Below are positions 1 through 64,000 of a stretch of 64,000 bases of DNA, piece by piece. The number at the start of each line of letters is the position of its first letter. Positions within the stretch are counted from its first letter, which is position 1. The stretch lies in sequence record NC_021529.2; one strand, written 5' to 3'. The notes beneath the pieces are model-generated. The model saw only the letters and a program-made list of their open reading frames with translations, did not search any database and was not told the origin of the DNA. Made by a program: the position numbers and the translations under genes.

Positions 1-2
1 CG

Positions 3-275
3 TTCAATATCGCATCTTATGCACTATTAGTTCACATTCTTGCACAGTTAACTGGCTTGAAAGTAGGTGAATTGATTTTCTCTGGTGGTGATGTTCATCT
101 TTACGAAGATCACGTGATTCAAGTTCTACAGCAAATACGTCGTGAACCGCGTAAGCTGCCGCAAATTGAATTGCCTGAATTTGATACGTTGTCACAACTG
201 TTGACTAAACGTGCAAGTGATTTCGTAATTTACGACTACGACCCATACCCGGCACTGAAAGGTAAAATGTCATGA
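3..275 (+). CDS. td: Thymidylate synthase, C-terminal part (5' truncated by window edge)
   Basis: Frame from nt 3 reads FNIASYALLVHILAQLTGLKVGELIFSGGDVHLY...YDPYPALKGKMS, the ThyA C-terminal motifs. Confidence 0.95.
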   Translation, partial: FNIASYALLVHILAQLTGLKVGELIFSGGDVHLYEDHVIQVLQQIRREPRKLPQIELPEFDTLSQLLTKRASDFVIYDYDPYPALKGKMS

Positions 276-469
276 TCAGTAAAACAGATTATTTTGATTT
301 GAAAGTAGGTACGCCAATCATTGTGATTGAGCGTATTGACACTATTGACGGCGAGCTTCTAAAGCTCCCGTTTAGTAAAGTTGTTGCAGCAGACGATCCA
401 GAAATCGGATACGCACTAGCTGACGGCAAAATCCACTATCTTTTTGACTTTGAAATTGGGGAACGCTAA
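272..469 (+). CDS. Hypothetical protein
   Basis: ATGA overlap with td, operon packing. Confidence 0.6.
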   Translation: MISKTDYFDLKVGTPIIVIERIDTIDGELLKLPFSKVVAADDPEIGYALADGKIHYLFDFEIGER

Positions 470-759
470 TGGCACTGCATATTTACGTAGAAGTAGACAC
501 CAACGACGGTGATTACGTTGGTACGCTGACTGCTGCATCAAGTGAAGAAATCGAACGATTTGAAACGCTTGTACACAAGTCTGGCGATAGTCTAGCAAGC
601 TGGACAGAAGGCGAATGTCAAGAGCGCCCGAATTCAGAAGTATATCCTGAGTTCAGCGAAAATGACATTGAGTTCATTGCTGACAAAATGCCTTACTGTG
701 AATACGGGTTTCACACAGTTGAAGTAATTAAAATCGTGGACGTGTTGAATACATTATGA
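469..759 (+). CDS. Hypothetical protein
   Basis: TAATG overlap, operon packing. Confidence 0.65.
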   Translation: MALHIYVEVDTNDGDYVGTLTAASSEEIERFETLVHKSGDSLASWTEGECQERPNSEVYPEFSENDIEFIADKMPYCEYGFHTVEVIKIVDVLNTL

Positions 760-1079
760 TTAATGAAGTACTAGAAGTAAGTAAGCGCGTCGATAACGGT
801 CGTTGTGTTCGTGATGTATTGGCGAGCGCCGTTGAAGAGCAAGGCGAACTTGCAACTGAAGTTCGCATCAAGTACGGTACATCGTACAAAACTGCTGATG
901 TTGATGGTATCATCGGTGAAGCGGTAGACGGCATTTTGTGTCTACTCGACTTGATTTATGTCGATAATCCAGACGTAACAGAAGCTGAAATCATGCAAGT
1001 TGTTCGCACTAAGCTCGCCAAATGGGAGCGCAAAGAAAGCGAACATAAACTCAAACAAACTGAAGAAATGGTGAAATAA
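756..1079 (+). CDS. MazG-like NTP pyrophosphohydrolase
   Basis: EEQGELA...GEAVD matches the EExxE/ExxD metal-binding helices of the MazG/dUTPase-like fold. Confidence 0.65.
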   Translation: MINEVLEVSKRVDNGRCVRDVLASAVEEQGELATEVRIKYGTSYKTADVDGIIGEAVDGILCLLDLIYVDNPDVTEAEIMQVVRTKLAKWERKESEHKLKQTEEMVK

Positions 1080-1376
1080 ATGACACAACGTTACTCTTTT
1101 GAAGAAATTCTTGGTGAAGACTACGAAGAAAAAGATTACCTTGACTTTCTATTGGACGGTTATGGTGATTATGGCGACGCGAAATTAGTAGACCAAGACG
1201 GTGGTGGCGAAGGCGGCTCAGAATACTGTTACTCAATTATTGAGAAAGCCGGTCGATTCTTCAAGACTGAATACAGCTACTACAGCTACCATGGTTACGA
1301 CAACTACGGTGATCACTTCGTTGAAGTTTACCCAAAGAAAGTTACAATCACGCAGTACGTGAGCACTCCTCAGTAA
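1080..1376 (+). CDS. Hypothetical protein (Tyr/Gly/acid-rich)
   Basis: Operon packing; QDGGGEGGSEYCYSI motif. Confidence 0.65.
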   Translation: MTQRYSFEEILGEDYEEKDYLDFLLDGYGDYGDAKLVDQDGGGEGGSEYCYSIIEKAGRFFKTEYSYYSYHGYDNYGDHFVEVYPKKVTITQYVSTPQ

Positions 1377-2137
1377 TGCGTATTGTTGTCGGGTCAACTG
1401 CGTTGCATCATAATGGTATTCGACTGCGTAAGACCATTAAAGATCTAGATGTATTCGTAGACTCTCCCGACTCGGCTAACGACGGGGATGATTTCATTGT
1501 CATTCCCGTCGAAATCTTGCAGATGTTCGACGGTGAGATAGCAACTGCTGACGAAGTTTACACGATTAAGTGCAGTCATCTTGGATGGGATGAGCATAAA
1601 GTCGGGTATAGTCAGTTTGGTGGGTCAACATTGTGGGACAAGCATAAGCGTGATGTTATCGCGCTATCACGATTCTGCAAGATTAAGCCTGAGCTATACG
1701 CAGCGTTGACCAATCACTGGCGAAGTGAACTTGGAAATAAAGATTATCTGTCATTGAACAAAGATGCAGATGATTTCTTTAATGACAAGGTTCGATACGT
1801 GTACGACCACGATGAACTACATCGAATGGTTGCTGCGCCAAATCGCCCGTTGTATGAGAAAATTCTCAAAGACGAATGTGATGTATTAGTCAGTAAAGAA
1901 AAGTTCGAACAGTTGTCATTCGAAGACAAAATCAATTTGTTTCACGAAGAAATTACAGTTATTGCCATTGAGCGTTACATCGTTCATGGTATGATGCCGT
2001 TGAATGCGTGGAATCATGCGTTGAAGAAGACAATTACGAGACTTACCAAGAACTGGGCATGTGATTTCATTTGTGCAAACATGAGTCATTACATAAAGCC
2101 GAAATACAATTTGAATATTTTAGAAGAAAAGGGTTGA
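1376..2137 (+). CDS. Putative Pol-beta-type nucleotidyltransferase-fold protein
   Basis: N-terminal VVGSTAL...KDLDVF (GS plus DxD); later YDHDELH motif. Confidence 0.5.
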   Translation: MRIVVGSTALHHNGIRLRKTIKDLDVFVDSPDSANDGDDFIVIPVEILQMFDGEIATADEVYTIKCSHLGWDEHKVGYSQFGGSTLWDKHKRDVIALSRFCKIKPELYAALTNHWRSELGNKDYLSLNKDADDFFNDKVRYVYDHDELHRMVAAPNRPLYEKILKDECDVLVSKEKFEQLSFEDKINLFHEEITVIAIERYIVHGMMPLNAWNHALKKTITRLTKNWACDFICANMSHYIKPKYNLNILEEKG

Positions 2138-2207
2138 CAGATGTCAGCCCTTTTTTGTATTATAGCTTTATCGAAACGACATCGACTAACAAAGAGAGAA
2201 CATTATG
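2126..2207 (+). promoter_or_regulatory. Terminator/early promoter/RBS cassette, copy 1
   Basis: GGGTTGAC-AGAT-GTCAGCCC-T6 hairpin containing TTGACA; TATTAT 18 bp downstream; 38-nt leader identical to 21355-21392 and 50911-50948. Confidence 0.85.
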
Positions 2208-2534
2208 AATGACTTAACTAAATTCGACATCAGATTTTCTGAAATCAAAGTTGTTTACTCTATCGGTGCAGAACACCAAAAAGTAGCAATGCGTATTGAA
2301 GATGGTACAATTATGTTGCATGAAGTTTTGTTCATTGATGCGAAAGGTTCATATTGTGAAACTCGTAAACTTTGGAGCACTAAAGTTGAAAAGAAATGTG
2401 CATGGCCAGGTTACGAATCAGCTCAATTAGTTGATAAAATCAAAGCAGCAGGTAAAGTGTCACTTCGTCACTGGCGTGCTGCATCTGAAGCAGATTACGA
2501 ACTATTTCGTTTAACAGAAGCATTCGAGGGTTAA
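2205..2534 (+). CDS. Hypothetical early protein
   Basis: First ORF after the promoter cassette, GAGAG RBS. Confidence 0.75.
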   Translation: MNDLTKFDIRFSEIKVVYSIGAEHQKVAMRIEDGTIMLHEVLFIDAKGSYCETRKLWSTKVEKKCAWPGYESAQLVDKIKAAGKVSLRHWRAASEADYELFRLTEAFEG

Positions 2535-2536
2535 TC

Positions 2537-2941
2537 ATGACTGATATTTACGAAATGTGGGAAAAGAAAATCGAACGTCTTGGCGAAATGCACAAGAAAA
2601 TCTATGACATGGGTCAGCTTGCTGCTGGTGACGAAGGCAAGTATATTTTCAAAACTGAAATGAAGCGTGAGCATCTATCACGCGAGATTTCGCATGATAT
2701 TGACCACAAAGGCATAGACTTGCACCATCTTATGTACAAAGGGTTGTACGAGACGGCACGCGAATATCAAGGTGCAATCATGATTTTCTGCAAAGAAATG
2801 CCGTTGAAACAGCGCCGAGAACTTTTCGACAAGATTCGCGCCGTGTTTAACATTGATGCTTATACAGACGAAGCATGGGAAAAGGTACTCAAGCAGTTCA
2901 AAGGTTCATTGGTAGACCAGGGATTCATGTCAGGAGAATAA
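2537..2941 (+). CDS. Hypothetical protein
   Basis: Operon packing. Confidence 0.7.
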   Translation: MTDIYEMWEKKIERLGEMHKKIYDMGQLAAGDEGKYIFKTEMKREHLSREISHDIDHKGIDLHHLMYKGLYETAREYQGAIMIFCKEMPLKQRRELFDKIRAVFNIDAYTDEAWEKVLKQFKGSLVDQGFMSGE

Positions 2942-2943
2942 TT

Positions 2944-3651
2944 ATGAGCAGTTATAGTGTAAAGAAAGAAGAGTGTCAGAAACGTGGTATCGCGTTCAAT
3001 TTCACTGAAGAGCAATGGAAAACATTACAAAACATGAAAAATGGTGGTCGTTGTGCATACACGAATCATCCATTCAAGTCAGGCTGTGTGAAAATGCGTG
3101 CGACTGTTGAGAGAATCGACGAGTCAATGCCATATGAACCGACGAACTGTGTTCTTGTGACTCAACTTGCGAACAATGTAAAGTGCAAATACATCGAGCA
3201 GAATCAGCCAATCAGCAGTGCCACACCAGAACAAGCGCACACACTGAAAACGATTAAGAAATTTCTTTCTGACAGCAAGCGTGTCAAGAGAGTCGTTCAA
3301 TCATATGTTGACAAGTACAAAGGGTTGGTTATTGAAACACCAACGAGTGATTTAGACATCACTAAACTATACGTGAAATATGCGACTGAAGCACAGCGCA
3401 AAGGTAAGCACTTTGAAATCACGATAGGTGACTTCAAACGCACTGTATCGCGTAAACAGTGTCAAGTCAGTAAAGTACTACTGCCTAGCATCAAACAGCG
3501 CGTAGTGCGCGTTATAGACGATTCTAAGCCTATTACACGTGACAACATTCAAGTAACGTCGCAGCAAATCGACGAGATCATGACTTCTATTGAAGAATTA
3601 GACATGACACCAGCGCAGAAACGCGCATTGATGAAAAACTTGGGGGCATAA
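2944..3651 (+). CDS. HNH/EndoVII-like protein with a degenerate internal duplication
   Basis: CAYTNHPF...ATVERIDESMPYEPTNCVLV; second copy CQVSKVLL...VRVIDDSKPITRDNIQV; start moved to ATG 2944 behind GGAG. Confidence 0.5.
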   Translation: MSSYSVKKEECQKRGIAFNFTEEQWKTLQNMKNGGRCAYTNHPFKSGCVKMRATVERIDESMPYEPTNCVLVTQLANNVKCKYIEQNQPISSATPEQAHTLKTIKKFLSDSKRVKRVVQSYVDKYKGLVIETPTSDLDITKLYVKYATEAQRKGKHFEITIGDFKRTVSRKQCQVSKVLLPSIKQRVVRVIDDSKPITRDNIQVTSQQIDEIMTSIEELDMTPAQKRALMKNLGA

Positions 3652-3652
3652 T

Positions 3653-3907
3653 ATGGCTAAATTAGTAGAAGTTTACTCAACACCTGCAAAGAAAGTTAAT
3701 ATCGCTGGCGTCGAGCTAGTGGTAGAGAATCGATTCAATTACGTGACTATCGATCAATCAGGCACTGTATGGGCTTATGAAGATTCCCCTAGTCTTTGCA
3801 ACGATGGTGATGGTGCGTATTGGGATGTTTGGTCTGGTGAGTCTGATGGTATTGCGCAATTCAGTGATGTGACTGAAGAAGAGTTCACTAAGTTATACGA
3901 GGTGTAA
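3653..3907 (+). CDS. Hypothetical protein, paralogue of 3909-4169
   Basis: GVELVVENRFNYVTIDQSGTVWAYEDSP resembles the next ORF. Confidence 0.7.
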   Translation: MAKLVEVYSTPAKKVNIAGVELVVENRFNYVTIDQSGTVWAYEDSPSLCNDGDGAYWDVWSGESDGIAQFSDVTEEEFTKLYEV

Positions 3908-3908
3908 T

Positions 3909-4169
3909 GTGAGTAAATTATTAACAATGTACAAGGGTTGCATGACAGTTGTGATGGTTAGTGGTGTTCCATTAGTCGTCGATCATGAAACTGAATACGT
4001 AACTGTAGACCGAAACGGTTATGTCACTGGGTGGACTGATCGACCATACTTCGACGAAGAAGAGCAGACGTGGTCGTGTTTTGAGCTTTACGGTGAAGAG
4101 TGGCATTTAGCAACAATCTCAAATCCAACAAAAGAAGCAGTCGAAACGTTAATCGAGGTGTATCCATGA
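3909..4169 (+). CDS. Hypothetical protein, paralogue of 3653-3907
   Basis: GVPLVVDHETEYVTVDRNGYVTGWTDRP. Confidence 0.7.
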   Translation: MSKLLTMYKGCMTVVMVSGVPLVVDHETEYVTVDRNGYVTGWTDRPYFDEEEQTWSCFELYGEEWHLATISNPTKEAVETLIEVYP

Positions 4170-4534
4170 ATGACATCATGCAAGAGCTTGCTAGAGAATA
4201 TCGCAAATCTGATAAGCATAAGAAAGATCTACACTGTGACATCTTTCTAATCCCTTGTGACAAAGATGGTGACATTGAATCGAAATACATCAAAGAAACA
4301 CTGCTTGGGGTGTATGACGAAATCAAACGTTTCACGGGTCTTAGTCACGATGAAGTCAAAGAATGGTTTAAAGAACAGCCGTGCGATACGTGGTTTGGTA
4401 AGAAAATCACACATGAAGAAAAAGTTTATCTTTCGTTTTACGTGCGATACGATATACCTAAGAGTATGTTAAAGACATACGACATGAACAATTGGACTCA
4501 GGGTCCCTCATTCAAAAATAAGGAAGTAACTTGA
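4166..4534 (+). CDS. Hypothetical protein
   Basis: ATGA overlap start at 4166, GAGG RBS. Confidence 0.65.
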   Translation: MNDIMQELAREYRKSDKHKKDLHCDIFLIPCDKDGDIESKYIKETLLGVYDEIKRFTGLSHDEVKEWFKEQPCDTWFGKKITHEEKVYLSFYVRYDIPKSMLKTYDMNNWTQGPSFKNKEVT

Positions 4535-5292
4535 GAATTTTCATTTTTAGCGGTGCTGGTCTTGATGCAGAATCAGGTATCAGCACGTTTCGTGATGCAA
4601 ATGGTTTGTGGGAAAATCACGACATTATGCAAGTGTGTAATATCAACACATTCCGTGATAACTACGAACTGACTCACAAGTTTTACAATCAGCGCCGTAA
4701 GCAATTAGCAGATGTACACCCGAATTCAGCGCACTTCAAAATCGCTGAGCTTTGCGAGAAGTACGACGTTGATAACTACACTGCAAACGTCTCTGACTTA
4801 CTAGAGCGTGCGGGTTGTAAAGACGTGAAGCACATTCACGGTGAACTGACTAAAATCGAGTTGGATTACGCTGACCGAGACGGTGTGACGATTGATATTG
4901 GTTATACTGAGCACAAGCTACGTGACCATCATTACGACAAACCAGCAGTTGTGTTCTTCAATGAAGGCGCACCGATGTATACTGAATTCTGGGGTGCAAT
5001 TGACACTTTATTGCCAAGTGATATCGCGATTGTTGTTGGTTCGACGCTTGAGATCAACCCAATTCACTGGGATTTAGGTACGACTGGTTGTAAATTTATC
5101 TTAATCAACCCGACTGGTATTGATACTGAAAAACATTCTGCGTTGAACGAAGCAATTCGCATGTGTGACGTATTCATCAACAAGCCAGCAACTGAGGCGT
5201 TCGATGAAATTGATAAGCACATTGAAGAACATATTTCTGTTCATTTTCCACATGGTCTCCCTGATCGCGGGAGCAATCGGGATAATTGTTAG
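4531..5292 (+). CDS. Sir2/CobB-family NAD-dependent deacylase
   Basis: FSGAGLDAESGISTFRDANGLW, HIHGEL, KPAVVFF, VGSTLEINP sirtuin motifs. Confidence 0.93.
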   Translation: MRIFIFSGAGLDAESGISTFRDANGLWENHDIMQVCNINTFRDNYELTHKFYNQRRKQLADVHPNSAHFKIAELCEKYDVDNYTANVSDLLERAGCKDVKHIHGELTKIELDYADRDGVTIDIGYTEHKLRDHHYDKPAVVFFNEGAPMYTEFWGAIDTLLPSDIAIVVGSTLEINPIHWDLGTTGCKFILINPTGIDTEKHSALNEAIRMCDVFINKPATEAFDEIDKHIEEHISVHFPHGLPDRGSNRDNC

Positions 5293-5426
5293 TGGTAGTG
5301 GCGCTGTTGCAGCTTTTGTAGCAGCGTTTTTACTCATTCTAGATAAGTTGTATATTTTAGCAGTATGCGCGTCTATACTAGGTGCATTGCTGACGTACTG
5401 CTATATTAAATTGAGTGAGGAACAAA

Positions 5427-7220
5427 ATGTCTAAGCAAGACGCATTTCAAATTTTATCAGACAAACAACACGTGCTTAAACGTCCCGGTATGTATATCGG
5501 ATCGGTTGACAGAGAAGCACATGACAGATTTGTATTAGGCGAATACAAGCAAATCGAATACGTCCCAGGTCTTGTTAAGATCATCAACGAAGTTATTGAC
5601 AACTCATTAGATGAAGCGATTCGTACGAAATTCAAATTCGCAAACATCATCGAAGTTAAGATCGAAGGCAATAGAATCACTGTCAGCGATAACGGTCGAG
5701 GTATTCCACAAGACACAGTAATCGATCCACAAGGCAATGAACTTCTTAGACCAGAAGCTGCATGGACTCGAACTAAAGCAGGTAGTAACTTCGAAGACGA
5801 CAGAACAACAGTCGGTATGAACGGTGTTGGTGCTGCGTTGACAAACTACTTCAGTCATCAATTCATTGGTAAAACGTGTGACAGCAAAAACACAGTGACA
5901 GTAAGTTGTTCGAACAACGCTGATCGTATTTTTGTTCGTACGATGAAAGGTGGTACGCAAGGCACATCAGTTGAGTTCATTCCTGATTTCAATCGATTTG
6001 GTGTATTTGGTATTTCACCACAAGACGAAGAGATAATCAAAGATCGACTTGCGTCATTATCTGTTGCATTCCCTGAGATCACATTCAAGTACAACGGGAA
6101 GAAGCACGCTCCAACATTGAAGCAATACGCAAAAATGTTCGGTACTGATGTTGCATTTGAATTTGATGACGTTGCGATTTTTATTGCAGCATCTGACGAG
6201 TTCAGACACAACAGCTTTATCAACGGTGTGAATACGAAGAACGGTGGTACTCACGTTGATTACTTTTCAAATAAGTTAGCTGATGAGCTAATCCCGATGA
6301 TCAAGCGTAAGCACAAAATCACAGTGCCTAAGCCACAGTTGAAAAACGGCTTGACAATTGGGTTGTTTATTCGTAACTTTGTAGATCCTAAGTTCGACAG
6401 TCAGACGAAAGAGCGTCTAACAAGTTCGCAAGGTGAAGTTTCACCATACTTGAAAGACATCGATTACGATAAGATTGCTAAGAAGATTCTAGCAGATGAT
6501 GATATCATCATGCCGATCATCGAAGCATTGCTTGCAAAGCAACAAGCAGCAGAAGCACGCGAGTTAGCACGTAAGCAAAAGAAAGCTCAAACTGCTAAAG
6601 TTGCAGATCATATCAAAGCGTCGATGCCTGGCGGAACATTGTTCTTGACTGAAGGTAAGTCAGCGATTGGTTATTTGATCAAAGTACGTGACAGTAAGAA
6701 ACATGGTGGTATTCCTCTACGTGGTAAAGTACTGAGCACTTGGGGCAAGCGTCCCGCTGAGATTATGAAGAACAAAGAGCTGAGTGATATCATGTCTGTA
6801 TTGGGTCTTCAGCTTGGCAATGACGACATTCGAGATATGTACTATCATGATATTGGCATTTTAGTAGATGCTGATGTTGATGGTAAAGGTTCGATTTTCC
6901 CATTGTTGCTTGCGTTTTTCTACAATTGGCCAGAGCTATATAAACAGAAGCGAATCAAATTTGTACGCACACCTGTTGTAATCGCCGCGAATAAGAAAGA
7001 CACTAAGTGGTTCTACTCTCTTGAAGAGTATCGCAAAGCGAAGTTGGGAAGTACATGGAAGATTCGATACATCAAGGGTCTGGGTTCTCTCACTGAGAAA
7101 GAATACAAGCGAGTTATCAACGAGCCAGTATTTGACGAAATTGTAATTGACGATCCAGATTTGTTTGAATTGTTGTTCGGTGATGATGCCGACAGACGTA
7201 AGGATTGGATGACCCAATGA
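5427..7220 (+). CDS. 39: DNA topoisomerase II large subunit (gp39 fused with gp60 region)
   Basis: HVLKRPGMYIGS, GHKL motifs (EVIDNSLDE, DNGRGIP, GMNGVGA), TOPRIM LTEGKSA and DADVDG, RYIKGLGSL. Confidence 0.97.
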   Translation: MSKQDAFQILSDKQHVLKRPGMYIGSVDREAHDRFVLGEYKQIEYVPGLVKIINEVIDNSLDEAIRTKFKFANIIEVKIEGNRITVSDNGRGIPQDTVIDPQGNELLRPEAAWTRTKAGSNFEDDRTTVGMNGVGAALTNYFSHQFIGKTCDSKNTVTVSCSNNADRIFVRTMKGGTQGTSVEFIPDFNRFGVFGISPQDEEIIKDRLASLSVAFPEITFKYNGKKHAPTLKQYAKMFGTDVAFEFDDVAIFIAASDEFRHNSFINGVNTKNGGTHVDYFSNKLADELIPMIKRKHKITVPKPQLKNGLTIGLFIRNFVDPKFDSQTKERLTSSQGEVSPYLKDIDYDKIAKKILADDDIIMPIIEALLAKQQAAEARELARKQKKAQTAKVADHIKASMPGGTLFLTEGKSAIGYLIKVRDSKKHGGIPLRGKVLSTWGKRPAEIMKNKELSDIMSVLGLQLGNDDIRDMYYHDIGILVDADVDGKGSIFPLLLAFFYNWPELYKQKRIKFVRTPVVIAANKKDTKWFYSLEEYRKAKLGSTWKIRYIKGLGSLTEKEYKRVINEPVFDEIVIDDPDLFELLFGDDADRRKDWMTQ

Positions 7221-7447
7221 TTACAGCAAAAGAAGCACGAGCACGCAGGAAGTCCCTTCCTGCTGCTGTTCAAAGCGCACTAGATGACTTGAATTTAGCG
7301 ATTCAAGTCGCTTCTTCTAGTAAGAATAGTGTAATGTACAAAACTGACAAACTGACATCGAATGAACGAGACTTGTTGAGAAATAAACTCATTAGTCTTG
7401 GTTATGATGCATTTATCGTCGGTGAGAAACTAGAGGTTGTGTGGTGA
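7217..7447 (+). CDS. Hypothetical protein, member of local paralogue family
   Basis: MITAKEARAR...LISLGYDAFIVGEKLEVVW similar to 8335-8595. Confidence 0.7.
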   Translation: MITAKEARARRKSLPAAVQSALDDLNLAIQVASSSKNSVMYKTDKLTSNERDLLRNKLISLGYDAFIVGEKLEVVW

Positions 7448-7662
7448 TGAGCAATTTTGTAAGAACAACAGAAGACATGTGTCGCGACTTTCGCGCTGAG
7501 TTAAATCAAGCTGCGTGTTCAAGTTCTGACTACTATCTCGTTCAGTTATATGCTGCATTTTTAACATTTGGATTTGCATGTCAAATCGCGATATTCATTG
7601 CATTTTATGTTGCTTTTTGCATACCAACAACTGCATTGGCTCGCTTGTTTGGGATTAAATAA
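7441..7662 (+). CDS. Hypothetical membrane protein
   Basis: Hydrophobic C-terminal half. Confidence 0.55.
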   Translation: MVMSNFVRTTEDMCRDFRAELNQAACSSSDYYLVQLYAAFLTFGFACQIAIFIAFYVAFCIPTTALARLFGIK

Positions 7663-7671
7663 CAGACGGAG

Positions 7672-7941
7672 GTGGCAATTATGCTAAAGTCTTTTATTGA
7701 ACTAAACGAAATGACATACCAAGAGTTGCGTGATCTCACGATCAATGAGATTCACGCACTTGTTAAGAAGCTGAAGCGACAGCTTCCTAAAGAGTACAAA
7801 GACATTATCGATCTACTTGAACCAGACATGTACGAAGATCTGATTGCAGAAATCGCATATGATGGTGGGTTGAAAGGTAAGAAATTTACAAATTTGAAGA
7901 TCCCGAAGCGAATCTTAGATAGGTACGCCGACTACTTTTGA
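7672..7941 (+). CDS. Hypothetical protein
   Basis: GGAGG RBS, operon packing. Confidence 0.65.
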   Translation: MAIMLKSFIELNEMTYQELRDLTINEIHALVKKLKRQLPKEYKDIIDLLEPDMYEDLIAEIAYDGGLKGKKFTNLKIPKRILDRYADYF

Positions 7942-7951
7942 GAGAAATATT

Positions 7952-8338
7952 ATGTTTGACGCTGCTAGTGTTCGTGGTAATTATCACAGGAAGCAAAGTC
8001 CAGAACATCAAAAAGACATCAACGAACTGCAAGATTTTTTGTTTAACACGTTGATGACTATTGATAAGATATCTAAAACAGAGCTTGAATCTAATTTCGG
8101 TGTTCCTGCGAAATTTTATGAAATAGTTGTTGACGAGTTAGAGAATTTAGGTTATCATGTTAGAGCAGTGCAAGATACGTATCATTTAGATAACATGCTT
8201 GACTTGCGAAAACCATCAAAATTCGAATACATCACGTACAAATCACACGAAGACGCAGTAAGACACGTCAATAGTGTTCTTCGTGCGGGTGACAATACTC
8301 GAATGATACTAACACGAATATCTTGGAGACGAGCATGA
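7952..8338 (+). CDS. Hypothetical protein, distant member of local paralogue family
   Basis: MFDAASVR...ELENLGYHV...RISW. Confidence 0.65.
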   Translation: MFDAASVRGNYHRKQSPEHQKDINELQDFLFNTLMTIDKISKTELESNFGVPAKFYEIVVDELENLGYHVRAVQDTYHLDNMLDLRKPSKFEYITYKSHEDAVRHVNSVLRAGDNTRMILTRISWRRA

Positions 8339-8595
8339 TTACAGCGGAAAAAGCAAGAGCGAGAGCAATTCGCAACATGAAGTTGCAATTCGATACTGAA
8401 GATCTCGAACACGTCGAAGACAAAATTTACGAAGCTGTTGATGAGTGTCGTTTCGCAATAAACGTCAAAATGGCTGATGAAATGCCGAACACAGCGAGTC
8501 ACAAGCAAAAACGTCTTCTAATCGAGTATCTACGACTAAATGGCTACAATGCGTTTTATGTCGCTGACATTTTGGAGATTCGATGGCAGATCTAA
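8335..8595 (+). CDS. Hypothetical protein, paralogue of 7217-7447
   Basis: MITAEKARAR...LRLNGYNAFYVADILEIRW. Confidence 0.7.
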   Translation: MITAEKARARAIRNMKLQFDTEDLEHVEDKIYEAVDECRFAINVKMADEMPNTASHKQKRLLIEYLRLNGYNAFYVADILEIRWQI

Positions 8596-9311
8596 AAGTT
8601 TATTACTGTAGTGACATTCACAACGATTATCACGAAACAAACGCGCTAGAAACGCTTGTGGGCGACAAAACTGCTGTACTAGTAGTAGCAGGTGACATTA
8701 ACAGCAAAGGGCGCACTGTGCGCGATTTAGAAGCTGTTGCTGATCGCTGGCGTGCTATTATAGCAGTGCCTGGTAACCACGACTGGTGGGGTCTTGCTAT
8801 TCACGAGACTCACAAGTTCGAAACTACGCTTGACAATGTGCATGTGCTAATGGAAGACACTGTTGTTATTGACGACGTGACATTCTGTGGTACTACACTG
8901 TGGCATGAAATCAACGACTGGTTTGAAGGTCAGCGTTGGAAAGAGACAATGAACGACCGTAAAAAGATTCGCGGGCCTCAGTGGCGCGGATTATATGGCG
9001 AAGACGTTCATGCAATGCATAAACAAGCTGTGAAGTTCATTGAGAAATGTCGCGATATTGAAGGCAAGAAAGTCTTGATCACTCATCACGCACCGTCACG
9101 TCAAAGCATTTCGTCGTATTATCTTTATTCACCGACGAATAGTTTTTATTGCACTGACCTCGAACACTTGCTAGAGGGTTTTGATTTTGCAATTCATGGT
9201 CATGTTCATCAAGAATTTGACTATCACGTAAATGGCTGTAATGTAGTGTGTAACCCACATGCATACGGCTCAGAAAACCCAGAATATGGGATTAGGATTT
9301 TTGACATATGA
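8583..9311 (+). CDS. Calcineurin-like metallophosphoesterase
   Basis: SDIH, AGD, PGNHD, ITHHAP, HGHVH motifs. Confidence 0.92.
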   Translation: MADLKVYYCSDIHNDYHETNALETLVGDKTAVLVVAGDINSKGRTVRDLEAVADRWRAIIAVPGNHDWWGLAIHETHKFETTLDNVHVLMEDTVVIDDVTFCGTTLWHEINDWFEGQRWKETMNDRKKIRGPQWRGLYGEDVHAMHKQAVKFIEKCRDIEGKKVLITHHAPSRQSISSYYLYSPTNSFYCTDLEHLLEGFDFAIHGHVHQEFDYHVNGCNVVCNPHAYGSENPEYGIRIFDI

Positions 9312-9523
9312 TGTTTTTGACACTGTACATTCTAATTGGTGCTCTATTGACAATTGCAATGGGTGACCGTCTTGACAACAACTTTAAACAGATCTCTGAT
9401 GGTGAAGCTTCAAATACCGCGATCAAAATCTTTTCGGTATTTGCATCACCGCTGCTTGCAGTAGTGGTGTTAATCGTCTATATCGTTAAATTTGGTATGC
9501 TTATTGTGAAAAAAGCTGATTAA
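9308..9523 (+). CDS. Hypothetical membrane protein
   Basis: Two hydrophobic segments. Confidence 0.6.
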   Translation: MMFLTLYILIGALLTIAMGDRLDNNFKQISDGEASNTAIKIFSVFASPLLAVVVLIVYIVKFGMLIVKKAD

Positions 9524-9568
9524 ATTGTCATTAAATACGTGCGTCAATTAATAATCAAAAGGTAAAAT

Positions 9569-9814
9569 ATGACGCACGATTTGAATATGCTTCTAGAGCA
9601 GTACAACCTCGCGAATTACGAATGCGACGGTGATTTTGAAGACTATTACTGGTCGGTTGCAGAATGGATTGGTCAGACTGTATTCAGTCATGGCACGATT
9701 CGCAAGCACGATATCCTTGAATTGCTATGCGATTTACTTGAAATATCAGAAGATGACATCAATGTCGATGACGTTGACGAGTTTCTTTCTGAAGCTTATG
9801 AGGTACTTGATTAA
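9569..9814 (+). CDS. Hypothetical acidic protein
   Basis: AAGGT RBS, D/E-rich. Confidence 0.65.
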   Translation: MTHDLNMLLEQYNLANYECDGDFEDYYWSVAEWIGQTVFSHGTIRKHDILELLCDLLEISEDDINVDDVDEFLSEAYEVLD

Positions 9815-9873
9815 TGAAGAAATTTCATCGTAAGGAGTTGTTTCACTGAGTAACTTAACTTGGAGAAACAACA

Positions 9874-10386
9874 ATGACAGAACAAAAACTGTACAAAGGC
9901 GTAAAAGAAAAAGATCTACCTGTTTACACCTCGCGTGAATTTGGCTACAAATACATCTACAAAGATTATGAAGGTGGTTGGGTTCCTGAGTGGGCAAGAA
10001 CTTATGTTCGCTATGAGAAATGGTTGACAATGCGCTTAGCAGTCGGATTTTACATTTCTCGCGAGGCAAACCGCATCATTCGTCTGATGCGTACTGGTGA
10101 GTGCCTAGCACGTCACAAAGGCAACTACGTGTTTCGTTACACACCAGTCCCACACACTGGTGGTCGCAAACAATGGGTGTCAGCTAATCGCGGAAAAGGG
10201 TTGATGTCTCAGATTCAGCACGATAAAATGTGTGTTGATGAGATTGAAACAGAATACGGTAAAGTAGTACGTAAAAAGCGTTCTCTTACCGTTCGTCGTC
10301 TTCGCGATTGGGATGGGCTTACTCATTACGACGCGCCTCAGCGTAGTTGGAAACGCTCTAAAAAGCGTAAGCAGTGGATGAAATAA
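9874..10386 (+). CDS. Hypothetical basic protein
   Basis: GGAG RBS; K/R-rich C-terminus. Confidence 0.7.
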   Translation: MTEQKLYKGVKEKDLPVYTSREFGYKYIYKDYEGGWVPEWARTYVRYEKWLTMRLAVGFYISREANRIIRLMRTGECLARHKGNYVFRYTPVPHTGGRKQWVSANRGKGLMSQIQHDKMCVDEIETEYGKVVRKKRSLTVRRLRDWDGLTHYDAPQRSWKRSKKRKQWMK

Positions 10387-10426
10387 AGAAAAGGGTTGAC
10401 AGATGTCAGCCCTTTTTAGTAACATA
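10387..10426 (+). promoter_or_regulatory. Terminator/early promoter cassette
   Basis: AGAAAAGGGTTGACAGATGTCAGCCCTTTTT then TAACAT 18 bp after TTGACA. Confidence 0.75.
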
Positions 10427-10449
10427 GATGTTTTAATAGGAGAACATCT

Positions 10450-10650
10450 ATGTTATATCAAATTTTAATAGCGACACTTGCTTTTATTTTAGTAGTCATA
10501 TCAGCAGTACCGATGGTATATGTGATTGACAATATCATTGAAGATAGATTCGATTCAACGGTAAATGGGGCACTCGTATTACTATTATGTGTTGCTTTGT
10601 TTTGCTTGACTTTCATTTCAGTTGTCTTTGCTGGCGCTGAGTACATGTAA
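10450..10650 (+). CDS. Hypothetical membrane protein
   Basis: Two TM-like segments, GGAG RBS. Confidence 0.6.
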   Translation: MLYQILIATLAFILVVISAVPMVYVIDNIIEDRFDSTVNGALVLLLCVALFCLTFISVVFAGAEYM

Positions 10651-10663
10651 CGAGAAATATATT

Positions 10664-11260
10664 ATGACAGATAAGAAACAAAAACCGACTCTAATTTTTG
10701 ACGTAGACGGCGTGCTAATCGATTGGGCAAGTCAGCTACCGTTATTCTGCAAACGCTGTGGCATCGACCCTGTACTTGCATTGAAGCACTTCACAGCTAA
10801 AGAACACGTAGATGTTCGAGATCTATTTGGCGTTGAGCAACGTTCAATTGCATTCGATTTACTTGAGCGTTACAACTTAGAACACGGCAAGTACATGACT
10901 GCGTTCCCTGATGCAGTTGAGAACGTACACAAAATCGCCAAAGAATACAATCTAATCGCACTGACAAAGTTCGGTGACACGACTGATCATTGGTTAGTTC
11001 GCAAATTCAATCTTGAAACGTTCTTCCCATCTTGCTTCAGTGAATTGATTACCATTCGCGGTGATGAAAGTAAGGTTGGGTATGTCGCGTCGATTCAAGC
11101 TGATCACAACGTGGTTGGATTTATCGACGACCAGCTTGAAAATATCGAAGCGATTTCACGAGCAACCAAGCTGAAGACGATTCACTTAAATCGATACGAT
11201 GAACGAGCTGATGTAAATCACATGTCTAAATTGCTTGATTTCTTACATCAAGAAGTTTAA
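10664..11260 (+). CDS. HAD-family nucleotidase/phosphatase (T4 gp30.2-like)
   Basis: LIFDVDGVLIDW motif I, FIDD motif IV; close to gene 30. Confidence 0.85.
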   Translation: MTDKKQKPTLIFDVDGVLIDWASQLPLFCKRCGIDPVLALKHFTAKEHVDVRDLFGVEQRSIAFDLLERYNLEHGKYMTAFPDAVENVHKIAKEYNLIALTKFGDTTDHWLVRKFNLETFFPSCFSELITIRGDESKVGYVASIQADHNVVGFIDDQLENIEAISRATKLKTIHLNRYDERADVNHMSKLLDFLHQEV

Positions 11261-11316
11261 GACAAACTGAATTCATAGTACAATAAAGCTCCGTAAGGGG
11301 CTTTTATGAGGTCTAT

Positions 11317-11619
11317 ATGATTAAACGAGCATATTTTGTTCATGCTGATAGCGCACTTGCAAAACGTGCAGTTGTGCTAGATAAGCGTGAAGCAAAAGGC
11401 AAACCATTATTCACAAACAAAGAAGAATGGGAAGCTGAATTAAAAACAGACTGGCAAGAATGGAATAAAGAAATGTGTGACTACATTGTTCACATTTACG
11501 GTGATTATATCGCTGGTAAACGATTCTCAGTTCAAGTATTACACGATCAGTCAGTATTCATTGAGGAAGATAATGTTTGCTATACTAATGAAAAGCAACC
11601 AAGAAGTGGCGATTATTGA
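11317..11619 (+). CDS. Hypothetical protein
   Basis: GAGG RBS behind a GTTTAA-class promoter. Confidence 0.6.
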   Translation: MIKRAYFVHADSALAKRAVVLDKREAKGKPLFTNKEEWEAELKTDWQEWNKEMCDYIVHIYGDYIAGKRFSVQVLHDQSVFIEEDNVCYTNEKQPRSGDY

Positions 11620-11753
11620 TATCGGTGACGTGACAATGCCTGCATTGTACATGAAAGAAGATGACGCACTTCGTACACTGTACAAAAACGACTTATACGA
11701 AAAATGCTTTGTGGCGCGTGTTCGCCCTGAAATTTACATAGATGGTGGTAATA

Positions 11754-13088
11754 ATGATTCTGGAAATTCTGAACAGACTAGCAGCAACAACGAAAAGAAC
11801 TGAGAAAGAGGCAATTCTGAAGTCTGAAAAAGACAACGAATTGCTTAAACGTGTGTTTGAACTTGCATACACGCCAACGTATCAGTTCAATATGAAGAAA
11901 CTGCCTGATGTTACTGTGGGTGGTGCGTATGTTCACGAATACCAAGAACTTGATACAGAGCTTGAGCGTGTATTCAGTACGCTTGTATTGAATCAGATGC
12001 GCGGTCACGCTGCTCAAGATTTTGTAGCTAAAACACTAGCGTCTGTATCTGAAGACGATGCAGAAGTCATTCGTCGCGTTATCTTGAAAGATTTGCGCAC
12101 TGGTTGTACTGGCAGCACCGCGAACAAAATCTGGAAAGGTCTGATTGCAGAACAGCCGCAAATGCTTGCAAGCTCGTTCAAAGAAAAGCTAGTTGACGAC
12201 ATTCTAAAGAAAGAGGCATTCGCAGAGCTTAAAGCTGATGGCGCGCGTTGCTTTGCTCACATCGACAAAGAAGGCAACATCACATTCACGTCGCGCAACG
12301 GTAAGCAATACACTGGCTTGATTAAGTTAGAGCGTGAAATTGCAAAGCTAAATGCAAACGGGTTTGTTATTGATGGTGAACTCGTATACGCCCCAAATGG
12401 GCTAGAAAACGTTGAAGATCGTTCGACTGGCAACGGCATCGTAAACAAAGCAAGCAAAGGCACTATCACTGCTCAAGAGCAAGCAGATATCGTGTTTCAA
12501 GTATGGGATATCATCCCAGATGAAGTTTACTTCGGTATTTGTAAGGGATTGAATTCACCGTATCGTCTACGTAAGCAATTCTTAGCTGATTTAGTAGTCG
12601 ATGCAGTTGATATCGAGCCTATTCCGTGGCATGTTGTTCACACTAAAGAAGAAGCAGGTAAAATCTACGCTGAGTACGTAGCGCAAGGTCTAGAAGGGAT
12701 TATCTTGAAAGACCCCGACGCACTATGGGAAAATAAGCGAAGCAAGTCACTTGTTAAATTCAAAGAAGTGCATGACGGGGATCTTGAGATCATTGAAGTA
12801 CTAGAAGGCGACAAGAAGAACAAAGGTAAGCTTGGTGCTCTTCTATTGCGTTCAGCGTGTGGTCGTTTGATTACTAAAGTTGGTAGTGGGTTCACTGACA
12901 AAGATCGTGAAGAAATGTGGGAAAGACGCGACGAATTGATTGGCATGATTGTCGAAATCAATTATAATGCAATCACCCGCGCACGAAACAAAGATACGTG
13001 GTCTTGTTTCTTACCTATCTTTGTGAAAATACGTGATGATAAAGACGTTGCAAACACGCTTGATGAAATGAGCGGTTTCAATGGTTAA
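11754..13088 (+). CDS. 30: ATP-dependent DNA ligase
   Basis: ELKADGAR (motif I), IDGELV, EGIILK, KVGSGF, FLPIF. Confidence 0.97.
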   Translation: MILEILNRLAATTKRTEKEAILKSEKDNELLKRVFELAYTPTYQFNMKKLPDVTVGGAYVHEYQELDTELERVFSTLVLNQMRGHAAQDFVAKTLASVSEDDAEVIRRVILKDLRTGCTGSTANKIWKGLIAEQPQMLASSFKEKLVDDILKKEAFAELKADGARCFAHIDKEGNITFTSRNGKQYTGLIKLEREIAKLNANGFVIDGELVYAPNGLENVEDRSTGNGIVNKASKGTITAQEQADIVFQVWDIIPDEVYFGICKGLNSPYRLRKQFLADLVVDAVDIEPIPWHVVHTKEEAGKIYAEYVAQGLEGIILKDPDALWENKRSKSLVKFKEVHDGDLEIIEVLEGDKKNKGKLGALLLRSACGRLITKVGSGFTDKDREEMWERRDELIGMIVEINYNAITRARNKDTWSCFLPIFVKIRDDKDVANTLDEMSGFNG

Positions 13089-13094
13089 AATAAA

Positions 13095-13115
13095 AGGGGC
13101 GAAAGCCCCTTTTTT
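13095..13115 (+). terminator. Intrinsic terminator after gene 30
   Basis: AGGGGC-GAAA-GCCCCT plus T run. Confidence 0.85.
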
Positions 13116-13117
13116 CG

Positions 13118-13125
13118 TATAAATA
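13118..13125 (+). promoter_or_regulatory. T4-type late promoter
   Basis: Exact TATAAATA, ATG 24 bp downstream. Confidence 0.8.
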
Positions 13126-13148
13126 CTTTCATTTAAGAGAGACGATAA

Positions 13149-14036
13149 ATGATTATTTTCGAACATCAAGACTCGCTTGTTGAAGCTTTTACGACACCTG
13201 CTCCGTATCGTTGGGCAGATGATAATAATATTGTGTTCAGAGTCGGGTCAACGAATTACCAGGCTAATATCAACTCATACGAGAACAGAAACACGCAGAG
13301 TCGAAATATAGACGTGTCATTTCAATGGCAGACTGAAAGCGGTAGATGGACGTTCACATTGAAAAAAAGTGATAATCCGAAAGATGCACTTACAGTGATC
13401 AGTACAATTCTGGCTGCTACATTCGAAAAAGAAGCAAAAGAGAAGCCAGATACGATTTCGTTTAGTGCGTTCACCGATGACAATGATAGAGACGCACAGA
13501 AGCGTTTCAAACTTTACAAACGAATTGCTGAGCGTTATGCAAAAGAGCGTAATTACACACTACAAGTTCATGATCGTTCTTTTCTTCTAACTAATAACGC
13601 GAAACCAAGTCAGATGAGACGATTCCCGAACGACGGCGTTATTGAAGAAGACGGTCTTGTTTATGCTGAATTCCCGCGTGTCAATGCGTTCACATGGGCT
13701 AAAATGTTCTGGCTTGACAATGCAGGTGATTACATCGACTTGTCTCTACCACATGGTCGTGTTAAGGTGACTCGAACATCAGAAGATGTAGTCACTGTCG
13801 ATGGGCGCAACGCAGAAGGCAAAATCGATAACTTAGATAGCTCTTATGTATGGCTGAGTATGCTTGGTGAGATTAAAGTTCGCACACGAACCGGTCGAGA
13901 ATTCACATTGTCTGAAAGGGGTGTTATACTTGACGCTGGTGACATGATTTTGTGTGACGATAAGACAATATATTACTTGTCAGATGAAGAAATGTTCGCT
14001 GATATTTGGGGTTACGATATTATCGAAATCGTATAA
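13149..14036 (+). CDS. Putative virion internal (ejected) protein, paralogue of 49992-50828
   Basis: Late promoter; N-terminus ...SLVE/AF; shares KDALTV, FSAF.D, KR..LYKR.AER motifs with 49992 ORF. Confidence 0.6.
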   Translation: MIIFEHQDSLVEAFTTPAPYRWADDNNIVFRVGSTNYQANINSYENRNTQSRNIDVSFQWQTESGRWTFTLKKSDNPKDALTVISTILAATFEKEAKEKPDTISFSAFTDDNDRDAQKRFKLYKRIAERYAKERNYTLQVHDRSFLLTNNAKPSQMRRFPNDGVIEEDGLVYAEFPRVNAFTWAKMFWLDNAGDYIDLSLPHGRVKVTRTSEDVVTVDGRNAEGKIDNLDSSYVWLSMLGEIKVRTRTGREFTLSERGVILDAGDMILCDDKTIYYLSDEEMFADIWGYDIIEIV

Positions 14037-14065
14037 AAGAAAAGGGAGCAAATGCTCCCTTTTTT
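14036..14065. terminator. Bidirectional terminator between convergent genes
   Basis: A-run GGGAGC-AAAT-GCTCCC T-run. Confidence 0.85.
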
Positions 14066-14067
14066 GA

Positions 14068-15726
14068 TCATGGTGTTAGAGGACTACGCTCTTTAACCAA
14101 TCGTTCTTCGTCAACCGTTGGTTCGGCTGCACGCATGAAGTCAGCGACTTCAGTTAGTTCATGAATTCGTTCTTGTCGTTTACGTTCAGAAAGAACACTG
14201 AATTTTTCATGCTTGTTCTTTTTCTTCAGTCTGATGACTGCATCGAATTCAGAAAGTTGAATCAGCTCAGCTTCAAACAATGTATTGCGATTGATGATGA
14301 ATTCGCAATCACCTTTCTTCCCATGCTTACCTGTTGCAAGAATCGGCAACCCTTCAGCTTCGATTACAAACACAACGTTCAATTTCTTATCAGTTTCAAG
14401 CATATCTAGCATTGTTGATTTGCTATTTTTATCGATTGCATTCACGATAGTTTTCGATGATGATTCAACGAAGTTACATGCAACAATAGGGTTTGTTGAT
14501 GATGAGATAAACGCAGTAGACGCAAATACCCCAGATTCAAGAATCGCACCAACTCGCTTGCTGCTCATTTCAGCACCACGGTACAATGTCATTGCACTAG
14601 CAGATTTACCCGCCTCAGCAAACGCATAATCGAGACGCTTAATGATGTCTGATGCTTTATCAGATTCAATGCCGTGTACCAATGCTTCATTCACTTTCCA
14701 CGCATATCGCGACGCAGAATAGCGAGAAATTGCAGCTTGCGTAAGCGACCCAAGCCCAGCGAATGAATCTTCTTGCATCAATAGCATAGAAAGACGCTCA
14801 TATTGCGCTTCAAGAGCACGAGAACGCGATTCAAGTAAGCAGTTGAATACATCACTAGGGTTTTTAGATTCGTGCATGTACGAGTTGATAGAGTTAGCAA
14901 GAACTGGTAGCTCAAGATTCATGTCAATCAATCCTTGTGCAGCCATTGCAATTTTCGACTCAGATTCAGTTAATGCAATTTCAGTTAAACGCGCATTGTG
15001 TGATGTGCTGTGATGCGATTCAAGTTGCGGCATTTGAAGAACTGCGTTCGGAACACGAGCAGCAGGATTGTCGCCAACCCACGTATCAAGAACAACGTCG
15101 TCGTAATCATCATATTCAGCACCAGCAGTAACGATGATTGTTTTCTTGCTTGAAATGTCAGTTTCTTGCGACATTTTAGCAGCAATCATGTTTACCGTTT
15201 CTTCAGACGCTTCGAATAGCTTGTCAGCGTTGTATCCTGGTTTTGTGATGACGAAGTAGCTGAAATCATCAACCATTTCAGATGTACCATCGTTAACGAT
15301 TTTAGTCGTCTCGCAGCCATAGCGTAGCTTTTTGAATAGCGTTTTTACGCGCATGTCAAACATTTTACCACTGCCAAGCTTTTGAATTCGCATCGATACG
15401 ACGTTTGCACGACGACTAAGCATGAAGTCGTAAACAAGCGTTACGATAGTTTCAATTAGTTTTTGCTGATCGCCCATTTCACGAATAGTCAACCCGCCTT
15501 TCTTTCCGCGCATAGCAGAAACAGTGCAGAACCAGCTACGTTTGCCACGATTGCCGATGTCTGATTTGGTTTTAGTAGTGAACGAAACAACGATGTCCCT
15601 AGCTTCGCCTTTCATATCGATCACAAAGAATTTGTTTTCTTTGGTCGAGCGAGCCGGATAGTAGTCGTATGTCGCGCTCATGTTTTCTGTTAATTGTTGA
15701 TATCCAATCATTTTGTATAGACTCAC
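14068..15726 (-). CDS. alt: Alt-like NAD:protein ADP-ribosyltransferase
   Basis: TLYRG, FISSS and DCEFIINRN match the R-S-E ART motifs; next to gene 30 as in T4; start could be 15711. Confidence 0.85.
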   Translation of the reverse strand: MSLYKMIGYQQLTENMSATYDYYPARSTKENKFFVIDMKGEARDIVVSFTTKTKSDIGNRGKRSWFCTVSAMRGKKGGLTIREMGDQQKLIETIVTLVYDFMLSRRANVVSMRIQKLGSGKMFDMRVKTLFKKLRYGCETTKIVNDGTSEMVDDFSYFVITKPGYNADKLFEASEETVNMIAAKMSQETDISSKKTIIVTAGAEYDDYDDVVLDTWVGDNPAARVPNAVLQMPQLESHHSTSHNARLTEIALTESESKIAMAAQGLIDMNLELPVLANSINSYMHESKNPSDVFNCLLESRSRALEAQYERLSMLLMQEDSFAGLGSLTQAAISRYSASRYAWKVNEALVHGIESDKASDIIKRLDYAFAEAGKSASAMTLYRGAEMSSKRVGAILESGVFASTAFISSSTNPIVACNFVESSSKTIVNAIDKNSKSTMLDMLETDKKLNVVFVIEAEGLPILATGKHGKKGDCEFIINRNTLFEAELIQLSEFDAVIRLKKKNKHEKFSVLSERKRQERIHELTEVADFMRAAEPTVDEERLVKERSPLTP

Positions 15727-15744
15727 CCTTTAGAAATATATGAG

Positions 15745-15752
15745 TATTTATG
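15745..15752 (-). promoter_or_regulatory. Late-promoter variant for alt
   Basis: CATAAATA on minus strand just upstream of alt. Confidence 0.6.
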
Positions 15753-15874
15753 GTAGTTAGTGAAGCTTGATTAAAAAAATACCACTTTTTGTTTAAAAAG
15801 TGCTTGCAATGTCCATCTGATAGTCGTAATATGTGTTCATCGAAACGAAATACACAAACATGAGAGTACAAATT

Positions 15875-16387
15875 ATGAATGCACAAACAATGACTAACGA
15901 ACAAATTGCTAAACTATTCGACATGAAACTTTCATCAAATGGGTTTCAAGCGATTGACAAAAAAGGTCGTGGTCATTTTCTAACAGATTTGCGTCAACGA
16001 GTCATGAAAGCTGAGAAGACTAAAGCGAAAGCAACAAAAACTCGTAAAGTTCGCGAAGAGCAAGAACCATCAGTATCGGCTGAAGATCTGCTTCATGAAC
16101 TTCAATCAGAATCAAGTGATTACTGGTTCATTCGTGACACTCAACCTGGCATGGATTCGCTTACTCATGGCTTAAATGTGTACGTTTCTGCTGGCAAGCC
16201 TGATCACCATCGTCTAATTGTGCGTAGCAATCAACTCTCAATGAAAGAAATTGACCGTGAACTAGGTTATTTGAACCCTCGCAAACAAGAAGAAGGTCAT
16301 CATCGTGCGAAAACAACTGTGTTTTTCTCGAACAAAACAGCGAAAGAAATCGTTGAGATTGTTGAAAAACTTAAAGAACTAAGTTAA
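15875..16387 (+). CDS. Hypothetical early protein
   Basis: Behind sigma70-like TTGCAA...TAATAT and ATCGAAACGA leader. Confidence 0.7.
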   Translation: MNAQTMTNEQIAKLFDMKLSSNGFQAIDKKGRGHFLTDLRQRVMKAEKTKAKATKTRKVREEQEPSVSAEDLLHELQSESSDYWFIRDTQPGMDSLTHGLNVYVSAGKPDHHRLIVRSNQLSMKEIDRELGYLNPRKQEEGHHRAKTTVFFSNKTAKEIVEIVEKLKELS

Positions 16388-16498
16388 TTGTGACTTAGAT
16401 CGCGAAAATGTGGTAATCGGATATTGACAATAACACGTGAATATCCGATAATAAACACATCAAGACGAGATACACAAACTACTTAAAGAGAGAACATT

Positions 16499-17314
16499 AT
16501 GACTATCACTAAAGCAGAAATGACAGCAATCGCAAACGACATCATGAGCGGCAACAATCTTCTAAAGCGCGATCTTAAAGCTGAAGGTTGGTTCTTCGAA
16601 TTCGGTTCAATGGCTGCTCTAGGCGACTGTCATTACGGCAAGAAAGTTCTACGTCTTTCTGACAAGTACTTGAACGCACGTACTAAAGCTGAGCAAATCA
16701 ACACTATCACGCATGAAATGGCACACGCTATTGCATACACTGATTACAGCGAACGTGGTCACGGTGCAATCTGGAAACGTGTTCATCGTCAACTAGGTGG
16801 TACTGCTGAGCGTACTTCTCGCGTATCAAATCTAGAAGCTGTTGACAAGAAATACGTAGTTTTCTTTGAAAACGACAAAGGCGAACTAGAAGTTATCCAC
16901 AAAATGGATCGTCTGACTGCTAAATTCCGCGGTTCTCGTATTACTAGTCTTTACGTTCCAAGTCGTAAAGAAGAGACTCAAGGCAAACTACGTTGTGTTT
17001 CTTCAGTTACTTTCAACGCAATGAAAGCAAATCTTGAAGAATCTCGCGCTGAAGCGAAAACAGTTGAAGTTAAGCCAGTTGTTAAACCAACTCAAAAGAC
17101 TGAAACTAAGAAAGTTGAAAAGAAAGTATCAGCGCGTGGTCAAGCTGCTCGTGATGCAATCGCTAAAATCGTAACAACTGAGATTTACAAAGATTCGACT
17201 GTTACATTTTACAAGCGTCGTCCAACTGATAGCATTTTCTTCATCAAGATTGAAACTGCGACTGACACAATCGAACAGCGTCTAGACGTGTTCAAAAAGA
17301 AACACAGCTTGTAA
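16499..17314 (+). CDS. SprT-like zinc metalloprotease domain protein
   Basis: LGDCHY, TITHEMAHA, HGAIWK...LGG. Confidence 0.85.
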   Translation: MTITKAEMTAIANDIMSGNNLLKRDLKAEGWFFEFGSMAALGDCHYGKKVLRLSDKYLNARTKAEQINTITHEMAHAIAYTDYSERGHGAIWKRVHRQLGGTAERTSRVSNLEAVDKKYVVFFENDKGELEVIHKMDRLTAKFRGSRITSLYVPSRKEETQGKLRCVSSVTFNAMKANLEESRAEAKTVEVKPVVKPTQKTETKKVEKKVSARGQAARDAIAKIVTTEIYKDSTVTFYKRRPTDSIFFIKIETATDTIEQRLDVFKKKHSL

Positions 17315-17326
17315 TTCTCTCAATCA

Positions 17327-17346
17327 GCCCCGAAAGGGGCTTTTTT
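17327..17346 (+). terminator. Intrinsic terminator
   Basis: GCCCC-GAAA-GGGGC plus T6. Confidence 0.85.
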
Positions 17347-17353
17347 AGGTTGA

Positions 17354-17427
17354 GCGGAAAATTCCGCATCATCTTAGTAGTATTAGTAGTTTTAGTGATA
17401 TTAGAGATATTAGTAAAATTAGTTTAA
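17354..17427. repeat. Hairpin plus six phased 9-bp TTAG repeats, copy 1
   Basis: GCGGAA-AA-TTCCGC; TTAG at 17374, 17383, 17392, 17401, 17410, 17419. Confidence 0.9.
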
Positions 17428-17469
17428 CAAACGCCTTGACAATCGTATAATATACGTCGAGGTGATGAA

Positions 17470-17709
17470 ATGATAACGATATACACAATTCCTAACTGCG
17501 ACGGCTGTCGCCACGCTATTTCCCTCTGTAAGTTCAAAAACGTCCCGTACACTGTAATCGAGTTGCAGTCTCAATCAGACATCGATAAATTGCATACACG
17601 CCTTGGCGGTGTTCGCAATATACGAGTGCCATTAGCAATGCATGGTGATGACTACATTGGTCATTTACCAGAATTGAAGAAATGGATCGATGCTAATCTG
17701 TATAAATAA
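17470..17709 (+). CDS. nrdC: Glutaredoxin
   Basis: YTIPNCDGC active site, VP motif, YIG. Confidence 0.85.
   Translation: MITIYTIPNCDGCRHAISLCKFKNVPYTVIELQSQSDIDKLHTRLGGVRNIRVPLAMHGDDYIGHLPELKKWIDANLYK
17701..17708 (+). promoter_or_regulatory. T4-type late promoter for gp24
   Basis: Exact TATAAATA. Confidence 0.8.
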
Positions 17710-17766
17710 AAGAAATTACGTACATTCTTCCGCTGAAATGCGGCAATAAATTAAAGGAATCATACA

Positions 17767-18660
17767 ATGACTGTATCTACTAGTAACGGTTTACCAGACA
17801 TTGTGACTGTTCAAAAACGTCTTTATCCGTTAATCTTTACGGAGATCGTTTCTGAGCAGGTAACAAAGCAACCAGTAGCAACCGCTTACGGATTCAAAGC
17901 TGTATCTGAAGCTGACGACGGTAGTGGTTGGACTCAATTCGGATTCAGACTTGATCGTTGGTATACTGAAGTTAAATCTTCAAAAATGAAGACTGAAATC
18001 TCACTTGAAACAATTCAAGATCTGCAAGCTCTTGGTGTTAATACTACCATCATTGCTGGGTCATTAGCTGACCAAATTGCAGATGAGATCAATACTGACA
18101 TCATCAATGCACTGAACGGAATTTCAACAGTTGGGACAGCTCTTGTACTTGCTGGTACAACAGACTTTGACAAAGGTCAAGATCTGTATGCTAAAGTTCA
18201 CGTGTCTGCTGCTGAAATTGAAAAATCAACTGGATGTCAAGGCACTTATGTAGTTGCTGGCGGGAAATGCTTCGGTCTACTTACAGGCTGTGGTGTTGTT
18301 AAGAAAATCAGCGATACTGTTTACCAAGCATGGTCTGGATTGTACATCGTACACGATAAATATGCAACATCTGATTATGTGACAGTTGGCGTTAAGAAAG
18401 AACTTGGTGATTATGAGATCTCAAGTATCGTATTCAGCCCATATGTCTTTGATAGCGAAACCGAAGGCGCTATTGCTTATCAATACAAAGGGACTGATCC
18501 GAAATCATTCCACTCTGTGTATGGTGTTATTTCACGATACGCACTGACAGTTGCTCCACTTGAAGAAACTCAAACTGGCGCAGTGGAAATCGATTGGGAC
18601 AACCTTGGCGCATTAGCGAACAGTTCTAAGCTGTCTTACACTCATGCAGTGACAGTATAA
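17767..18660 (+). CDS. 24: Capsid vertex protein (gp23/gp24 family), short form
   Basis: KRLYPLIFTEIVSEQVTKQP, LADQIADEINTDII, SIVFSPY, YGVISRYALTVAP resemble gp23/gp24; late promoter. Confidence 0.75.
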   Translation: MTVSTSNGLPDIVTVQKRLYPLIFTEIVSEQVTKQPVATAYGFKAVSEADDGSGWTQFGFRLDRWYTEVKSSKMKTEISLETIQDLQALGVNTTIIAGSLADQIADEINTDIINALNGISTVGTALVLAGTTDFDKGQDLYAKVHVSAAEIEKSTGCQGTYVVAGGKCFGLLTGCGVVKKISDTVYQAWSGLYIVHDKYATSDYVTVGVKKELGDYEISSIVFSPYVFDSETEGAIAYQYKGTDPKSFHSVYGVISRYALTVAPLEETQTGAVEIDWDNLGALANSSKLSYTHAVTV

Positions 18661-18668
18661 GGTGTGAC

Positions 18669-19184
18669 ATGAAAAATCATTATGTAGATAATAAAGCTCT
18701 ATACGCATCGTTGTGCGAATGGAAAGAAGAAATGAAAACGGCACCTGAAGATGTTCATGTGCCTGTACCGAATTTTGTAGCTGAGAGTATTTTGAAAATC
18801 AGCGAAAATCTATCGAGACGTTACAACTTTAGCGGTTACACAGCAACGTGGAAAGAAGAAATGATTGGTGACGCAATCGAGCACTGTTTGCGTTACATCA
18901 AAAACTTTGACACTGAAAAATACAAAAATCCACACGCTTATATAACTCGAATCTGCTTTAACGCATTTGTTCAGCGTATCAAGAAAGAACGTCAAGACAC
19001 TGCGATTAAATATAAAGTATTCTTATGCGATTCGTCTAACTATTCAATGGACGGTGAAGAAGCTGATTATGAGTTTCTTCAACAGATGCTGGAACGTGTC
19101 AACTCTTACGAAACGAGTAAGAAAGACAAGGCTCAACCAGACGAAAAGAACGAACCACTGAACTTACAAAAATTTTACAATTAA
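18669..19184 (+). CDS. 55: Late transcription sigma factor
   Basis: HYVDNKAL, NFSGYT..WKEEMIGDAIE, NPHAYIT.ICFNAFVQRIKKE. Confidence 0.96.
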   Translation: MKNHYVDNKALYASLCEWKEEMKTAPEDVHVPVPNFVAESILKISENLSRRYNFSGYTATWKEEMIGDAIEHCLRYIKNFDTEKYKNPHAYITRICFNAFVQRIKKERQDTAIKYKVFLCDSSNYSMDGEEADYEFLQQMLERVNSYETSKKDKAQPDEKNEPLNLQKFYN

Positions 19185-19193
19185 GGAATTAAC

Positions 19194-20639
19194 ATGTTAG
19201 GTAACTTTGACTCATTTCTGAGTGAAAATCGCCGTCAAACTCAGGGTGGTAAAATCTACCCTAAGTTTGGTCAAGTTATTGTTGAGCTAGGCACTGCATC
19301 TACTGAGTTCAGCAACGGCAAAGGCGTTGAAACAACTATCGGCATGATGGAAAAGGCAAATGAGCTTAAATCTATCATGGAACAAAAGCTATGCGAAGAT
19401 CCAAACGTTAATCATAATATGTTTGACATGAATCTGAGTGAAAATGTAAGCACCGTCAACTTGCTTATGGAAAACGAATTCCTAGCAATGCCAGCGCATT
19501 CACTACAGCAAGTTAAGTCGATGATCATGTGTACTGAAGCGCGTCTTCCGAGTCTTGTGATCAAAGGTGGTGACTTGAATAAGGTTGTGACTGAAGCAAC
19601 TAAGCTTGGTTACAAGCAAAAAGACATCCACGTTGTTATCCCAATGAGCGAAATGAAAATCGTTCTTGCAGATTCGGATAAGTTGGTCATTGAATCACTT
19701 TCATTTGACGGTCTTACTGCGTCTGAAGTATTAGCAAAAGCAGCAACAATCAATCTTGGTGACGTATACGTTACAGTTGAAAGCGTGTCTAGCGAAGCTC
19801 AACTTTCAGAAATGAAAGAGATCAAGATCAAGACAGCGAATCGAGCAATGACTCTTGGATCTCTTAACCGTCATGTCATGGAGCACTTCGTTGTTAAAGA
19901 AGCGAAAGAAGTTTCATATGCGCGTGAAGTAGCAAAAGACACTGGTCTACCAATGCTAGAAGGGTTCAAGGCATACGATTTCAAACGTAATATCACTATG
20001 ATCGAACATGCTCAGAACGTATTCACTAAAGAGATTGCGCGTGCTCCGATGTCTGCAACTGCATGGCAAAACCTAGTTGACGTTAAAGAAGCGTACTTCG
20101 ATAACGGCTGGAAACTGAAACATAACAACACCAGCATTGTTCTTACAAATGCTCGTGACGCAATGCGTGCTAATCGTGTATGTGAAGAATATCGCGTTGA
20201 GCTATCGGAAGCGGGTTACCCACTTCTTGATATGGTAGCAATGATGGAACGTAAAGGCGTTAAGTACTTCGATTGTCAGTCATTTGCTAAAGCAATGGTT
20301 GAATTTGATGGTTGTGTTACACCAGAGCGTCAAACTGTTACTGCATTCGTTACTGAATCAGCATCAAATCGCGTATTCCATCCTCAGATGATGTCTAGTC
20401 TTCGCCCAGTAACTGAAATGGTTGATAGCGTAGATGAGCTTGTTCGCGCACTTGCTAATGACCAGTTTAGCGAATTCCGTGTTTCTGAGTCGATTGCTGA
20501 GTCAATGCTAGATAAAGAAACTCTTTACAGTATGATGGAAAAAATCATCAGTGAAGGCGTTGACGTTAATATCGATGGTAAACTAGTTGAATTCACTGTG
20601 TCTGACACTAAATACAGCATTAACATTGATATTAAGTAA
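19194..20639 (+). CDS. Hypothetical protein with CTS-like N-terminus, possibly a degenerate P-loop
   Basis: MLGNFDSFLSE/; GKIYPKFGQVIVELGTASTEFSNGKG. Confidence 0.6.
   Translation: MLGNFDSFLSENRRQTQGGKIYPKFGQVIVELGTASTEFSNGKGVETTIGMMEKANELKSIMEQKLCEDPNVNHNMFDMNLSENVSTVNLLMENEFLAMPAHSLQQVKSMIMCTEARLPSLVIKGGDLNKVVTEATKLGYKQKDIHVVIPMSEMKIVLADSDKLVIESLSFDGLTASEVLAKAATINLGDVYVTVESVSSEAQLSEMKEIKIKTANRAMTLGSLNRHVMEHFVVKEAKEVSYAREVAKDTGLPMLEGFKAYDFKRNITMIEHAQNVFTKEIARAPMSATAWQNLVDVKEAYFDNGWKLKHNNTSIVLTNARDAMRANRVCEEYRVELSEAGYPLLDMVAMMERKGVKYFDCQSFAKAMVEFDGCVTPERQTVTAFVTESASNRVFHPQMMSSLRPVTEMVDSVDELVRALANDQFSEFRVSESIAESMLDKETLYSMMEKIISEGVDVNIDGKLVEFTVSDTKYSINIDIK
20607..20614 (+). promoter_or_regulatory. 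Late-promoter variant
   Basis: ACTAAATA, ATG at 20648. Confidence 0.55.
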
Positions 20640-20647
20640 GGTGTGAC

Positions 20648-21295
20648 ATGAAAAAATTCGATACATTTTTGACTGAAGTTCAGAAATACAGCTCAGCAGC
20701 AACGTCTATCAAAGGCAAAGAAGTAGCAGCGTTAGTTAAATTGTTCAAGTCAGGCATGTTTGTGCCTGGCGGAACTGCACTTGACTACGGCGCAGGTAAA
20801 TACGGTCGTAACGCAGAGTTCTTGCGTTCTCAAGGTATTCGTACTTACGCATATGACAAGTTCAACGGTACGTCTGCTGACGGTTGGGATGCAGTTAGTT
20901 TGTCTGTGCCAAATGGCATGACATTCGACACTGGCTTTACTTCATACGTTCTGAACGTTGTTCCAGAGTCAGTTGAAGCTGAAATCGTTCGCGAAGTCGA
21001 GTCGTTAACAACTGGTAAAGTGTTCCACATCACTCGTGGTACTGACATTACACAAACTGTGTTTAATGTGATTTCTGGTAAATCTAAAAATGACGTGATG
21101 ATGCAGTTCGTTGCTCAAGAATATCCAGAGATTTATGGTCAGATTGTCGCTAACGGCGGTACTAAAGAATTAGCTAAAGAAATTGCAACTCGTGGTGTTG
21201 TAACAGCTAAAGACAGCTTTCAACGTATTCCAGACTTATCAAAGTACGGTTACAGAAAGTCTGGTTCAGGCGCATCTGTCGTGTGGACAAAATAA
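20648..21295 (+). CDS. Class I SAM-dependent methyltransferase with capsid-targeting-like N-terminus
   Basis: ALDYGAGKYG (motif I), YAYDKF, FTSYVLNVV; MKKFDTFLTE/ N-terminus. Confidence 0.8.
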   Translation: MKKFDTFLTEVQKYSSAATSIKGKEVAALVKLFKSGMFVPGGTALDYGAGKYGRNAEFLRSQGIRTYAYDKFNGTSADGWDAVSLSVPNGMTFDTGFTSYVLNVVPESVEAEIVREVESLTTGKVFHITRGTDITQTVFNVISGKSKNDVMMQFVAQEYPEIYGQIVANGGTKELAKEIATRGVVTAKDSFQRIPDLSKYGYRKSGSGASVVWTK

Positions 21296-21309
21296 TTTCG
21301 ATTATTTTA

Positions 21310-21392
21310 AAGAAAAGGGTTGCTTCGGCAGCCCTTTTTTTGTATTATAGCTTTATCGAAACGACATCGACTAACAAAGAGAGAACATTATG
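21310..21392 (+). promoter_or_regulatory. Terminator/early promoter/RBS cassette, copy 2
   Basis: GGGTTGC-TTCG-GCAGCCC-T7; TTGCTT-N17-TATTAT; same leader as copy 1. Confidence 0.85.
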
Positions 21393-21653
21393 ATGATTAC
21401 TGAATCAATTCGCTTAACAACTGTATGTGATATGCTAGACTGCGAAGCTACGTCTTTCGCCTTCTGGTCAAACGAGTTCATGATCTTCCCAGACGAAGAC
21501 TTGACTATTAAAGTTGATTATCATGCAAAAGAAGCTCTATTCATGCTAAACGAGAATTGCTTAGTTACTGTGTCATTTGATGATACACTAGAAACATTAG
21601 AAGAAAAATTCTCTGTTGCTCTTACTGCAAGCGTAGAACAAATGAAAAACTAG
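21390..21653 (+). CDS. Hypothetical early protein
   Basis: First ORF after cassette. Confidence 0.7.
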   Translation: MMITESIRLTTVCDMLDCEATSFAFWSNEFMIFPDEDLTIKVDYHAKEALFMLNENCLVTVSFDDTLETLEEKFSVALTASVEQMKN

Positions 21654-21705
21654 TTTAACTTATAGATTTACTGAGCTATAATTTTCAAACATTGAAGGAA
21701 ATATT

Positions 21706-22167
21706 ATGATCTACATCGAAACAAGCAATATCTTATCAGATGACAATCTTGGGTTCACTATGGGTGGTGCACCAGACATCGAAAACGCTGACGAAAAAGA
21801 GCGTAATCGTGTTCTAAACAAAGCACTTGAAGTGAAGCTGTATGAACGTCTCCCATCGACATCAGTACTTGATTTCGCGTTAAATCAACGTATTCCTTTC
21901 ATTGCTATTTTAAGCAAAATCAAGCCTATTGCTGATCAGCAACGTGTTTGGTTTGATGCAATCGGTAAGCACATGAATGTTGACATTATGTTCACTGAGT
22001 TTCAAGACGTTGAACACGATGCTGACACGCTTCTAATCACTGAAGATCGCGACGAACTTGTTGCTCATGCTAAAAAAGGTGGTAAGATTTTACCATACAC
22101 GCATCTAACACAATACCCATTCATCATCGACCAACTGAAACTATCGGTCGACAATAAGGAGCAGTAA
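21706..22167 (+). CDS. Hypothetical protein
   Basis: AAGGA RBS behind a GTTTAA-class promoter. Confidence 0.7.
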   Translation: MIYIETSNILSDDNLGFTMGGAPDIENADEKERNRVLNKALEVKLYERLPSTSVLDFALNQRIPFIAILSKIKPIADQQRVWFDAIGKHMNVDIMFTEFQDVEHDADTLLITEDRDELVAHAKKGGKILPYTHLTQYPFIIDQLKLSVDNKEQ

Positions 22168-22526
22168 TGCAAGAAACACCAGATTTACTTCAAGACGATG
22201 AGATTGTTGACGTTGTTGACGTTGTTGAAGATCAAGAAGTTCTAGACTATCTTGATGAAATGCAACTACGTCGCAAAGCTCTAATCGAGAAAGAAGCTCA
22301 GCGTCGAATCAAAAAGAATTCACGCGAGATCAAACGTCTACGAAAGCACGCTGAAAAGTGTCTAATCGAAGACAATAAAGATGGTTACATCTATGCGATT
22401 CGTAAGTTGCGTTCGATTACTGGTCAACCCGTCGCTGACGATGTGCTTGAAACTCTTTGGAAAACTAGTCGAGATCAAGTGCTAACTATCATTCGTTCAT
22501 TCGCTGAATCTAAAGCGGACATGTAA
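22167..22526 (+). CDS. Conserved T4-like protein (a-gt.4-like)
   Basis: EIKRLRKHAEKCL...YAIRKLR...LWKTSR; lies between 55 and 47 as in T4. Confidence 0.6.
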   Translation: MQETPDLLQDDEIVDVVDVVEDQEVLDYLDEMQLRRKALIEKEAQRRIKKNSREIKRLRKHAEKCLIEDNKDGYIYAIRKLRSITGQPVADDVLETLWKTSRDQVLTIIRSFAESKADM

Positions 22527-22990
22527 TGGACATTAAATCAGGCGCTGGCTATCCAGCTAGTGCGCTGTCAAACTTCGCGCCGCACGCATTTACTGTGCGT
22601 GGTGTTGAGTGTGCGTCAATGGAAGGGTTTCTTCAGGGACTGAAGTTCAAAAACCCAGATATGCAACGTGAAGTCTGCAAACTTGTAGGCAAAGTTGCTA
22701 AAGCACGCGGTGCAAAGAAGAACTGGCAACGTACTCAGACACTGTATTGGCAAGGTGAGCCTATTCAACGCGCATCAATTGGCTATCAGACATTACTTGA
22801 TGATGCCTACGCAGCGTTAGCTCAGAACGTCAAATTTCAAAAGGCATTGCTTGCTACTGGTAAAGCTACCCTTACTCATTCAATCGGGCGTAAGAAGCAG
22901 GCAGAGACGGTTTTAACTGTACAAGAATTCTGTAGCCGATTGACAGAGATTCGGGATTATCTACAAAAAGATGCTGATGAACGTAGTTAA
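22526..22990 (+). CDS. NADAR-family protein (T4 gp30.3-like)
   Basis: YPASALSNFAPHAF, SMEGFLQGLK, LYWQG, LLATG..LTHSIG. Confidence 0.85.
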   Translation: MDIKSGAGYPASALSNFAPHAFTVRGVECASMEGFLQGLKFKNPDMQREVCKLVGKVAKARGAKKNWQRTQTLYWQGEPIQRASIGYQTLLDDAYAALAQNVKFQKALLATGKATLTHSIGRKKQAETVLTVQEFCSRLTEIRDYLQKDADERS

Positions 22991-23477
22991 ATTGATGATT
23001 CGTGCGATCAATCGTGCGAAGAACACAGATAAGCCTATCGTCTATATCGACATGGACAACGTACTTGTTGACTTTCAGAGCGGTATTGATGCACTTTCTA
23101 TTTGGGAAAAGAATCAATATCAAGGTCGTTATGACGAATGTCCGGGTATTTTCACTCACATGAAGCCATTGAAAGGTGCAATTGCTGCATTTGAAGTGTT
23201 GATCAGGCACTATGATTGCTATATACTGTCAACTGCACCGTGGGATAACCCAGGGTCATGGCAAGACAAGCGATTATGGGTTGAGCGTTACTTAGGTAAG
23301 GGTGCTTATAAACGTCTGATCTTGTCGCACAACAAACAGCTAAACTTCGGTCATTATCTCATTGATGATCGCACTAAGAATGGTGCGGGTGAGTTTATGG
23401 GCGAACACATTCACTTTGGTACCGACGAATTCCCTGACTGGCATTCTGTCGTGACCTATCTCACGAGTAAGAAATAA
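22971..23477 (+). CDS. 5'(3')-deoxyribonucleotidase (HAD)
   Basis: YIDMDNVLVDF, ILSTAPW, LILSHNK, YLIDDR. Confidence 0.92.
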   Translation: MLMNVVKLMIRAINRAKNTDKPIVYIDMDNVLVDFQSGIDALSIWEKNQYQGRYDECPGIFTHMKPLKGAIAAFEVLIRHYDCYILSTAPWDNPGSWQDKRLWVERYLGKGAYKRLILSHNKQLNFGHYLIDDRTKNGAGEFMGEHIHFGTDEFPDWHSVVTYLTSKK

Positions 23478-24517
23478 TGAAACTTGCACTATTAGGGGAC
23501 TTACATATCGGCATTAAAGATGACGATCTGTGGGTTCAAGATTATCAGCGCAAATTCTTTGACTTCATGTTTTCTGAACTTGAAAAGCGCGGTATAACTG
23601 AGATCATTCAACTAGGTGACTGGTTTGATGTTCGTCGCGGTGCTACTCAAGAAACGTTGATGTTTCAGCGAACTTATCTAAACGGTATGCTAAACGGGTA
23701 TAATACTCATGTACTTGTCGGTAACCACGACATGCACTTGCGTGAATGCATTGTTCCGAACACGCCGTATGAAGTTCTGAGCATTGTTCCTGATGTTGAA
23801 ATCTACGAAAAGCCAAGAACTGTCAAGTTTGGTGATGTTGCGATTGATATCATCCCGTGGATTTGTAAAGAAAATGCAGTCGAAATCGACGAATTTATCA
23901 AACGAAGCGATTCAGAATACTGTGTTGGTCACTTTGAACTAAATGGGTTTGAATTCCACAAGGGTCAAAAAGCAACTGGTTGTTTAGATGCTGGGTTCTT
24001 GAAGAAGTACAAACAAGTTTGGTCTGGTCACTTCCACACTCAATCTGAAGCAGGCAATATCAAGTATCTTGGTACTCCATATACATTGACACTTGCTGAT
24101 GCCGATGATAAACGCGGTTTTTGGATTTTCGACACTGACACTCATGATCTTGAGTTTGTTGAAAACCCAGATTGTTGGCACACTAAGCTGTACTTTGATG
24201 CTGAAACATTCGATCCAAAGCGAATCCCATCGTATGAAAATCGCAATGTGAAGATCATCGTTGAGCGTCGTTCAAGTGACAAACGTGAAATCTCGTTTGA
24301 TGTCGTCGAAGAGCGCATTGCACAAATTGCACATGCTTGTCAGACTCTAGACGAATTAGACATCAAAACTGACGTTGCAGACGATATCAAGTCGATTAAA
24401 GACATCGGTGATTACGTTGAAGAATACACAAACACGCTTGATGAATCTACTGCGGTGAAAGAGCAAGTAAACGCTATTTTCTCTGCACTGCGTGCTGAAG
24501 CTATGGAGAATGCGTGA
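23477..24517 (+). CDS. 47: Recombination nuclease subunit (Mre11/SbcD-like)
   Basis: GDLHIG, LGDWFD, VGNHD, GHFE, SGHFH. Confidence 0.96.
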   Translation: MKLALLGDLHIGIKDDDLWVQDYQRKFFDFMFSELEKRGITEIIQLGDWFDVRRGATQETLMFQRTYLNGMLNGYNTHVLVGNHDMHLRECIVPNTPYEVLSIVPDVEIYEKPRTVKFGDVAIDIIPWICKENAVEIDEFIKRSDSEYCVGHFELNGFEFHKGQKATGCLDAGFLKKYKQVWSGHFHTQSEAGNIKYLGTPYTLTLADADDKRGFWIFDTDTHDLEFVENPDCWHTKLYFDAETFDPKRIPSYENRNVKIIVERRSSDKREISFDVVEERIAQIAHACQTLDELDIKTDVADDIKSIKDIGDYVEEYTNTLDESTAVKEQVNAIFSALRAEAMENA

Positions 24518-24744
24518 TGACAGAACGTGAATTGGTCAGTCCTTGTAAAATCTGCGGTAAAATGCCGTTCATTCACAAATCGCCAGTAATGGCGAATGGG
24601 TGTTCATTCACTGCGTGGATTGTTGAATGTGACAATGATGACGATGATCAGCGTACACCTCCGTTTGTTGAGCATAGCTTAGTCGTCTATGGTTCAACGA
24701 AAGAAGAAGCAATCGACCGGTGGGATGAAATAGCAAATGATTAA
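24514..24744 (+). CDS. Lar-like (restriction alleviation) zinc-finger protein
   Basis: SPCKICGKMP...VEC...EEAIDRW. Confidence 0.55.
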   Translation: MMTERELVSPCKICGKMPFIHKSPVMANGCSFTAWIVECDNDDDDQRTPPFVEHSLVVYGSTKEEAIDRWDEIAND

Positions 24745-26974
24745 ATTCAAAGATGTGACGTATAGCAATATCATGTCGGTTGGTAACACACCAATCACAG
24801 TTAAGCTAGACGAATTTAACAAGACATTGATTACTGGTGTTAATGGTGCTGGTAAATCGACGTTCATCGAAGCAGTCTGTTTTGCACTGTACGGGAAGCC
24901 ATTCCGTAACATTAAGAAAACGCAGATTGTCAATGCAGTGAACAAGAAAAAGCTATTGGTTGAAATCACGTTTCAAGACAATAAGCACGTGTACAAAATC
25001 ATTCGCGGCATCAAACCGAATAAGTTCGAAATCTACAAAGATGATGAGCTAATTCCACAAGAAGCAGCGGTTGCAGATTACCAAGACATGCTTGAAAAGA
25101 GCATCTTGAAGATGAACTTGAGCACGTTTAAGCAAATCGCTGTGCTTGGTACTGCTGGTTACACGCCATTCATGCTCTTGCCTGCTGCAAAGCGTCGTGA
25201 AATCGTCGAAGATCTGCTTGATATCGGCATTTTCAGTGACATGGCAGCGTTGAACAAAGTTGCATTGAAGCAACTGAATGAGAAGATCAAAGACACTGAA
25301 GCTGACATTGAACGTCGCATGGGTGAATTGAAGCTTCATGTTCAGTTCCAGAAAGAACAGCAAGATAATCGCGACGGTGATTTGGCTCAACTTGAAACAC
25401 GTAAAGCTGAAGCTGAAAAAGAGCTTGCTCCACTCGGTGAGCAAATCGCAGAGCTTGAAAATCAAATCAGTGCTGATAGTAAGATCTTGCGCGAGTTGAA
25501 AGAAACTCTTGCTGCTGAATTGGCAGAAGTTGAAGCAGAGCAAGCAACGGTTCTGAGTGCGCTTGATGCTGAACATAAAGCAAACGTCGAACAGATTGAA
25601 GCTGGTCAAAAGGCTGATATTGATGAGCTGAAGGCGAAGCAGACCAGCGAACAAGATGCACTAGACGAATTGCATGAGCAAGAACTGCTCGACATTGACA
25701 AAGAACATAGTCAAGCGTTGATTGATTTCGATAAAGAGACTGAAGCGACTACTCCAGAAGCACCAAACGCTGACGAAGTAGCTGAATACACGTCTACTGT
25801 TCTTGGCAACAAGAAAGAAATCGTCAAGCTTAAAGAAAACAAAGAATTCTTTGAAGCGAACGGTGACTGTGAGTGTGGAACGTGTAAGCAAACAATCTCG
25901 TCTGACTTTGCTCAGAGCGTCATTGATATGGCTGATAAGCAGATTGCAACGCTGACAGTCGAGTCGAAAGAACTTGCTGACAAGATTCGTGCTGCTCAAG
26001 CGCAATCTAAAGCTCGTAGTGAGTTTTTAAGCAATCGTACGAGCGAACGTTCAGCTTTAGACGAAAAACAGCGCACAGAGCGTTCTACGCTTGTTAAGAA
26101 GCATTCTGCTAAGCGTTCTGAAGTTGTTGATGCTCAGCGTGAAGCAATGTCGCGTTTGACATCTGTTTTTGGTGATACTCTATCGCTATTGCGTGAGACG
26201 CAATCGAAGGTTCGTTCTGATGCTGTATCTGAACATGCAGATATTAAAGCAGCACTGACGAAGAAAGGTGCTAGTGAGCGAGAAGAGCTAACAGCTAACA
26301 TCGGTAAAGATAAAGCTGACCTTGCTACTATCGTGACAAAAGAAGACTCTTTAATCAAGACAATTGCTACTATCGTAGCGGATATTGAAGATGTTAAAGC
26401 AAAGGCAGCGACTGAAGACCGCACGGCATTGATCAAGAAATTGACTGCTGAAGTTAAGTCTGTGAAAGCTGATATGCAAGTTGACTTGCAGACTAAGCAT
26501 TGTCGCAATATCGTTGGTACGTTGTTGAAAGATGACGGCGTGAAGTCGATGATCGTTCGCCAATACATTCCGATGATCAACAAGTACATCAATGATTACT
26601 TGAAGACGATGAATGCGAACTACAACTTTGTTCTTGACGAAGAATTCAACGAGACAATCAAATCTCGTGGTCGTGATGACTTTAGTTACACGTCATTCTC
26701 TCAAGGTGAGCGTTGTCGTATCGACTTGGCGTTGCTATTTGCATTCCGCGACTTGGTAAGCGCACGTACTGGATCAATGACCAACTTATTGGTACTTGAT
26801 GAGGTATTTGATTCTGCTGCTGACACTGACGGTGTTGACTCGATTAACCAGATCTTGGGCACTATTGATGACAACGTGTTTATTATCTCACACAGTGAGA
26901 AACATGAACAAAGCATGTTCGATAAGCACATCAAATTTACGAAGAAAGGTAATTTTACCAGAGAGGTCAAATGA
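24737..26974 (+). CDS. 46: Recombination ATPase subunit (Rad50/SbcC-like), extended coiled coil
   Basis: GVNGAGKS Walker A, FSQGE signature, LVLDEVFD Walker B, hook CECGTC. Confidence 0.96.
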   Translation: MIKFKDVTYSNIMSVGNTPITVKLDEFNKTLITGVNGAGKSTFIEAVCFALYGKPFRNIKKTQIVNAVNKKKLLVEITFQDNKHVYKIIRGIKPNKFEIYKDDELIPQEAAVADYQDMLEKSILKMNLSTFKQIAVLGTAGYTPFMLLPAAKRREIVEDLLDIGIFSDMAALNKVALKQLNEKIKDTEADIERRMGELKLHVQFQKEQQDNRDGDLAQLETRKAEAEKELAPLGEQIAELENQISADSKILRELKETLAAELAEVEAEQATVLSALDAEHKANVEQIEAGQKADIDELKAKQTSEQDALDELHEQELLDIDKEHSQALIDFDKETEATTPEAPNADEVAEYTSTVLGNKKEIVKLKENKEFFEANGDCECGTCKQTISSDFAQSVIDMADKQIATLTVESKELADKIRAAQAQSKARSEFLSNRTSERSALDEKQRTERSTLVKKHSAKRSEVVDAQREAMSRLTSVFGDTLSLLRETQSKVRSDAVSEHADIKAALTKKGASEREELTANIGKDKADLATIVTKEDSLIKTIATIVADIEDVKAKAATEDRTALIKKLTAEVKSVKADMQVDLQTKHCRNIVGTLLKDDGVKSMIVRQYIPMINKYINDYLKTMNANYNFVLDEEFNETIKSRGRDDFSYTSFSQGERCRIDLALLFAFRDLVSARTGSMTNLLVLDEVFDSAADTDGVDSINQILGTIDDNVFIISHSEKHEQSMFDKHIKFTKKGNFTREVK

Positions 26975-27432
26975 AATTAGTTCCAATGACCGTTGATTAC
27001 AGCGAAGATATTTACACTATGAGTAAGTATCTTCTGCTCAACGAAACTCACCCAGACTGTCCAGAAACTAAGATCGGGCGCTTTATGCTCGGTCGTGCGA
27101 CTGGTCATACAACTGCACTGAAGCAAACTGCTGATAGACTGCGTAAAGAAGGCTATCGAGTACTTGAAGTCTATTACAATACTGCAAATCTGCATATGCA
27201 TCGACCGAATAATAAAGATCGACGCATTGCAATTACGTATTCGACGCTAGTTCAAGATAATAGCAATCTATACCGTGGTATGACTCGTGATTCTGTGCCA
27301 GATATTGTGTTGTGTGACGCTTATTCTGTTGCTGAGCAACGCATACGAGGTGTTCGAGAAGTCATGGATGAACTGCCATACATGTTCAGACATATTTTCA
27401 ACAAACAAACTGCGTTTTTCTTCATTCAATAG
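26971..27432 (+). CDS. Hypothetical protein
   Basis: ATGA overlap with gene 46; GRATGHTT weakly P-loop-like. Confidence 0.65.
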   Translation: MKLVPMTVDYSEDIYTMSKYLLLNETHPDCPETKIGRFMLGRATGHTTALKQTADRLRKEGYRVLEVYYNTANLHMHRPNNKDRRIAITYSTLVQDNSNLYRGMTRDSVPDIVLCDAYSVAEQRIRGVREVMDELPYMFRHIFNKQTAFFFIQ

Positions 27433-27486
27433 TGTTTAGACCGTTAAATAGCTGTGTTAACATAAGCACAGCTATTGAGGAAACAC

Positions 27487-27699
27487 AAAATGAACTTAGA
27501 CAATCATCAATCTTTGCCAGATGTGAAACACTGGGTCATTATTGACGGTTTCACTGGTCAAGAAAAAATACTCCCAGAAGTACAATTAATTGAAGCGTTT
27601 GGCGAAGAACGTTGGCGCAAAATCACTTCTGGGTTAGATAACTACTTCACTGCGTACGAGTATAACTACGAATATACTGAGCGCGGATTTAAACTGTAA
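27487..27699 (+). CDS. Small conserved protein, possibly gp45.2-like
   Basis: Position between 46 and 45; FGEERWRKI motif. Confidence 0.5.
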   Translation, partial: KMNLDNHQSLPDVKHWVIIDGFTGQEKILPEVQLIEAFGEERWRKITSGLDNYFTAYEYNYEYTERGFKL

Positions 27700-27732
27700 T
27701 TGAAAACTATATCATTATTTGAAGGTAAAAGA

Positions 27733-28395
27733 ATGAAACTTAACAAATCTACAATCGAAGTACTAAAGAACTTTGCAGGCATCAACAACGGTATGGTTAT
27801 TCACCAAGGCGCGCGAATTCGTACTCAAGACAACTTAAACAAGCAAATCGCTTATGCTGATATCGAAGACTCGTTCCCAGTTGAATTTGCAGTTTACGAT
27901 CTTGGTGAGTTCCTAAGCGCACTGAATCTACTTGACAACGCTGAGCTTGACTTTCAAGAAAAATACGTTGTTGTAACTGGTGATGGTGGCGCTGAGCTAA
28001 CATTCCAATACGCAAACGCTGAGTTTGTAACTGAAGCGCCAGAGAAGTTGAACTTCCCTGAAGACTCAGACGTTGTCCACTTTGACTTGAAAGGCGAAGC
28101 TCTTCAGAAAATCAAGAAAGCATCTGCGACTCTTGGTCTGTCTGATATCTGTGTGAGCACTGTTGCTGGAAGTGATGAAATCATTCTTTCTGCGACTGAT
28201 GCGCAAGGCTCAAGCAAGCACAAATTCGGTATCAATGTGGGCGAAGTTGGCAACGACGTTGAGTTTAAGTTCTTCTTCAAAGCTGAGCGTTTGAACATCG
28301 TTGATCAAGACTACAAAGTGTCGATTCACCCAGCAGGCATTTCTCGCTTTACTGGTCTATCACTTGAGTACTTCATTGCTACTGAAGCACTTTAA
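27733..28395 (+). CDS. 45: Sliding clamp
   Basis: MKLNKSTIEVLKNFAGINNG, AVYDLGEFLS. Confidence 0.95.
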   Translation: MKLNKSTIEVLKNFAGINNGMVIHQGARIRTQDNLNKQIAYADIEDSFPVEFAVYDLGEFLSALNLLDNAELDFQEKYVVVTGDGGAELTFQYANAEFVTEAPEKLNFPEDSDVVHFDLKGEALQKIKKASATLGLSDICVSTVAGSDEIILSATDAQGSSKHKFGINVGEVGNDVEFKFFFKAERLNIVDQDYKVSIHPAGISRFTGLSLEYFIATEAL

Positions 28396-28416
28396 TACTG
28401 ATTTTTTGTAAGTTGC

Positions 28417-28438
28417 GGGGCGTAACAGCCCCTTTTTT
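28417..28438 (+). terminator. Intrinsic terminator after gene 45
   Basis: GGGGC-GTAACA-GCCCC plus T6. Confidence 0.75.
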
Positions 28439-28465
28439 GATTATTTTATTATGGGAAACGCTTAA

Positions 28466-29419
28466 ATGAATTTCGATCCAAAAGAACTACTATGGGAACA
28501 ACGCTACCGTCCACAATCAATCAAAGAATGTGTTCTTCCAGAACGTGTTCGTTCTATCTTTCAGAAGATGATTGATGACAACGACATCCCTAACATGCTT
28601 CTAGCAAGTAGCTCGCCTGGTACTGGTAAGACTACTGTTGCTCGTGCATTACTAGCTGACTTGGGCTACGACGTTCTATTCGTCAACGCTTCATCTTCTC
28701 GTGGTATCGGTCTAGTTCAACAAGAACTCCCTGCATTCTGTTCAACTGTTTCATTCTCTGGTAAGCCTAAAGCAGTTATTCTAGATGAGGCAGACAACTT
28801 AACACCAGATGCTCAGAAAGCATTGCGTGGTCTGATTGAGCAGTTCAGCAAAAACGTTCGCTTTGTACTGACTTGTAACTACCCACAGAAAATCATCACT
28901 CCGATTCGTTCACGTCTACAGCTTTTCGAGTTTGTATATGACAAGTCTGATCGTTTATCGTGTGTAAAGCAGATGATTATTCGCTCTATGGCAATCTGTA
29001 AGCAAGAAGGTGTTCCCGTATCGAACGCTAACGTGCTTAAAGAGCTTGTAAAGCGTAATTACCCAGACAATCGTAAAACTATCGTGTCATTGCAGAACTA
29101 TGCACGTAGCGGTGGTATTGACGAAGGTATTCTGTCTCAGATTACAGCTAATGATGACATTTCAGAAGTTATCAACGCACTGAGATCACGTGATTTTAAA
29201 ACTGTGCGCGGTCTAGTTCCGAAATACACGGGTGACATTGCAGCATTCTTGCATAATCTACACGAAGCGGCATACACTCAGCTTGATCCTAACAGTGTTT
29301 ACACTGCTATTCAAATCATCGGTGACGCGAACAACAACGTAACGAGCTGTGTCGATCTTGAGATACTTCTAACGTATACACTTGCACAGTTGATGTTTGA
29401 ATGTACATTTGCATCGTAA
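28466..29419 (+). CDS. 44: Clamp loader large subunit
   Basis: LWEQRYRP, SPGTGKTT, ILDEAD, SRL. Confidence 0.97.
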   Translation: MNFDPKELLWEQRYRPQSIKECVLPERVRSIFQKMIDDNDIPNMLLASSSPGTGKTTVARALLADLGYDVLFVNASSSRGIGLVQQELPAFCSTVSFSGKPKAVILDEADNLTPDAQKALRGLIEQFSKNVRFVLTCNYPQKIITPIRSRLQLFEFVYDKSDRLSCVKQMIIRSMAICKQEGVPVSNANVLKELVKRNYPDNRKTIVSLQNYARSGGIDEGILSQITANDDISEVINALRSRDFKTVRGLVPKYTGDIAAFLHNLHEAAYTQLDPNSVYTAIQIIGDANNNVTSCVDLEILLTYTLAQLMFECTFAS

Positions 29420-29425
29420 GGGGTC

Positions 29426-29917
29426 TTGATGGATATTTTTGATCTACTAGCGAAAGGTGAAGAAGCAGAAAAGCAAGCTAAAGCAGCGGAAGAAGATTTC
29501 GAAGCTGAAATGAAAGCTGCAAAAGTCAAGAAACTATCGCCTTTTGACTTTCTCAATAGCTTGTACGAGAAAGACTACATTTTGACAGATGATAATGTCT
29601 CTCAATACAATGCATTCATGGTGAATCGAGGTATGTCTAATGGCACTGATACTTTGGTTCACGCTTACATTATGGATCGATACGGCAGTAAATTGCCTGC
29701 GAAAATGCAATATGATTATTACTTTCATGCAGTTCGCAAAGGTAAGCGATACAACGGTTGGGCTAAAGAGCCGAAATACGATTCGATTGACATGATCATG
29801 GAAATCTATGAACTTAGCAAGCCGAAGGCAATTGAAGTTCTAAATCGTCTAACAGTTGAAGAGCTTGAGCAATTGACTACGTGGTTTGATTCCCGAACAG
29901 GGGGCTTAACACGCTAA
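29426..29917 (+). CDS. 62: Clamp loader small subunit
   Basis: FMVNRGMS, QYDYYFHAVRKGKRY; follows gene 44. Confidence 0.93.
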   Translation: MMDIFDLLAKGEEAEKQAKAAEEDFEAEMKAAKVKKLSPFDFLNSLYEKDYILTDDNVSQYNAFMVNRGMSNGTDTLVHAYIMDRYGSKLPAKMQYDYYFHAVRKGKRYNGWAKEPKYDSIDMIMEIYELSKPKAIEVLNRLTVEELEQLTTWFDSRTGGLTR

Positions 29918-29951
29918 TAAATATGTTTTTATTATGCTGTTGAGATTAATC

Positions 29952-30332
29952 ATGGACATTATTAACAAACTTGAAATTCAATTACCTGATGACGATGCTT
30001 TTCTAAAGATTCGCGAAACGTTAACGCGAATCGGCATCGCCAATAACAAAACTAATACTCTGTATCAGTCATGTCATATTCTGCAAAAACGCGGTGTGTA
30101 TTTTCTGGTGCACTTTAAAGAACTACTAGCACTTGATGGTCGCTGCGTTGAAATTACTGACGAAGATATTGAGCGTCGTAATAACATCGCCAAGCTACTT
30201 GAAGATTGGAACTTGTGCAAAATTGCTCATCCTGAATCACACGAATTCAGTGGCGACAATAAGTTCCGCGTTATTTCGTTTCGTGATTCGAAAAACTGGA
30301 ATCTACGTTACAAATACAAAATCGGTGCTTGA
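29952..30332 (+). CDS. regA: Translational repressor RegA
   Basis: FLKIRETLTRIGIAN, LYQSCHILQK, VHFKELL. Confidence 0.97.
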   Translation: MDIINKLEIQLPDDDAFLKIRETLTRIGIANNKTNTLYQSCHILQKRGVYFLVHFKELLALDGRCVEITDEDIERRNNIAKLLEDWNLCKIAHPESHEFSGDNKFRVISFRDSKNWNLRYKYKIGA

Positions 30333-30363
30333 TATGTTCAGAGAAGAAGATTGGTTTTAGTGT

Positions 30364-30384
30364 AGGGGCTTTTCAGCCCCTTTT
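30364..30384 (+). terminator. Intrinsic terminator after regA
   Basis: AGGGGCT-TTTC-AGCCCCT plus T run. Confidence 0.75.
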
Positions 30385-30400
30385 ATTTGAGGAACACAAT

Positions 30401-30919
30401 ATGAATGATGAACGTTTTCAAGAACAATTACATTTCGGTGGCGAATTCGAAGCTGCCGTTGAGCCTAAAATAGCACGTGTTTTCTGTCACTCAGACCCAC
30501 TCGCAATGCTAATCAATACGGCTACATCAAAAACAGATCAGAAGCATAATCGCGGTCAGCGATTAATGTTCTGTCAAGACACATCAGCAAGCTTTATGCT
30601 ACCAGACGTATTTGTTTTCACGAAGGGAAAGCAATTCTGCGTTGAAATCAAGTGTAAGAAACGTTTCTATCGTCACATAGACGGTAAGTTATATGGCGTA
30701 ATCGACACATACAAAGTTCAAGAATATCGAGACGCGGTTCGCCATATGGGATTTGATGGTATATTCTATGTGTTTGGCGACGAAGAAACACGCTCGGTTT
30801 ATTTCGCAAAAGATGATCCAATTGACATGAAAATCAACGCATTTCGCGAATATAAAAACCCGAAAGGCGAGTTTAAAGCTTGGTTAATCGACGATTTACA
30901 CTTTTTAGGGAAATGGTAG
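30401..30919 (+). CDS. PD-(D/E)xK nuclease-fold protein
   Basis: LPDVFV...CVEIKCK; GAGG RBS before ATG 30401. Confidence 0.65.
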   Translation: MNDERFQEQLHFGGEFEAAVEPKIARVFCHSDPLAMLINTATSKTDQKHNRGQRLMFCQDTSASFMLPDVFVFTKGKQFCVEIKCKKRFYRHIDGKLYGVIDTYKVQEYRDAVRHMGFDGIFYVFGDEETRSVYFAKDDPIDMKINAFREYKNPKGEFKAWLIDDLHFLGKW

Positions 30920-30922
30920 TTA

Positions 30923-31426
30923 TTATCTCTGATTGCAATTGTCAAAATGCCAACGATTCATAGCAGGCTTGCCGCCAGATTTACCGCAATGTGGACACGA
31001 TATAATATCTTTTGCAATCCCTTTAATCTTCGATGGGCCTAGTTTGCGACCTCGTTGAGTTTCAGATCTCTTGCGATTTGATTCTTCGGTCATTACTTGT
31101 TTGGCTCTTGCTGCACGAATTTTCGCTCTTGTTTCGTCGCTGCATCGATCAGAACCACCGTGTCCGCCTGTTCGTAGGTTGTAACACATTTCATCATTAA
31201 CAAGAATTTCATCAACTATACGCTCTTCAGCTTCGTTGCATACATTTTCATCGTCGCATATGAAGAGTATTTCTTTGATGAATTTATCTTTACCATACTT
31301 TTTGACGGCACGCTTTATTAATATACCTGAGCCAAGATATGAGTCATGTATATTTTCAGTTTTATGCTTGCCGATGTAGAATTTATTGTTTATTGTGTTC
31401 GTAATTTTATATATTATGTATTTCAT
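30923..31426 (-). mobile_element. Free-standing GIY-YIG homing endonuclease (Seg-like) with NUMOD-like repeats
   Basis: IIYKITN...FYIGKH, YLGSG, YNL, SDETRAKI and TEESNRKRS repeats, C-terminal CPHC; antisense insertion before gene 43. Confidence 0.9.
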
Positions 31427-31450
31427 AAACGCACTTTGACATGAGGTAAT

Positions 31451-34003
31451 ATGAGTATTTATACATCAATTGAGAGAATTGGGTCTAATTTGTGTGAGCG
31501 TTATTTAGATGATGACGGCACTGAGAAAATGCGTAAAATTCCGTATACACCGACGTTGTTCATTCATTGTAATGAAGAAACTGGTTACAAAGACATCTAC
31601 GGTCGTAACTGTCGCCCTAAGTTGTTTGACACGATGGGCGAAGCAAGCAAATACATCAAAGAAACTAAGCAGCATCATGAAGTACTCGGAATGGATGACT
31701 TCGTGGTTACTTACATTTCTGACGTTTACAAAGAACGTAAATTTGATATTGGCAAAATTCGAATTGCGAATATCGATATTGAGACTCCATCTGTGGAGTT
31801 CCCAGAAGCAGCACATGCGCCTGTGCCAATTACATCAATCGGTCACTATGACAACATCGACGATAAGTTCTACGTTTATGGTATCCCGTCAAATACTGAA
31901 TGGTCGCGTGAAAGTAGCATTGTTAAGCCAGAGCTTCTAGAAAAGACTGTTTACATTCGTTGTGCGACTGAAAAAGAGCTGCTGATCAAGTATCTTCAAT
32001 TCTGGCGCGAGAAAACCCCAGCAATCGTAACAGGCTGGAACATTGAATCGTTCGATATGCCGTACATCGTTAACAGATACAAGAATCTGTTTGGTGAGAA
32101 AGTGATGAACAGCTTGTCACCGTGGGGTAAAGTTCAAGTATCGACTACAGTCAACGACTACGGTCAAGAAATGTGCAAGGTCAACATTCTCGGTGTATCT
32201 GAACTCGATTATCTTCAGCTTTACAAAAAGTTCACGTATGTGACTCGTCCGTCATATCGATTAGACTACATTGGCGAAGTTGAGCTTGGTGAGAAAAAAG
32301 TAGAATTCGAACAAGCGAACTACTTGGATTTCTACAACGAAGATTATCAGAACTTCATTGACTACCAGATTCAAGACGTTAACTTGGTTAAGCGATTAGA
32401 TGATAAACTTCAGCTAATGCTTTTGACTGTCTCTCTTGGCTATTACGCTGGTATCAACTATCAAACGGTACTTGGTACAATCAAGCCGTGGGATGCAATC
32501 ATCTTCAACAGCTTGAAAGCTCAGAAGAAAGTAGTTCCGATGATGACATCACATGAGGGTGGTCGATTCATGGGTGCGTTTGTTAAAGCGCCTCAAGTTG
32601 GATATCATCGTGGCATTGGTTCTTTCGACTTGACATCACTGTACCCGTCGATCATTCGTGAATGCAACATTTCACCAGAAACAATCGTTGGTCAGCTTGA
32701 TTACGAAGGCACGCTTGAAGATCGTATCGACAAGATTGTTGACATGGCAATTTCGTTCCCTGCTGATGAGATTTCAAACAGCGCGAACGGTATGCAATAT
32801 CGCAAAGATATTCGCGGTGTAATCCCGATTGAAATCGAGAAGGTGTTCTTCCAGCGTAAAGAAAACAAAAATATCGCGTCTGATTTCAAGAAGAAATCTC
32901 TTGAGATTCGTCATCATATGGATGAGCACGGTGAAACTCCTGAACTTCTAGCTGAATACGAAGAAGCGAAGCATCAAGCTAAGATCTACGACGTGCAACA
33001 GATGGCAAGAAAAATACTTATCAACTCACTCTATGGTGCGTTAGGCAACGAATTTTTCAGATTTTACGATCTGCGTAACGCTGAAGCAGTAACAGCATAC
33101 GGTCAGCTTGCAATCAAATGGGTAGCGCGTGACGTTAACATCTGGTTGAACAAAGTTTGTAAGACAACTGACAAAGACTACGTGATTTACGGTGATACCG
33201 ACTCAATCTACGTTAACTTTGATCCGCTGCTTGAACTGACTGGTATTAACAAGCTTGAAGGTGATGACTACACAGATAAGTTTGCTAAAGTTTGTGAGAC
33301 AGTTGAAACGAAAGTTATCAACCCGTCGTACGAAGCACTTCACAAGTACATGAACACGTACGAGCGTCAAATGTACATGGATCGCGAAGTTCTAGCGCGT
33401 ACTGGCTTCTTTATCGCGAAAAAACGTTATGCGCTTGATGTGCAAGATAACGAAGGTATTCGTGAGCCTAAGCTGAAGATCATGGGTATTGAAACTCAGC
33501 GTAGTTCAACACCGCCGCTATGTCAGAAAGGTCTTAAAGAATCGATTCGCTTGATTCTGCAAGAAGGCGAAGACAAGCTGCAAGAATACGTGAAAGGCTA
33601 CGAGAAGCAGTTCAAGTCAGCGCCGTATCAAGAGATTTCGTTCGTGTCTAGTGCAAACAACATGAACAAATACTCTGATGATAAAGGCAACCCTGGTAAA
33701 GGATGTCCTGGTCACGTGAAAGGTGCGTTGTACTACAACAAGCTTGCTGAAGAGCATGGGTTTGACAAAATCAACGAAGGTGACAAAATCGCTGTTGTGT
33801 TCTTGACTCGTAACAAACACGGTATTGATCGTATCGCGTACCCATCTGGTGGTAAACTGCCAGAAGCGATTAGCTACTTGATTGATCACGTTGACTACAA
33901 TCGTCTGTACGAAGACAAGTTCATCAAACCGTTGTCTGCAATTTCTGAGGCAATCAAGTTTGACTATAAGAAAACAATCACGTTGGAGAGTTTCTTTGGC
34001 TAA
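31451..34003 (+). CDS. 43: Family B DNA polymerase
   Basis: DIET exonuclease motif, [29 protein letters not shown]; 850 aa without intein. Confidence 0.98.
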
Positions 34004-34298
34004 TATAGACAAAATAGCAATCGGTGGCGCAGAAATGCGCCCACCTGTTGATGTGTGTCGCGATCACTTCCCTAATTCAAGAAATTGGCAAGAACCGTGG
34101 ATAGAACCACAAGTTTATGTAACGCAGAATCAAGACATCAACTTGGATATTTCATCTTGGTATGTTGATCATAAGAATAATGTCTTGTCGATTACGCTGA
34201 AAAACGAAGAGTCGTCTATTCATGGCATCGTTGTTCCGCCACGAGTCAATCTTGATCTATCAAAGGTTAAAGACATCATCAACGAAATATTGAAATAA
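33996..34298 (+). CDS. Hypothetical protein
   Basis: Probable TTG start 5 nt after GGAGAG, overlapping the end of gene 43. Confidence 0.55.
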
Positions 34299-34358
34299 GT
34301 TGTTGACAGTGTGCATTTATCGTGTACACTGTCATCATCAATTCGAGAGGAGAGTAAC

Positions 34359-35498
34359 ATGAACGAACTATACAACAACTTAATGACATTAGCTGAATCT
34401 GCTGAAGGTAAGTTCTTCTTTGCTGATCATTTGTCCCCACAAGGCGAGAAATTTCGTGTGTTCAGCTATCACATTGCGTCGTATTCAGATTGGCTTCTGC
34501 CTGATGCACTAGAAGCACGTGGCATCATGTTTCAGCTTGACGAAAACGACGAAATGATTCGTATTGTGTCTCGACCAATGGAGAAATTCTTCAATCTTGG
34601 TGAGAACCCGTTCACGATGGATCTCGATTTGACGACAACTGTTCAACTAATGGACAAAGCCGATGGTTCATTGATTAGCACGTACTTGACTGGTGACAAC
34701 TTCGCGTTGAAATCAAAGACTAGTATCTACTCTGAGCAAGCAGTCGCTGCGAATCGATACATCAAACATGTTGATAATCGCGATCTTTGGGAATTCTGTG
34801 ACGATTGTGCTGCACAAAACTTTACAGTTAACATGGAATGGTGCGCGCCGAACAACCGAATTGTTCTTGAGTACACCGAGCCTAAGCTGATCATCCTGAA
34901 CATTCGTGACAACGAAACAGGTCAGTACGTGAGCTTTGATGACATCCCGATTGGCGCGTTGACTCGCATCAAGAAATGGTTAGTCGATGAGTATGATCCG
35001 ATGACAGCTCATGTTGATGATTTCGTAGAAACTCTGAAAGCGAAGAAAGGCATCGAAGGCATGATCTTGCGTCTAGCGTCTGGTCAATCTGTGAAAATCA
35101 AAACCACATGGTATGTCGATTTACACGCTCAGAAAGACTCTGTGAACTCGCCTAAGAAATTAGTGACGACTATCTTGAATAAGAATCACGACGACCTCTA
35201 CGCGCTGTTCGCTGACGATAAACCGACAATTGAGCGTATTCGTGAGTTTGATGACCACGTGTCGAAGAAAGTCGTCGAGTCGTTTCATGCTGTGAGTCAG
35301 TACTACACTAAAAATCGTCATCTTTCACGTAAAGATTTCGCGATTGCAGGTCAGAAAGCACTTAAACCGTGGGAATTTGGTGTCGCAATGATTGCGTATC
35401 AGAATCAAACTGTTGAAGGTGTTGTTACAATGCTGATTAATGCGTATCTGAAACGACCAGAGCTATTAATCCCTGAAAAGTATCTAAGCGAGGTGTAA
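34359..35498 (+). CDS. rnlA: RNA ligase 1
   Basis: LEARGIMF, RPMEKFFNLGEN, KADGSLIS, EGMIL, KIKTTWY. Confidence 0.96.
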   Translation: MNELYNNLMTLAESAEGKFFFADHLSPQGEKFRVFSYHIASYSDWLLPDALEARGIMFQLDENDEMIRIVSRPMEKFFNLGENPFTMDLDLTTTVQLMDKADGSLISTYLTGDNFALKSKTSIYSEQAVAANRYIKHVDNRDLWEFCDDCAAQNFTVNMEWCAPNNRIVLEYTEPKLIILNIRDNETGQYVSFDDIPIGALTRIKKWLVDEYDPMTAHVDDFVETLKAKKGIEGMILRLASGQSVKIKTTWYVDLHAQKDSVNSPKKLVTTILNKNHDDLYALFADDKPTIERIREFDDHVSKKVVESFHAVSQYYTKNRHLSRKDFAIAGQKALKPWEFGVAMIAYQNQTVEGVVTMLINAYLKRPELLIPEKYLSEV

Positions 35499-35765
35499 AT
35501 GCATCACTTTGTGTTTCAAAACGGGGAGCCGATGAATTTCGGCAACCCTCAAGAATTTCTTGATAAATTCAACACTCAATTCATACCAGAACTGCAAAAA
35601 CGATTAGATAATGACCCTCGCGGTGGTAAGATCGTTTATGCTGGCTCTGCTCAGTCAAACTCAGTTCAAGGTATTGACGTTCAGATTGAAGACAAGAACG
35701 GCGTTATTTCTACGTTCTTCGTCGATCCATTCAGACAGACGTTCTGTCCAGTCTTCTTCCAATGA
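35499..35765 (+). CDS. Hypothetical protein
   Basis: Operon packing, GAGG RBS. Confidence 0.65.
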   Translation: MHHFVFQNGEPMNFGNPQEFLDKFNTQFIPELQKRLDNDPRGGKIVYAGSAQSNSVQGIDVQIEDKNGVISTFFVDPFRQTFCPVFFQ

Positions 35766-35800
35766 TAAATACTCTCATGTGACACACATGGGAGTATATT

Positions 35801-36184
35801 ATGTTCGCACAGTACAAACTTTACATTCTTTTAGCAGTTGCTGCTATTGTCATCGGCTCAATTGGTTACTTGAAGTACCAAAATGTCAGTCTTGAGAAAG
35901 ACGTGGCACAGCAAGCAACTGTAATCGAGAATCTTACCAACGACAACGAACGTCTTTCTGAAACAATCAAGCTCAAAAACAAAACCATCGAAGACTGGCG
36001 TCTTGTATATGAAGAGCAAACGAAATTTCGTTCAGACCTTCAGAAAGAGCTTGATCAGAAGAACAACACGATTGAAAAATACAAAGCTAGACAAGACGTT
36101 GTATTCGCAAAACCGGGATTGGTTCAGCGTTTAGAGCAGAAAGCACTAGATAAATTCTTTGATGAGGTGCGAAATGGTCAATAA
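35801..36184 (+). CDS. Inner-membrane spanin (PseT.3/Rz-like)
   Basis: N-terminal TM then coiled coil; GATAAATA late-like promoter at 35764; T4 synteny rnlA-pseT.3-pseT.2-pseT. Confidence 0.85.
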   Translation: MFAQYKLYILLAVAAIVIGSIGYLKYQNVSLEKDVAQQATVIENLTNDNERLSETIKLKNKTIEDWRLVYEEQTKFRSDLQKELDQKNNTIEKYKARQDVVFAKPGLVQRLEQKALDKFFDEVRNGQ

Positions 36185-36542
36185 AATACTAGCAGTTGTT
36201 CTTGCATCGATGTTAGTCGGGTGTATCGGCACACCAAAAGAACCAGTACCAGTACCAGCAACGAATGAAATCGTTCATCCGAGTATGCCTACTGCACCTG
36301 CAAATCCAGGTGTTGAGATATTGGTAATCACGACTGATACTATCAAACCTAATACTGCTTACGTGGGATTTGAGTACGATGAATGGCTGAACTTTGCTAA
36401 ATGGATGCACTCGTATAAAGCGTATAATGATGATTTGCTTGAAGTTATTCGACTTTATAAAGAGCAAGATCCAGCATTGCAGAAAAAAGATGAAAAAATT
36501 AAAGAAAAGGGTTGCTTCGGCAGCCCTTTTTGCGTATTATAG
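36174..36542 (+). CDS. Outer-membrane lipoprotein spanin (PseT.2/Rz1-like)
   Basis: Lipobox LVGC, Pro-rich linker. Confidence 0.85.
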   Translation: MVNKILAVVLASMLVGCIGTPKEPVPVPATNEIVHPSMPTAPANPGVEILVITTDTIKPNTAYVGFEYDEWLNFAKWMHSYKAYNDDLLEVIRLYKEQDPALQKKDEKIKEKGCFGSPFCVL

Positions 36543-36585
36543 CTTTATCGAAACGAAAGACACAAAACAAAGAGAGCACATTATG
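36501..36585 (+). promoter_or_regulatory. Terminator/early promoter/RBS cassette variant
   Basis: GGGTTGCTTCGGCAGCCCTTTTT; TATTATAGCTTTATCGAAACGA; GAGAG RBS. Confidence 0.8.
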
Positions 36586-36900
36586 ATTACATTCAAACGC
36601 AGAAATCTTATGGAAGATCACCCTGATTGTACACCAATTTGGGCATATGATTCAGTCGATAGACTTGCTAGTACAGATGTAATGATTCGAATCAACGAGC
36701 GTAACTTTTACAATAACGTAACAGGTGAATCTCATTCTAAACTTCGAATCACACGTGACCGATCTGGTAATAAGTGGGTTCTACGTGCAACATCAGCACA
36801 CAATGCATGTAAACTTGTTGTTGTGTGTGAAGACTTCAAGACTAAGAAAGAAGTAGTCGAATACGTAAATGAAGTTTACTTTAACACAAAAGGGCTGTAA
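36583..36900 (+). CDS. Hypothetical early protein
   Basis: First ORF after cassette. Confidence 0.7.
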   Translation: MITFKRRNLMEDHPDCTPIWAYDSVDRLASTDVMIRINERNFYNNVTGESHSKLRITRDRSGNKWVLRATSAHNACKLVVVCEDFKTKKEVVEYVNEVYFNTKGL

Positions 36901-36901
36901 T

Positions 36902-37129
36902 ATGAAGCATCTAGAAATCGCTCAGAAAGAAGCAAACACACAATTTGAACAGTACGGTGTATGTAGCATTTTTCAGCTTGAGAGTTTGATTGAAGAGCTA
37001 GAAGCTGTTGTTCCGAGTAACGTCTTTGTAAAGGCAGCTCGAAATGAGCTTGATGCATTCAGTGCATTGTCTGGTCAGCGCACTGAACAGCTACTTGAAA
37101 TTGCGAAATCCCTTGTAACACGATACTAA
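36902..37129 (+). CDS. Hypothetical protein
   Basis: Operon packing. Confidence 0.65.
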   Translation: MKHLEIAQKEANTQFEQYGVCSIFQLESLIEELEAVVPSNVFVKAARNELDAFSALSGQRTEQLLEIAKSLVTRY

Positions 37130-37140
37130 TAAGGATTAAA

Positions 37141-38046
37141 ATGAAACTGATTGTGACAGTAGGCGTACCAGCGTCTGGTAAAACAACATGGGCAGAGAAA
37201 TACTGCGAAAAAAACAATGCAGTGAACGTCAATCGTGACGACACTCGACAAGAACTATTCGGTCCCTTCAAATGGGGTGAATACAAGTTCGAGAAGAAAA
37301 ACGAAGAGCTTGTGACTAAAGTCAACAAAGACAAAGCTCTAATGTCTCTACGCTTCGGTATGGACGTTGTTATCTCTGATACTAACCTTGTCCCAGGGCG
37401 TCGCGAAGAATGGCGTAATATCGCTAAAGAACTAGGTGCTGAATACGAAGAGCGTCTATTTCATATCTCTTTCGACGAAGCATTTGCACGCGATAAAGCA
37501 CGTGAAATGTCAGTAGGCGGCAAAGTTCTGACTACAATGTTTCAGAACTACCACAAAAACAATCGCGACTTGATTATCAAGCACTTTAAAGAGCGTCTTG
37601 AATACTTGTGGAAGCACGCCACTCAAGCTGTTGTTCTATCTGACATCGATGGTACTGTTGCTGAAATGCACAAAGGTGTTAAAGGTCGTCGTAGCCCATT
37701 TGAATGGTTTCGCGTTGAAGAAGATACACCACGCGATACTGTAATTGAGATTCTTGATTACATGAGTTTTGATTACAAGATCATCTTCATGAGTGGTCGT
37801 GATGGTATCTGTGAAGAGCACACACGTCGCTGGCTAACAGAACACATGCCATTTTTCTGGGCTGATTTGGTAATGCGTAAGAAAGGCGATTCTCGCCCAG
37901 ACTGGATTATCAAGCTAGAATTGCTAGTTGAACTAGCAGAAAAAGGTTATCAACCGAAAGTTATGTTCGATGACCGTGACCAAGTAGTCAATACTCTACG
38001 TGAAGTAGGTGTTGAAGTTTTCCAAGTACAACCAGGTAATTTTTAA
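37141..38046 (+). CDS. pseT: Polynucleotide 5'-kinase/3'-phosphatase
   Basis: GVPASGKTT, NRDD, DIDGT, SGR, FDDR. Confidence 0.96.
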   Translation: MKLIVTVGVPASGKTTWAEKYCEKNNAVNVNRDDTRQELFGPFKWGEYKFEKKNEELVTKVNKDKALMSLRFGMDVVISDTNLVPGRREEWRNIAKELGAEYEERLFHISFDEAFARDKAREMSVGGKVLTTMFQNYHKNNRDLIIKHFKERLEYLWKHATQAVVLSDIDGTVAEMHKGVKGRRSPFEWFRVEEDTPRDTVIEILDYMSFDYKIIFMSGRDGICEEHTRRWLTEHMPFFWADLVMRKKGDSRPDWIIKLELLVELAEKGYQPKVMFDDRDQVVNTLREVGVEVFQVQPGNF

Positions 38047-38059
38047 AAAGGTAAAAATC

Positions 38060-38665
38060 ATGACTGAAACAGTATTAGCAGTAATCGCAATTTCATTTGT
38101 AGCTCTTGTAGTTTACTTGTACATTCGCGAACAAAACAAACGCAAAGCAGCAAATGCAGTATCGATGCGTGACCGCGCTGAGGGGCTTGCAGAGAAGCTT
38201 CCGACTAAAGAGCAACAAGAGCTTGATAAACTGAAAGAAGCAGCTACAGTTCGTTCACAGAACGGCTCACCGACTGGTGCGACTCGTATGAAGCCAACTG
38301 TAACTCATACGTCTCGACATGCTGCACCATCACGCCCTGTAGCGTCTCGTACGCGACGTGACGATGATGACATCATCACTAATCCGCTACACCCGTTGAA
38401 TCCGATTACAGATCCACTAGATGTGTATGGTTCAGATGATACAGTATGCGGTATGCGCGACGAAACACCAGCTCCGACACGAAGCTATTCAGCACCTGAG
38501 CCGAGCTACAGCGAGCCTGAACCATCACGCAGTGCAAGCGTTTCAAGTCCAGGTAGTTACTCATTCGGTGGTAGTTCAGACAGCGGTTCTAGCTCTAGCA
38601 GTTCGAGTGATAGCTACTCAAGTTCAGATAGCGGTTCTAGCTCAAGCGGTGGGGGCTGGGATTAA
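38060..38665 (+). CDS. Membrane-anchored protein with Ser/Gly low-complexity tail
   Basis: N-terminal TM; SSSSSDS...GGGWD end. Confidence 0.75.
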   Translation: MTETVLAVIAISFVALVVYLYIREQNKRKAANAVSMRDRAEGLAEKLPTKEQQELDKLKEAATVRSQNGSPTGATRMKPTVTHTSRHAAPSRPVASRTRRDDDDIITNPLHPLNPITDPLDVYGSDDTVCGMRDETPAPTRSYSAPEPSYSEPEPSRSASVSSPGSYSFGGSSDSGSSSSSSSDSYSSSDSGSSSSGGGWD

Positions 38666-39180
38666 TGATTACACGAGAAATTAGTGGCGATATTGTCGCC
38701 ACTCTCGCTCATACTCTGATGAAACCTAAAGCTGATAAGCGCGTTTTCATCGGTCAAGGTTGTAACTGTTTTATTCGTCAAGGTAGTGGTATCGCTGGTC
38801 AGCTACGTCAATTCCCTGAGATTTTTCAAGCAGACGAAGATTATGGTCGTTTTGGCGATCCGATGAAACTTGGTGAGTTTTCTAGAGCTACACTTGGTGT
38901 AAATCCACTTGATCCTGATGCAGTTGTTTACAATATGTACACTCAGTTCAGCATGGGAACAAACGAACGACACGTTGAGTACTCAGCGATCAAGCAAGCT
39001 GTGAAAAACGTCTGTCTTGATATGTTAGATTGTGGCGATGAGCCGCTTTATCTACCACTAATCGGTGCTGGTCTAGCTGGCGGGGATTGGGAAATCATTC
39101 GAAATGTCATTCATGAGGCAAGTGGTAAACAAGCTGTTGTTATTGTACACTTCGATCAAGGTCGTCTACTAGATTGGTGA
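38665..39180 (+). CDS. Macrodomain protein (T4 Tk.4-like)
   Basis: GCNCF..QGSGIA, LPLIGAGLAGGDW. Confidence 0.9.
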   Translation: MITREISGDIVATLAHTLMKPKADKRVFIGQGCNCFIRQGSGIAGQLRQFPEIFQADEDYGRFGDPMKLGEFSRATLGVNPLDPDAVVYNMYTQFSMGTNERHVEYSAIKQAVKNVCLDMLDCGDEPLYLPLIGAGLAGGDWEIIRNVIHEASGKQAVVIVHFDQGRLLDW

Positions 39181-39333
39181 TAGCATGGAATTTTACGCAT
39201 TTGTATTTCTAGCTGTAGTTGTCAGCGTTTTATTTGCTATTCTCGTCGCTAAGTTAGTTGAGAAGCGAGAATCGAATCTTGTCAAAATGCGTCATTCATT
39301 ATTGCGTAAACGAGCAAGGGGTAAGTTACCGAA

Positions 39334-39564
39334 ATGAGTTTTGAGAAAAACAGAAAATTAGCTGATGCGTTTGATACTTGGCGGGTTGTTCCTCGAATTT
39401 TAGTTGCGTTATATTGCTACTTGCTGTATGATACTGCTATGTGGTTCATGGCACTGCCTGATCCATCTGGTACACAAGCTGCATTCGTATCGACAATTGT
39501 CGGTTCTGGTGCTGCAATATTTGGTTTATACACTAATTCAGGAAAGAGGAATAACAATGGCTAA
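39334..39564 (+). CDS. Small two-TM protein, holin-like topology
   Basis: Two hydrophobic helices, charged termini. Confidence 0.5.
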   Translation: MSFEKNRKLADAFDTWRVVPRILVALYCYLLYDTAMWFMALPDPSGTQAAFVSTIVGSGAAIFGLYTNSGKRNNNG

Positions 39565-39748
39565 ACTACTATACAAGAACGAAGTTGAGCATGAAATGCA
39601 ACGCCGTGACGTGTGGTTGAAAGCATGGTGTCACACCGCGAATGCAAACGACTGTAAAGAAACATCGACTGCGACAACATACGCTGATGCATGTCTTAAA
39701 GCATTCGATCTGCGTTTTGAAAAAATTGAGGTGGTCGGCGGTGAGTGA
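39557..39748 (+). CDS. Hypothetical protein
   Basis: GAGGA RBS, operon packing. Confidence 0.6.
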   Translation: MAKLLYKNEVEHEMQRRDVWLKAWCHTANANDCKETSTATTYADACLKAFDLRFEKIEVVGGE

Positions 39749-40004
39749 TATTCTAGTCATTGAAATCGAAGAAGACGTTTTTGGTGAAGACTTCGAAGCT
39801 GATATGGCAAATTTCATCGATTATGTCATCGAAGCAGAGTCGCGAGAACGTGACTTCACGATGAACGGTTATTTTGTCGGTGATTTACTAAACGTCGAAA
39901 CCGATGACTTAGATCAATCAGTTGTCGTTGAATTTGTCGAGTGGTACAAAAATAAAGCAATTGCTTTCTTCGATCAAGACATAACATTGCACATATACCG
40001 TTAA
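39741..40004 (+). CDS. Hypothetical acidic protein
   Basis: Probable GTG start after GAGGT. Confidence 0.55.
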   Translation: MSDILVIEIEEDVFGEDFEADMANFIDYVIEAESRERDFTMNGYFVGDLLNVETDDLDQSVVVEFVEWYKNKAIAFFDQDITLHIYR

Positions 40005-40081
40005 ATAAAAACCCCATCGATGTCTCAATGGGGTTTTTCGTTTAATTCTAAATAGAATAAACAACATCAAAAGGTAATATA

Positions 40082-41746
40082 ATGAAACTGTTTACTGAAT
40101 TTTATCAAGAAGTGCGTCTTGACGAAATCTCAGACCGCGCCAATATCGATATTGATTGGGATTGGGGTCATGAGAACGGCACTGGCGAAACTTCAGCACG
40201 TTTTAACGCTGCTGGCGAGGATTTCAGCGTAAGCGTTGACGAAAATAATCCTGGTTATTTCACTATTTCGTTCCAAAACTCAGGTGGTTATTCACAGACT
40301 GGTCGCGCTGGTCACTCTGCGGCTGCTGTATTCTCTGGTGTATTGACTACACTACGTGAATTCACTGAGACGTATGAAGAAGAAATGGATAAAAAGCCAT
40401 ACGAATACGATTTCAGTGCTGCGTATGAGCTACCGAGAAATCATGAGTACTACGCTCTACAAAATAATCGCAGAGAAGCACAACGCTTAGACGAAGAAAG
40501 CAAGAAAAAGCTATTGAAAGATCTAATCTCTCGCCCGATGCTTTACTACGCACTATCATTGACGTTTGGTAAAGAATACGGTTACTCGACTGACATTAGT
40601 GATCGCTGGCTTGAGCGTCTAGCAGGTGGTGCTAACGATTTCCGCTCTGTTCGTAAGAACGTAACTCGTGCTATTCTTTCAATGAGTGACAACGATGTCA
40701 ATCAAGCACTTATGCAAATGAGTGGTTCAGTTGGCTTCACGCTTACAAACCAACATCAAAATTCATACGATTACGATGCTCCGTTCGGTCAAGCAAGTCT
40801 AGAAGACACGATTGACGATGCTGATCAATATCAAATCGAAGCATGGATTAATGACGGTCGCGAAGATGAAATTCTAGAACACGCAGATTGGCGAACACTA
40901 GTTCGTATCGCTGAATGGGGTCTGATGCACGATGAACTAATTTACCATGATGATGCGGACGTTCGAGCCGCAGTAATGCGCACGGATTATGAAATGGGTG
41001 ACAAGCTTGCACAATCAAGTGACCCTGATCATCGACAAGAAGCTGCTGAAAATGGGTTTTCTATCTGGGAACTTGTTCTTGACTCAGACGACGACGTTCG
41101 CGAAGCTGCGTGGGATTGGTCTTTTGAGAATGACGACGCAGATACACGAATCGACTATGCAAAACGTATCAAGAGCGAAATGGGTCGATCTATTGCAGAA
41201 GACTTCTGGGACAGAATGATTGATGATGTAGACGACTACGAAGACCGCGTTTACGTTGCTGAACAAGGCTATCGCCTTGAAGAACTAGTTGATGATCATG
41301 ACGAAGATGTTCGACAAGCAGCAATGAACTACTACTTCAACAATTACGGTTCTGAAGACGCTGTTGGATCAATTCTCGAATACGGTGATGCTTATCGTGA
41401 AGAGAACTTCGCATACATCATGGGTGGTAACTTCGGCCCATCTGCTGAAGAAAAAGCAATCGAACTTGCGAAAGAAAATGATGTAGATGTGAGCGAATAT
41501 GTTCGTACTTCAGACATCACATGGTACAAGTGGAATGATCCTGTTGCTGATATGAAAGTTGTCGATGAAGAAGGCACTGAATTTGATATTCAAATTACCG
41601 CGCAGGATGATGGTAACTTTACCATTGTCATTGACGGTGATGAAACTTCTGACATTCCATTCAGTGACATCTATAGTATTTTCAAGACTGAGTACGGCAT
41701 TAATATAGATGATTACACTTATGTGTACGATGATTTAAATAATTAA
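40082..41746 (+). CDS. Very acidic putative internal protein with HEAT-like repeats
   Basis: MKLFTEFYQEVRLDE/; L..D.D.DVR.AA repeats; TCTAAATA at 40047. Confidence 0.7.
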   Translation: MKLFTEFYQEVRLDEISDRANIDIDWDWGHENGTGETSARFNAAGEDFSVSVDENNPGYFTISFQNSGGYSQTGRAGHSAAAVFSGVLTTLREFTETYEEEMDKKPYEYDFSAAYELPRNHEYYALQNNRREAQRLDEESKKKLLKDLISRPMLYYALSLTFGKEYGYSTDISDRWLERLAGGANDFRSVRKNVTRAILSMSDNDVNQALMQMSGSVGFTLTNQHQNSYDYDAPFGQASLEDTIDDADQYQIEAWINDGREDEILEHADWRTLVRIAEWGLMHDELIYHDDADVRAAVMRTDYEMGDKLAQSSDPDHRQEAAENGFSIWELVLDSDDDVREAAWDWSFENDDADTRIDYAKRIKSEMGRSIAEDFWDRMIDDVDDYEDRVYVAEQGYRLEELVDDHDEDVRQAAMNYYFNNYGSEDAVGSILEYGDAYREENFAYIMGGNFGPSAEEKAIELAKENDVDVSEYVRTSDITWYKWNDPVADMKVVDEEGTEFDIQITAQDDGNFTIVIDGDETSDIPFSDIYSIFKTEYGINIDDYTYVYDDLNN

Positions 41747-41786
41747 AAGAAAAGGGTTGACAGTAGTCAGCCCTTTTTTGTATCAT
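41747..41786 (+). promoter_or_regulatory. Terminator/early promoter cassette
   Basis: GGGTTGAC-AGTA-GTCAGCCC-T6; TTGACA-N18-TATCAT. Confidence 0.8.
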
Positions 41787-41814
41787 ACGTATATCAACTC
41801 AATGGAGAGAAATT

Positions 41815-42078
41815 ATGATTATCCAAGACCTAACTGAAATCTTCATCAACATCCCTGATGAGAACTATGATGCAGACGATTACGAAAATCGTGTATTAGC
41901 AGCGATTGATCGCGACGACGTACACGGTGTGATGATGTCGTTCACTCAAGGCATCAGTCTATTCATCGAAAATATTGACAACTCTGACTTAGATATGTCA
42001 GAATATGAAGCGTTCGTTATTGAAAAGCTCGAAACTGAGTTTGGCGACGAAATTGGTGAAATTGAATTTATCTTTTAA
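41815..42078 (+). CDS. Hypothetical acidic early protein
   Basis: GGAGAG RBS after cassette. Confidence 0.7.
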   Translation: MIIQDLTEIFINIPDENYDADDYENRVLAAIDRDDVHGVMMSFTQGISLFIENIDNSDLDMSEYEAFVIEKLETEFGDEIGEIEFIF

Positions 42079-42089
42079 GAGAGAATCAC

Positions 42090-42722
42090 ATGCTTTTAGC
42101 TGACTACATCAAACAATCAATGCAAGAACATCACACGATTTTTGAAACACGTTTCGCCGTGTTAGACCATTTATTCGCAGTGAACGGTAACGGTATCGAA
42201 ATTAAAAATGGTTATCTGTGTGATTGGGATACAATGGACACAACGCCGAAGCCGTTGCTGACTCGTGAAGAAATCATTGCATCTGTGCGTGAAGATTCTC
42301 AGCACTTCATTGACATGATTGAAAAAACGATTGTATCTCTTGAAGAATATGATGAACATGATGATCTCATTCAAGATTTCAAACAAAAGCTCGATGAACG
42401 AAATGAAAAAGACGAGCGTACAATCGAACGTCTTTGCAACATTGACGAAGCATACAAGATTCAGCCTGATTTCACAAATCTCAATGTTTATCAATGGGGT
42501 TCGAACAAGCGTTATATCCCGATGTACGAGTTTGAGCACGCGAAATACACTGATTTAGTTGAACAGCTAGAGTATTTCAGAGACTGTATTGTTAAAGCAG
42601 ATGTGAAAGAGATTGACGGTGGCAATGAACTTTCCAATTATTACGCTCGTTCTGTGCAATCTTGGAAAGATAACATTGATAAAGTCAATGCATTCATTGA
42701 GAAGGTGAAAAATGCATCATAA
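42090..42722 (+). CDS. Hypothetical protein
   Basis: GAGAG RBS, operon packing. Confidence 0.7.
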   Translation: MLLADYIKQSMQEHHTIFETRFAVLDHLFAVNGNGIEIKNGYLCDWDTMDTTPKPLLTREEIIASVREDSQHFIDMIEKTIVSLEEYDEHDDLIQDFKQKLDERNEKDERTIERLCNIDEAYKIQPDFTNLNVYQWGSNKRYIPMYEFEHAKYTDLVEQLEYFRDCIVKADVKEIDGGNELSNYYARSVQSWKDNIDKVNAFIEKVKNAS

Positions 42723-43089
42723 GTTTTCAACACACTCGTTGATGAACATGGTCAATTATATGAGTTCTCAGTTCGTACGTGATACGACATTCTTGGGATT
42801 CATACCGATTACAGCATACGACGATACATGGGGAATGAAAGTACCTGATAGCGATTATCGTTGGTGTGCTGTACACTTGTTCGATACTGAGCAACAAGCA
42901 ACGCGATCTGATGAAGAAGAGCGCGAACAAAAGCGAATTGACAAAGGTTACGAGTGGTTGATTGTGCTTTACGGGGTCGATAACACGTCGTACATGAAGC
43001 GTTTCAAGAAACGTGAAGATGCGATTTATTGGTTCTTTAATCAAGATTCAATTAAAACGCTTGATGGGCTTTTTTACTATAACAGTTGA
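42712..43089 (+). CDS. Hypothetical protein
   Basis: Operon packing. Confidence 0.65.
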   Translation: MHHKFSTHSLMNMVNYMSSQFVRDTTFLGFIPITAYDDTWGMKVPDSDYRWCAVHLFDTEQQATRSDEEEREQKRIDKGYEWLIVLYGVDNTSYMKRFKKREDAIYWFFNQDSIKTLDGLFYYNS

Positions 43090-43096
43090 GATAATT

Positions 43097-43714
43097 ATGG
43101 ATATTGAACGCGAACTGCACGAACTTAATGTGCATAATAACAGAGTTTACACTCGTGTAGTTGATGAGGTGATGAAGCCAAACATCATTGAAATCTACAA
43201 GCATATGCGTGATGAAATCGGGTACAATCAAGAAATTTGGTACGGTGACATGGATGTGTATGTGTCAATCGAAGAAGCATATGAAAAGCGTGAACGTTCG
43301 TTTGATGCGTTGATCATCAATAACGTTGTGTCATGTGCTGATCAGCCGATCACTGTTGCTCTTATTGAGAAAAACACGTACTCAATCCCTCTTTGCAAAT
43401 GCGTTGCGTCATTTGGCGAGAAGAAAGAACAAGGTCATGTATGGAATGATCATCGAGATTGGGTTCTTGAAGGGCTAGATACGTTGCGTGACCACAATTG
43501 GAAATTTGGGTACGAAGATCTACGAGACCCGAATTTGGTTTTCGAGCGTGCTTGCTTATGGGAAAAAGTAATGCCTGATAAAGCATACAACGGATGGACA
43601 CCATTTTCATATGGTTGTGGGTTTAACACAAGCTATCTGTTGTATGCTGAGCGTGAAATTCGCTGGGCTATGCAATCAATCACTGAAAGAACATATCATT
43701 TACAGGGGCAATAG
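43097..43714 (+). CDS. Hypothetical protein
   Basis: ATG 43097; ends in hairpin at 43704-43723. Confidence 0.65.
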   Translation: MDIERELHELNVHNNRVYTRVVDEVMKPNIIEIYKHMRDEIGYNQEIWYGDMDVYVSIEEAYEKRERSFDALIINNVVSCADQPITVALIEKNTYSIPLCKCVASFGEKKEQGHVWNDHRDWVLEGLDTLRDHNWKFGYEDLRDPNLVFERACLWEKVMPDKAYNGWTPFSYGCGFNTSYLLYAEREIRWAMQSITERTYHLQGQ

Positions 43715-43721
43715 CCCCTTT

Positions 43722-44777
43722 TTATGGTCTGTAGATCATATGATCAGAGCCCATACGTTCCCAATCACCACTGTTCATGCGTCTTTTCATTTCATCGAAT
43801 AACGCAGGGTTAGCTCGAATATCGTTTAATGGTAGAGCAACAACACCTTCTGTTTTGTGAGCTAGTAACTCAAGTTTATCAAGCAGATCGCTTGATGTTC
43901 TACCGTCGTACTTGAATTCACTAAACCAATAACCAATCTTACTGAACTTACGATCTCTGGTGTATTTCACATCGAACCCTTTCAATGCATACAGCAAGCT
44001 ACTTTCTTTGCCATGAAACGGCTTTTTGTATTCGCTGTGTTCAGCACCAGCACGAGCAAGTAATCGTTTCTTAGCCTCTTCTGGTATATTGAACCAACCA
44101 TCGAAATTATTCTTAAATCGATTCATCCATGCTTCAGCAGTTGCAGGCGAGCCTTTAAACTGAGATTTCGTATCAGCAATTGCTTGTGCATATCGTGCGT
44201 TAATCTCATGAGAATAGTTCTGATATTCGTCGTGAGACGCTTTGTGACCGGCTTTAGCGTGTTTGACGAACTCTTTATCGATATAAGCTCTATTACGCCC
44301 TGAGTGTTGATACACGCCGTCTTCGTCGCGTGTCTCGAAGTCTTCTATATCACCAGAACGCCAGTTATCGTATGCATGTTGCAGTTCGTGCAATGCAGTA
44401 CTGTACATTTGTTCTTTCTTGACTCTGAACTTTGCCATAATCTGACTAACAGCAGTTACACCAGTGATGTCAACGGTGATTTGCAAGTTACCTGCTTCAC
44501 CAGCGTCTGGGTCGTGTAAAGCACCACGCCAAACACCCATTTCAGTTGGTGATTGATTGTCGAGCTTCAGATACGCGACGATACCACGTTCTAGCAATGC
44601 ATCGAATTTGCTTTCACCAGTTTTGATGTTCAGACTCTTGGTATTGATTGCAAGATTGTTCGGATCGAATGGTCTTGTTGATAATGCATATTCCAACTGT
44701 GTTTCAAGTCGGTCAACGATAAACTTTGCTGCGTACTCTAATGCACGCTGAGATTGAACGCTTTCAAAAATAATCAT
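43722..44777 (-). CDS. Zincin-like metallopeptidase, putative late/virion protein
   Basis: TALHELQHAYD (HExxH) and downstream HEINARY; ACTAAATA on minus strand at 44810-44817. Confidence 0.75.
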   Translation of the reverse strand: MIIFESVQSQRALEYAAKFIVDRLETQLEYALSTRPFDPNNLAINTKSLNIKTGESKFDALLERGIVAYLKLDNQSPTEMGVWRGALHDPDAGEAGNLQITVDITGVTAVSQIMAKFRVKKEQMYSTALHELQHAYDNWRSGDIEDFETRDEDGVYQHSGRNRAYIDKEFVKHAKAGHKASHDEYQNYSHEINARYAQAIADTKSQFKGSPATAEAWMNRFKNNFDGWFNIPEEAKKRLLARAGAEHSEYKKPFHGKESSLLYALKGFDVKYTRDRKFSKIGYWFSEFKYDGRTSSDLLDKLELLAHKTEGVVALPLNDIRANPALFDEMKRRMNSGDWERMGSDHMIYRP

Positions 44778-44852
44778 CTTTTTTCTCTAAAACTATTGAC
44801 TGTATATCTTATTTAGTTTAATATCTCTTACATAGAAACAAGAGAGAACATT

Positions 44853-45518
44853 ATGAACGTACTGAAGTATATACACAACATATTGCACGTCGCACCGATA
44901 AAGCCTCAAGTTAGCATCAGAGCACATCAAGAAAACAGACGTGTGAGTGACGGCCCATTGACATTTCTACCATCTGAAAAGAATGCTCCCTATAGATTAT
45001 GGGTTGCAGATGCTAGTAAACTTCATCATCATATGTACAGATTTCGTCATATGTGTTCTGAATGGTATGAAACTCGCGATGACATGGCTAAGAGAATGAT
45101 CAAAGCGCGTGCTGATTACGCAGAAGCGAAAATGAAGACGTGGGAAGATTACAAATACGACGTTGAACAACCAGCGATTGAAATCATTCGTAAGATGCTT
45201 GAAAAGCCAAAACGTTTTCACATCGAGAAGTTCATCGACCCTGCTAAAGTGTTTGATGAACATAACTCAAAAACTGTTCTTGTCGATAAAGACACTAGGG
45301 TGAAATTTGTAATGAATGAAAATCCTGGCAGTTATCTTGAACGTCGTCTTCTATTACCAAGCGTATTTTCTGGTGCAGAGGCAAAATGCATTTGCGAAGC
45401 CATGCATGATGTTGTATACTCACGAATGAGTGACATCGAAGATAAGAAACGAAAAGCAGAAGAAAAGCGTCGTCAAAATCATCGTAATGAACTAATGCAA
45501 CAATACTGCGGGGAGTAA
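44853..45518 (+). CDS. Hypothetical early protein
   Basis: TTGACT-N17-TAATAT promoter and GAGAGAACATTATG leader. Confidence 0.7.
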   Translation: MNVLKYIHNILHVAPIKPQVSIRAHQENRRVSDGPLTFLPSEKNAPYRLWVADASKLHHHMYRFRHMCSEWYETRDDMAKRMIKARADYAEAKMKTWEDYKYDVEQPAIEIIRKMLEKPKRFHIEKFIDPAKVFDEHNSKTVLVDKDTRVKFVMNENPGSYLERRLLLPSVFSGAEAKCICEAMHDVVYSRMSDIEDKKRKAEEKRRQNHRNELMQQYCGE

Positions 45519-45522
45519 TAAC

Positions 45523-45915
45523 ATGGCATACGAAGTAATCAACGGTAAATTGCGTAAAGTCAAGAAAGAAAAGGCACGCGACTACGACAAAGAATGGTCA
45601 AAGATGCAAGAAATTGCTAAGCGACAAGTTAAAATCATGGATCGTATTCGTGAACGTGACGAGATCGACAGCTTAGACACACGTGAACGACATGAAGCAA
45701 TGATTGAGCTTGCAGAACGCAACGAGCGAAAAGGTAAGAAAGGCGGTGACTGTAATGTAACTCAGTGTCAAAAGCCAGGCGCAAGCTCTTACAACGTAGC
45801 AATGCGTGCGTATTACTGTGAGTGCTGTGCTCAAGAAATTTGGCAAGCAGCGCAACGTAACGGTCAAGACTTCATTCGACCAACACCAGACTACACATAC
45901 AAATACGAGGGTTGA
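45523..45915 (+). CDS. Hypothetical Cys-rich (zinc-binding) protein
   Basis: CNVTQC...YYCECC. Confidence 0.65.
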   Translation: MAYEVINGKLRKVKKEKARDYDKEWSKMQEIAKRQVKIMDRIRERDEIDSLDTRERHEAMIELAERNERKGKKGGDCNVTQCQKPGASSYNVAMRAYYCECCAQEIWQAAQRNGQDFIRPTPDYTYKYEG

Positions 45916-46157
45916 TTATGACTGATTTTCTAATTGCAGCTTTCTGCTTTACATTCTTCCTAGCAAACGTCGGATCAATATTTACGATGGTGTATATTGC
46001 AACAGCTCAGCAATACAATATACCAATGATTATTCTATGTGTTTACGGGTTTATCGGGACTATCGGAGTGATGATTGTAATCGGTCTCGTGATGCTCGTT
46101 AGTTGGATTGAGGAATCGAAATTCTGGAAAAAAATATCAAAAATGAGAGACATTTGA
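45912..46157 (+). CDS. Hypothetical membrane protein
   Basis: Two TM-like segments. Confidence 0.6.
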   Translation: MIMTDFLIAAFCFTFFLANVGSIFTMVYIATAQQYNIPMIILCVYGFIGTIGVMIVIGLVMLVSWIEESKFWKKISKMRDI

Positions 46158-46498
46158 TGAAAAACGTGATTCTCCTAGACCATGACACACCTAGAAAAGC
46201 TGTTATCGTTAGAACACGCGACCCTGAGACAGATCTGTACATTGATCGATTTCGTGATGTAGGCATAAAACGTATATACAGTGCGAATATGATTGCAGTT
46301 GAAGATCTAGATGGGAAATACATTCTAGTCAAGAACCGTTATACGTGTGGTGCACATGACGATAAAATTCGCTTTAGCACTATCGATGGGATGATTGCAT
46401 ACATGAATTCGTTCTTAATCGACTGTGCATTACCAACAATCAACAGTGTGTTTGACGAAAACGCTCAAGCATATGCAACGGGGATACGTGGGATATGA
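46154..46498 (+). CDS. Hypothetical protein
   Basis: Operon packing. Confidence 0.6.
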   Translation: MMKNVILLDHDTPRKAVIVRTRDPETDLYIDRFRDVGIKRIYSANMIAVEDLDGKYILVKNRYTCGAHDDKIRFSTIDGMIAYMNSFLIDCALPTINSVFDENAQAYATGIRGI

Positions 46499-46773
46499 GC
46501 TTTGAAACAAAAATAATCTGCTATGCAGCACCAGTAACTGAATATGAACCGGGTTGGTCGCGTCCAGACGGTTACATTATCGCGAAAACCAAAGAAGACT
46601 TGCTTGCAAAAGGCGAAGCAATGCGCCAATACGCACAAACTGCAAAGTATGGGTATGAGCTGATCGGTGAATGTTTTATCTTCGAACCGACTCAGAAAGC
46701 AATTGACGAACTTTCAAATCGCGATTACGTGTGGACTTATAACAATTTCAGCGAATACGGCAAAGTAATTTAA
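46495..46773 (+). CDS. Hypothetical protein
   Basis: ATGA overlap. Confidence 0.65.
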   Translation: MSFETKIICYAAPVTEYEPGWSRPDGYIIAKTKEDLLAKGEAMRQYAQTAKYGYELIGECFIFEPTQKAIDELSNRDYVWTYNNFSEYGKVI

Positions 46774-46886
46774 AAACTTGTTTAATATCAGTAACATGAT
46801 GTTATACTAGCTCCACATGCAGAGAGTTGCATGACACGTCTGATTAAGTTGTACAGATAATAACAATCAAAAACAAAAGGTATAAA

Positions 46887-48242
46887 ATGAAGAAAGCTTT
46901 ACTTGCATTAGCATTAGTATGTTCTACGTCAGCGTCAGCATTTGATGGACTACCGACTAGTGGTGTAGAAACACCAAGTCCATTATCAACTGAATTCGCA
47001 TTCCCATATTTGACGAACGGTTATCACAACTCAGTTCTTCGTACATGGGTTAACACTGCCATGAAAGAAGCAGATGCAGAATTCCAAAAGACTGGTGAAA
47101 TCTCTCAAGTCGTCAACGAGAACTACATTTCGATGAACAGTTCTGGTTACAAATACTGGAATGATTCAGATGACAGAGCAACGACATCACCAGCAGCAGA
47201 TATGAAAGCGTTAAGCAATCTTGCAATGGCGCCACTGAAATGGGCTTGTACTGTATCAGGCGGCTGTTACGACAACGGCTACGAATACACACTTCGAATG
47301 AATGCTGATTCAAGCAACTTCGATGTAAACGGAACTTTGCATGTTGGGTGGGCAAACTTGCGTCGTGAAAGTTGTGCTCTTGCATACGGTGGTGTTCGAG
47401 TATGTACAACCATCGATGACATGAACTACGGTGGCGATCTAGCAGGCTTCTGGATCAAAGCAATTGATTGGATTAACGAGAAAGAAAATCTTTCAAACAT
47501 TCAAACATCGATTGATCAAGTGAAGAAAACATTTGACCGTCCGTATGTTACAGTGAACGCTACTCTAATCCCTGGTAAAGTATCTGGTGGTGATATTTCA
47601 TACTTCCATATGGCTGATCCAGAATGGTGGACTCTGTGGCAACGTCAAGTTAACTTGAACTCAGTTGCAATCGGGTACAAGCTAGGTCAAATTGAGCCGA
47701 TTCTAGCAGGCGACCATGCGGGTCTAAGACAGTCATATCTTCCGCAGGATGAGCAATGGGCTGGAAAATACGGTTCTCATCTAGCAGGTGCTTTACCGCT
47801 ATACGAATACAACCCATTGCGTGCGCTTGAAATCGTACACAGACAACGAATGCAGCTACCGTTAGGTGACTATGCACAATTCGACAACAACTATAAAGCG
47901 TGTCGAGTGAATCTGATGATGACTGGCGATGATGGTTACTTGCCGTCACCTGGGTATTACGGCGTAACAGCACTTTACGGTATAGCACCTCAATATACAC
48001 CAGTGCTTCAGCTAGCCACGTTCGCATGGTCAGCTAACACGAAGTCGCAGTCGAAGATGTACGAAATGGCAAACTATGATCACAACGCACGTGTGTTCCT
48101 ACACGAGCTAGGCCATAACTACGACTACGGTCACGATACAACACCGTCGGCAGACTCATACTGGAATGACCTGAGCGTAACAGTTCCATCATTCATCGAT
48201 GACCGTCGCAGCGACGATCAGTGCGTAAACCGCGTACTTTAA
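46887..48242 (+). CDS. Secreted protein with C-terminal HExxH metallopeptidase motif
   Basis: Sec signal MKKALLALALVCSTSASA; VFLHELGHNYDYGH; own promoter (46780-46808) and terminator (about 48250-48270). Confidence 0.75.
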   Translation: MKKALLALALVCSTSASAFDGLPTSGVETPSPLSTEFAFPYLTNGYHNSVLRTWVNTAMKEADAEFQKTGEISQVVNENYISMNSSGYKYWNDSDDRATTSPAADMKALSNLAMAPLKWACTVSGGCYDNGYEYTLRMNADSSNFDVNGTLHVGWANLRRESCALAYGGVRVCTTIDDMNYGGDLAGFWIKAIDWINEKENLSNIQTSIDQVKKTFDRPYVTVNATLIPGKVSGGDISYFHMADPEWWTLWQRQVNLNSVAIGYKLGQIEPILAGDHAGLRQSYLPQDEQWAGKYGSHLAGALPLYEYNPLRALEIVHRQRMQLPLGDYAQFDNNYKACRVNLMMTGDDGYLPSPGYYGVTALYGIAPQYTPVLQLATFAWSANTKSQSKMYEMANYDHNARVFLHELGHNYDYGHDTTPSADSYWNDLSVTVPSFIDDRRSDDQCVNRVL

Positions 48243-48289
48243 TAAACTAAGTGGCTACTTCGGTAGCCACTCTCTAAGAGGAATATATC

Positions 48290-48523
48290 ATGGCAATACT
48301 AGCACTAGTTTCATTCTTAATCGGCGTGACATTTATGGTAAATCTTCGAATTCCATTGATGTTGCGTGCTTCAAACCCAAAAGAAATGCTGAAGAAGGCA
48401 ACGCGACTTGAGCAACTTGCGTTTATCGCTGGTATCGTAGGCGTGCTTGTGTACTACATTCTGTTTTTCGTTTTCGTTGCGTGGGGCAAACTCAGCAATT
48501 CAAAGTGGAATAATAAGGAGTAG
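48290..48523 (+). CDS. Hypothetical membrane protein
   Basis: Two TM-like segments. Confidence 0.6.
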   Translation: MAILALVSFLIGVTFMVNLRIPLMLRASNPKEMLKKATRLEQLAFIAGIVGVLVYYILFFVFVAWGKLSNSKWNNKE

Positions 48524-48525
48524 TC

Positions 48526-48735
48526 ATGTCTGCTGCTCCTAAAACACACTTACAGCGTTACGATGAGTTAGGTCGTACGCTGTACATTCAAGATTCATTT
48601 GCGCATCACTACTTTGAGTATGACGACGAGCTAAAGACTGTTACAGTCTCAACAGTTATGCTTTGTAATGGTGAAACTGTAAAGACTGGCGTGTATCCGC
48701 AAGATGAATTCGGTCACATTTCAAGTAAAGGTTAG
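48526..48735 (+). CDS. Hypothetical protein
   Basis: AAGGAG RBS. Confidence 0.6.
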   Translation: MSAAPKTHLQRYDELGRTLYIQDSFAHHYFEYDDELKTVTVSTVMLCNGETVKTGVYPQDEFGHISSKG

Positions 48736-48894
48736 TTATGTTCGTATTAAAACACGCAACTGATGGATATATCGTACAGATTGGATGTGATATCTGTTGC
48801 ACAGACGATTTAGAAAAAGCCGACTCGTTTGAAACATCTGATGTTGCGAGTGAGTTTAAAGATCAATGGGACTTATGGGATTGGGAGGTAAAAC

Positions 48895-49080
48895 ATGTAT
48901 AGACATGAAATAGAAGAAATGATTGAAAAGCGCGGGTTTACTGCGGGAGAAGCAATCAACGCATATAACGAGTCACGCTGGCAAGTTATCGAGAATGGTA
49001 CGGTAATCTACGAATCATACAATGAACATTGCATTGAAGCATTCTTGCTAGGTATTGATTACGTACAAGACGCACTATAA
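48895..49080 (+). CDS. Hypothetical protein
   Basis: GGAGG RBS. Confidence 0.6.
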   Translation: MYRHEIEEMIEKRGFTAGEAINAYNESRWQVIENGTVIYESYNEHCIEAFLLGIDYVQDAL

Positions 49081-49414
49081 GCCGCATCAGCGGCTTTTTG
49101 AGGTTAATATGCGAAGACAAATTAAGAAAATCCAATCTGACAACAACAATTTCAAGAAATACATGCGTCTTAAAGCTGCACGTAGCGCACGACGCGAGAT
49201 TATACACCACATTGCGCACAATAAGACTAAATTTCTAATCGGGTCTTACACGATGTACGAGCGTAGCGATTTGAAAGTCGTTAAGCAGTTAATGCGTTAT
49301 GCTGGGTTCGAGAATGCACATGTTGAAGCTGTGCCGATTGTAGGTACACTCGTTGATTGTACAAATGTTATACACAGCATTGGATTTCAAGTTGATCTAG
49401 GAAGTGCTAAATAA
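49055..49414 (+). CDS. Hypothetical basic protein
   Basis: Operon packing; true start probably ATG near 49109. Confidence 0.55.
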   Translation: MITYKTHYKPHQRLFEVNMRRQIKKIQSDNNNFKKYMRLKAARSARREIIHHIAHNKTKFLIGSYTMYERSDLKVVKQLMRYAGFENAHVEAVPIVGTLVDCTNVIHSIGFQVDLGSAK

Positions 49415-49698
49415 TGATAGTTAACATTGCTCATCAATCTTTTGATGTGTACATCGGTCGCGGCACTCCGTTCGGAAATCCATTCAAATCAGGGATTGAC
49501 GGCACACGAAGCGAAGTTATAGAGCTTTATCGCGTGTGGTTGCGCATTCAATTACAAGATGACGAATTTAGAAAGCAGTTCATGCAATTAAAAGGAAAGA
49601 TTCTCGGTTGTCATTGTAAGCCCAAAGCTTGTCATGGTGATGTTATACTCGAAGAGCTTGATAGGATGAGCAGCCCTCTTAACAGTTTTATAGGTTAG
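49414..49698 (+). CDS. DUF4326-type protein
   Basis: VYIGRGTPFGNPF...LKGKILGCHCKPKACHGDVI. Confidence 0.85.
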   Translation: MIVNIAHQSFDVYIGRGTPFGNPFKSGIDGTRSEVIELYRVWLRIQLQDDEFRKQFMQLKGKILGCHCKPKACHGDVILEELDRMSSPLNSFIG

Positions 49699-49701
49699 TC
49701 T

Positions 49702-49995
49702 ATGAGAGAAGCTATTGCATTATTAAGCAACACAAAAATTGGATATACTGACATCAGCGCGTTTGGCGATCCAGTATTATTTGTTCATGCAGGTCGTGAG
49801 ACAGTACTAAAGGTACAATATACCGAAGACTGCTATTCGTTTTACGATTATCGAAGTAAATACTTGTATGAAGAACAGACAATCGATGATCTTGAGATTC
49901 ACCTCAAATCAATCGAAATCGGTCTAGACGACGATCTACCCTTGAATGGTAATGTCGATTTAGAAACGATACCAGATGGGGAATTTTTAGAGTGA
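49702..49995 (+). CDS. Hypothetical protein
   Basis: Operon packing. Confidence 0.6.
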   Translation: MREAIALLSNTKIGYTDISAFGDPVLFVHAGRETVLKVQYTEDCYSFYDYRSKYLYEEQTIDDLEIHLKSIEIGLDDDLPLNGNVDLETIPDGEFLE

Positions 49996-50828
49996 AATTT
50001 AGCGAATATCAAAACGAACTAAACGAAGCGTTTGACCGACCAGCACAGATCACAAATAGACGTGGAAATCAAAGTTATTTCATGATTGGTCAGAATGAAT
50101 ACATGATTGGTTTGTATTACGATGATTCCGAGAGAAAACTATCAGTTGATTTCATGATGAGACCGGCAGGCGAGTCATCATACTATTACACATTGGCAAA
50201 AGGCGACACTAAAGACGCATTGACTGTGTTCGCAACGGTGATTTCAGAAATCAAACGTAAAATGAAGACTGATATTGTAAATATTATCGAGTTTAGTGCA
50301 TTCGCTGATTCTGATAGCTCAGATGCTCGTAAACGTGAGCGATTGTACAAGCGCATGGCAGAACGATTCAGCAAAGAAATTGGGTTCAAACTATCTGCAA
50401 GTAGTGGAGACTTTGTTCTACATCGAACCAAAATAGTTGAAGCGCCAACTGGTTATGATACAGCGTGGGGAACTGAAACACTTGATGTCAATCTAATCAA
50501 TGACGCAGCGATTGTGAAAGTGACTGGTGGTGACGGTGAATGGCGTCTCGATGACTGGAATAAGCTAATCGTCAAAGACGGAAAAGTGACATTAACATCT
50601 GGATCAATCAACTCCGATGATGCGTGGTATGATGCATTCTTCGATCTTGAATGGGACGATGGTGATGAAGAGTGGATTGATGGCGAGCAAGAGATTGCGA
50701 TTATCAATGGCAAAGTATGGGTCATTAATGGCACTGAAATCACCATATGGAAGAGCATTTCAGATCTTGAAATGCAAAGTGAAGGTTTAACGCTATCAAG
50801 TACTACATTGCATACGTTGGGATATTAA
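49992..50828 (+). CDS. Putative virion internal protein, paralogue of 13149-14036
   Basis: MKFSEYQNELNE/AFD; shared KDALTV and KRERLYKRMAERF; acidic C-terminal domain. Confidence 0.65.
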   Translation: MKFSEYQNELNEAFDRPAQITNRRGNQSYFMIGQNEYMIGLYYDDSERKLSVDFMMRPAGESSYYYTLAKGDTKDALTVFATVISEIKRKMKTDIVNIIEFSAFADSDSSDARKRERLYKRMAERFSKEIGFKLSASSGDFVLHRTKIVEAPTGYDTAWGTETLDVNLINDAAIVKVTGGDGEWRLDDWNKLIVKDGKVTLTSGSINSDDAWYDAFFDLEWDDGDEEWIDGEQEIAIINGKVWVINGTEITIWKSISDLEMQSEGLTLSSTTLHTLGY

Positions 50829-50830
50829 TA

Positions 50831-50855
50831 AAAGGTAGCTTCGGCTACCTTTTTT
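50831..50855 (+). terminator. Intrinsic terminator
   Basis: AAAGGTAGC-TTCG-GCTACCTTT plus T run. Confidence 0.85.
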
Positions 50856-50869
50856 CGGTTTATTGAAAA

Positions 50870-50948
50870 AAGTGCTTGCATTGCGAATCTGATGACAGTA
50901 TTATAGCTACATCGAAACGACATCGACTAACAAAGAGAGAACATTATG
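50870..50948 (+). promoter_or_regulatory. Early promoter plus shared leader, copy 3
   Basis: TTGCAT...TATTAT; ATCGAAACGACATCGACTAACAAAGAGAGAACATTATG identical to copies 1 and 2. Confidence 0.8.
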
Positions 50949-51158
50949 CACAATCCAAAATACAAATTTGAAGCTGGTCAGAAACTTAAATCTACAGATC
51001 CAGAACTTCGCAACGAACGTTTTGAATTTGTAGAATATCGTCAGTTGAAAACGTCAACAACGTGGGATGGTAAGCCTTTTTATCAAGATTGTGTTATCAA
51101 ATGTCTAAATGATGATATCGAAATCATCTTAGATTCTTCTGAATTCAAACCTGCATAA
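50946..51158 (+). CDS. Hypothetical early protein
   Basis: First ORF after leader. Confidence 0.7.
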   Translation: MHNPKYKFEAGQKLKSTDPELRNERFEFVEYRQLKTSTTWDGKPFYQDCVIKCLNDDIEIILDSSEFKPA

Positions 51159-51169
51159 GGGGTATTAAA

Positions 51170-51469
51170 ATGGACGTAACATCTAAGCTTGAATTGTCAA
51201 TGAAAGAGTTCGTTGACGTGCCTTACAATCATTATAAAACGCATTCACTCGTTGGTCAAGCAAGTGAGCACATCGAACAGTCGTTCAATCAGCCTGGCGA
51301 AATCGTGACTTCAAACGTCATGTACGTTGAAGTGAACGGTGGTATTGTGTACGCTGTAACGCATTCTAAGAGTCGTTACCAACTGACCAACGTATCAGTT
51401 CAAGAAATGCAAGAAATGGTTAAAGCAGCGCAAGAGCGCGAAATTAACATTCCTTTTTACATGAACTAA
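51170..51469 (+). CDS. Hypothetical protein
   Basis: Operon packing. Confidence 0.65.
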   Translation: MDVTSKLELSMKEFVDVPYNHYKTHSLVGQASEHIEQSFNQPGEIVTSNVMYVEVNGGIVYAVTHSKSRYQLTNVSVQEMQEMVKAAQEREINIPFYMN

Positions 51470-51522
51470 GCAACGCTTTTCTGTTTTACTAAATTATCGA
51501 TTACTTTAGAGAGAATTATATT

Positions 51523-51843
51523 ATGACTATCAAAACAAACGTTAACTTCACTGCTGCTATCGAACTAACTTCAAAGTCTCTAGTTGAGACGAATCGCATC
51601 GAAGGTCGTTTCTACAACTCGACTGTTGGTCACGAGCAAGGTGAAGAAGCAAAAACTGCACCTGTTGAAGGGTTCAAGGTAATCGACAACAAAGTTTACG
51701 CTGAAACACGAAACGCTGTTTATCACATTCGCAATCTGTCTGCTGTGGCACTGTCTGATTTCAACACAATCGGTGCGCCTGTATACATCAAAAAAGCTGA
51801 TGCTAAATTTGATGAAATGGTAGTAGCAGCATTGCTATCATAA
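51523..51843 (+). CDS. Hypothetical protein
   Basis: GAGAG RBS. Confidence 0.65.
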   Translation: MTIKTNVNFTAAIELTSKSLVETNRIEGRFYNSTVGHEQGEEAKTAPVEGFKVIDNKVYAETRNAVYHIRNLSAVALSDFNTIGAPVYIKKADAKFDEMVVAALLS

Positions 51844-51974
51844 ACTGAAGCATATATAAGTCTCTAATGAACATAATGCATCAATTATGAGTCATTAGAG
51901 ACTTATTTTACCTTTAATGTGTTTAAAATGATACATTAACGATTATAATAATGCTTTAACACAAGAGACGTATT

Positions 51975-52907
51975 ATGAAAAGCACAATGTTTTTGAACAA
52001 CATCACGGTTATCGATCACGCATGGGTAGATGATGTTGGTGAAATTAATGGTAATAGCTACAATCTTTGTGTAGAAATTACAGGCGAAGTCGATGAAACT
52101 GAACAAGTTGTCATCGACTTTAGTGGTTGCAAAAAAGCAATCAAACAACTTGTAGACGAATCGAAATTCGCTCTAGATCACCGACTAGTCATCGTTGACG
52201 GATTCAGCGACGCTGTTCTGTCACTCGTTGAAGATCGTGATCGCATTCAAATAAATACGCCAGTTTTTCATGCTGTATCAACAGTAGATGATTGGTATCA
52301 AGTCATCACACCAAGCGAATTAATTGAAGCAGATTTCAAAATCCCAAGCGATTCGCTTTACATGAACTACGTAACTGAATATCTCGAAGATATGCTACTG
52401 ACACAACTTAGAGAACAAGGTTACCCAGTCACATACGTAGCAGTAGAGCTATCAGAGAAGTTTGACTTACCATCGTGGGCTAACAGTCACGTTGAATTCA
52501 ATTACGCTCACGGGCTGCGTTCAAGTACTTCATACGGGTGTCAGAATATCGCTCATGGTCATCGTTCATTCATTGCAGTTGATAACCACTTGAACAGCAA
52601 CGGTCGCAAGGTACTGAAGCGCATTGCAAAAGAAATGAGCGGCTATCTAGCATGGTCAGACAACATTCGCAAAGAAGATGAAGTATCATACACATCACAG
52701 CGCGGGAATTTCTATTTACGACATGAGAACATCAAAGTCATCCCGACTGAAACGACGGTTGAGAATCTAGCAAGCTATATTGCATCAACATACGAAGAAG
52801 ATTTTCAGCGTATGGGTGTTCAGCGAGTTTGGGTTTCTGAAGGTCTTTCGAAAGGGGCGGTTGTTGATATCAAGTTAAACAAAGCACTTTTAGGTAGAAA
52901 TGCATGA
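51975..52907 (+). CDS. queD: QueD-like 6-carboxytetrahydropterin synthase (long, two-domain T-fold type)
   Basis: IDHAW, VIDFS..KK.IK, ALDHRL, AHGL...IAHGHRS, PTETTVENLA; next to folE. Confidence 0.75.
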   Translation: MKSTMFLNNITVIDHAWVDDVGEINGNSYNLCVEITGEVDETEQVVIDFSGCKKAIKQLVDESKFALDHRLVIVDGFSDAVLSLVEDRDRIQINTPVFHAVSTVDDWYQVITPSELIEADFKIPSDSLYMNYVTEYLEDMLLTQLREQGYPVTYVAVELSEKFDLPSWANSHVEFNYAHGLRSSTSYGCQNIAHGHRSFIAVDNHLNSNGRKVLKRIAKEMSGYLAWSDNIRKEDEVSYTSQRGNFYLRHENIKVIPTETTVENLASYIASTYEEDFQRMGVQRVWVSEGLSKGAVVDIKLNKALLGRNA

Positions 52908-53584
52908 ATAGCGTACAAGATAAATCAGTTCTAATGGGTGATGAATTACTTTTCAGTGAAAGCGAATGGGTTCCATTCGATACGATGAACACTGAAAAGA
53001 AAATTCTATCAAACCCAATATTCGACGAAGGTCTGAACAGAATTATCAAGCAGTACACTCCGAAAACAGACACAGCGTTTATTTCGCTGTGTACTACTAC
53101 TCGACCATATGAAAATAGTCGCAAGTGGAAAACGTTCATGGAAACGTTTGGTAGTAGTGCTGACTTGATTGTTATTTCGAACGGCGGGGTAATACCACAG
53201 CAGTTTTGGCACAGTTATCCGTATCTGAACTACGATGGTGACCCAAAAGTCAATCCACAAACTGAACTTTATTGTGAAATCTGTGAAGAACGTGTTTATC
53301 GTTTCTTCAGTCAGGTGAAGTTCAAAAACATCGTCGCGAACTTTAAGCACGTACAACGTAACACTGAAGCAATCAAGAGCGCGTTGAAGCGACTTAAAGA
53401 CGACGGTCACATTGAAAACTATGTTGTTCTACCAACTGTTGAGCAGTATGAAGAATTGCAGTCTCGTGGGTTCCCGAAAGGGAAAGTTTTCCCAGATGTC
53501 GATGATAAGATACTTGAACACTTGCGTTCGGCAGTACATTCGTACTCGCCACCGAAAGAAAATAGCTTAGCTAACTTCTTTTAG
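52904..53584 (+). CDS. ArcS/DUF5591-like protein
   Basis: FISLCTTTRPYENSRKW and VISNGGVIP..F..SYP..NYD resemble the archaeosine synthase core; position in cluster. Confidence 0.6.
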   Translation: MNSVQDKSVLMGDELLFSESEWVPFDTMNTEKKILSNPIFDEGLNRIIKQYTPKTDTAFISLCTTTRPYENSRKWKTFMETFGSSADLIVISNGGVIPQQFWHSYPYLNYDGDPKVNPQTELYCEICEERVYRFFSQVKFKNIVANFKHVQRNTEAIKSALKRLKDDGHIENYVVLPTVEQYEELQSRGFPKGKVFPDVDDKILEHLRSAVHSYSPPKENSLANFF

Positions 53585-53640
53585 TGTTTAAATACAACTC
53601 TCATCGTGTATAATACATTCTCAACAAGTGAGGAAATAGA

Positions 53641-54315
53641 ATGGCATTTAATAAAGAGAAATGCGACGCTGAACTAGGTCGCAAAATTGAAGAACATCTT
53701 CGTGAAATCGGTATGAACACACCAATGCGTGAAGATAACGGTATCACTGATGATGTGAAAATTCAATACATCGAATCGTCTTTCACTGACATCATGAATG
53801 TGTTGGGTTTAGATTTATCTGACGATTCGCTTGTTGACACGCCACGTCGTGTAGCAAAAATGCTAGTTAAAGAGACAATGTGGGGTCTGAAGCCAGAGAA
53901 CTTTCCTAAGTGTACTGCAATCGACAACAAGATGAACTACGATGAGATTGTATGTGAAACTGGTATTACTGTCATGTCGCAGTGTGAACATCACTTCGTG
54001 ACAATTGATGGTAAAGCAACAGTTGCTTACATCCCTAACAAGAAAGTTCTTGGCTTGTCTAAGATGAATCGCATTGTTGAGTATTTCAGTCGTCGCCCTC
54101 AAGTGCAAGAGCGTTTAACGATTCAAATCGCTGAAGCTCTAAAGCTTATCTTAGAAACTGACAACGTAGCAGTAGTTCTAGACTGTGAACACTATTGTGT
54201 TAAGTCTCGTGGCGTTGAAGATCACACATCAAGCACGGTGACAAGTAGCTTGTCTGGTGTGTTTCGAACAAAGCCCGAAGCACGTGCTGAGTTCATGGCA
54301 CTAGCAAGAAAGTAA
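53641..54315 (+). CDS. folE: GTP cyclohydrolase I
   Basis: DTPRRVAKM, SQCEHHF, VLGLSK, RRPQVQERLT, HYCVKSRG. Confidence 0.97.
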   Translation: MAFNKEKCDAELGRKIEEHLREIGMNTPMREDNGITDDVKIQYIESSFTDIMNVLGLDLSDDSLVDTPRRVAKMLVKETMWGLKPENFPKCTAIDNKMNYDEIVCETGITVMSQCEHHFVTIDGKATVAYIPNKKVLGLSKMNRIVEYFSRRPQVQERLTIQIAEALKLILETDNVAVVLDCEHYCVKSRGVEDHTSSTVTSSLSGVFRTKPEARAEFMALARK

Positions 54316-54400
54316 ATCAGAAACGCACATTATGTGCGTTTTTTTGTTTAAGTAGTTCATAAAAATGATAATATAATTGAGCTAACAAGAGAGGTTTACA

Positions 54401-55795
54401 TTGATTATTGAATACGTAATGTCAGCGACTGGACATGCTCGTCTTAGTACTGCATATAAGCTTAGAGATAAAGTTGATATAACTTATCTCCGAGACATTT
54501 TAAACGCTGCACAAAACTTAGACGGCGTTCACAAGATCAGTATGCTTTATAACGCATACACTGAGAAGAAAATTGGTCGAGAACTGCGTGAGATTTTTGG
54601 TGATTCAGTTTACAAGATTCACGTTGACTCTGGCGGTCTACAGATGATCACCCTCGGACTCGACAACACACCAGAATTACGTGCTGGTGTTTACAAGAAT
54701 CAAGCAGAATCTGGTGACATTGGTATGTGTTTCGATGAAATCCCAATTCACAACACGTCGAAAGGTGGTGGTGCTGCACGATTAAACGCGAACGATAAAG
54801 TATTCATCAGCGACATGGCATATGAATATGGTGTTCGTTCTGGCAAGAACATCAAAGATCAGATAGAAGCATATCTTGCAGATGAAAGTCAGTGCAAACC
54901 GTATGTAATCTTTCATGGTAACACTGAAGAAGACTACATGAATTACTGTGATGGTATGATGTCTCAGCTTAAAGGGCTTGAGCATCACATTGCTGGCTGT
55001 GCGGTTTCTGGTGCTGCGATTGGGTATGATTCTCGTGAAACAATCGACATGATGAGCGTTGTTCGTAAACTGAACATCCCAGAACACATCAAAAAGTCTG
55101 TTCACATGCTTGGGTTTGGTTCTGTCAAGCGTCTACTACCGTCTATCGCTCTTATACGCAGCGGTTACTTCGGTGACGACTTTCATATCAGCTACGACTC
55201 TTCGACTCACACGGGCTGTTTGACGAATCGTGAGTACACGGATAAGCTTGGTCGTCGAATTAAGATTGAGGGACGCCCGCAGAAGAAGAACAAAGATGTT
55301 CAAGACGCATTTTCTATGATGCTGAATGCTCGTAACCCAGGCAGTGCGGTTGATGAATCGAAAGACTCTGAATCAACAGAGCTTCTTGACAACATGTTGT
55401 CTGAAGTATGGGGTCGATTCTCACATGTAATTCCGCGTTCTGAATCTGAATTCAAAGATTTTGCAACTAAAATGTGGTTTAAGAAGCTGAATCGAGAATC
55501 GTTATCAGAAGAAGATCAAGTGTTTGAAGTTGCATGTAATCTGTGTATCATTCTTTCACAAATCCTCAACTTTCAAGCGATTGTTTCTGAAGCATTCGAC
55601 TTGGACACTGATGGTAAAGAACGTGACGGGTTCGTCAAATGGTCGTCTAAACGTCGAATGTCAGTGCTTGATGACATCATCACGCATGATTCTCCAGAAG
55701 ACTTTGAGAACTGGTACAAGAATAACAGCAAACAATTGCCGTCTATTCGTATTCGACGCGGTACAACTGCTGAATACCCAGATTTTAAATCATAA
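54401..55795 (+). CDS. dpdA: DpdA-like (TGT-fold) DNA guanine transglycosylase
   Basis: VDSGGLQM, MCFDEIP, HMLGFG, SYDSST match TGT catalytic positions; no C-terminal CxCxxC zinc motif. Confidence 0.8.
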   Translation: MIIEYVMSATGHARLSTAYKLRDKVDITYLRDILNAAQNLDGVHKISMLYNAYTEKKIGRELREIFGDSVYKIHVDSGGLQMITLGLDNTPELRAGVYKNQAESGDIGMCFDEIPIHNTSKGGGAARLNANDKVFISDMAYEYGVRSGKNIKDQIEAYLADESQCKPYVIFHGNTEEDYMNYCDGMMSQLKGLEHHIAGCAVSGAAIGYDSRETIDMMSVVRKLNIPEHIKKSVHMLGFGSVKRLLPSIALIRSGYFGDDFHISYDSSTHTGCLTNREYTDKLGRRIKIEGRPQKKNKDVQDAFSMMLNARNPGSAVDESKDSESTELLDNMLSEVWGRFSHVIPRSESEFKDFATKMWFKKLNRESLSEEDQVFEVACNLCIILSQILNFQAIVSEAFDLDTDGKERDGFVKWSSKRRMSVLDDIITHDSPEDFENWYKNNSKQLPSIRIRRGTTAEYPDFKS

Positions 55796-55870
55796 GTTGT
55801 TTAATATATCATGAAATTGGCTATAATGAGTGTTCAGGATGAGCACTCAATAGCTTCGAGAGGTTATAAA

Positions 55871-56587
55871 ATGAAAGTAGTTTCTGTTTTAAGCGGTGGT
55901 CTTGACAGTACAATTCTCACATACAAGCTAGTAAATGATTTCGGTGCAGACAATGTGTTTGCTCTATCGTTCTACTACGGTCAAAAACAGTCAATTGAGC
56001 TAGAAAAAGCTAAGTTGACGTGTCAAAAGCTCGGCATCGAGCATCGTCTAATCGATATTTCGTTCTTAGGTGAAGTTGTAGCGCCAGTCTGTGCGAATAT
56101 CGCAGGCTCAGAAGTTGCAATGCCGACTATTCAAGACGTTCTAGGCGACCCTCAGCCGCCAACTGAAGTTCCATATCGTAACATGCTATTGAATACAATT
56201 GCGTTCTCGTTTGCTCAAGCAAATGGTTGTTCTGCTGTGTTCACTGGCATTCAAGTGCATGACGCATACGGGTATTGGGACTGTACACAAGACTTCCTTG
56301 ATGGTATGAATCAAATCTCATCGTTGAATCGCCAGCATGAAATCACACTACACGCACCGTTTGCTCAGATGTCAAAAGCAGATGAAATCAAGATTGGTCT
56401 TCTGCTAGGTGTCCCGTTCGAAGATAGTCTAACTTGTTACGACCCGAACGAAGCAGGTGAAAGTTGTGGTGTATGTCCATCATGTGCTGAACGCATCATG
56501 AACTTTGGCAAAGTCGGCATCAAAGATTCTGCGCCATATTCGAAACATATCCCATGGGAACAAGTATTTGCTAAGGCAGGTCATTAA
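55871..56587 (+). CDS. queC: 7-cyano-7-deazaguanine (preQ0) synthase
   Basis: VLSGGLDST, YGQKQ..EL, VPYRN, YWDC, CY...CGVCPSC.ER. Confidence 0.96.
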   Translation: MKVVSVLSGGLDSTILTYKLVNDFGADNVFALSFYYGQKQSIELEKAKLTCQKLGIEHRLIDISFLGEVVAPVCANIAGSEVAMPTIQDVLGDPQPPTEVPYRNMLLNTIAFSFAQANGCSAVFTGIQVHDAYGYWDCTQDFLDGMNQISSLNRQHEITLHAPFAQMSKADEIKIGLLLGVPFEDSLTCYDPNEAGESCGVCPSCAERIMNFGKVGIKDSAPYSKHIPWEQVFAKAGH

Positions 56588-57195
56588 TGTGCGGTTTATT
56601 TGCTGCTAGAAGCAAGCAAGAGCTTATTGAATTATCAAAAAGCAATCTACATCGTGGTTCGCGTACTCACTCTGTGAGTACGTTTAAGAACGGTCACGTG
56701 TCAGTACATAAATTCACTGGTGCATTCGATCCTGTCAATGTCCCTGACAGTGCAGATTTCTATATCTGTCACGTACAAGCACCAACTGGAACTAGTGCGC
56801 AAGCACATCCAGCTATTGTAACAGTCGATGAGAACGGTCAGTTACACGACTCACACGTGTGGCATAATGGCATTCTCAAAGATCATTACATGAAAAAGCA
56901 GACTCAAGATTGGGATACTGCACACATTGCTGAAGCTATTTGCTATGGCAAATTGAATGAGCTTGACGGTACATTCGCGTGTTTTCACTTCATCAACGGC
57001 AATTTACGTGTGTTTCGTAATGAAATCAGCCCGTTGTTCATGAACGAAGACGGCACAGCATTCAGTAGCACTAAGACGATTCTAACACCGTATCATGTTG
57101 ATGCGAATAAAGTGTTTAATATCGACTTGCGAACATTTAAACTATCGGTAGTGAGTGAGTTCAAGACACTCGAAAATCCATATTTCTTTTTGTAA
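56587..57195 (+). CDS. Stand-alone class II (Ntn) glutamine amidotransferase
   Basis: N-terminal MCG, CHVQAPT, WHNGIL, WDT, DGTFA; TAATG coupling to queC. Confidence 0.85.
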   Translation: MCGLFAARSKQELIELSKSNLHRGSRTHSVSTFKNGHVSVHKFTGAFDPVNVPDSADFYICHVQAPTGTSAQAHPAIVTVDENGQLHDSHVWHNGILKDHYMKKQTQDWDTAHIAEAICYGKLNELDGTFACFHFINGNLRVFRNEISPLFMNEDGTAFSSTKTILTPYHVDANKVFNIDLRTFKLSVVSEFKTLENPYFFL

Positions 57196-57204
57196 GGTAA
57201 CATC

Positions 57205-57480
57205 ATGATTGAAGTGAACATCGATGACTTGCTGAAAAACGGCAAAGTCACATTTGAATTTGAAAAAGCAGATGGTTCTGTTAAGACTGTAACTGGTACT
57301 CGCAATCTTGACTTCATCCCTGCTGAGTTTCATCCGAAAGACAAGCCTTTAGCTGAAGGCGAAGCGCCGAAAGAAAAGACTGAAAAGCAGAAAGCTACTT
57401 GTGGCTACTTCGACTTAGAAGCTAACGGCTGGCGCTCGTTCAAGCGTGCTAATCTTCGTGAAGTGAAATCGTTTGTATAA
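57205..57480 (+). CDS. Small beta-barrel protein (WYL/SH3-like, common in T4-like phages)
   Basis: FEFEKADGS.KTVTGTR...YFDLEANGWRSF. Confidence 0.6.
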   Translation: MIEVNIDDLLKNGKVTFEFEKADGSVKTVTGTRNLDFIPAEFHPKDKPLAEGEAPKEKTEKQKATCGYFDLEANGWRSFKRANLREVKSFV

Positions 57481-57682
57481 CGATCCTTTTGCTGAGCTAT
57501 TGCGCGTCGGACAGTGGATTGTTCACAAGAAGACGGGCAATGTGTATACAGTAATGGGTAAAGGCAAACTCAAGTTCGACGGTAAATGGTACGATGCTGT
57601 CACTTACTCGAACGAACTAGGCGACGTATACACAAGAACATACGACGACTTCCGCGGGTTTGAACTAAATTGTCCGCACTGA
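57473..57682 (+). CDS. DUF1653-like protein
   Basis: HKKTGNVYTV...VTYS....VYTR. Confidence 0.55.
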   Translation: MYNDPFAELLRVGQWIVHKKTGNVYTVMGKGKLKFDGKWYDAVTYSNELGDVYTRTYDDFRGFELNCPH

Positions 57683-57776
57683 GAGACATGTCGCAGTGCG
57701 CTGATAAAACAGCGATCAACAAATAGGAGTGATGGGTCCTAACTCATCGTTTATCAACTTTCGTGAGACATAGATA

Positions 57777-57983
57777 ATGGCTACAGACAAAGAATTACTC
57801 GATGACGTAAACAATTACTGGATTGGTTGGGATCAACGTGGTCCCGAGAGTCGTGATTACGACATCGAACATGGTAATATGCGCAAGAAATGTCGTGAGT
57901 TTGAAGAACGTAAGAAAGAAACAGACGCACGAATTGCAGCATTTGAAGAAGCACGAAACAAATATAAAAGGCAAGAACAATGA
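57777..57983 (+). CDS. Hypothetical protein
   Basis: Operon packing. Confidence 0.6.
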   Translation: MATDKELLDDVNNYWIGWDQRGPESRDYDIEHGNMRKKCREFEERKKETDARIAAFEEARNKYKRQEQ

Positions 57984-58312
57984 CACTTAAAGCATACGCA
58001 CTAGGCGAACAAATCATCATCGACACTAAAGCGATCAAAGAAGGCGAAGAAATCAAATCTAGTGGCGGCATCGTTCTTGGACGAGCTACACAAGGTGAAG
58101 TTCCGCTATTCGGCATTGTGATTTCTGTCGGGGAAGACGTGGATCAAGACGTTATCCAAGTCGGTGACAAAGTTCTGTTGCCTCAAGGCAATATCAAAAA
58201 CGTACCTGACCCTCGTATTATCTCAGGTGAAATGAAACAAGATGACGCAGATCGCGCACTGTGGGTTCACACTCACTACAAAAACGTAGCTGCTGTTTAT
58301 CGTGAGGAATAA
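57980..58312 (+). CDS. 31: GroES-like co-chaperonin
   Basis: ALGEQII...SSGGIVLG...GIVISVGE..VGDKVLLP. Confidence 0.92.
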   Translation: MTLKAYALGEQIIIDTKAIKEGEEIKSSGGIVLGRATQGEVPLFGIVISVGEDVDQDVIQVGDKVLLPQGNIKNVPDPRIISGEMKQDDADRALWVHTHYKNVAAVYREE

Positions 58313-58316
58313 GTCA

Positions 58317-58706
58317 ATGAATGACAATTTGCGAATGATTGAAGTGTCTGCTGTAGGTTACTACAGCAACGCTACTGCTGCACACACATGCTGGGTGACT
58401 GAAGAGTTCGTCGAGAAGTACAAAGACGACATCAAAGCATTTGATTTTTACTTCAGCGACCTAGATGGTAAGCATTCTGAAACACATGCAGAAGTGAACA
58501 TTCTTGAACATTCGAAAGAAATGGCACTGGCATGGAGCGAGTCTCAAGGTGAGTGTTGGTCAATCACCGAATGCATGTTTGATGAGTTCGAATTCGATTC
58601 TGCTGACATTGAAGAAATGATCTCGTTGAACGAAGACATGAACAACACGATTGAAGTCAAGACACAAACGATCATCACAATCGGTACTGAAACTATCGTT
58701 GTATAA
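58317..58706 (+). CDS. Hypothetical acidic protein
   Basis: GAGGA RBS. Confidence 0.65.
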   Translation: MNDNLRMIEVSAVGYYSNATAAHTCWVTEEFVEKYKDDIKAFDFYFSDLDGKHSETHAEVNILEHSKEMALAWSESQGECWSITECMFDEFEFDSADIEEMISLNEDMNNTIEVKTQTIITIGTETIVV

Positions 58707-58736
58707 AAGAAAAGGGAGCATATTGCTCCCTTTTTT
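58706..58736. terminator. Bidirectional terminator
   Basis: A-run GGGAGC-ATATT-GCTCCC T6; near-identical to 14036-14065. Confidence 0.85.
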
Positions 58737-59241
58737 ATTCCTCTTCCTCATAACCATACTTGTTGCTTCTGAAGTCACAACGTGGGTTATTCAAGAAACT
58801 CTTTCTGTAAATCTTCTCTAAATCGCTCTTCTTAGCACCATCTGGGTATTTCAACCCAAGACTATCTAGATGATCTTTCTGCTCTTGAAGCTTCAATCGA
58901 CTGAATATCTTCGTTTGGTCTTTTGGGTGCTGTGGGTGATAGTCATTATCTGAATAATCAGCACTTAGATACTCAACTAGATTGGTAAGCCACTCAAGAT
59001 AATCGATACCTTTACCTTTCAGACCGCTTCGCGTGAACTTATGAATCAAAACACCCTCGTATGTATTGCACGCTCGGCACAGTACACCGCGTATATGCCC
59101 TGATTCGTGGTCGTGGTCAGTATGTGGTGTGCTTTTCTCTTCGCTTAGCTTCGTACCGCACAGAACGCATTTATCAAGCTGACTCATGATTAATTCATTA
59201 CGACATTCGGTAAGGTCTGATTGTTTTAATTGTTTGCTCAT
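58735..59241 (-). CDS. 49: Endonuclease VII (Holliday junction resolvase)
   Basis: CVLCG, DHDH, RGVLCRACN..EG, HPQH. Confidence 0.93.
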   Translation of the reverse strand: MSKQLKQSDLTECRNELIMSQLDKCVLCGTKLSEEKSTPHTDHDHESGHIRGVLCRACNTYEGVLIHKFTRSGLKGKGIDYLEWLTNLVEYLSADYSDNDYHPQHPKDQTKIFSRLKLQEQKDHLDSLGLKYPDGAKKSDLEKIYRKSFLNNPRCDFRSNKYGYEEEE

Positions 59242-59317
59242 CTTTTTCTCAAAAAGTTATTGACTATGCTATTGTTTATATGTACAATACGAAAGAAATT
59301 TCTAATAAGGAAATAAC

Positions 59318-59572
59318 ATGAACGCAAGACAATTAAGAAAACGACTTGAAGATCTAGCAATATGTGAGTTCAGTTCAGTTGAAGTTCGATACTTCGAAAG
59401 CGGAGCTGAATCGTATAAGTCGAAAGACTTTAAGTTTGAAGTAAATCCAGACGTGTCAATTGTATTGATGTCTGACTCTGAAGGTCGTGTTGCATACACC
59501 GATTCAGAGATTGAAAATGTAATCGCGGGTCTAGAAAAAGACGCGCATGTTGAAAGATTTTTAGGCATTTAA
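59318..59572 (+). CDS. Hypothetical protein
   Basis: AAGGA RBS. Confidence 0.65.
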   Translation: MNARQLRKRLEDLAICEFSSVEVRYFESGAESYKSKDFKFEVNPDVSIVLMSDSEGRVAYTDSEIENVIAGLEKDAHVERFLGI

Positions 59573-59581
59573 GGGAAAATT

Positions 59582-60565
59582 ATGAGCTTTGTGAAATACA
59601 CATCATTAGAAAACAGCTACCGTCAAGCATTCGTAGACAAATGCGACATGCTTGGCGTTCGTGATTGGGTCGCACTTGAGAAGATTCACGGTGCGAACTT
59701 CAGCTTCATCGTCGAATTCGACGGTGGGTACACTGTAACGCCCGCTAAGCGTACTTCTATCATCGGCGCTACTGCTACTGGAGATTACGACTTCTACGGC
59801 TGTACGAGCGTTGTAGAAGCTCACAAAGAGAAAGTAGAATTAGTCGCAAATTTCTTGTGGTTGAATGAGTACATCAATTTGTATGAGCCGATCATCATCT
59901 ACGGTGAGCTTGCAGGTAAAGGCATTCAGAAAGAAGTCAACTACGGTGACAAAGATTTCTGGGCGTTTGACATCTTCTTACCACAACGTGAAGAGTTCGT
60001 CGATTGGGATACGTGTGTTGCAGCATTCACAAACGCTGAGATCAAATACACGAAAGAACTTGCTCGTGGTACACTCGATGAGTTGCTTCGCATCGATCCT
60101 CTATTTAAGAGCTTACACACGCCAGCAGAGCACGAAGGCGATAACGTAGCAGAAGGGTTCGTTGTTAAGCAATTGCACTCTGAGAAACGCTTACAGAGCG
60201 GCTCACGTGCGATCTTGAAGGTCAAGAACGAGAAGTTCAAAGAGAAAAAGAAAAAAGAAGGTAAAACGCCGACTAAACTTGTTCTCACTCCTGAGCAAGA
60301 GAAGCTTCACGCTGAGTTTAGCTGCTACTTGACAGAAAACCGTTTGAAAAACGTACTAAGTAAGTTAGGTACTGTGAATCAGAAACAGTTTGGCATGATT
60401 AGCGGTCTATTTGTCAAAGACGCCAAAGATGAGTTTGAGCGTGACGAACTCAACGAAGTAGCGATTGATCGTGACGACTGGAACGCAATCAGACGTTCAT
60501 TAACGAATATCGCCAACGAAATCTTACGCAAGAATTGGTTGAATATTCTCGATGGGAACTTCTAA
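59582..60565 (+). CDS. rnlB: RNA ligase 2
   Basis: EKIHGANFS, KRT, YGELAG, AFDI, EGFVVK, ILKVKNEKF. Confidence 0.96.
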   Translation: MSFVKYTSLENSYRQAFVDKCDMLGVRDWVALEKIHGANFSFIVEFDGGYTVTPAKRTSIIGATATGDYDFYGCTSVVEAHKEKVELVANFLWLNEYINLYEPIIIYGELAGKGIQKEVNYGDKDFWAFDIFLPQREEFVDWDTCVAAFTNAEIKYTKELARGTLDELLRIDPLFKSLHTPAEHEGDNVAEGFVVKQLHSEKRLQSGSRAILKVKNEKFKEKKKKEGKTPTKLVLTPEQEKLHAEFSCYLTENRLKNVLSKLGTVNQKQFGMISGLFVKDAKDEFERDELNEVAIDRDDWNAIRRSLTNIANEILRKNWLNILDGNF

Positions 60566-60568
60566 TAA

Positions 60569-60763
60569 TTGAAAAAACGTGCTTGGTTCTTTGTTTTTTG
60601 TGGGATTGGGGCAATAAGCTACTTCGGTGGCTTATTCGTCGCGTCATTACTCATATTCGAATCTGTTGAAGCATCTATATTATTCATCATTCTAGTGTTT
60701 TTAGCTCTATTAAATACAGTCAGAGCAGGCATCGAAGATGATGAGAACAACAAAGCTCCTTAG
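60569..60763 (+). CDS. Hypothetical membrane protein
   Basis: Two TM-like segments. Confidence 0.55.
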   Translation: MKKRAWFFVFCGIGAISYFGGLFVASLLIFESVEASILFIILVFLALLNTVRAGIEDDENNKAP

Positions 60764-60778
60764 GGAGCTTTTTTATAG

Positions 60779-61327
60779 GTGAATGAAATGGCATTTTTGA
60801 AGAAAGAGAAAGACACAAAAGACATCACAGAAGCAGATATGCAGTACGCAATAGCAGTACAAAGCGTATGGATTCATAAACGCTATACAGCAGTAGTGCC
60901 TAACTGCTATACTAAATGGGATAACGAAGCAGACTTATTTGCTATTAGACCAAGTGGGTTGTGTGATGAGATTGAAATCAAGGTGTCTAAAGCTGACTTT
61001 CGAATCGATGAACAAAAGTCTGTTAAAGTGATTGACGAAAGTACACCGAATCTGCGTTGGCATCGTTATGAAGACGTTCCAAAACGCACAGCATTGCAAG
61101 ATGGAAAGATGAGCAACTACTTTTGGTATGCATTCCCTAAAGGGCTTGTAGACCATGCTGAAGTCCCAGAATGGGCAGGTATAATCGAAGTCGATGGGTT
61201 CTTAAATGCCAGAGAAGTTCGAATGCCAAAACGACTGCACGGTGGTAAGATGACACTCGAAGAGCAGTTAAAACAAATCAAGAAGCTGGGTTACCGTTTT
61301 TGGAATCTAGTTAAAAAGAACCGATAA
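60779..61327 (+). CDS. PD-(D/E)xK nuclease-fold protein (MmcB-like)
   Basis: EADLFAI...EIEIKVSKADF..D, NYFWYAFP, WAGII. Confidence 0.75.
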   Translation: MNEMAFLKKEKDTKDITEADMQYAIAVQSVWIHKRYTAVVPNCYTKWDNEADLFAIRPSGLCDEIEIKVSKADFRIDEQKSVKVIDESTPNLRWHRYEDVPKRTALQDGKMSNYFWYAFPKGLVDHAEVPEWAGIIEVDGFLNAREVRMPKRLHGGKMTLEEQLKQIKKLGYRFWNLVKKNR

Positions 61328-61339
61328 CAAGGAATAACA

Positions 61340-61648
61340 ATGAAAACTTTCAATGAATTTTTAGCTGAAGCTCAACACATGTATGAGCTACCACCTGGGT
61401 ATGAAGTATTCGGTCTAGTAGATGTAGATGGGAAAGAGGTTGAACTCCATTCAGACGATGTGATGCGTGACGAATTAACAAGAGTTGCAAACGCACGTAA
61501 CGTAGCTATTGCAACTGGTGGTGTTTCTTCAGAAGAAGCAGGTGTATTAATCACCAAAGGCGGTAAAGAAGTTGATTACTTCCCGCATGAAGATAAAGCA
61601 AGTGGTCCACGCTTTAAAAACTTCGTGAAACGTCACTTCAAGGTCTAA
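61340..61648 (+). CDS. Putative internal head protein
   Basis: MKTFNEFLAE/ closely matches the T4 IP capsid-targeting sequence MKTYQEFIAE. Confidence 0.7.
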   Translation: MKTFNEFLAEAQHMYELPPGYEVFGLVDVDGKEVELHSDDVMRDELTRVANARNVAIATGGVSSEEAGVLITKGGKEVDYFPHEDKASGPRFKNFVKRHFKV

Positions 61649-61662
61649 TCAGAAACGGATAA

Positions 61663-61738
61663 GGCGGAAAAATTCCGTCTCATCTTAGTAGTATTAGTAG
61701 TTTTAGTGAAGTTAGAGATATTAGAAGTATTAGGAGAT
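61663..61738. repeat. Hairpin plus six phased 9-bp TTAG repeats, copy 2
   Basis: GGCGGAA-AAA-TTCCGTC; TTAG at 61685, 61694, 61703, 61712, 61721, 61730. Confidence 0.9.
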
Positions 61739-61821
61739 TGAAAATAACTTGAAAAAGTTGTTGACAGTCTCCTTTTTGATCATACTATACAGTTATCGAA
61801 ACAAACTATTGAGTGAAGATT

Positions 61822-62346
61822 ATGAACTTGCGTGAACGTGAAGAAGAGCTAAAAGCACTATCAGTACATCCAGATGACGTTGAAATTGCTGTCACTGTAT
61901 CGTGTGCTGGTATGAGCAATCACTACACTGTCTGTCCTTTCGAGTTCAAAGACTTTTTAGACGAACATGAAGGTACATCCTATATAGCATTTGAATGGCA
62001 CAATTTCCCAAATGATTTGCAAGACGAAGAACTAGACTTCGATGAGTTAGATGCATTGTTCAGCCTCGAAGATAGTCAGCGTGAAATCTGCGAACTGTTA
62101 TACGATAATAGAGTTTGTATGTCTTATGAAGACGCTGCTGAGAAAGTCGAAGACTGTTGGGTGTTCGAAGGCACGAAAGAAGAATACGCAGAGCATGTAA
62201 CATCAGAGCTAATGGGAATTCGAAGTGAAGATATCCCTGCAATCTTACGCAGCAACATCAATTGGGGTGATGTATTCATCGATTTAGATGCTGACGGTAG
62301 CATCTTTGAATTATCACGAAACAGATACTTAACAGTGAATCAATAA
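61822..62346 (+). CDS. ArdA-like antirestriction protein
   Basis: Highly acidic; EEYAEHVTSELMG...IPAILRSNINWGDVFIDL resembles the ArdA C-terminal domain. Confidence 0.65.
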   Translation: MNLREREEELKALSVHPDDVEIAVTVSCAGMSNHYTVCPFEFKDFLDEHEGTSYIAFEWHNFPNDLQDEELDFDELDALFSLEDSQREICELLYDNRVCMSYEDAAEKVEDCWVFEGTKEEYAEHVTSELMGIRSEDIPAILRSNINWGDVFIDLDADGSIFELSRNRYLTVNQ

Positions 62347-62347
62347 T

Positions 62348-62920
62348 ATGAGTAGTACTAAAGGTAACGTCAACAAAGACGATTACTATGCTACACCATC
62401 TTGGATTGTTGAAGAGTTTCTACGCGAGTTTGAAGCTCGTATTCAACTCGATATGAGCATGGCAGAAATGTACGTGCTCGATCCATCGTGTGGTGGCTGT
62501 TCAGAACATGAAGCAGCGTATCCAGTAGCATACAAGAAAATGTATGGTGTTGACATCGACACGATGGATATTCGTGAAGATAGTCACGCTAATCTAATAG
62601 CGAATTATCTAGAAACAGATATCCCGGTCAAGTATTATGACATGATAATGACGAATCCGCCATTCAGCTTGTCTGTTGACTTTGCTGAGAAAGCACTTGC
62701 TGAGGTGAAATATGGTGGTTATGTTGTGATGTTGCAGCGTCTGAATTGGCTTGGTAGCATTAAGCGCAAACCGTTCTGGGACAAGATGCCATTAAAAGCT
62801 GTGCTTGTGCATCATCGCCGTCCGTCGTTTCACGGTACAAAAGGTACAGACTCGATTGAGTATGCTCATTTTGTGTTTCAGAAAGGGTACAATCAGTCTG
62901 CTAAATTGGTGGTGATATGA
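62348..62920 (+). CDS. DNA amino-methyltransferase (N6-A/N4-C type)
   Basis: DYYATP, VLDPSCGG, TNPPF. Confidence 0.9.
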   Translation: MSSTKGNVNKDDYYATPSWIVEEFLREFEARIQLDMSMAEMYVLDPSCGGCSEHEAAYPVAYKKMYGVDIDTMDIREDSHANLIANYLETDIPVKYYDMIMTNPPFSLSVDFAEKALAEVKYGGYVVMLQRLNWLGSIKRKPFWDKMPLKAVLVHHRRPSFHGTKGTDSIEYAHFVFQKGYNQSAKLVVI

Positions 62921-63129
62921 TTACTAAAGTTGACATATTTGACGGATGGCTTGATGTATTTGATGAACCACAACAAAACAAAATCGTTGATGGTACTACG
63001 TATTACAGATTATTTGGGTTTGTTTTGTTCAAACGCAACCGTAAGTTTGAAGTTGCAACACACAACTATAACATACATCTGTCGCCTGAGTGGCATCTAT
63101 ACATGTGGAGAGTAACACGTGTCATTTAA
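62917..63129 (+). CDS. Hypothetical protein
   Basis: ATGA overlap. Confidence 0.55.
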   Translation: MITKVDIFDGWLDVFDEPQQNKIVDGTTYYRLFGFVLFKRNRKFEVATHNYNIHLSPEWHLYMWRVTRVI

Positions 63130-63154
63130 AAACATGAGAAAAATAAGGGAATAC

Positions 63155-63517
63155 ATGTCAAATTTCAAAGCAAATCTAGTAGGTCGCGGCACAATCGAAG
63201 TCAATGGTAAAAAATACCAAGGTACGAGCGTGACTGTGAAGAACGGCAAAGTCATCGTTGATGGTCGTCTGCAAGAAGATGTGTCTGATTGTCAAACTGT
63301 GACTGTTAACATCGAAGGCAGTGCAACGCTTGTACAAAACGAAAACGGCAATGTTACTATTGGCGGTGAAGTGAAAGGCGATGTTAAGACAACTAATGGC
63401 GATATTCATTGCTTGAACGTTCATGGTAATGTTAAGACAACCAACGGTGATATCGATTGTTACGATGTTGCTGGTGATGTTGAAACTGTTAATGGAGATA
63501 TTAGTCGAAAATGGTAA
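63155..63517 (+). CDS. Beta-repeat protein (DUF4097-like)
   Basis: Repeated G(D/N)VKTTNGDI units. Confidence 0.7.
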   Translation: MSNFKANLVGRGTIEVNGKKYQGTSVTVKNGKVIVDGRLQEDVSDCQTVTVNIEGSATLVQNENGNVTIGGEVKGDVKTTNGDIHCLNVHGNVKTTNGDIDCYDVAGDVETVNGDISRKW

Positions 63518-63804
63518 AACAAACAGATTTCTTTGGTCGTGATATCAAAGACGGTGATTTCATCTTGCGTGCTAAAAACGCAGGTCGTTCTTATACTATG
63601 GAAGTGTTGCTAATCGTTGATGTTTCAGATGGTAAGCGAAAATACATCAGCGTATCTCGAACGTATGCTCATACTGGCGCACGTCTACCGTGTGGTAGTT
63701 CAGCGACAATCGTCGAGCCAGAGCTAGTCGAGGCGCAATACCCAGATGGGTTCAAGCAAGCATTGCAACTCGCAAAAGAGCTTAAAACTCCAATGTTGAA
63801 ATAA
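63511..63804 (+). CDS. Hypothetical protein
   Basis: TDFFGRDIKDGDFI motif, operon packing. Confidence 0.65.
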   Translation: MVKQTDFFGRDIKDGDFILRAKNAGRSYTMEVLLIVDVSDGKRKYISVSRTYAHTGARLPCGSSATIVEPELVEAQYPDGFKQALQLAKELKTPMLK

Positions 63805-64000
63805 CTTGACACATGTTGTCAGTCGTGTATAATTCTCTTAAAACGGGAGAATACTATGATTGACAACATGATAAAAGACATGATTGAGTCTGAATTTGCA
63901 GTAGAAGACATCATTGACTGTCTAGTAAACCAGTACCAAATGCCTCACGATGAAGCGTTCGACGCATATCAAGAGGTGCTTAACGAAATGTGAGAAATAC

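Follow-up and report, generated by a model that had tools for sequence, protein, structure and literature searches.

What is encoded by the open reading frames (ORFs) that are scattered through the end of the Vibrio phage nt-1 genome and begin with similar peptides? The stretch of DNA that was analysed (64,000 nucleotides, the window) matches HQ317393.2 positions 183512-247511 with 100% identity and is the final 64 kb of the genome of this KVP40-like T4 relative. The original prediction listed eight such ORFs as packaged and injected proteins, and each of the eight, with its N-terminal peptide, was found at the coordinates given below. Seven are annotated in the database as 'hypothetical' and one as alt. 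Many unannotated nt-1 proteins start with a short T4-style capsid-loading tag, and most of the listed ORFs are likely to encode T4-type internal head proteins. The eight ORFs and one addition are as follows, with the predicted cut marked by a slash.

7681..7941, + strand: ORF312, 86 aa, MLKSFIELNE/M, an extra weak candidate absent from the original prediction; ATTAAATA at 7654, 19 nt upstream
13149..14036, + strand: ORF324, short leader MIIFEHQDSLVE/A; DUF6934 at ~residues 13-150 (nt 13185-13598); separate beta-rich C-terminal domain
14068..15711, - strand: alt, leader MIGYQQLTE/N; DUF6934-like N-domain at residues 5-123 (nt 15343-15699); Alt-type ADP-ribosyltransferase at residues 280-546
19194..20639, + strand: ORF331, leader-like MLGNFDSFLSE/N; strict motif match
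20648..21295, + strand: ORF332, leader MKKFDTFLTE/V, then a small SAM-dependent methyltransferase
40082..41746, + strand: ORF364, leader MKLFTEFYQE(VRLDE/I); DUF6934-like N-domain at residues 13-117 (nt 40118-40432); acidic C-terminal region
43722..44777, - strand: ORF369, leader MIIFE/SVQSQRALE; invariant HELQH...D..RS and HEINARY motifs
49992..50828, + strand: ORF383, GTG start; leader MKFSEYQNELNE/A; DUF6934 at ~residues 13-147 (nt 50028-50432)
61340..61648, + strand: ORF403, IP-like, 102 aa; leader MKTFNEFLAE/A, 7/10 identical to the T4 IPII/IPIII leader

A loose leader rule (an aromatic residue plus [LI]xE within the first 15 residues) was non-discriminating, since 27 of 405 N-termini matched against 17–20 expected. 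A strict IPII/IPIII-like rule was matched by 10 of the 405 genome-wide, of which the window has five (ORF331, ORF332, ORF364, ORF383, and ORF403). The expectation from internal positions was 0.58, a 17-fold enrichment, and column-wise permutation of the N-termini yielded 0.60 matches on average and at most 5 (2000 permutations), although P values for this rule are optimistic because it was defined after the data had been seen. ORF324, ORF369, and Alt satisfy only the loose rule and on sequence alone are indistinguishable from chance. The predicted similarity of all eight N-termini is uneven: five have a strict leader, and the other three have only a short I/L-x-E leader. This gives two leader types: a long IPII/IPIII-like capsid targeting sequence (ORF403, ORF332, ORF364, ORF383, and, in form, ORF331) and a short Alt-like type (MIIFE, MIGYQQLTE) in ORF324, ORF369, and Alt. 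The T4 IPII/IPIII leader, taken from the T4 record, is MKTYQEFIAE/A, in which positions 4 and 7 serve targeting and 8 and 10 processing (PMC9026906); as predicted, the nt-1 leaders agree with it at these four mapped residues. Leader codons vary from gene to gene, so conservation acts on the peptide and not on the DNA.

Late expression was assessed from the octamer NNTAAATA, which has 116 sites in the genome. Of these, 55 (47% vs 6.5% by position) lie no more than 80 nt upstream of a gene on the same strand. Variants also lie upstream of gp4, gp6, gp9, gp19, gp34, gp36/37, and gp48. An octamer occurs 21–33 nt before the start in 10 of 13 leader genes compared to 38 of 392 others (Fisher p = 5e-8), and the octamers that had been called late-promoter-like are real late promoters here. 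All five predicted in the window are present (13118, 15745(-), 20607, 40047, and 44810(-)). KVP40 conserves four; the one before ORF332 (20607) is not conserved in KVP40 or in the related phage 6E35.1a. The other four, and the late genes nearby, are:

13118..13125, + strand: late promoter TATAAATA, 23 nt before ORF324 and directly past a terminator hairpin; conserved in KVP40 and 6E35.1a
15745..15752, - strand: late-promoter variant CATAAATA, 33 nt before alt; conserved in KVP40 and 6E35.1a; also upstream of both gp36+37 tail-fibre genes
17767..19184, + strand: genes 24 (head vertex protein) and 55 (late sigma factor), the window's share of the late-transcription/head machinery
40047..40054, + strand: late-promoter variant TCTAAATA, 27 nt before ORF364 and past a terminator-like hairpin; conserved in KVP40; also upstream of gp19, gp34, and gp48
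44810..44817, - strand: late-promoter variant ACTAAATA, 32 nt before ORF369; KVP40 retains the TAAATA core; also upstream of gp4

No late octamer of their own was found for ORF331, ORF383, and ORF403. The ORF383 start overlaps the end of ORF382, and with none close by there is a AGTAAATA at 49855. ORF331 has none within 80 nt upstream; the nearest is ATTAAATA at 19005, ~180 nt upstream and within gene 55. A TATAAATA lies at 17701, by genes 24/55, and no strong + strand terminator was found from there to the end of ORF332.

The packaging and processing machinery is encoded by nt-1 (gp21, gp22, gp68, gp23, gp24, and gp55). Density of [LI]xE places gp22 and gp21 at the top among proteins of known function, third and fifth of 260 overall. 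In T4, the prohead protease removes 10 N-terminal residues from gp24 (PMC9958956).

Packaging of the candidate set into particles is well supported by published mass spectrometry of 6E35.1a, whose particles contain orthologues of ORF324, Alt, ORF332, ORF364, ORF369, and ORF383 (PMC12028318 Table S4). These data come from PEG-precipitated particles with head and tail not separated, and nt-1 candidates were mapped to orthologues by PHROG id. Virion counts were 16/61 for the ORF324 orthologue (VP6E351A_0094), 122/233 for Alt (VP6E351A_0095), 31/79 for ORF332 (VP6E351A_0103), 58/109 for ORF364 (VP6E351A_0134), 18/25 for ORF369 (VP6E351A_0140), and 37/51 for ORF383 (VP6E351A_0154). Absence from virions had been named as grounds for rejecting the set; of the seven window candidates that could be assessed, six have orthologues detected in 6E35.1a particles, where the base rate is 94/442 (P = 5e-4), and only that of ORF331 (VP6E351A_0102) is missing from the virion list. 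Genome-wide, 10 of 11 leader proteins were detected against the same base rate (P = 2e-6). The list also holds probable contaminants at low counts, including ssDNA-binding protein, ligase, dUTPase, and thymidylate synthase (PMC12028318 Table S4). In the 6E35.1a tRNA/IP locus, virion detection was 3/3 for the small genes that combine a leader with a late octamer and 1/15, marginally, for the others. The syntenic counterpart of ORF312 (VP6E351A_0082) was marginally detected (3/0). No family or orthologue was found for ORF403, which is thus outside the comparison; at its locus 6E35.1a has a different leader-bearing gene (VP6E351A_0174, MKKFNEFAKELEE/A, counts 12/17). Because relatives of most tagged proteins were detected in purified particles, the nt-1 capsid probably carries a payload of diverse, largely uncharacterised proteins. 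That this payload is much larger than in T4, as originally proposed, stands for the number of different proteins and is not demonstrable for mass; when spectral counts are crudely scaled to the portal (12 copies), each protein comes out at between a few and ~10 copies.

One N-terminal module, Pfam DUF6934, is common to ORF324, ORF383, ORF364, and Alt (E of 8e-31, 3e-31, 1e-7, and 2e-4 against a DUF6934 HMM; 0.017 for Alt with the Pfam model). It begins directly past the predicted cleavage Glu, and the C-terminal domains are unrelated: ORF383 is a paralogue of ORF324 over residues 1-147 only, ORF364 ends in HEAT-like D-x-D-x-x-VR-x-AA repeats with weak HEAT matches, and Alt matches PHROG 802 (E 9e-85), which upholds its assignment as an ADP-ribosyltransferase. 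The ORF324 leader has possible sites at I-F-E (3-5) and L-V-E (10-12), and the N-terminus of its orthologue is MIIFE/AFSRP. Its AF2 model (pLDDT 91; domain break at 156-159) suggests a disordered leader (pLDDT 60 for residues 1-10), and its fold is matched by Alt proteins of Aeromonas phage phiAS5 and Citrobacter phage CF1. Hundreds of phage proteins from metagenomes show the same leader-plus-DUF6934 layout. Across 59 diverse DUF6934 proteins only two columns are invariant, one of them the predicted P1 Glu, and among 81 N-terminal members P3 is L/I in 83%, P1' is A/S in 69%, and leader length peaks at 9–10 residues. Relatives are fused to deaminases, HD domains, nucleotidyltransferases, a ParB-like nuclease, a zeta-toxin domain, and ADP-ribosyltransferases. 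Our reading is that DUF6934 is a shared module that carries or retains variable cargo; the Glu at its junction could be conserved for structure instead of as a cleavage site.

Outside this family, the methyltransferase assignment of ORF332 is borne out by 233 homologues, many with PF13489. Its leader site is the sole [LI]xE in the protein, and [LIVMF]xE falls at residues 5-14 in 76% of family members vs 23% of interior windows. The first 14 residues of ORF369 come 22nd among 337 windows by conservation, on par with the catalytic-looking motifs. The earlier label of peptidase is not supported beyond the invariant HExxH motif, and no PDB fold match was found for the confident AF2 model (pLDDT 85); the motifs suggest a putative metal-dependent hydrolase with a fold without known match. 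ORF331 is a doubtful member of the set: conservation spans its entire first 35 residues, and the cleavage Glu is replaced by Ala in one relative.

The mechanism that we propose begins with transcription by the gp55 late apparatus, either from TATAAATA-type promoters belonging to the genes or inside late/mixed operons. An N-terminal propeptide of 5–15 residues would direct each protein to the prohead and into its gp22/gp68 scaffolding core, where the gp21 prohead protease may cut it off past (I/L)-x-Glu. The mature protein would remain in the filled head and would be expected to exit with the DNA at infection, like T4 IPI and Alt. In the four DUF6934 proteins the leader is joined straight to the module, followed by unrelated C-terminal domains such as the ADP-ribosyltransferase or HEAT-like repeats. 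Such proteins may, as originally proposed, act ahead of phage gene expression and against host defence; a PADLOC run found nothing.

Could the proteins be virion-associated without being cargo inside the head? They might be tail, baseplate, neck, decoration, or sticky co-precipitating late proteins whose resemblance to T4 leaders is incidental, as the unfractionated PEG precipitate, the clear non-structural proteins on the list, and the chance frequency of the loose motif would allow. This is very unlikely, since no candidate resembles a T4 tail or baseplate protein, Alt is known to reside inside the T4 head (PMC9958956), the strict leader far exceeds its chance frequency, the small proteins of the 6E35.1a IP locus divide into detected and undetected by whether they have the leader, and counts of 20–230 far exceed the 0–10 of likely contaminants. 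We also consider it quite unlikely that the N-terminus is an uncleaved structural feature (first helix or strand) or translational feature (an AAA-ACN-TTY start), with DUF6934 an enzyme of the producing cell, for example a degenerate GNAT acetyltransferase. The conserved junction E-A-F-D-x-P-Y does run on into the folded domain, conservation in ORF331 covers all of the first 35 residues, and there are weak fold hints toward acetyl-CoA-binding GNAT-like domains (E 0.09; GNAT entries E 0.07–0.09), with seven DUF6934 relatives matching Pfam GNAT families. However, permuted N-termini, which keep start-proximal composition bias, gave 0.6 matches vs 10 observed, codons differ among leaders, and the same leader precedes unrelated folds (methyltransferase, small IP-like, DUF6934, and HExxH proteins). 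The modelled disorder in ORF324, the presence of orthologues in virions, and a P3/P1/P1' pattern equal to the gp21 motif L/I-x-E/A (PMC9026906) also argue for a processed leader.

If the proteins are internal head proteins, they might still help to build the head or condense the DNA, as accessories of the scaffold or DNA-binding proteins like T4 IPIII, and not be injected host effectors. T4 IPIII influences head morphogenesis and the functions of IPII/IPIII are still unknown (PMC9026906), KVP40-type heads exceed the T4 head in size and length (PMC3012670), and ORF364 is a highly acidic repeat protein without an enzymatic motif. We regard this as unlikely, given that an ADP-ribosyltransferase, a SAM methyltransferase, and an invariant HExxH protein make little sense in a DNA-filled head, that DUF6934 relatives carry the enzyme and toxin fusions listed above, and that the cargo gene at the ORF402/403 locus has been exchanged between close relatives, resembling arms-race genes.

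The proposed injected cargo has counterparts in several systems. T4 internal proteins likewise have a ~10-residue leader with aromatics at 4 and 7 and L/I-x-E at 8-10, late promoters, and mutually unrelated mature parts, and small variable proteins near tRNA-57B-gene 1 are shared (nt-1 ORF174-196 are syntenic with T4 ipI). Homology is limited to the leader, however, and many nt-1 carriers, for which we infer cleavage and injection, are large (215–554 aa), enzyme-like, and dispersed among replication genes. T4 Alt is packaged, injected, and gp21-processed; nt-1 alt shares its ADP-ribosyltransferase domain, late promoter (TATAAATA upstream of the T4 gene), position adjoining the ligase gene, and short I/L-T-E leader (MIGYQQLTE vs MELITE), and its orthologue is abundant in virions. 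The N-terminal half of T4 Alt cannot be aligned with the DUF6934-like half of nt-1 Alt, and T4 Alt gave no score against the DUF6934 profile (E 26), but its N-terminus, MELITE/LFD, has LFD directly past the cleavage Glu, resembling the DUF6934 family junction. The giant phages phiKZ and SPN3US package dozens of ejection and inner-body proteins in the head; a gp21-like prohead protease related to that of T4 cleaves them behind Glu, and they are ejected into the cell (PMC10052503, PMC7411985). These belong to another phage lineage, whereas the leaders in nt-1 follow the T4 CTS type, and our searches found no homology to those proteins. P1 DarB is a packaged methyltransferase activity. The nt-1 module is DUF6934, putatively linked to the head core, with a predicted protease-cleavable T4-type leader, in place of MuF. 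MuF-fused effectors and polyvalent proteins similarly combine a conserved head-associated N-terminal module with variable enzymatic C-termini, including ADP-ribosyltransferases (PMC9503650).

The window is identical (100%) to positions 183512–247511 of Vibrio phage nt-1 (HQ317393.2), a KVP40-like phage of the T4 family that has a 248-kb genome and infects Vibrio natriegens. Eight ORFs in it had been predicted to encode a dispersed set of proteins that enter the head by the T4 leader-and-protease route, and the ORFs, their N-terminal peptides, and five upstream octamers all lie exactly at the positions predicted. Six of the eight have good support as members, their orthologs occurring in virions of a related vibriophage, 6E35.1a; packaging of ORF403 by a T4-type leader is plausible, but membership of ORF331 is doubtful. 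ORF312 is a weak further candidate in the window. Seven of the eight are labeled hypothetical protein in the nt-1 record and the eighth is labeled alt, and in the KVP40 GenBank record the counterparts are all labeled hypothetical, alt included. The nt-1 genome paper treats internal proteins for the T4/PST pair only and names none in nt-1 (PMC4122927). This type of system is already known; these members, and the coupling of their leaders to the domain DUF6934, appear to be undescribed in the literature searched.

Candidate genes, their 6E35.1a orthologs, and spectral counts of the orthologs in 6E35.1a particles (two replicates). The first eight are in window coordinates and the last four are outside the window.
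13149 (+), ORF324, ortholog VP6E351A_0094, 16 and 61
14068–15711 (−), alt, ortholog VP6E351A_0095, 122 and 233
19194 (+), ORF331, ortholog VP6E351A_0102, not detected in 6E35.1a particles
20648 (+), ORF332, ortholog VP6E351A_0103, 31 and 79
40082 (+), ORF364, ortholog VP6E351A_0134, 58 and 109
43722 (−), ORF369, ortholog VP6E351A_0140, 18 and 25
49992 (+), ORF383, ortholog VP6E351A_0154, 37 and 51
61340 (+), ORF403, no ortholog
nt-1 record 151654–152574 (−), ORF252, ortholog VP6E351A_0018, 9 and 14
ORF253, ortholog VP6E351A_0019, 21 and 34
nt-1 record 72583–73689 (+), ORF157, ortholog VP6E351A_0357, 18 and 4
ORF174, ortholog VP6E351A_0377, 3 and 0 (marginal)

Mass spectrometry of 6E35.1a particles in a 2025 Schizotequatrovirus study listed 94 of ~442 proteins, and the authors' sole comment on the list was that structural genes were confirmed (PMC12028318). 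Orthologs were mapped by matching the PHROG family of each 6E35.1a gene (PMC12028318, Table S8) to the PHROG hits of nt-1 proteins. Orthologs of six of the seven assessable window candidates (P = 5e-4), and of 10 of 11 candidates overall (P = 2e-6), were present against a base rate of 21%, in a list obtained from PEG-precipitated particles with heads and tails unseparated and including low-count contaminants. The tRNA/IP locus of 6E35.1a, with 18 small genes, provided a check independent of the candidate list. A leader is combined with a late octamer in three of these genes (MKTLQEFLAE/A, MKTLAEFLGE/A, and MSDKTFDQFMSQLDE; the slash marks the predicted cut after Glu), and all three products were detected in virions, compared to one marginal detection among the remaining 15. 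In nt-1, ORF178 (record 89385–89474, −, outside the window) is a 29-aa ORF that begins with the leader MSDKTFDVFMSE and has a late octamer; it looks like a truncated copy of the 74-aa 6E35.1a virion protein VP6E351A_0380. ORF157, which has a strongly acidic C-terminal tail, and VP6E351A_0174 (1505–2098, −, on the 6E35.1a stretch L017) both bear leaders, were detected in virions, and have a common (F)YHGTS motif; they may be further packaged enzymes.

Leaders of the T4 type, which are short N-terminal capsid targeting sequences, were read from the T4 record (ipII and ipIII, MKTYQEFIAE/A; ipI, MKTFKEFTS...ITE/A), and a strict rule was modeled on them after the data had been seen. Chance estimates were made genome-wide using all 405 annotated nt-1 proteins. 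The rule is matched by 10 N-termini against 0.58 expected from internal positions, and column-wise permutation of the N-termini (2000 permutations, retaining start-proximal composition bias) gave a mean of 0.60 and a maximum of five. Because the rule was written post hoc its P value is optimistic, but the enrichment is still large. A looser rule, which asked for an aromatic residue and then [LI]-x-E in the first 15 positions, was dropped as evidence and carries no weight because the 27 of 405 N-termini that fit it are no enrichment over the 17–20 expected. Five strict matches lie in the window (ORF331, ORF332, ORF364, ORF383, and ORF403) and five outside it (ORF010, ORF179, ORF184, ORF188, and ORF196), with ORF179 through ORF196 adjoining tRNA genes and genes 57B, 1, and 3, the site of ipI in T4. 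Leader codons vary from gene to gene, indicating that the peptide is conserved and is not freshly copied DNA. The proposed similarity among all eight N-termini thus holds as a strict T4-like leader for five; ORF324 (MIIFEHQDSLVE), ORF369 (MIIFES...), and Alt (MIGYQQLTE) fall outside the rule and resemble only the short T4 Alt leader MELITE/L.

In T4 IPIII the first ten residues are enough for packaging, with residues 4 and 7 serving targeting and residues 8 and 10 processing (PMC9026906), and the gp21 protease cleaves after L/I-x-E (PMC9026906; PMC9958956). A change of residue 10 to Asp prevents cleavage in T4 while targeting is kept. All four mapped positions are matched by ORF403 (MKTFNEFLAE), ORF332 (MKKFDTFLTE), and, outside the window, ORF196 (MKTFDEFVTE), and ORF331 matches them with a one-residue shift. 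The targeting aromatics are F4 and F7 in ORF403, ORF332, and ORF364, F5 and F8 in ORF331, and F3 and Y6 in ORF383, whereas ORF324, ORF369, and Alt depart from the two-aromatic pattern (positions 4 and 7) with a single aromatic at position 4. By inspection, a predicted gp21 motif is present in all eight candidates (L-A-E, L-T-E, L-S-E, L-N-E, L-D-E, I-F-E or L-V-E, I-F-E, and L-T-E). ORF364 has Y-Q before Glu10, and its first true L-x-E ends at residue 15. In ORF332 and ORF403 the leader site is the sole [LI]-x-E in the protein. The nt-1 homologs of gp20, gp21, gp22, gp68, and gp23 are annotated at 141–146 kb of the record, outside the window, and gp24 and gp55 are encoded inside it. In T4, gp22 and gp21 are cut many times, and the nt-1 versions rank third (gp22) and fifth (gp21) of 260 proteins for [LI]-x-E richness, the top positions among nt-1 proteins of known function. 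On the T4 precedent, the candidates would be cleaved at the predicted Glu, reside within the head, and be injected, and might act against host defense.

The octamers also fit late expression. There are 16 copies of TATAAATA genome-wide, 14 of them within 80 nt upstream of a same-strand gene, and the genes behind them include gp18, gp22, gp23, gp24, gp25, wac, and four leader genes. For NNTAAATA, 55 of 116 sites are in such positions (47% versus 6.5% by position). The octamer variants originally proposed to be like late promoters are found also at undoubted late genes: TCTAAATA upstream of gp19, gp34, and gp48, CATAAATA upstream of both gp36/37 fiber genes, and ACTAAATA upstream of gp4. An octamer lies 21–33 nt before the start codon in 10 of 13 leader genes compared to 38 of 392 others (Fisher P = 5e-8). 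In the window, ORF324, alt, ORF332, ORF364, and ORF369 have octamers 23–33 nt upstream, and KVP40 keeps all of these except that of ORF332. No late octamer was found in the 80 nt upstream of ORF331, ORF383, or ORF403. There is no terminator between genes 24/55 and ORF331/ORF332, so transcription of both could start at the late promoter of gene 24 (17701); the start of ORF383 overlaps the end of ORF382, and ORF403 begins 12 nt after ORF402. A TAAATA upstream of a distant ORF332-type methyltransferase homolog (contig L011) is inside a terminator loop and was not counted as a late promoter. The gene for the SegD homing endonuclease (segD, window 30923–31426, −) lies between regA and gene 43. A perfect TATAAATA stands 29 nt upstream of it, at 31456, and from this sequence the gene appears to be expressed late.

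Half of the candidates appear to be built on one module. ORF324 and ORF383 are paralogous over their first 147 residues only, and a profile of this region matched 309 representative proteins among 1.84 billion, some stand-alone (140–180 aa), some with the region N-terminal, and some with it internal or repeated (proteins up to 2300 aa). Pfam DUF6934 (PF22028) was matched by 49 of 69 long members scanned, down to 1e-23, whereas a direct Pfam scan of the candidates for this domain returned Alt alone (E 0.017, below the cut-off). Five proteins of the nt-1 proteome are matched by an HMM for which only 45 distant stand-alone members were used: ORF252, ORF383 (3e-31), ORF324 (8e-31), ORF364 (1e-7, residues 13–117), and Alt (2e-4, residues 5–123). 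These matches give four of the eight candidates the organization leader, DUF6934, variable C-terminal domain. T4 Alt was considered as a further member and rejected (profile E 26, not significant). A tblastn search with DUF6934 members against cultured phages found KVP40-like vibriophages only, at that sensitivity, and no functional statement on DUF6934 was found in the literature searched.

Across the family, the domain starts directly after the leader. A 59-sequence alignment has just two invariant columns, one of them the predicted P1 Glu, and among 81 members with N-terminal DUF6934 the leader is mostly 9–10 residues, P3 is L/I in 83%, and P1' is A/S in 69%, followed by F-D-x-P-Y. Positions P3–P1 of this junction agree with the gp21 motif L/I-x-E, and the Ala preference at P1' is reminiscent of gp22, in which a glutamyl-alanyl bond is cleaved (PMC9026906). 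Many leaders nearly reproduce the T4 targeting sequence (e.g., MKTFQEFFTE/AFDSP and MTTFKQFISE/AFDKPY), and the 6E35.1a ortholog of ORF324 begins MIIFE/AFSRP, which places the short I-F-E leader directly on the DUF6934 junction. Domains that co-occur with DUF6934 are GNAT, cytidylyltransferase-like, poly(A)-polymerase head, HD, SLT, cytidine deaminase, NT5C, and ParB-like nuclease. A tentative reading, possible rather than probable, is that DUF6934 serves as a widespread capsid-delivery module of T4-like and other large myoviruses, placed directly after a targeting peptide cleavable by the prohead protease, with exchangeable effector domains carried first into the head and from there into the host. 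Domains observed in fusion with DUF6934 are ADP-ribosyltransferase, deaminase, HD, nucleotidyltransferase, ParB-like nuclease, zeta toxin, GNAT, and HEAT repeats. On this reading, the motif leader-(L/I)-x-E/A-F-D-x-P would reveal whole injected-effector repertoires from phage genomes and metagenomes.

Two further arrangements of this domain were observed. In ORF252 DUF6934 is internal (residues 164–295) and preceded by NLTE/AFDKP, a junction that ORF324 and ORF383 have at their N-termini; judged by its sequence this may be an internal protease site that releases two fragments. The ORF252 ortholog, VP6E351A_0018, was detected in virions and labeled "Defense?" by the authors (PMC12028318). In KVP40, tandem paralogs (0115 and 0116) stand where nt-1 has only ORF383. 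The annotated start of KVP40.0116 (37469–38353 on the KVP40 stretch L008) yields MVKPRNNGILKMKFSEYQNELTE, and the true start is probably an internal Met that gives the same leader as ORF383.

The T4 internal set comprises ~4 proteins: IPI, IPII, IPIII, and Alt (PMC9958956). The proposal that nt-1 carries a larger payload is borne out in the number of different proteins, roughly 15–20 genome-wide, but crude scaling of 6E35.1a spectral counts to the 12-copy portal suggests only a few to ~10 copies of each. A rule readable from sequence (targeting leader, protease site, and late promoter) thus selects about 15–20 proteins in a 248-kb vibriophage and accords with an independent published virion proteome never before interpreted in this way. 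Proteins delivered along with the phage genome are at work before the phage expresses any gene, which makes them prime candidates for counter-defense and host takeover; to our knowledge, only IPI and Alt have known roles in T4. A block of hypothetical proteins becomes a testable list of packaged enzymes, DUF6934 gains a first functional context, as does a large family of small phage methyltransferases, and Vibrio natriegens and nt-1 offer a fast-growing, non-pathogenic laboratory system in which to study packaged proteins.

The enzymatic cargo had been described as a methyltransferase, a peptidase, an ADP-ribosyltransferase, and an acidic repeat protein; the ADP-ribosyltransferase and the acidic repeat protein were recovered, and the methyltransferase as a family-level prediction. 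Scans of the eight proteins against Pfam, NCBIfam, PDB sequences, and PADLOC gave nothing significant except for Alt, and related-locus searches with single proteins returned near-identical relatives or nothing. Alt is an Alt-type ADP-ribosyltransferase (PHROG 802, E 9e-85, residues 280–546) with 30% BLASTP identity to T4 Alt over residues 327–419. Its C-terminal end (window 14068–14190, −) reads ...IHELTE/VADFMRAAEPTVDEERLVKERSPLTP, which puts an L-T-E site 26 residues before the C-terminus; C-terminal processing has also been reported for T4 Alt (PMC9026906). ORF364 is the acidic protein and has HEAT-like repeats. ORF332 itself has sub-threshold profile matches only (TehB and a dnd-related methyltransferase, E 0.03–0.06), and its assignment as a predicted methyltransferase comes from a family of 233 small homologs, many of which carry PF13489 (Methyltransf_23) and one of which is named SAM-dependent methyltransferase, together with the Rossmann motif I LDYGAGKYG. 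Some 20 residues in from the N-terminus, the family members share a conserved PLExGGTSIxG block. Hydrophobic-x-Glu occurs at residues 5–14 in 76% of 112 anchored members versus 23% of interior windows, several leaders are T4-like (e.g., MKQFSEFLSE and MKSFSEFITE), and one member is on a T4-like metagenomic contig. Given these leader-like N-termini, the whole family of small phage methyltransferases may be head-packaged.

ORF369 has a very conserved N-terminus and the motifs HELQH...D..RS and HEINARY, which are invariant in 16 sequences and include the HExxH on which the peptidase call was made. Its model (pLDDT 85) retrieved nothing better than E 0.27 from the PDB by Foldseek, and the sequence had no match in Pfam, NCBIfam, or PDB sequences. 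A zincin metallopeptidase was therefore rejected and peptidase is just a guess, because a confident model matches no solved structure. Family and domain scans assigned no function to ORF403 or to the C-terminal domain of either ORF324 or ORF383. AlphaFold modeled ORF324 (pLDDT 91) as two separate domains and a leader of low confidence. In a comparison with predicted viral structures, this model matched Agrobacterium phage Atu_ph07 proteins, one of which has a zeta-toxin domain, proteins of Ackermannviridae-type phages, and Alt/ADP-ribosyltransferase proteins from Aeromonas phiAS5, Citrobacter CF1, and Salmonella Melville. Against the PDB, Foldseek gave just weak hints of acetyl-CoA-binding GNAT-like domains (E 0.09), too weak for an acetyltransferase to be claimed.

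ORF331 is found in KVP40-like phages only. Its first 35 residues form a single conserved block, and in one relative Ala replaces the Glu after which cleavage would occur. It was also considered as a scaffold-like protein degraded in the head, with 11 [LI]xE sites, but its rank of 44 among 260 proteins is unremarkable. ORF331 is probably outside the packaged set, or its product does not persist in the mature particle. The ORF402–ORF403 locus (window 60788–61648), which adjoins rnlB, is a swappable cargo cassette in its behavior, with the leader-bearing gene exchanged between close relatives. In 6E35.1a the leader gene found here is the unrelated VP6E351A_0174 (MKKFNEFAKELEE/A; virion counts 12 and 17), which stands before the ORF402 ortholog, where nt-1 has ORF403 after ORF402, and KVP40 (49200–49950 on the stretch L008) has neither.

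DNA modification is known in this phage group, and a cluster of 7-deazaguanine (queuosine-type) genes at window 51975–57195, coding for a 6-pyruvoyl-tetrahydropterin synthase-like protein, GTP cyclohydrolase I, and ExsB/QueC, fits with this. GTP cyclohydrolase is also in the 6E35.1a virion list, at low counts.

Follow-up and report, generated by a model that had tools for sequence, protein, structure and literature searches.

The open reading frame ORF324 lies in the final 64 kb of the T4-like Vibrio phage nt-1 (record NC_021529.2), and this stretch of 64,000 nucleotides is the window analyzed here. The initial annotation proposed that the N-terminal domain of ORF324 recurs in two further putative injected proteins, ORF383 and ORF364, which raises the question of what unites these proteins and what the domain does. 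Our answer is that they probably belong, together with Alt and ORF252, to one family of phage-head cargo, the members of which would have in common a leader, a domain with a GNAT fold, late synthesis, trimming, and ejection. Four carriers of the domain were found in the window (ORF324, ORF383, ORF364, and Alt), and the fifth, ORF252, is encoded outside it (Table 1). The family proteins are acidic to neutral, with pI values of 4.1-6.2.

Table 1. Features of the family members of phage nt-1 and of their surroundings (positions in the window, except for ORF252)
Feature	Position	Strand	Remarks
Intrinsic terminator hairpin GGGGCGAAAGCCCC and T-run	13096..13115	+	After the DNA ligase gene; read from the sequence
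T4-type late promoter TATAAATA	13118..13125	+	24 nt upstream of the ORF324 start
ORF324	13149-14036	+	N-domain and alpha/beta C-domain
ORF324 leader MIIFEHQDSLVE	13149..13184	+	Ends in L-x-E, candidate prohead-protease site
ORF324 N-domain	13149..13595	+	Residues 1-149; DUF6934-like, predicted GNAT fold
ORF324 C-domain, alpha/beta	13596..14036	+	Remote homologue of the ORF383 C-half
alt	14068..15711	-	Alt-type ADP-ribosyltransferase; PHROG 802
Alt N-domain	15304-15711	-	Residues 1 to about 136; degenerate copy after leader MIGYQQLTE
Late-promoter-like CATAAATA	15745..15752	-	One mismatch; upstream of alt; kept in KVP40 and 6E35.1a
Late-promoter-like TCTAAATA	40047..40054	+	One mismatch; after a terminator, upstream of ORF364; kept in KVP40 and D485
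ORF364	40082-41746	+	N-domain with insertion and HEAT-like C-part
ORF364 leader MKLFTEFYQEVRLDE and DUF6934-like N-domain	40082..40606	+	Residues 1-175
ORF364 acidic C-part, HEAT-like repeats	40607..41746	+	pI 4.05
ORF383	49992-50828	+	GTG start; N-domain and C-domain
ORF383 leader MKFSEYQNELNE and DUF6934-like N-domain	49992..50435	+	PHROG 6387 and 27801
ORF383 C-domain	50436..50828	+	Remote homologue of the ORF324 C-half
ORF252	151654-152574 of the record		Outside the window; domain at the C-terminus

The relationship between ORF324 and ORF383 is evident from a pairwise comparison, in which residues 1-147 of the former and 1-143 of the latter share 35% identity (BLASTP, E = 1e-20), and the alignment of about 140 residues described earlier is borne out together with its blocks EAF..PA, KDALTV, FSAF, and KR..LYKR.AER. 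The weaker version of the domain noted in ORF364, which differs from the others by an extra insertion of about 30 residues, also proved to be real. BLASTP aligned it to ORF324 with an E value of 0.007, and an HMM built from only 10 family sequences missed both ORF364 and Alt. Profile-profile comparison with the family alignment using hhalign gave an E value of 1.2e-4 spanning the whole domain, and a broad profile of 315 domain instances retrieved ORF364 at E = 1.4e-8 (HMMER) and 97.0%, E = 1.2e-10 over 131 columns (hhalign). The segments AAAVFSGVL, YDFSA, SRPMLY, and FGKEYGY of ORF364 sit on homologous columns of the family, of which this protein is, judged by its sequence, a true distant member. 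The same profile HMM, a check suggested earlier, finds Alt (E = 6.7e-5), and the N-termini of three Vibrio-phage Alt proteins match the family by hhalign (92.6%, E = 4.5e-7, 120 columns); the comparison of the family alignment with one single Alt sequence was negative (0.9%). For both ORF364 and Alt, significance is thus clearest with the broad profile and not with the small family HMM. The set of proteins sharing the domain therefore includes all three that were originally named and is larger by Alt and ORF252. T4 Alt is not claimed as a carrier because its profile link to the family is not significant: of its first 175 residues only 2-11 align with the family profile (E = 0.026), and none match the N-termini of the Vibrio-phage Alt proteins. 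The comparison of T4 alt.-1 and alt.-2 with the family was likewise not significant. A word-index protein search with the N-domain returned the query itself as the sole match, and scans of IMG/VR returned only KVP40 and VH7D.

In all members the domain is a divergent phage branch of Pfam DUF6934 (PF22028), for which the gathering cut-off is 27 bits. ORF324, ORF383, and ORF364 do not match the Pfam model at E ≤ 0.1, and the scores of Alt (15.6 bits, E = 0.017), ORF252 (19.1 bits), and KVP40.0115 (21.8 bits) are below the cut-off. A profile search with the family alignment retrieved 3043 cluster representatives at E ≤ 1e-3; DUF6934 was detected at E ≤ 1e-4 in 36 of the 43 long ones, and all nine representatives that were scanned exceeded the 27-bit cut-off. 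The broad profile that retrieves ORF364 and Alt was built from these relatives, linking the nt-1 members to DUF6934 transitively. The order of secondary-structure elements and the core F..A...SR..LY are common to DUF6934 and the nt-1 domain. Tandem arrays of two to five copies are common among the relatives, and the domain also occurs at the C-terminus, in proteins of the ORF252 type. Our literature search found no paper describing the DUF6934 family.

The C-terminal parts had been described as different, which holds for ORF364 in comparison with the others. Its acidic C-terminal part contains the motif D-x-D-x-D-V-R-x-A-A three times and has weak matches to Pfam HEAT_2/HEAT, and the annotation of the ORF364 orthologue in phage 1.081.O reads armadillo-like helical protein. 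BLASTP finds no similarity between the C-halves of ORF324 and ORF383, but each of the two proteins matches PHROG 6387 along its entire length, and hhalign connects their C-halves by way of the 306-aa type of KVP40 (89%, E = 2.5e-6, and 65%, E = 6e-5, the latter for the ORF383 C-half against that of the KVP40.0115 type). Compared directly, the ORF383 C-half and the ORF324-type C-half give an E value of 0.008, and an alignment of the three types contains six invariant columns. The two proteins are therefore full-length paralogues with distantly homologous C-halves, and the proposal of variable payloads applies to Alt, ORF364, and the ORF324/ORF383 pair when set against each other, but not to ORF324 as against ORF383. 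The structural check recommended for each half was informative for the N-half of ORF324 (see below) and not for its C-half, the model of which has a pLDDT of 88.7: a PDB-wide search yielded a best Z of 3.8 and no credible match, and the ESM Atlas contained nothing usable for this fold. In BFVD, the C-half of ORF324 does match phage proteins that stand alone. Degeneration of a second copy of the domain was rejected as the origin of the ORF324 and ORF383 C-halves and of the ORF252 N-half (hhalign ≤0.2%).

All four window members begin with a short leader that ends in a glutamate, namely, LVE-12 in ORF324, LNE-12 in ORF383, LDE-15 in ORF364, and LTE-9 in Alt. T4 ipII and ipIII begin with MKTYQEFIAE (IAE-10), and the nt-1 counterparts read MKFSEYQNELNE, MKLFTEFYQEVRLDE, MIIFEHQDSLVE, and MIGYQQLTE. 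Within the family L10 is nearly invariant and E12 is invariant, and among the 315 domain instances the [L/I/V]-x-E that opens the domain has L, I, or V at its first position in 92% and E in 99%. In T4 Alt, gp21 cleaves at ITE-6, immediately in front of LFD (PMC5694885), and this ITE-6|LFD is in register with the family motif [LIV]-x-E|[AL]-F-D. By analogy, L-x-E, the cleavage motif of the T4 prohead protease, is a candidate site of trimming in the nt-1 members. It may instead be structural, since internal repeats and C-terminal copies of the domain open with L-x-E as well. The leader is also present, without the domain, in the nt-1 proteins ORF403, ORF332, and ORF369.

Information on the fold comes from an AF2 model of the ORF324 N-domain (pLDDT 89, with low values for residues 1-8). 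In a PDB-wide structural search (VIA-align), nearly all of the best 50 matches belonged to the GNAT superfamily, with Z scores of 6.1-7.3 and rmsd values of about 3.1-3.6 Å over about 100-134 residues, and the weak matches returned by Foldseek were also GNATs. According to this model, the ORF324-type N-domain folds like a GNAT acetyltransferase; the Z scores are middling and are therefore taken as evidence for fold membership, not for function. GNATs and the nt-1 N-domain share the mixed sheet with its beta4-alpha3-beta5-alpha4 core and the order beta-beta-beta-beta-alpha-beta-alpha-beta-beta, and the conserved positions of the domain resemble GNAT motifs A and B. They differ in that the canonical helices alpha1 and alpha2 are missing from the model and that the nt-1 domain matches neither a GNAT Pfam model nor the sequence of a PDB chain; a profile of 10 family sequences found nothing below E = 0.2 among PDB sequences.

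These features bear on a reading in which the domain is the working part, an active or ligand-binding GNAT-type module (an acyl-CoA-dependent transferase or a binder) acting on host targets once delivered, and the leader alone directs the protein to the head. This agrees with the head-cargo explanation on packaging and departs from it on the purpose of the domain; we regard it as a possible, though less favored, interpretation. In its favor, the positions of the domain with the highest conservation fall into GNAT motifs A and B: in the superfamily R102 (94%), L105 (94%), and Y106 (99%) stand out, the KVP40-type family shows no variation at E12, R119, and Y123, and SRPMLY is kept in ORF364. A tyrosine in the motif A/B region acts as general acid in many GNATs, and known enzymes often contain GNAT domains duplicated in tandem. 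Eis and FemX are among the structural matches of the ORF324 N-domain, genuine GNAT domains occur in the same protein in 6 of the 43 long relatives, and the leader-only proteins mentioned above are as expected if the leader suffices for targeting. At the position of the acetyl-CoA loop Q/R-x-x-G-x-G/A (beta4-alpha3), the superfamily has the consensus TG.GD preceding helix 3 (G62, 81%) and ORF364 has TGRAGH, but G-x-G is absent from ORF324 (KKSDNPKD) and ORF383 (AKGDTKD), and the Alt domain has lost R102 and Y106. The absent helices, the middling Z scores, and the lack of a sequence match to any solved GNAT also speak against a working enzyme. The role of the GNAT-fold domain itself, unlike the homology, the fold, the L-x-E conservation, and the ORF324 promoter, is something that we can only infer.

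The initial annotation saw in the domain a modular carrier of about 140 residues onto which unrelated payloads are swapped, as in polymorphic effector families. The domain is indeed followed by an ADP-ribosyltransferase (ART) in Alt, by HEAT-like repeats in ORF364, and by an alpha/beta domain in the ORF324/ORF383 pair; its fusion partners in the superfamily are ART, GNAT, Zeta-toxin/AAA_33, PolyA_pol+HD (nucleotidyltransferase-HD), GGACT, and amidoligase domains; and every member examined is associated with the virions of phage 6E35.1a (see below). We nevertheless consider this role unlikely, given that ORF324 and ORF383 have their C-halves in common as well, and that a C-terminal position, as in the ORF252 type, and arrays of up to five copies are unusual for a targeting tag. 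Other candidate cargo carries the leader alone, and in T4 a leader of 10 residues is enough for targeting (PMC9026906). The immunity-gene logic of polymorphic toxins was not seen either, and no immunity genes are apparent.

The head-cargo explanation calls for late synthesis, for which the clearest indication is found at ORF324. The terminator and the late promoter listed in Table 1 form a cassette in front of this gene that is kept in four phages (nt-1, KVP40, VH7D, and 6E35.1a), and TATAAATACTTTCATTTA is conserved upstream of the ORF324 orthologues even though the proteins are only 42-55% identical. The exact TATAAATA occurs three times in the 64 kb, the other two copies preceding gp24 and segD. 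By their sequence and conservation, CATAAATA and TCTAAATA are candidate late promoters of alt and ORF364, respectively. In the 6 kb upstream of ORF383 on its own strand, three copies of TACAAATA are the only late-promoter matches at ≤1 mismatch. ORF383 has no promoter of its own; its start overlaps the ORF382 stop (GTGA), and its translation is coupled to that of the genes upstream, in a cluster that otherwise looks early, a point against the head-cargo explanation. Both ORF364 and ORF383 are located in long clusters of plus-strand genes that also contain genes for replication and nucleotide metabolism. Downstream of ORF324 follows the convergent alt, and downstream of ORF364 and ORF383 follow small hypothetical genes.

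The proposal that the proteins are injected receives support from the promoter of ORF324, from N-termini resembling capsid-targeting sequences (CTS), and from published mass spectrometry of particles of the related phage 6E35.1a, whereas ejection itself is suggested by analogy. Orthologues of all five family members, with 42-64% full-length identity between nt-1 and 6E35.1a, were detected in these particles (PMC12028318, Table S4). Spectral counts in the two replicates were 16/61 for the orthologue of ORF324, 37/51 for that of ORF383, 58/109 for that of ORF364, 9/14 for that of ORF252, and 122/233 for Alt (PMC12028318). Since 94 of about 442 proteins were detected, finding five of five by chance has a probability of about 4e-4. 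The particles were PEG-precipitated, and the same list includes the likely contaminants ligase, thymidylate synthase, GTP cyclohydrolase, and spanins with counts of 1-23 (PMC12028318), a range into which the ORF252 orthologue falls; the other four members, at 16-233, resemble bona fide head and tail proteins and are mostly above the evident contaminants. That the members are ordinary cytoplasmic proteins carried over because of their abundance, as the PEG preparation, the metabolic enzymes in the list, and the gene neighborhoods of ORF364 and ORF383 might suggest, is very unlikely in view of the detection of all five, the counts of four of them, the conserved late promoter of ORF324, the CTS-like N-termini, and the fact that T4 Alt is a known packaged protein (PMC9026906, PMC5694885).

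The four window proteins are thus probably head cargo, because they share leader and domain and their counterparts are found in the particles of a related phage. By analogy to T4 Alt and the T4 internal proteins, they would be synthesized late and become part of the core of the prohead, its protease would trim them after the conserved glutamate, and the trimmed proteins would stay in the filled head and probably exit with the DNA at infection. In the host, Alt would ADP-ribosylate host proteins, ORF364 would offer an acidic HEAT-like binding surface, and ORF324 and ORF383 would contribute a second alpha/beta domain beside the GNAT-fold domain.

The injected proteins of T4, among them the enzyme Alt, are a classic system, and the 10-residue targeting tag of T4 is used for loading foreign proteins into capsids. 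To our knowledge, the cargo of T4-like phages outside the T-even phages is poorly known. Features common to the T4 proteins (IPI-III and Alt) and the nt-1 members are the short leader of the MKTYQEFIAE type ending in (L/I)-x-E, a late promoter (ORF324), the presence of orthologues in virions, and variation between related phages; Alt of nt-1 itself belongs to the family. In contrast, the nt-1 leader is followed without a break by a conserved folded domain of about 140 residues that is missing from the T4 internal proteins; T4-type internal proteins are described as basic (PMC9026906), unlike the acidic to neutral nt-1 members; the T4 CTS is removed by gp21, whereas cleavage and ejection in nt-1 are proposed by analogy; and the N-domain of T4 Alt has no significant profile link to the nt-1 family. 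The giant phages phiKZ and SPN3US also possess paralogous families of ejection and inner-head proteins with conserved N-termini, the propeptides of which are removed by a protease that cleaves behind Glu in a short motif (PMC5694885), but this motif (A/S-x-E) and the protein families differ.

The present assignment unites Alt and several "hypothetical proteins" associated with the virions of KVP40-type vibriophages in a single domain family, and DUF6934 gains a predicted fold and a likely biological setting, that of phage-head cargo. The family is open to direct testing in a convenient host, V. natriegens. If L-x-E is a protease site, it would serve as a rule by which head cargo, and the way it is processed, could be predicted for large phages that have not been cultured. 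A more speculative extension, which we consider doubtful, is that the DUF6934-like unit, with its near-invariant [L/I/V]-x-E boundary, is a general cargo of large phages processed by the prohead protease, that the arrays of two to five units are polyproteins cut within the prohead into internal proteins of about 140 residues, and that the 10-residue T4 CTS and the ITE-6|LFD start of T4 Alt are what survives of the leader of this ancestral unit. The family is large, with more than 3000 clusters, and all genomic contexts read for the relatives were those of large phages. Some relatives resemble the polyvalent proteins and MuF/portal-fused effectors of phages, which are large, comprise many domains, and have been predicted to undergo packaging and injection (Iyer et al. 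2017, PMC5512222), to which the nt-1 members compare as small proteins with two or three domains. These polyvalent-like relatives have 1000-2200 aa and contain GNAT, Zeta-toxin, NTase-HD, and other enzyme domains; they adjoin other giant multidomain proteins, one follows a portal-2H fusion, and one relative of 2215 aa is encoded directly after terminase and portal.

ORF324, ORF383 and ORF364, three genes in the final 64 kb of the 247.5-kb genome of Vibrio phage nt-1, a KVP40-like relative of T4, encode a domain that is also present in the Alt protein and in ORF252 of this phage. ORF324 is flanked by the DNA ligase gene (gp30) and alt, and the order ligase-ORF324-alt is retained in KVP40 and 6E35.1a. 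The initial annotation had proposed an N-terminal domain common to ORF324 and ORF383, with a weaker copy in ORF364, and both observations hold. The first ~145 residues of ORF324 and ORF383 align with 35% identity (BLASTP E 1e-20) and contain the motifs described for them. BLASTP matched ORF364 only weakly to ORF324 (E 0.007) and in the wrong register to ORF383, and a small family HMM missed it. Its membership is nevertheless real, since three profile methods gave significant scores: profile-profile comparison with a 10-sequence family alignment (E 1.2e-4, colinear across the whole domain), a broad HMM from 315 domain instances (residues 12-172, E 1.4e-8) and hhalign (97.0% probability, E 1.2e-10, 131 columns). 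An insertion of ~30 residues separates strand 5 from helix 4 in ORF364. The proposed set of three was correct in its members but too small, because ORF252 and the Alt N terminus also belong. The latter is a degenerate copy (broad HMM, E 6.7e-5); three Vibrio-phage Alt N termini matched the family by hhalign (92.6%, E 4.5e-7, 120 columns), and the match of Alt to Pfam DUF6934 was below threshold. In KVP40 and VH7D, four copies are detectable per genome in addition to Alt, and tblastn located the domain at 142 places in 49 phage records, all of them Vibrio phages.

Features of Vibrio phage nt-1 (window positions unless stated) and their counterparts in the virion proteome of phage 6E35.1a (PMC12028318); counts are for two replicates of PEG-precipitated particles, with likely contaminants in the list at counts 1-23
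Feature	Coordinates	Description	6E35.1a counterpart	Counts
ORF324	13149-14036 (100% identity to NC_021529.2, 196660-197547)	295 aa, annotated hypothetical protein	VP6E351A_0094 (PHROG 6387; adjoins ligase and alt)	16/61
Terminator and late promoter before ORF324		TATAAATA, exact T4-type, 24 nt 5' of ATG; intrinsic terminator precedes		
alt	14068-15711 (-)	convergent to ORF324	VP6E351A_0095 (PHROG 802)	122/233
ORF331	19194-20639 (+)	leader-like MLGNFDSFLSE		
ORF332	20648-21295 (+)	methyltransferase; leader-like MKKFDTFLTE		
ORF364	40082-41746	554 aa, annotated hypothetical protein	VP6E351A_0134 (PHROG 13195)	58/109
ORF364 C-terminal extension	41515-41746	~75 residues, beta-rich		
ORF369	43722-44777 (-)	zincin-like; leader-like MIIFESVQSQRALE		
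ORF383	49992-50828	278 aa, GTG start, annotated hypothetical protein	VP6E351A_0154 (PHROG 6387)	37/51
ORF403	61340-61648 (+)	102-aa hypothetical protein; starts MKTFNEFLAEA		
ORF252	NC_021529.2, 151654-152574 (outside window)	fifth nt-1 family member; domain C-terminal	VP6E351A_0018 (PHROG 16075)	9/14

Neither Pfam nor a PDB sequence search named the domain directly. A search of 1.84 billion cluster representatives with the family profile retrieved 3043 proteins at E<=1e-3 (564 at E<=1e-10), and DUF6934 was found above its curated cut-off in all nine representatives scanned first and at E<=1e-4 in 36 of 43 long ones. Among the best 150 matches, the domain occurs singly, as 2-5 head-to-tail copies or within proteins of up to 2215 residues; in the long representatives it co-occurs with a GNAT acetyltransferase domain (6/43) and with Zeta-toxin/AAA_33, PolyA_pol+HD, GGACT and amidoligase domains. 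In the AlphaFold model of ORF324 (pLDDT 89.2), the N-domain is arranged as beta-beta-beta-beta-alpha-beta-alpha-beta-beta. An exhaustive structural comparison returned almost exclusively GNAT-fold proteins, such as p300, Naa50, NatB, EctA and RimI, in its top 50 rows (Z 6.1-7.3, rmsd about 3.1-3.6 A over about 100-134 residues), and weak Foldseek matches agreed. The domain is therefore predicted to adopt a GNAT fold, the weight of this assignment coming from the uniformity of the match list rather than from the middling Z scores. The family consensus, ..lnEaFD.PY..W ... F ... TG.GDafrVFATV ... P..I.FsA ... SR.kLY.R ... GY, recalls GNAT motifs A and B.

The statement that the C-terminal halves differ applies to ORF364, which continues with an acidic region and HEAT-like D-x-D-x-D-V-R-x-A-A repeats, and to Alt, which continues with an R-S-E ADP-ribosyltransferase, but not to ORF324 and ORF383, whose C-terminal halves are remote homologues. 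Both proteins match PHROG 6387 along their full length; hhalign linked their C-terminal halves directly (E 0.008) and through KVP40.0115-type proteins (89%, E 2.5e-6 and 65%, E 6e-5), and six columns are invariant in an alignment of all three types. ORF324 and ORF383 are thus full-length paralogues, with faster divergence in the second domain than in the first. This second domain was modelled confidently (pLDDT 88.7), had no match in the PDB (best Z 3.8) and resembles uncharacterised proteins that stand alone in phi-pp2, Erwinia phage pEa_SNUABM_5 and Dickeya phage JA13 (TM 0.56-0.69). Comparison ruled out that it, or the N-terminal half of ORF252, is a degenerate copy of the first domain. That half of ORF252 (160 residues) is highly conserved across nt-1, KVP40 and VH7D, and the gene lies in the gp23-uvsW interval together with two genes that carry the annotation prohead protease inhibitor (Inh-like; NC_021529.2, 146000-157000). 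The C-terminal extension of ORF364 is present in nt-1 and 6E35.1a (562 aa) and absent from the KVP40 orthologue (494-aa open frame); the VH7D match includes a TAA stop.

Four independent lines of evidence argue that these proteins are head cargo: the membership of Alt, the virion proteome, a late promoter and the leaders. T4 Alt is incorporated in the prohead core, trimmed by the gp21 protease and ejected with the DNA (PMC9026906, PMC5694885), and nt-1 Alt is a family member. Every family member was found in the virion proteome of 6E35.1a (PMC12028318, Table S4 and gene table), and the chance of detecting five of five at random is ~4e-4, given that 94 of ~442 proteins were detected; the three window proteins are 42%, 49% and 64% identical to their orthologues over the full length. 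The same virion list contains a 24-kDa hypothetical protein, VP6E351A_0103, a possible orthologue of ORF332 (PMC12028318). Only three exact copies of TATAAATA occur in the window, the other two being ahead of gp24 and segD, and the terminator-promoter cassette of ORF324 is kept in KVP40, VH7D and 6E35.1a. Conserved variants with a single mismatch precede alt and ORF364; ORF383 lacks its own promoter, and its start overlaps the ORF382 stop (GTGA). The nt-1 family N termini (MKFSEYQNELNE, MKLFTEFYQEVRLDE, MIIFEHQDSLVE and MIGYQQLTE) resemble the T4 capsid-targeting sequence, read from the T4 genome sequence as MKTYQEFIAE for ipII and ipIII, and each of them terminates in (L/I)-x-E, the motif cleaved by gp21. 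HELTE, 26 residues before the C terminus of nt-1 Alt, recalls the C-terminal gp21 site of T4 Alt, LTE-619 (PMC5694885). In T4, the record describes alt.-1 and alt.-2 (NC_000866, 123065-125502) as the product of an old duplication that copied the beginning of alt; such a duplication beside alt thus happened there too, paralleling the position of ORF324 in nt-1.

As to the role of the domain within this cargo, its near-invariant E, R and Y (E4 99%, R102 94% and Y106 99%, with L105 at 94%) might indicate a cofactor site or an active site; R102 and Y106 are lost in Alt, and the G-x-G loop is missing from ORF324 and ORF383. Alternatively, a maturation cut could have the E of the opening motif as its P1 residue; the arrays would then be polyproteins. 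The opening [L/I/V]-x-E and the [A/L]-F-D after it align with the T4 Alt cut site, ITE-6 followed by LFD (PMC5694885), a match treated as a lead only because the T4 Alt N-domain as a whole has no significant relation to the family. The earlier model of a modular carrier is weakened, since leader-like N termini also open nt-1 proteins without the domain (ORF403, the methyltransferase ORF332 and the zincin-like ORF369), ten residues suffice for targeting in T4 (PMC9026906), and the domain is found at C termini and in arrays as well. ORF331 likewise has an L-x-E leader without the domain. The start of ORF403 is nearly identical to that of T4 IPII/IPIII, MKTYQEFIAEA, which makes it a candidate small internal protein of nt-1.

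Alt and the targeting of cargo to the capsid are textbook knowledge. The family proteins of 6E35.1a have already been listed in its virion proteome, as hypothetical proteins only (PMC12028318). The searchable literature yielded no paper on DUF6934 and no description of a GNAT-fold, DUF6934-related domain common to Alt and these proteins, of the size and architectures of this family or of its conserved L-x-E boundary. The contexts examined for distant relatives are consistent with large phages and with multidomain proteins that are injected. Terminase, a portal-2H phosphoesterase fusion and two GNAT genes immediately precede the 2215-aa member; others are on phage contigs of 210-266 kb or adjoin giant proteins with AAA/SAM-lyase, NUDIX, Zeta-toxin or ParB-methylase domains, the genomic setting in which polyvalent proteins were described (PMC5512222). 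The relative P0099 is located after a portal fused to 2H phosphoesterase and two GNAT genes, and P0028, with five tandem copies on a 266-kb metagenomic phage contig, is directly upstream of a HEAT-repeat protein, echoing the domain-HEAT fusion of ORF364.

Follow-up and report, generated by a model that had tools for sequence, protein, structure and literature searches.

A stem-loop and phased TTAG-repeat element at six syntenic intergenic positions in Vibrio phage nt-1 and its relatives, a possible origin-like unwinding and protein-loading site

Results

The DNA analysed here, a stretch of 64,000 nucleotides hereafter called the window, corresponds to positions 183512 to 247511 of record NC_021529.2, that is, the final 64 kb of Vibrio phage nt-1, a 247.5-kb T4-related myovirus (Straboviridae, Mylasvirus). 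At 17354 to 17427 of the window, between ORF327, whose product is SprT-like (Pfam PF10263 match), and ORF328, which is annotated as glutaredoxin (nrdH in KVP40), lies an element consisting of a stem-loop, a short linker and six direct repeats. A related arrangement is found at 61663 to 61738, between ORF403 and ORF404. These are the fifth and sixth copies, in genome order, of a family of six (c1 to c6). The features of the two window copies, all on the + strand, are as follows.

17326 to 17347, + strand: intrinsic-terminator-like hairpin AGCCCCGAAAGGGGCT (17326 to 17341) with a T run, from the terminator scan
17354 to 17367, + strand: c5 stem-loop GCGGA(A)-loop-(T)TCCGC, GCGGAAAATTCCGC, read in the sequence and predicted to fold as RNA and as DNA
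17368 to 17373, + strand: c5 linker ATCATC (invariant TCATC at 17369 to 17373)
17374 to 17427, + strand: c5 array of six 9-bp units, consensus TTAGTRRTA, top strand without C
17424 to 17451, + strand: sigma-70-like promoter TTAACA-16-TATAAT for the glutaredoxin (nrdH) gene, 11/12 matches
61663 to 61679, + strand: c6 stem-loop GGCGGAA-AAA-TTCCGTC, 7 pairs including one G.U
61680 to 61684, + strand: c6 linker TCATC, invariant
61685 to 61738, + strand: c6 array of six phased 9-bp TTAG units
61761 to 61788, + strand: sigma-70-like promoter TTGACA-16-TACTAT upstream of ORF404, from the promoter scan

The initial annotation had described c5 as a hairpin, the linker ATCATC and six units at an exact 9-bp period, their top strand free of C, set between a terminator and a promoter, and each part of this description was recovered. 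The c5 units read, in order, TTAGTAGTA, TTAGTAGTT, TTAGTGATA, TTAGAGATA, TTAGTAAAA and TTAGTTTAA, the unit of the c5 array being summarised as TTAGNNNNN. The hairpin at 17326 to 17341, with its T run, is the only terminator-like site within 17150 to 17550; it closes the SprT-like gene and lies just 5' of c5. On the other side, the -35 element of the glutaredoxin promoter overlaps the sixth repeat, and the gene starts at 17470; this overlapping -35 is the usable one, since only 4 nt separate the TTGACA at 17436 from TATAAT. The same architecture had been claimed for 61663 to 61738, and there the hairpin, the array and the downstream promoter stood, but the terminator scan found no terminator-like site upstream of c6.

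Both window arrays were detected by Tandem Repeats Finder with a period of 9. The 22-mer TTAGTAGTATTAGTAGTTTTAG has 2 matches in the window as against 0 in 100 shuffles, and four TTAG at 9-bp spacing have 6 matches as against 0 in shuffles. When three TTAG at 9-bp spacing were searched for in nt-1, six loci only were returned, whereas spacings of 5-8 and 10-14 bp gave 0-1 matches. As the shuffles and the other spacings yield practically no matches, a chance origin of the element is excluded.

A search of the whole genome and of related phages, to which the initial annotation had pointed, revealed exactly six copies in nt-1, each on the strand of its flanking genes, and conservation of the element in the relatives, the lack of which the initial annotation had named as refuting. 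The nt-1 copies are distributed as follows (positions in the record, unless stated otherwise).

c1: about 51.3 kb, + strand, between ORF125 and ORF126
c2: about 104.1 kb, - strand, between gp3 and gp1
c3: about 130.5 kb, + strand, between gp12 and wac
c4: about 157.7 kb, - strand, between gp35 and uvsY
c5: about 200.9 kb (window 17354), + strand, between ORF327 and ORF328
c6: about 245.2 kb (window 61663), + strand, between ORF403 and ORF404

Phages KVP40, VH7D and D480 carry six copies each, at gene junctions identical to those of nt-1. A blastn search with a 131-bp region returned 51 Vibrio phage records, all of them KVP40-like and most of them matching in six places; D480 represents the most divergent group among these matches (81% identity to c5). 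In a marine metagenome only two true copies were found (L027 and L029). The viral and bacterial matches listed for 9-bp TTAG arrays are mostly perfect tandem or coding repeats, and none of those listed combines such an array with the hairpin-TCATC anatomy, the TTAG having been imposed by the search pattern itself. Five of the six copies (c2 to c6) lie between conserved core genes, without rearrangement in the four genomes. The remaining one, c1, adjoins the hyperplastic region at 51-56 kb, and the gene fused to it in nt-1 differs from that in the other phages.

For the analysis of sequence constraint, we used a set of 26 copies, six each from nt-1, KVP40, VH7D and D480 together with the two metagenome copies, which align over 81 columns without gaps. 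The linker TCATC (columns 23-27) is invariant in 26/26 copies, and all 26 have five to six units at exactly 9 bp. Within repeats 1-5, TTAG is invariant in 130/130 units, the unit consensus being TTAGTRRTA; position 6 is a purine in every unit, a base preference is seen at all nine positions, and C accounts for only 6 of 1170 top-strand bases (0.5%). Between genomes, identity reaches 85% in the hairpin and 86% in the repeats, compared with 67-69% in the 60-nt flanks; in comparisons with D480 the core reaches 84-88% and the flanks 58-61%. Copies within one genome are nearly as similar to each other (paralogs, 0.84) as are copies at the same position in different genomes (orthologs, 0.87), and some variants are common to several copies of one genome, namely GGGG in c2, c3 and c4 of nt-1 and a CCC stem in c2 and c6 of VH7D. 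So the copies are kept at a single consensus, whether through selection, gene conversion or the two together.

The stem GCGGAA/TTCCGY is kept across the 26 copies. In three of them (KVP40 c2, VH7D c2 and c6) it is replaced by GCCCAA/TTGGGC, a double compensatory change at two adjacent pairs. The outer pair is G-C in 10 copies, while 12 have a G.U together with an extra G-C pair, and the upstream GA and the TC of TCATC extend the stem through pairs 5-23 (25/26 copies) and 4-24 (20/26). This covariation is genuine but thin, with one or two independent events behind it. Structure on the top strand is mildly favoured, because a top-strand G.U would be a C.A on the bottom strand. In predicted RNA folds, the hairpin is formed by the top strand, whose array can self-pair through G.U, and the bottom-strand array, which contains no G, is fully unpaired; in predicted DNA folds, the top-strand hairpin has a slight advantage in stability. 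A GCGAAGC motif occurs 15-35 nt 5' of the hairpin in four nt-1 copies out of six, against 0.035 expected. Stem covariation and strand asymmetry also indicate a single-stranded component, either RNA or single-stranded DNA, which the initial annotation did not contain.

The frame TTA-GNN-NNN is open across the array, and small ORFs have been annotated over the element, ORF204 on one nt-1 copy and several D480 CDS, which would encode a hydrophobic peptide of the type ...AEKFRIILVVLVVL... That the element is such a gene is, in our estimate, next to impossible. No ATG, GTG or TTG occurs in the open stretch before the array in 12 of the 26 copies, the upstream open length varies from 21 to 123 nt, and the ATG seen in nt-1 c3 falls outside the frame in KVP40 and is replaced by ATT in VH7D. 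Codon usage argues in the same sense: all 130 leucine positions are TTA, compared with 14% of leucine codons in the genome (P ~1e-110), and a pyrimidine third base is found in 0/104 four-fold codons, where 68% is expected (P ~1e-52). A small ORF or leader peptide was thus rejected for want of a conserved start and frame and because of the failed codon tests, and the small ORFs annotated across the element are probably spurious. These frame and codon tests bear out the earlier remark that no gene feature explains the element, which they class as non-coding. At c1 and c6 the upstream stop is in frame, but translational bypass or a read-through fusion there was likewise discarded, because in KVP40, VH7D and D480 the gene downstream of c1 begins with a lipoprotein-type signal peptide of its own. 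Rfam 15 contains no family matching the element, the three matches obtained being at chance level (E 2-9, bit scores far below gathering). Nor does the element hairpin qualify as an intrinsic terminator, since it is followed by AUCAUCUUAG and not by a U run.

Duplex stability was calculated from nearest-neighbour energies in 54-bp windows over the whole nt-1 genome. The c5 array is the least stable 54-bp window of the genome and, to four decimals, none is less stable than c3; c6 lies within the least stable 0.13% of windows (c1 and c6 both within 0.14%), c4 within 0.5% and c2 within 1.3%. On the circular map of nt-1 the six sites are 26-54 kb apart (up to 60.5 kb in D480), and by minimum gap, maximum gap and sum of squares they are distributed more evenly than points placed at random on a circle (P 0.003-0.008 in nt-1, KVP40 and VH7D, up to 0.014 in D480), it being understood that the evenness test was chosen after the pattern had been seen, that its null is uniform and not drawn from the available intergenic gaps, and that the four genomes, being syntenic, are not independent.

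Sigma-70-like promoters are located directly downstream of five of the six copies, and a terminator precedes most of them. The full order of terminator-like stem-loop, element and promoter is seen at c2, c3, c4 and c5; c6 has the promoter only, and c1 has neither. The array abuts or overlaps the -35 in c4 and c5 and ends 15-30 bp upstream of it in c2, c3 and c6. At c1, where the promoter is absent in all four genomes, the array continues into the start codon, with its final units providing the Shine-Dalgarno sequence. The order of terminator, element and promoter would place the copies in the least transcribed gap between transcription units, a position that suits a role at the DNA level.

Discussion

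The element is a conserved, non-coding, strand-specific cis site composed of a stem-loop, an invariant TCATC and 5-6 phased TTAGTRRTA units. As far as the accessible literature shows, it is undescribed: the main text of the nt-1 genome paper mentions neither the TTAG array nor the element hairpin (PMC4122927), and the words 'intergenic', 'repeat' and 'hairpin' have zero occurrences in a recent comparative study of KVP40-like phages (PMC12028318). The invariance of TTAG at a 9-nt phase, the polar hairpin with its compensatory change and the fixed copy number and synteny together show what we take to be a functional cis element, one that would be read at least partly in single-stranded form.

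Since the gap between terminator and promoter, the ease of melting and the even spacing are best accommodated by a genome-wide role at the DNA level, we place first, as a tentative choice, the reading of the element as an origin-like unwinding and protein-loading site. What we infer to take place at the element is protein binding, DNA unwinding and the start of replication. The array would offer a row of iteron-type binding sites to an oligomeric protein of the phage or the host and, at the same time, would melt more easily than any other place in the genome; its opening may be aided by negative supercoiling that arises behind the early promoter next to it. The opened top strand could then form the hairpin, which would mark polarity and nucleate the loading of replication or recombination proteins, and six such sites, spread evenly round a circularly permuted genome, would seed replication.

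Much of what has been described above is consistent with this origin-like reading: the exact number of six copies in nt-1 and in each of three syntenic relatives; the invariant TTAG, the purine-only position 6 and the scarcity of C; a core better conserved than its flanks; arrays that are extreme minima of duplex stability, all six being among the least stable 1.3%; sites more evenly spaced than random ones (as judged post hoc and against a uniform null); promoters directly downstream of 5/6 copies, most of which follow a terminator; and the GCGAAGC motif 5' of four nt-1 hairpins. The covariation of the stem, along with the 12 variants compatible with G.T on the top strand, points the same way, as does the position of c4 between gp35 and uvsY, T4 oriF being annotated at uvsY. 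There is also a precedent in T4, which has at least five active, dispersed origins, one of which, oriE, depends on an early promoter and contains evenly spaced 12-nt repeats whose role is undefined (PMC3016281); the iterons that the initial annotation had mentioned for oriE are these repeats.

Several observations weigh against an origin-like site. T4 oriF is unlike the element in both sequence and layout, the T4 unwinding element lies downstream of a MotA-type promoter whereas our array lies upstream, and no copy occupies the position of T4 oriE (gene 5 / repEA). Moreover, c1 has no promoter and leads straight into a start codon, a period of 9 bp does not keep phase with the DNA helix, the stem covariation amounts to only one or two independent events, the evenness of spacing was tested post hoc with a uniform null, and AT-rich DNA upstream of promoters is expected to be unstable regardless of function. 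Of the iteron origin or protein-binding site proposed initially, the binding-array anatomy, the low duplex stability, the even spacing, the early-type promoters at five of six copies and the location of c4 at uvsY thus speak in favour, while neither a resemblance to T4 oriF nor a copy at the oriE position was found.

A stronger form of the origin-like reading, to which we give a little less credit still, would make the six polar loading sites replication origins at which each 9-nt unit accommodates one subunit of a hexameric or filament-forming machine that binds single strands, such as the replicative helicase or its loader. Still more speculative is the idea that the invariant G of each TTAG might be a preferred target of the phage DpdA2 7-deazaguanine transglycosylase. 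The DNA of nt-1 contains ~348 modified G (7-deazaguanine) per million nucleotides, which we calculate as ~170 per genome, and the six arrays, with ~10 G each, offer ~60 in total; DpdA2 also modifies E. coli plasmids. The array cannot therefore be its sole target, given ~170 modified G as against ~60 and the modification of plasmids that presumably lack the element.

Two other functions appear doubtful to us, to about the same extent. The array could be a promoter-upstream operator, on which a phage-encoded or host protein, binding duplex DNA cooperatively through the phased TTAGTRRTA units, would activate, repress or insulate a regulon of six promoters, namely the early/middle promoters of nrdH-gp24-gp55, ORF404 towards rIIA, uvsY, gp1, wac and ORF126. 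Its contact with the -35 in c4 and c5, or its location 15-30 bp upstream in c2, c3 and c6, would fit such a function, and so would the preference at nine of nine unit positions, as for a specific protein site. Contiguous short direct repeats upstream of promoters are the binding mode of the ribbon-helix-helix regulators ParG and omega, whose arrays the direct-repeat layout resembles, and a novel activator system is conceivable in that nt-1 has AsiA while the neighbouring ORF has no MotA domain. An activator of the MotA type itself was set aside, as AsiA is present but the adjacent ORF161 has no Pfam match. An operator agrees poorly with the conservation of c1 in four genomes without a promoter and with a distance from array to -35 that varies from 0 to ~30 bp; a compensatory change in the stem is unexpected for a palindromic duplex site that the same protein reads in five other copies, and the even spacing over the genome is left unexplained. 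Alternatively, the element could act in RNA, the hairpin being a protective 3' end in read-through or polycistronic transcripts, and hence a post-transcriptional insulator that uncouples the flanking messages, and the C-free UUAG array a track for an RNA-binding protein (RegA-like, Hfq or S1) or a ladder for RNase E. The element is always in the sense of the flanking genes, 12 copies have an outer G.U pair that would be a C.A mismatch on the other strand, and the last c1 repeats furnish the Shine-Dalgarno sequence together with the start codon; at c1 and c6 of nt-1, with no terminator seen between the upstream stop and the element, transcription is expected. In addition, positions 7-9 of a unit and 1-2 of the next read R-N-W-U-U, the cleavage consensus of RNase E. 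Also in favour of action in RNA, nt-1 encodes regA, and RB69 RegA selects RNAs of the AAUAAUAAUAA type (PMC3014915). Against it, most copies occupy what is probably the least transcribed position, just past an intrinsic terminator and before the next promoter, RNase E needs neither exact 9-nt phasing nor a 100% invariant TTAG, the top-strand RNA of the array can fold on itself through G.U, so that single-strandedness is not guaranteed, and an Rfam family match is absent.

We consider it unlikely that the element is a PeSL-type recombination cassette or a selfish dispersed repeat, held uniform by gene conversion and used as a crossover point for the shuffling of modules, with no dedicated function. 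Paralogs about as similar as orthologs, and variants shared within a genome (GGGG and the CCC stem), which indicate conversion between copies, would be expected of it, as would the situation of c1 beside the 51-56 kb hyperplastic region with a fused gene that differs between phages; PeSLs have, moreover, been described in nt-1 (PMC4122927). It is hard to reconcile, on the other hand, with six fixed copies in perfect synteny in four genomes whose flanks are only 58-76% identical, or with the five copies that sit between conserved core genes with no rearrangement; TTAG in 130/130 units and a purine-only position 6 exceed the constraint predicted by homogenisation alone, and the element hairpin differs from the described PeSL stem consensus. 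Very improbable, finally, is a Rho-utilisation site on antisense transcripts, where a Rho hexamer would load on the bottom-strand RNA and stop transcription running counter to the genes. That RNA is G-free over the array, has a C every 9 nt and no predicted pairing, and the length of RNA wrapped by a Rho hexamer is close to the 54 nt of six 9-nt units. Rho, however, needs neither an invariant tetranucleotide nor exact phasing, an A, and not a pyrimidine, mostly stands before the C of CTAA, the stem variants with G.U speak for the top strand, and c1, c5 and c6, inside long blocks of same-strand genes, have no evident antisense source.

Whichever function applies, an entire group of phages shares a single, sharply delimited and strand-specific element, present at six syntenic sites that are evenly spaced. 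The choice of replication start sites in T4-type phages is still unsettled, and the T4 origins share no common sequence motif (PMC3016281); the element makes the origin question in T4-related phages directly testable. Were its copies origins or loader sites, they would offer a consensus open to mutation, pull-down and mapping in Vibrio natriegens, a safe laboratory host of nt-1 that grows fast, and if the polar loading-site reading were true this would be the first consensus origin for a T4-related phage group, unlike the motif-less origins of T4. As an operator array or an RNA processing signal, the element would define either a six-member regulon or a kind of insulator not met in descriptions of these phages.

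Comparison with known systems

Ribbon-helix-helix proteins recognise arrays with periods of 7-8 bp, ParG through 4-bp boxes with 4-bp spacers and omega through heptads, and these operator or centromere arrays are bound cooperatively. They share with our element contiguous short direct repeats, an invariant tetramer, a short spacer and a location upstream of promoters; unlike it, they have no covarying hairpin and no strand bias. The DnaA-trio unwinding element consists of repeats in a 3-nt register on one strand of the unwinding region. The element resembles it in having repeats rich in 5'-TAG-3' and 5'-TAA-3' beside a GC-rich segment, and differs in its super-period of 9 nt. No conserved DnaA box (TTWTNCACA, 1 mismatch) was found at a fixed position from 120 nt upstream to ~200 nt downstream of TCATC in the 26 copies; a DnaA-trio system was rejected on that account, and we know of no use of DnaA by T4-type phages. 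In the translational operator of T4 gene 32, a structured RNA leads into repeated A/U-rich units that are unstructured and reach to the start codon. The element is similar in its 5' structure, followed by a short-repeat array suited to cooperative protein spread, and in c1 reaching a start codon. Unlike the gene 32 operator, 5/6 copies lie upstream of a promoter and not in a leader, there is no pseudoknot, and none is at gene 32.

As to the T4 origins, the element has in common with oriE evenly spaced short direct repeats, at five of the six copies beside a promoter-like sequence of the early type, in a T4-related genome and with a suspected binding protein. The repeats of oriE are, by contrast, 12 nt long and confined to one locus near gene 5 / repEA, whereas here 9-bp units follow a 5' hairpin at six loci; the copy nearest to the oriE-equivalent position is c2, at 104.1 kb, ~8.5 kb from gp5 (112.7-113.8 kb in nt-1). 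With oriF and oriG it shares an AT-rich, easily melted tract tied to a promoter and a polarity tied to transcription, and it differs from them in that the array is upstream of a sigma-70-like promoter and one sequence is common to all six sites. None of the six nt-1 copies contains a MotA box (TGCTT), comparison of c4 with the T4 uvsY region disclosed no homology to oriF in sequence or layout, and in phiAS5, a related Aeromonas phage, the region upstream of uvsY offers no intergenic space. A T4-primase GTT/GCT site in repeat 2, present in 23/26 copies and absent from three D480 copies, was not retained, being weak evidence.

The promoter-terminator cassettes of T4-like phages known as PeSLs were reportedly described by Arbiol in 2010. 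Those of nt-1 are composed of a terminator-like stem-loop, an AT-rich stretch and a sigma-70-like early promoter (PMC4122927; Comeau 2014), with the stem consensus A3-4G3-loop-C3T3-4 and a preference for hyperplastic regions (PMC4122927). The element is like them in combining an intergenic stem-loop, an AT-rich stretch and an early promoter, with signs of recombination between copies; it is unlike them in its six fixed copies, its GCGGAA/TTCCGC hairpin, its phased array and its location mostly between core genes. Overall, it is best filed as akin both to iteron and unwinding elements and to intergenic cassettes of the PeSL type.

Junction at copy c1 and sequences flanking the element

At copy c1 of the element, one of the six carried by nt-1, neither a terminator nor a promoter is present, and the final repeats themselves supply the Shine-Dalgarno sequence and the start codon of the gene lying 3' of it. 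In KVP40, VH7D and D480 this gene opens with a lipoprotein-type signal peptide. The nt-1 gene differs from that of these three phages, which places the replacement junction at the exact end of the array.

nt-1 L003:1805-1868 (piece of the record outside the window): copy c1
KVP40 L025:5845-5925: c1 counterpart
VH7D L018:398-478: c1 counterpart
D480 L035:9032-9112: c1 counterpart

The motif GCGAAGC, a very stable DNA mini-hairpin, occurs 15-35 nt 5' of the element hairpin in four of the six nt-1 copies (c1-c4), and at c1 it makes up the upstream gene's C-terminal codons, K-S-E-A. In other genomes its loop is variable (GCGCAGC, GCGTCAGC, GCGTTAGC), yet the closing pairs GC/GC are unchanged.

L004:31520-31526 (second nt-1 piece outside the window): GCGAAGC
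L004:5220, - strand: GCGAAGC

The annotations of both nt-1 and D480 place small hypothetical ORFs over copies of the element. Judging from frame, start-codon and codon-usage tests, those listed here are probably spurious calls.

nt-1 record 104096-104236 (L004:5096-5236), - strand: ORF204, across one copy
D480: VPHD480_0031, 0096, 0175/0176, 0302, 0404 and 0430, across element copies

Promoter after copy c5 and the AsiA partner

Downstream of copy c5 stand a perfect TTGACA and a perfect TATAAT, separated by only 4 nt, so that this TTGACA is unusable as the -35 element of that TATAAT promoter; the promoter scan chose instead TTAACA at window position 17424. nt-1 clearly encodes the anti-sigma factor AsiA (PF09010, E 5e-47). 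The 243-aa ORF directly upstream of asiA matches no Pfam family and shows no MotA domain, so a partner activator for the AsiA-remodelled polymerase is not evident in these phages.

Window 17436-17451: TTGACA and TATAAT
L003:26031-27065: ORF161 and asiA

Other features of the window

The window also holds a 7-deazaguanine DNA-modification module, made up of the DpdA2 gene and neighbouring preQ0-pathway genes. Published measurements give only ~348 modified G per million nucleotides of nt-1 DNA, and the passages searched in two papers yielded no DpdA2 target motif. The homing-endonuclease gene segD is placed between the regA-ORF347 block and the gp43 DNA polymerase gene, on the opposite strand, and a tandem repeat falls within the annotated ORF407 region, near the record end.

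Window 54401-55795: ORF390, DpdA2; preQ0-pathway genes adjoin
Window 30923-31426, - strand: segD
Window 63380-63481: tandem repeat, 48-bp unit, 2.1 copies, 74% matches

Comparison with bacterial arrays

Among the matches listed are paired 9-bp arrays in inverted orientation around a short centre, (N5CTAA)n ... (TTAGN5)n. They occur in several bacteria unrelated to one another, Alistipes, Riflebacteria and Saccharibacteria among them, and the pairs at the five loci below are apparently intergenic. TTAG, itself imposed by the search, is all that these arrays share with the phage element.

Loci L160, L214, L218, L222 and L264 (bacterial MAG contigs): inverted array pairs
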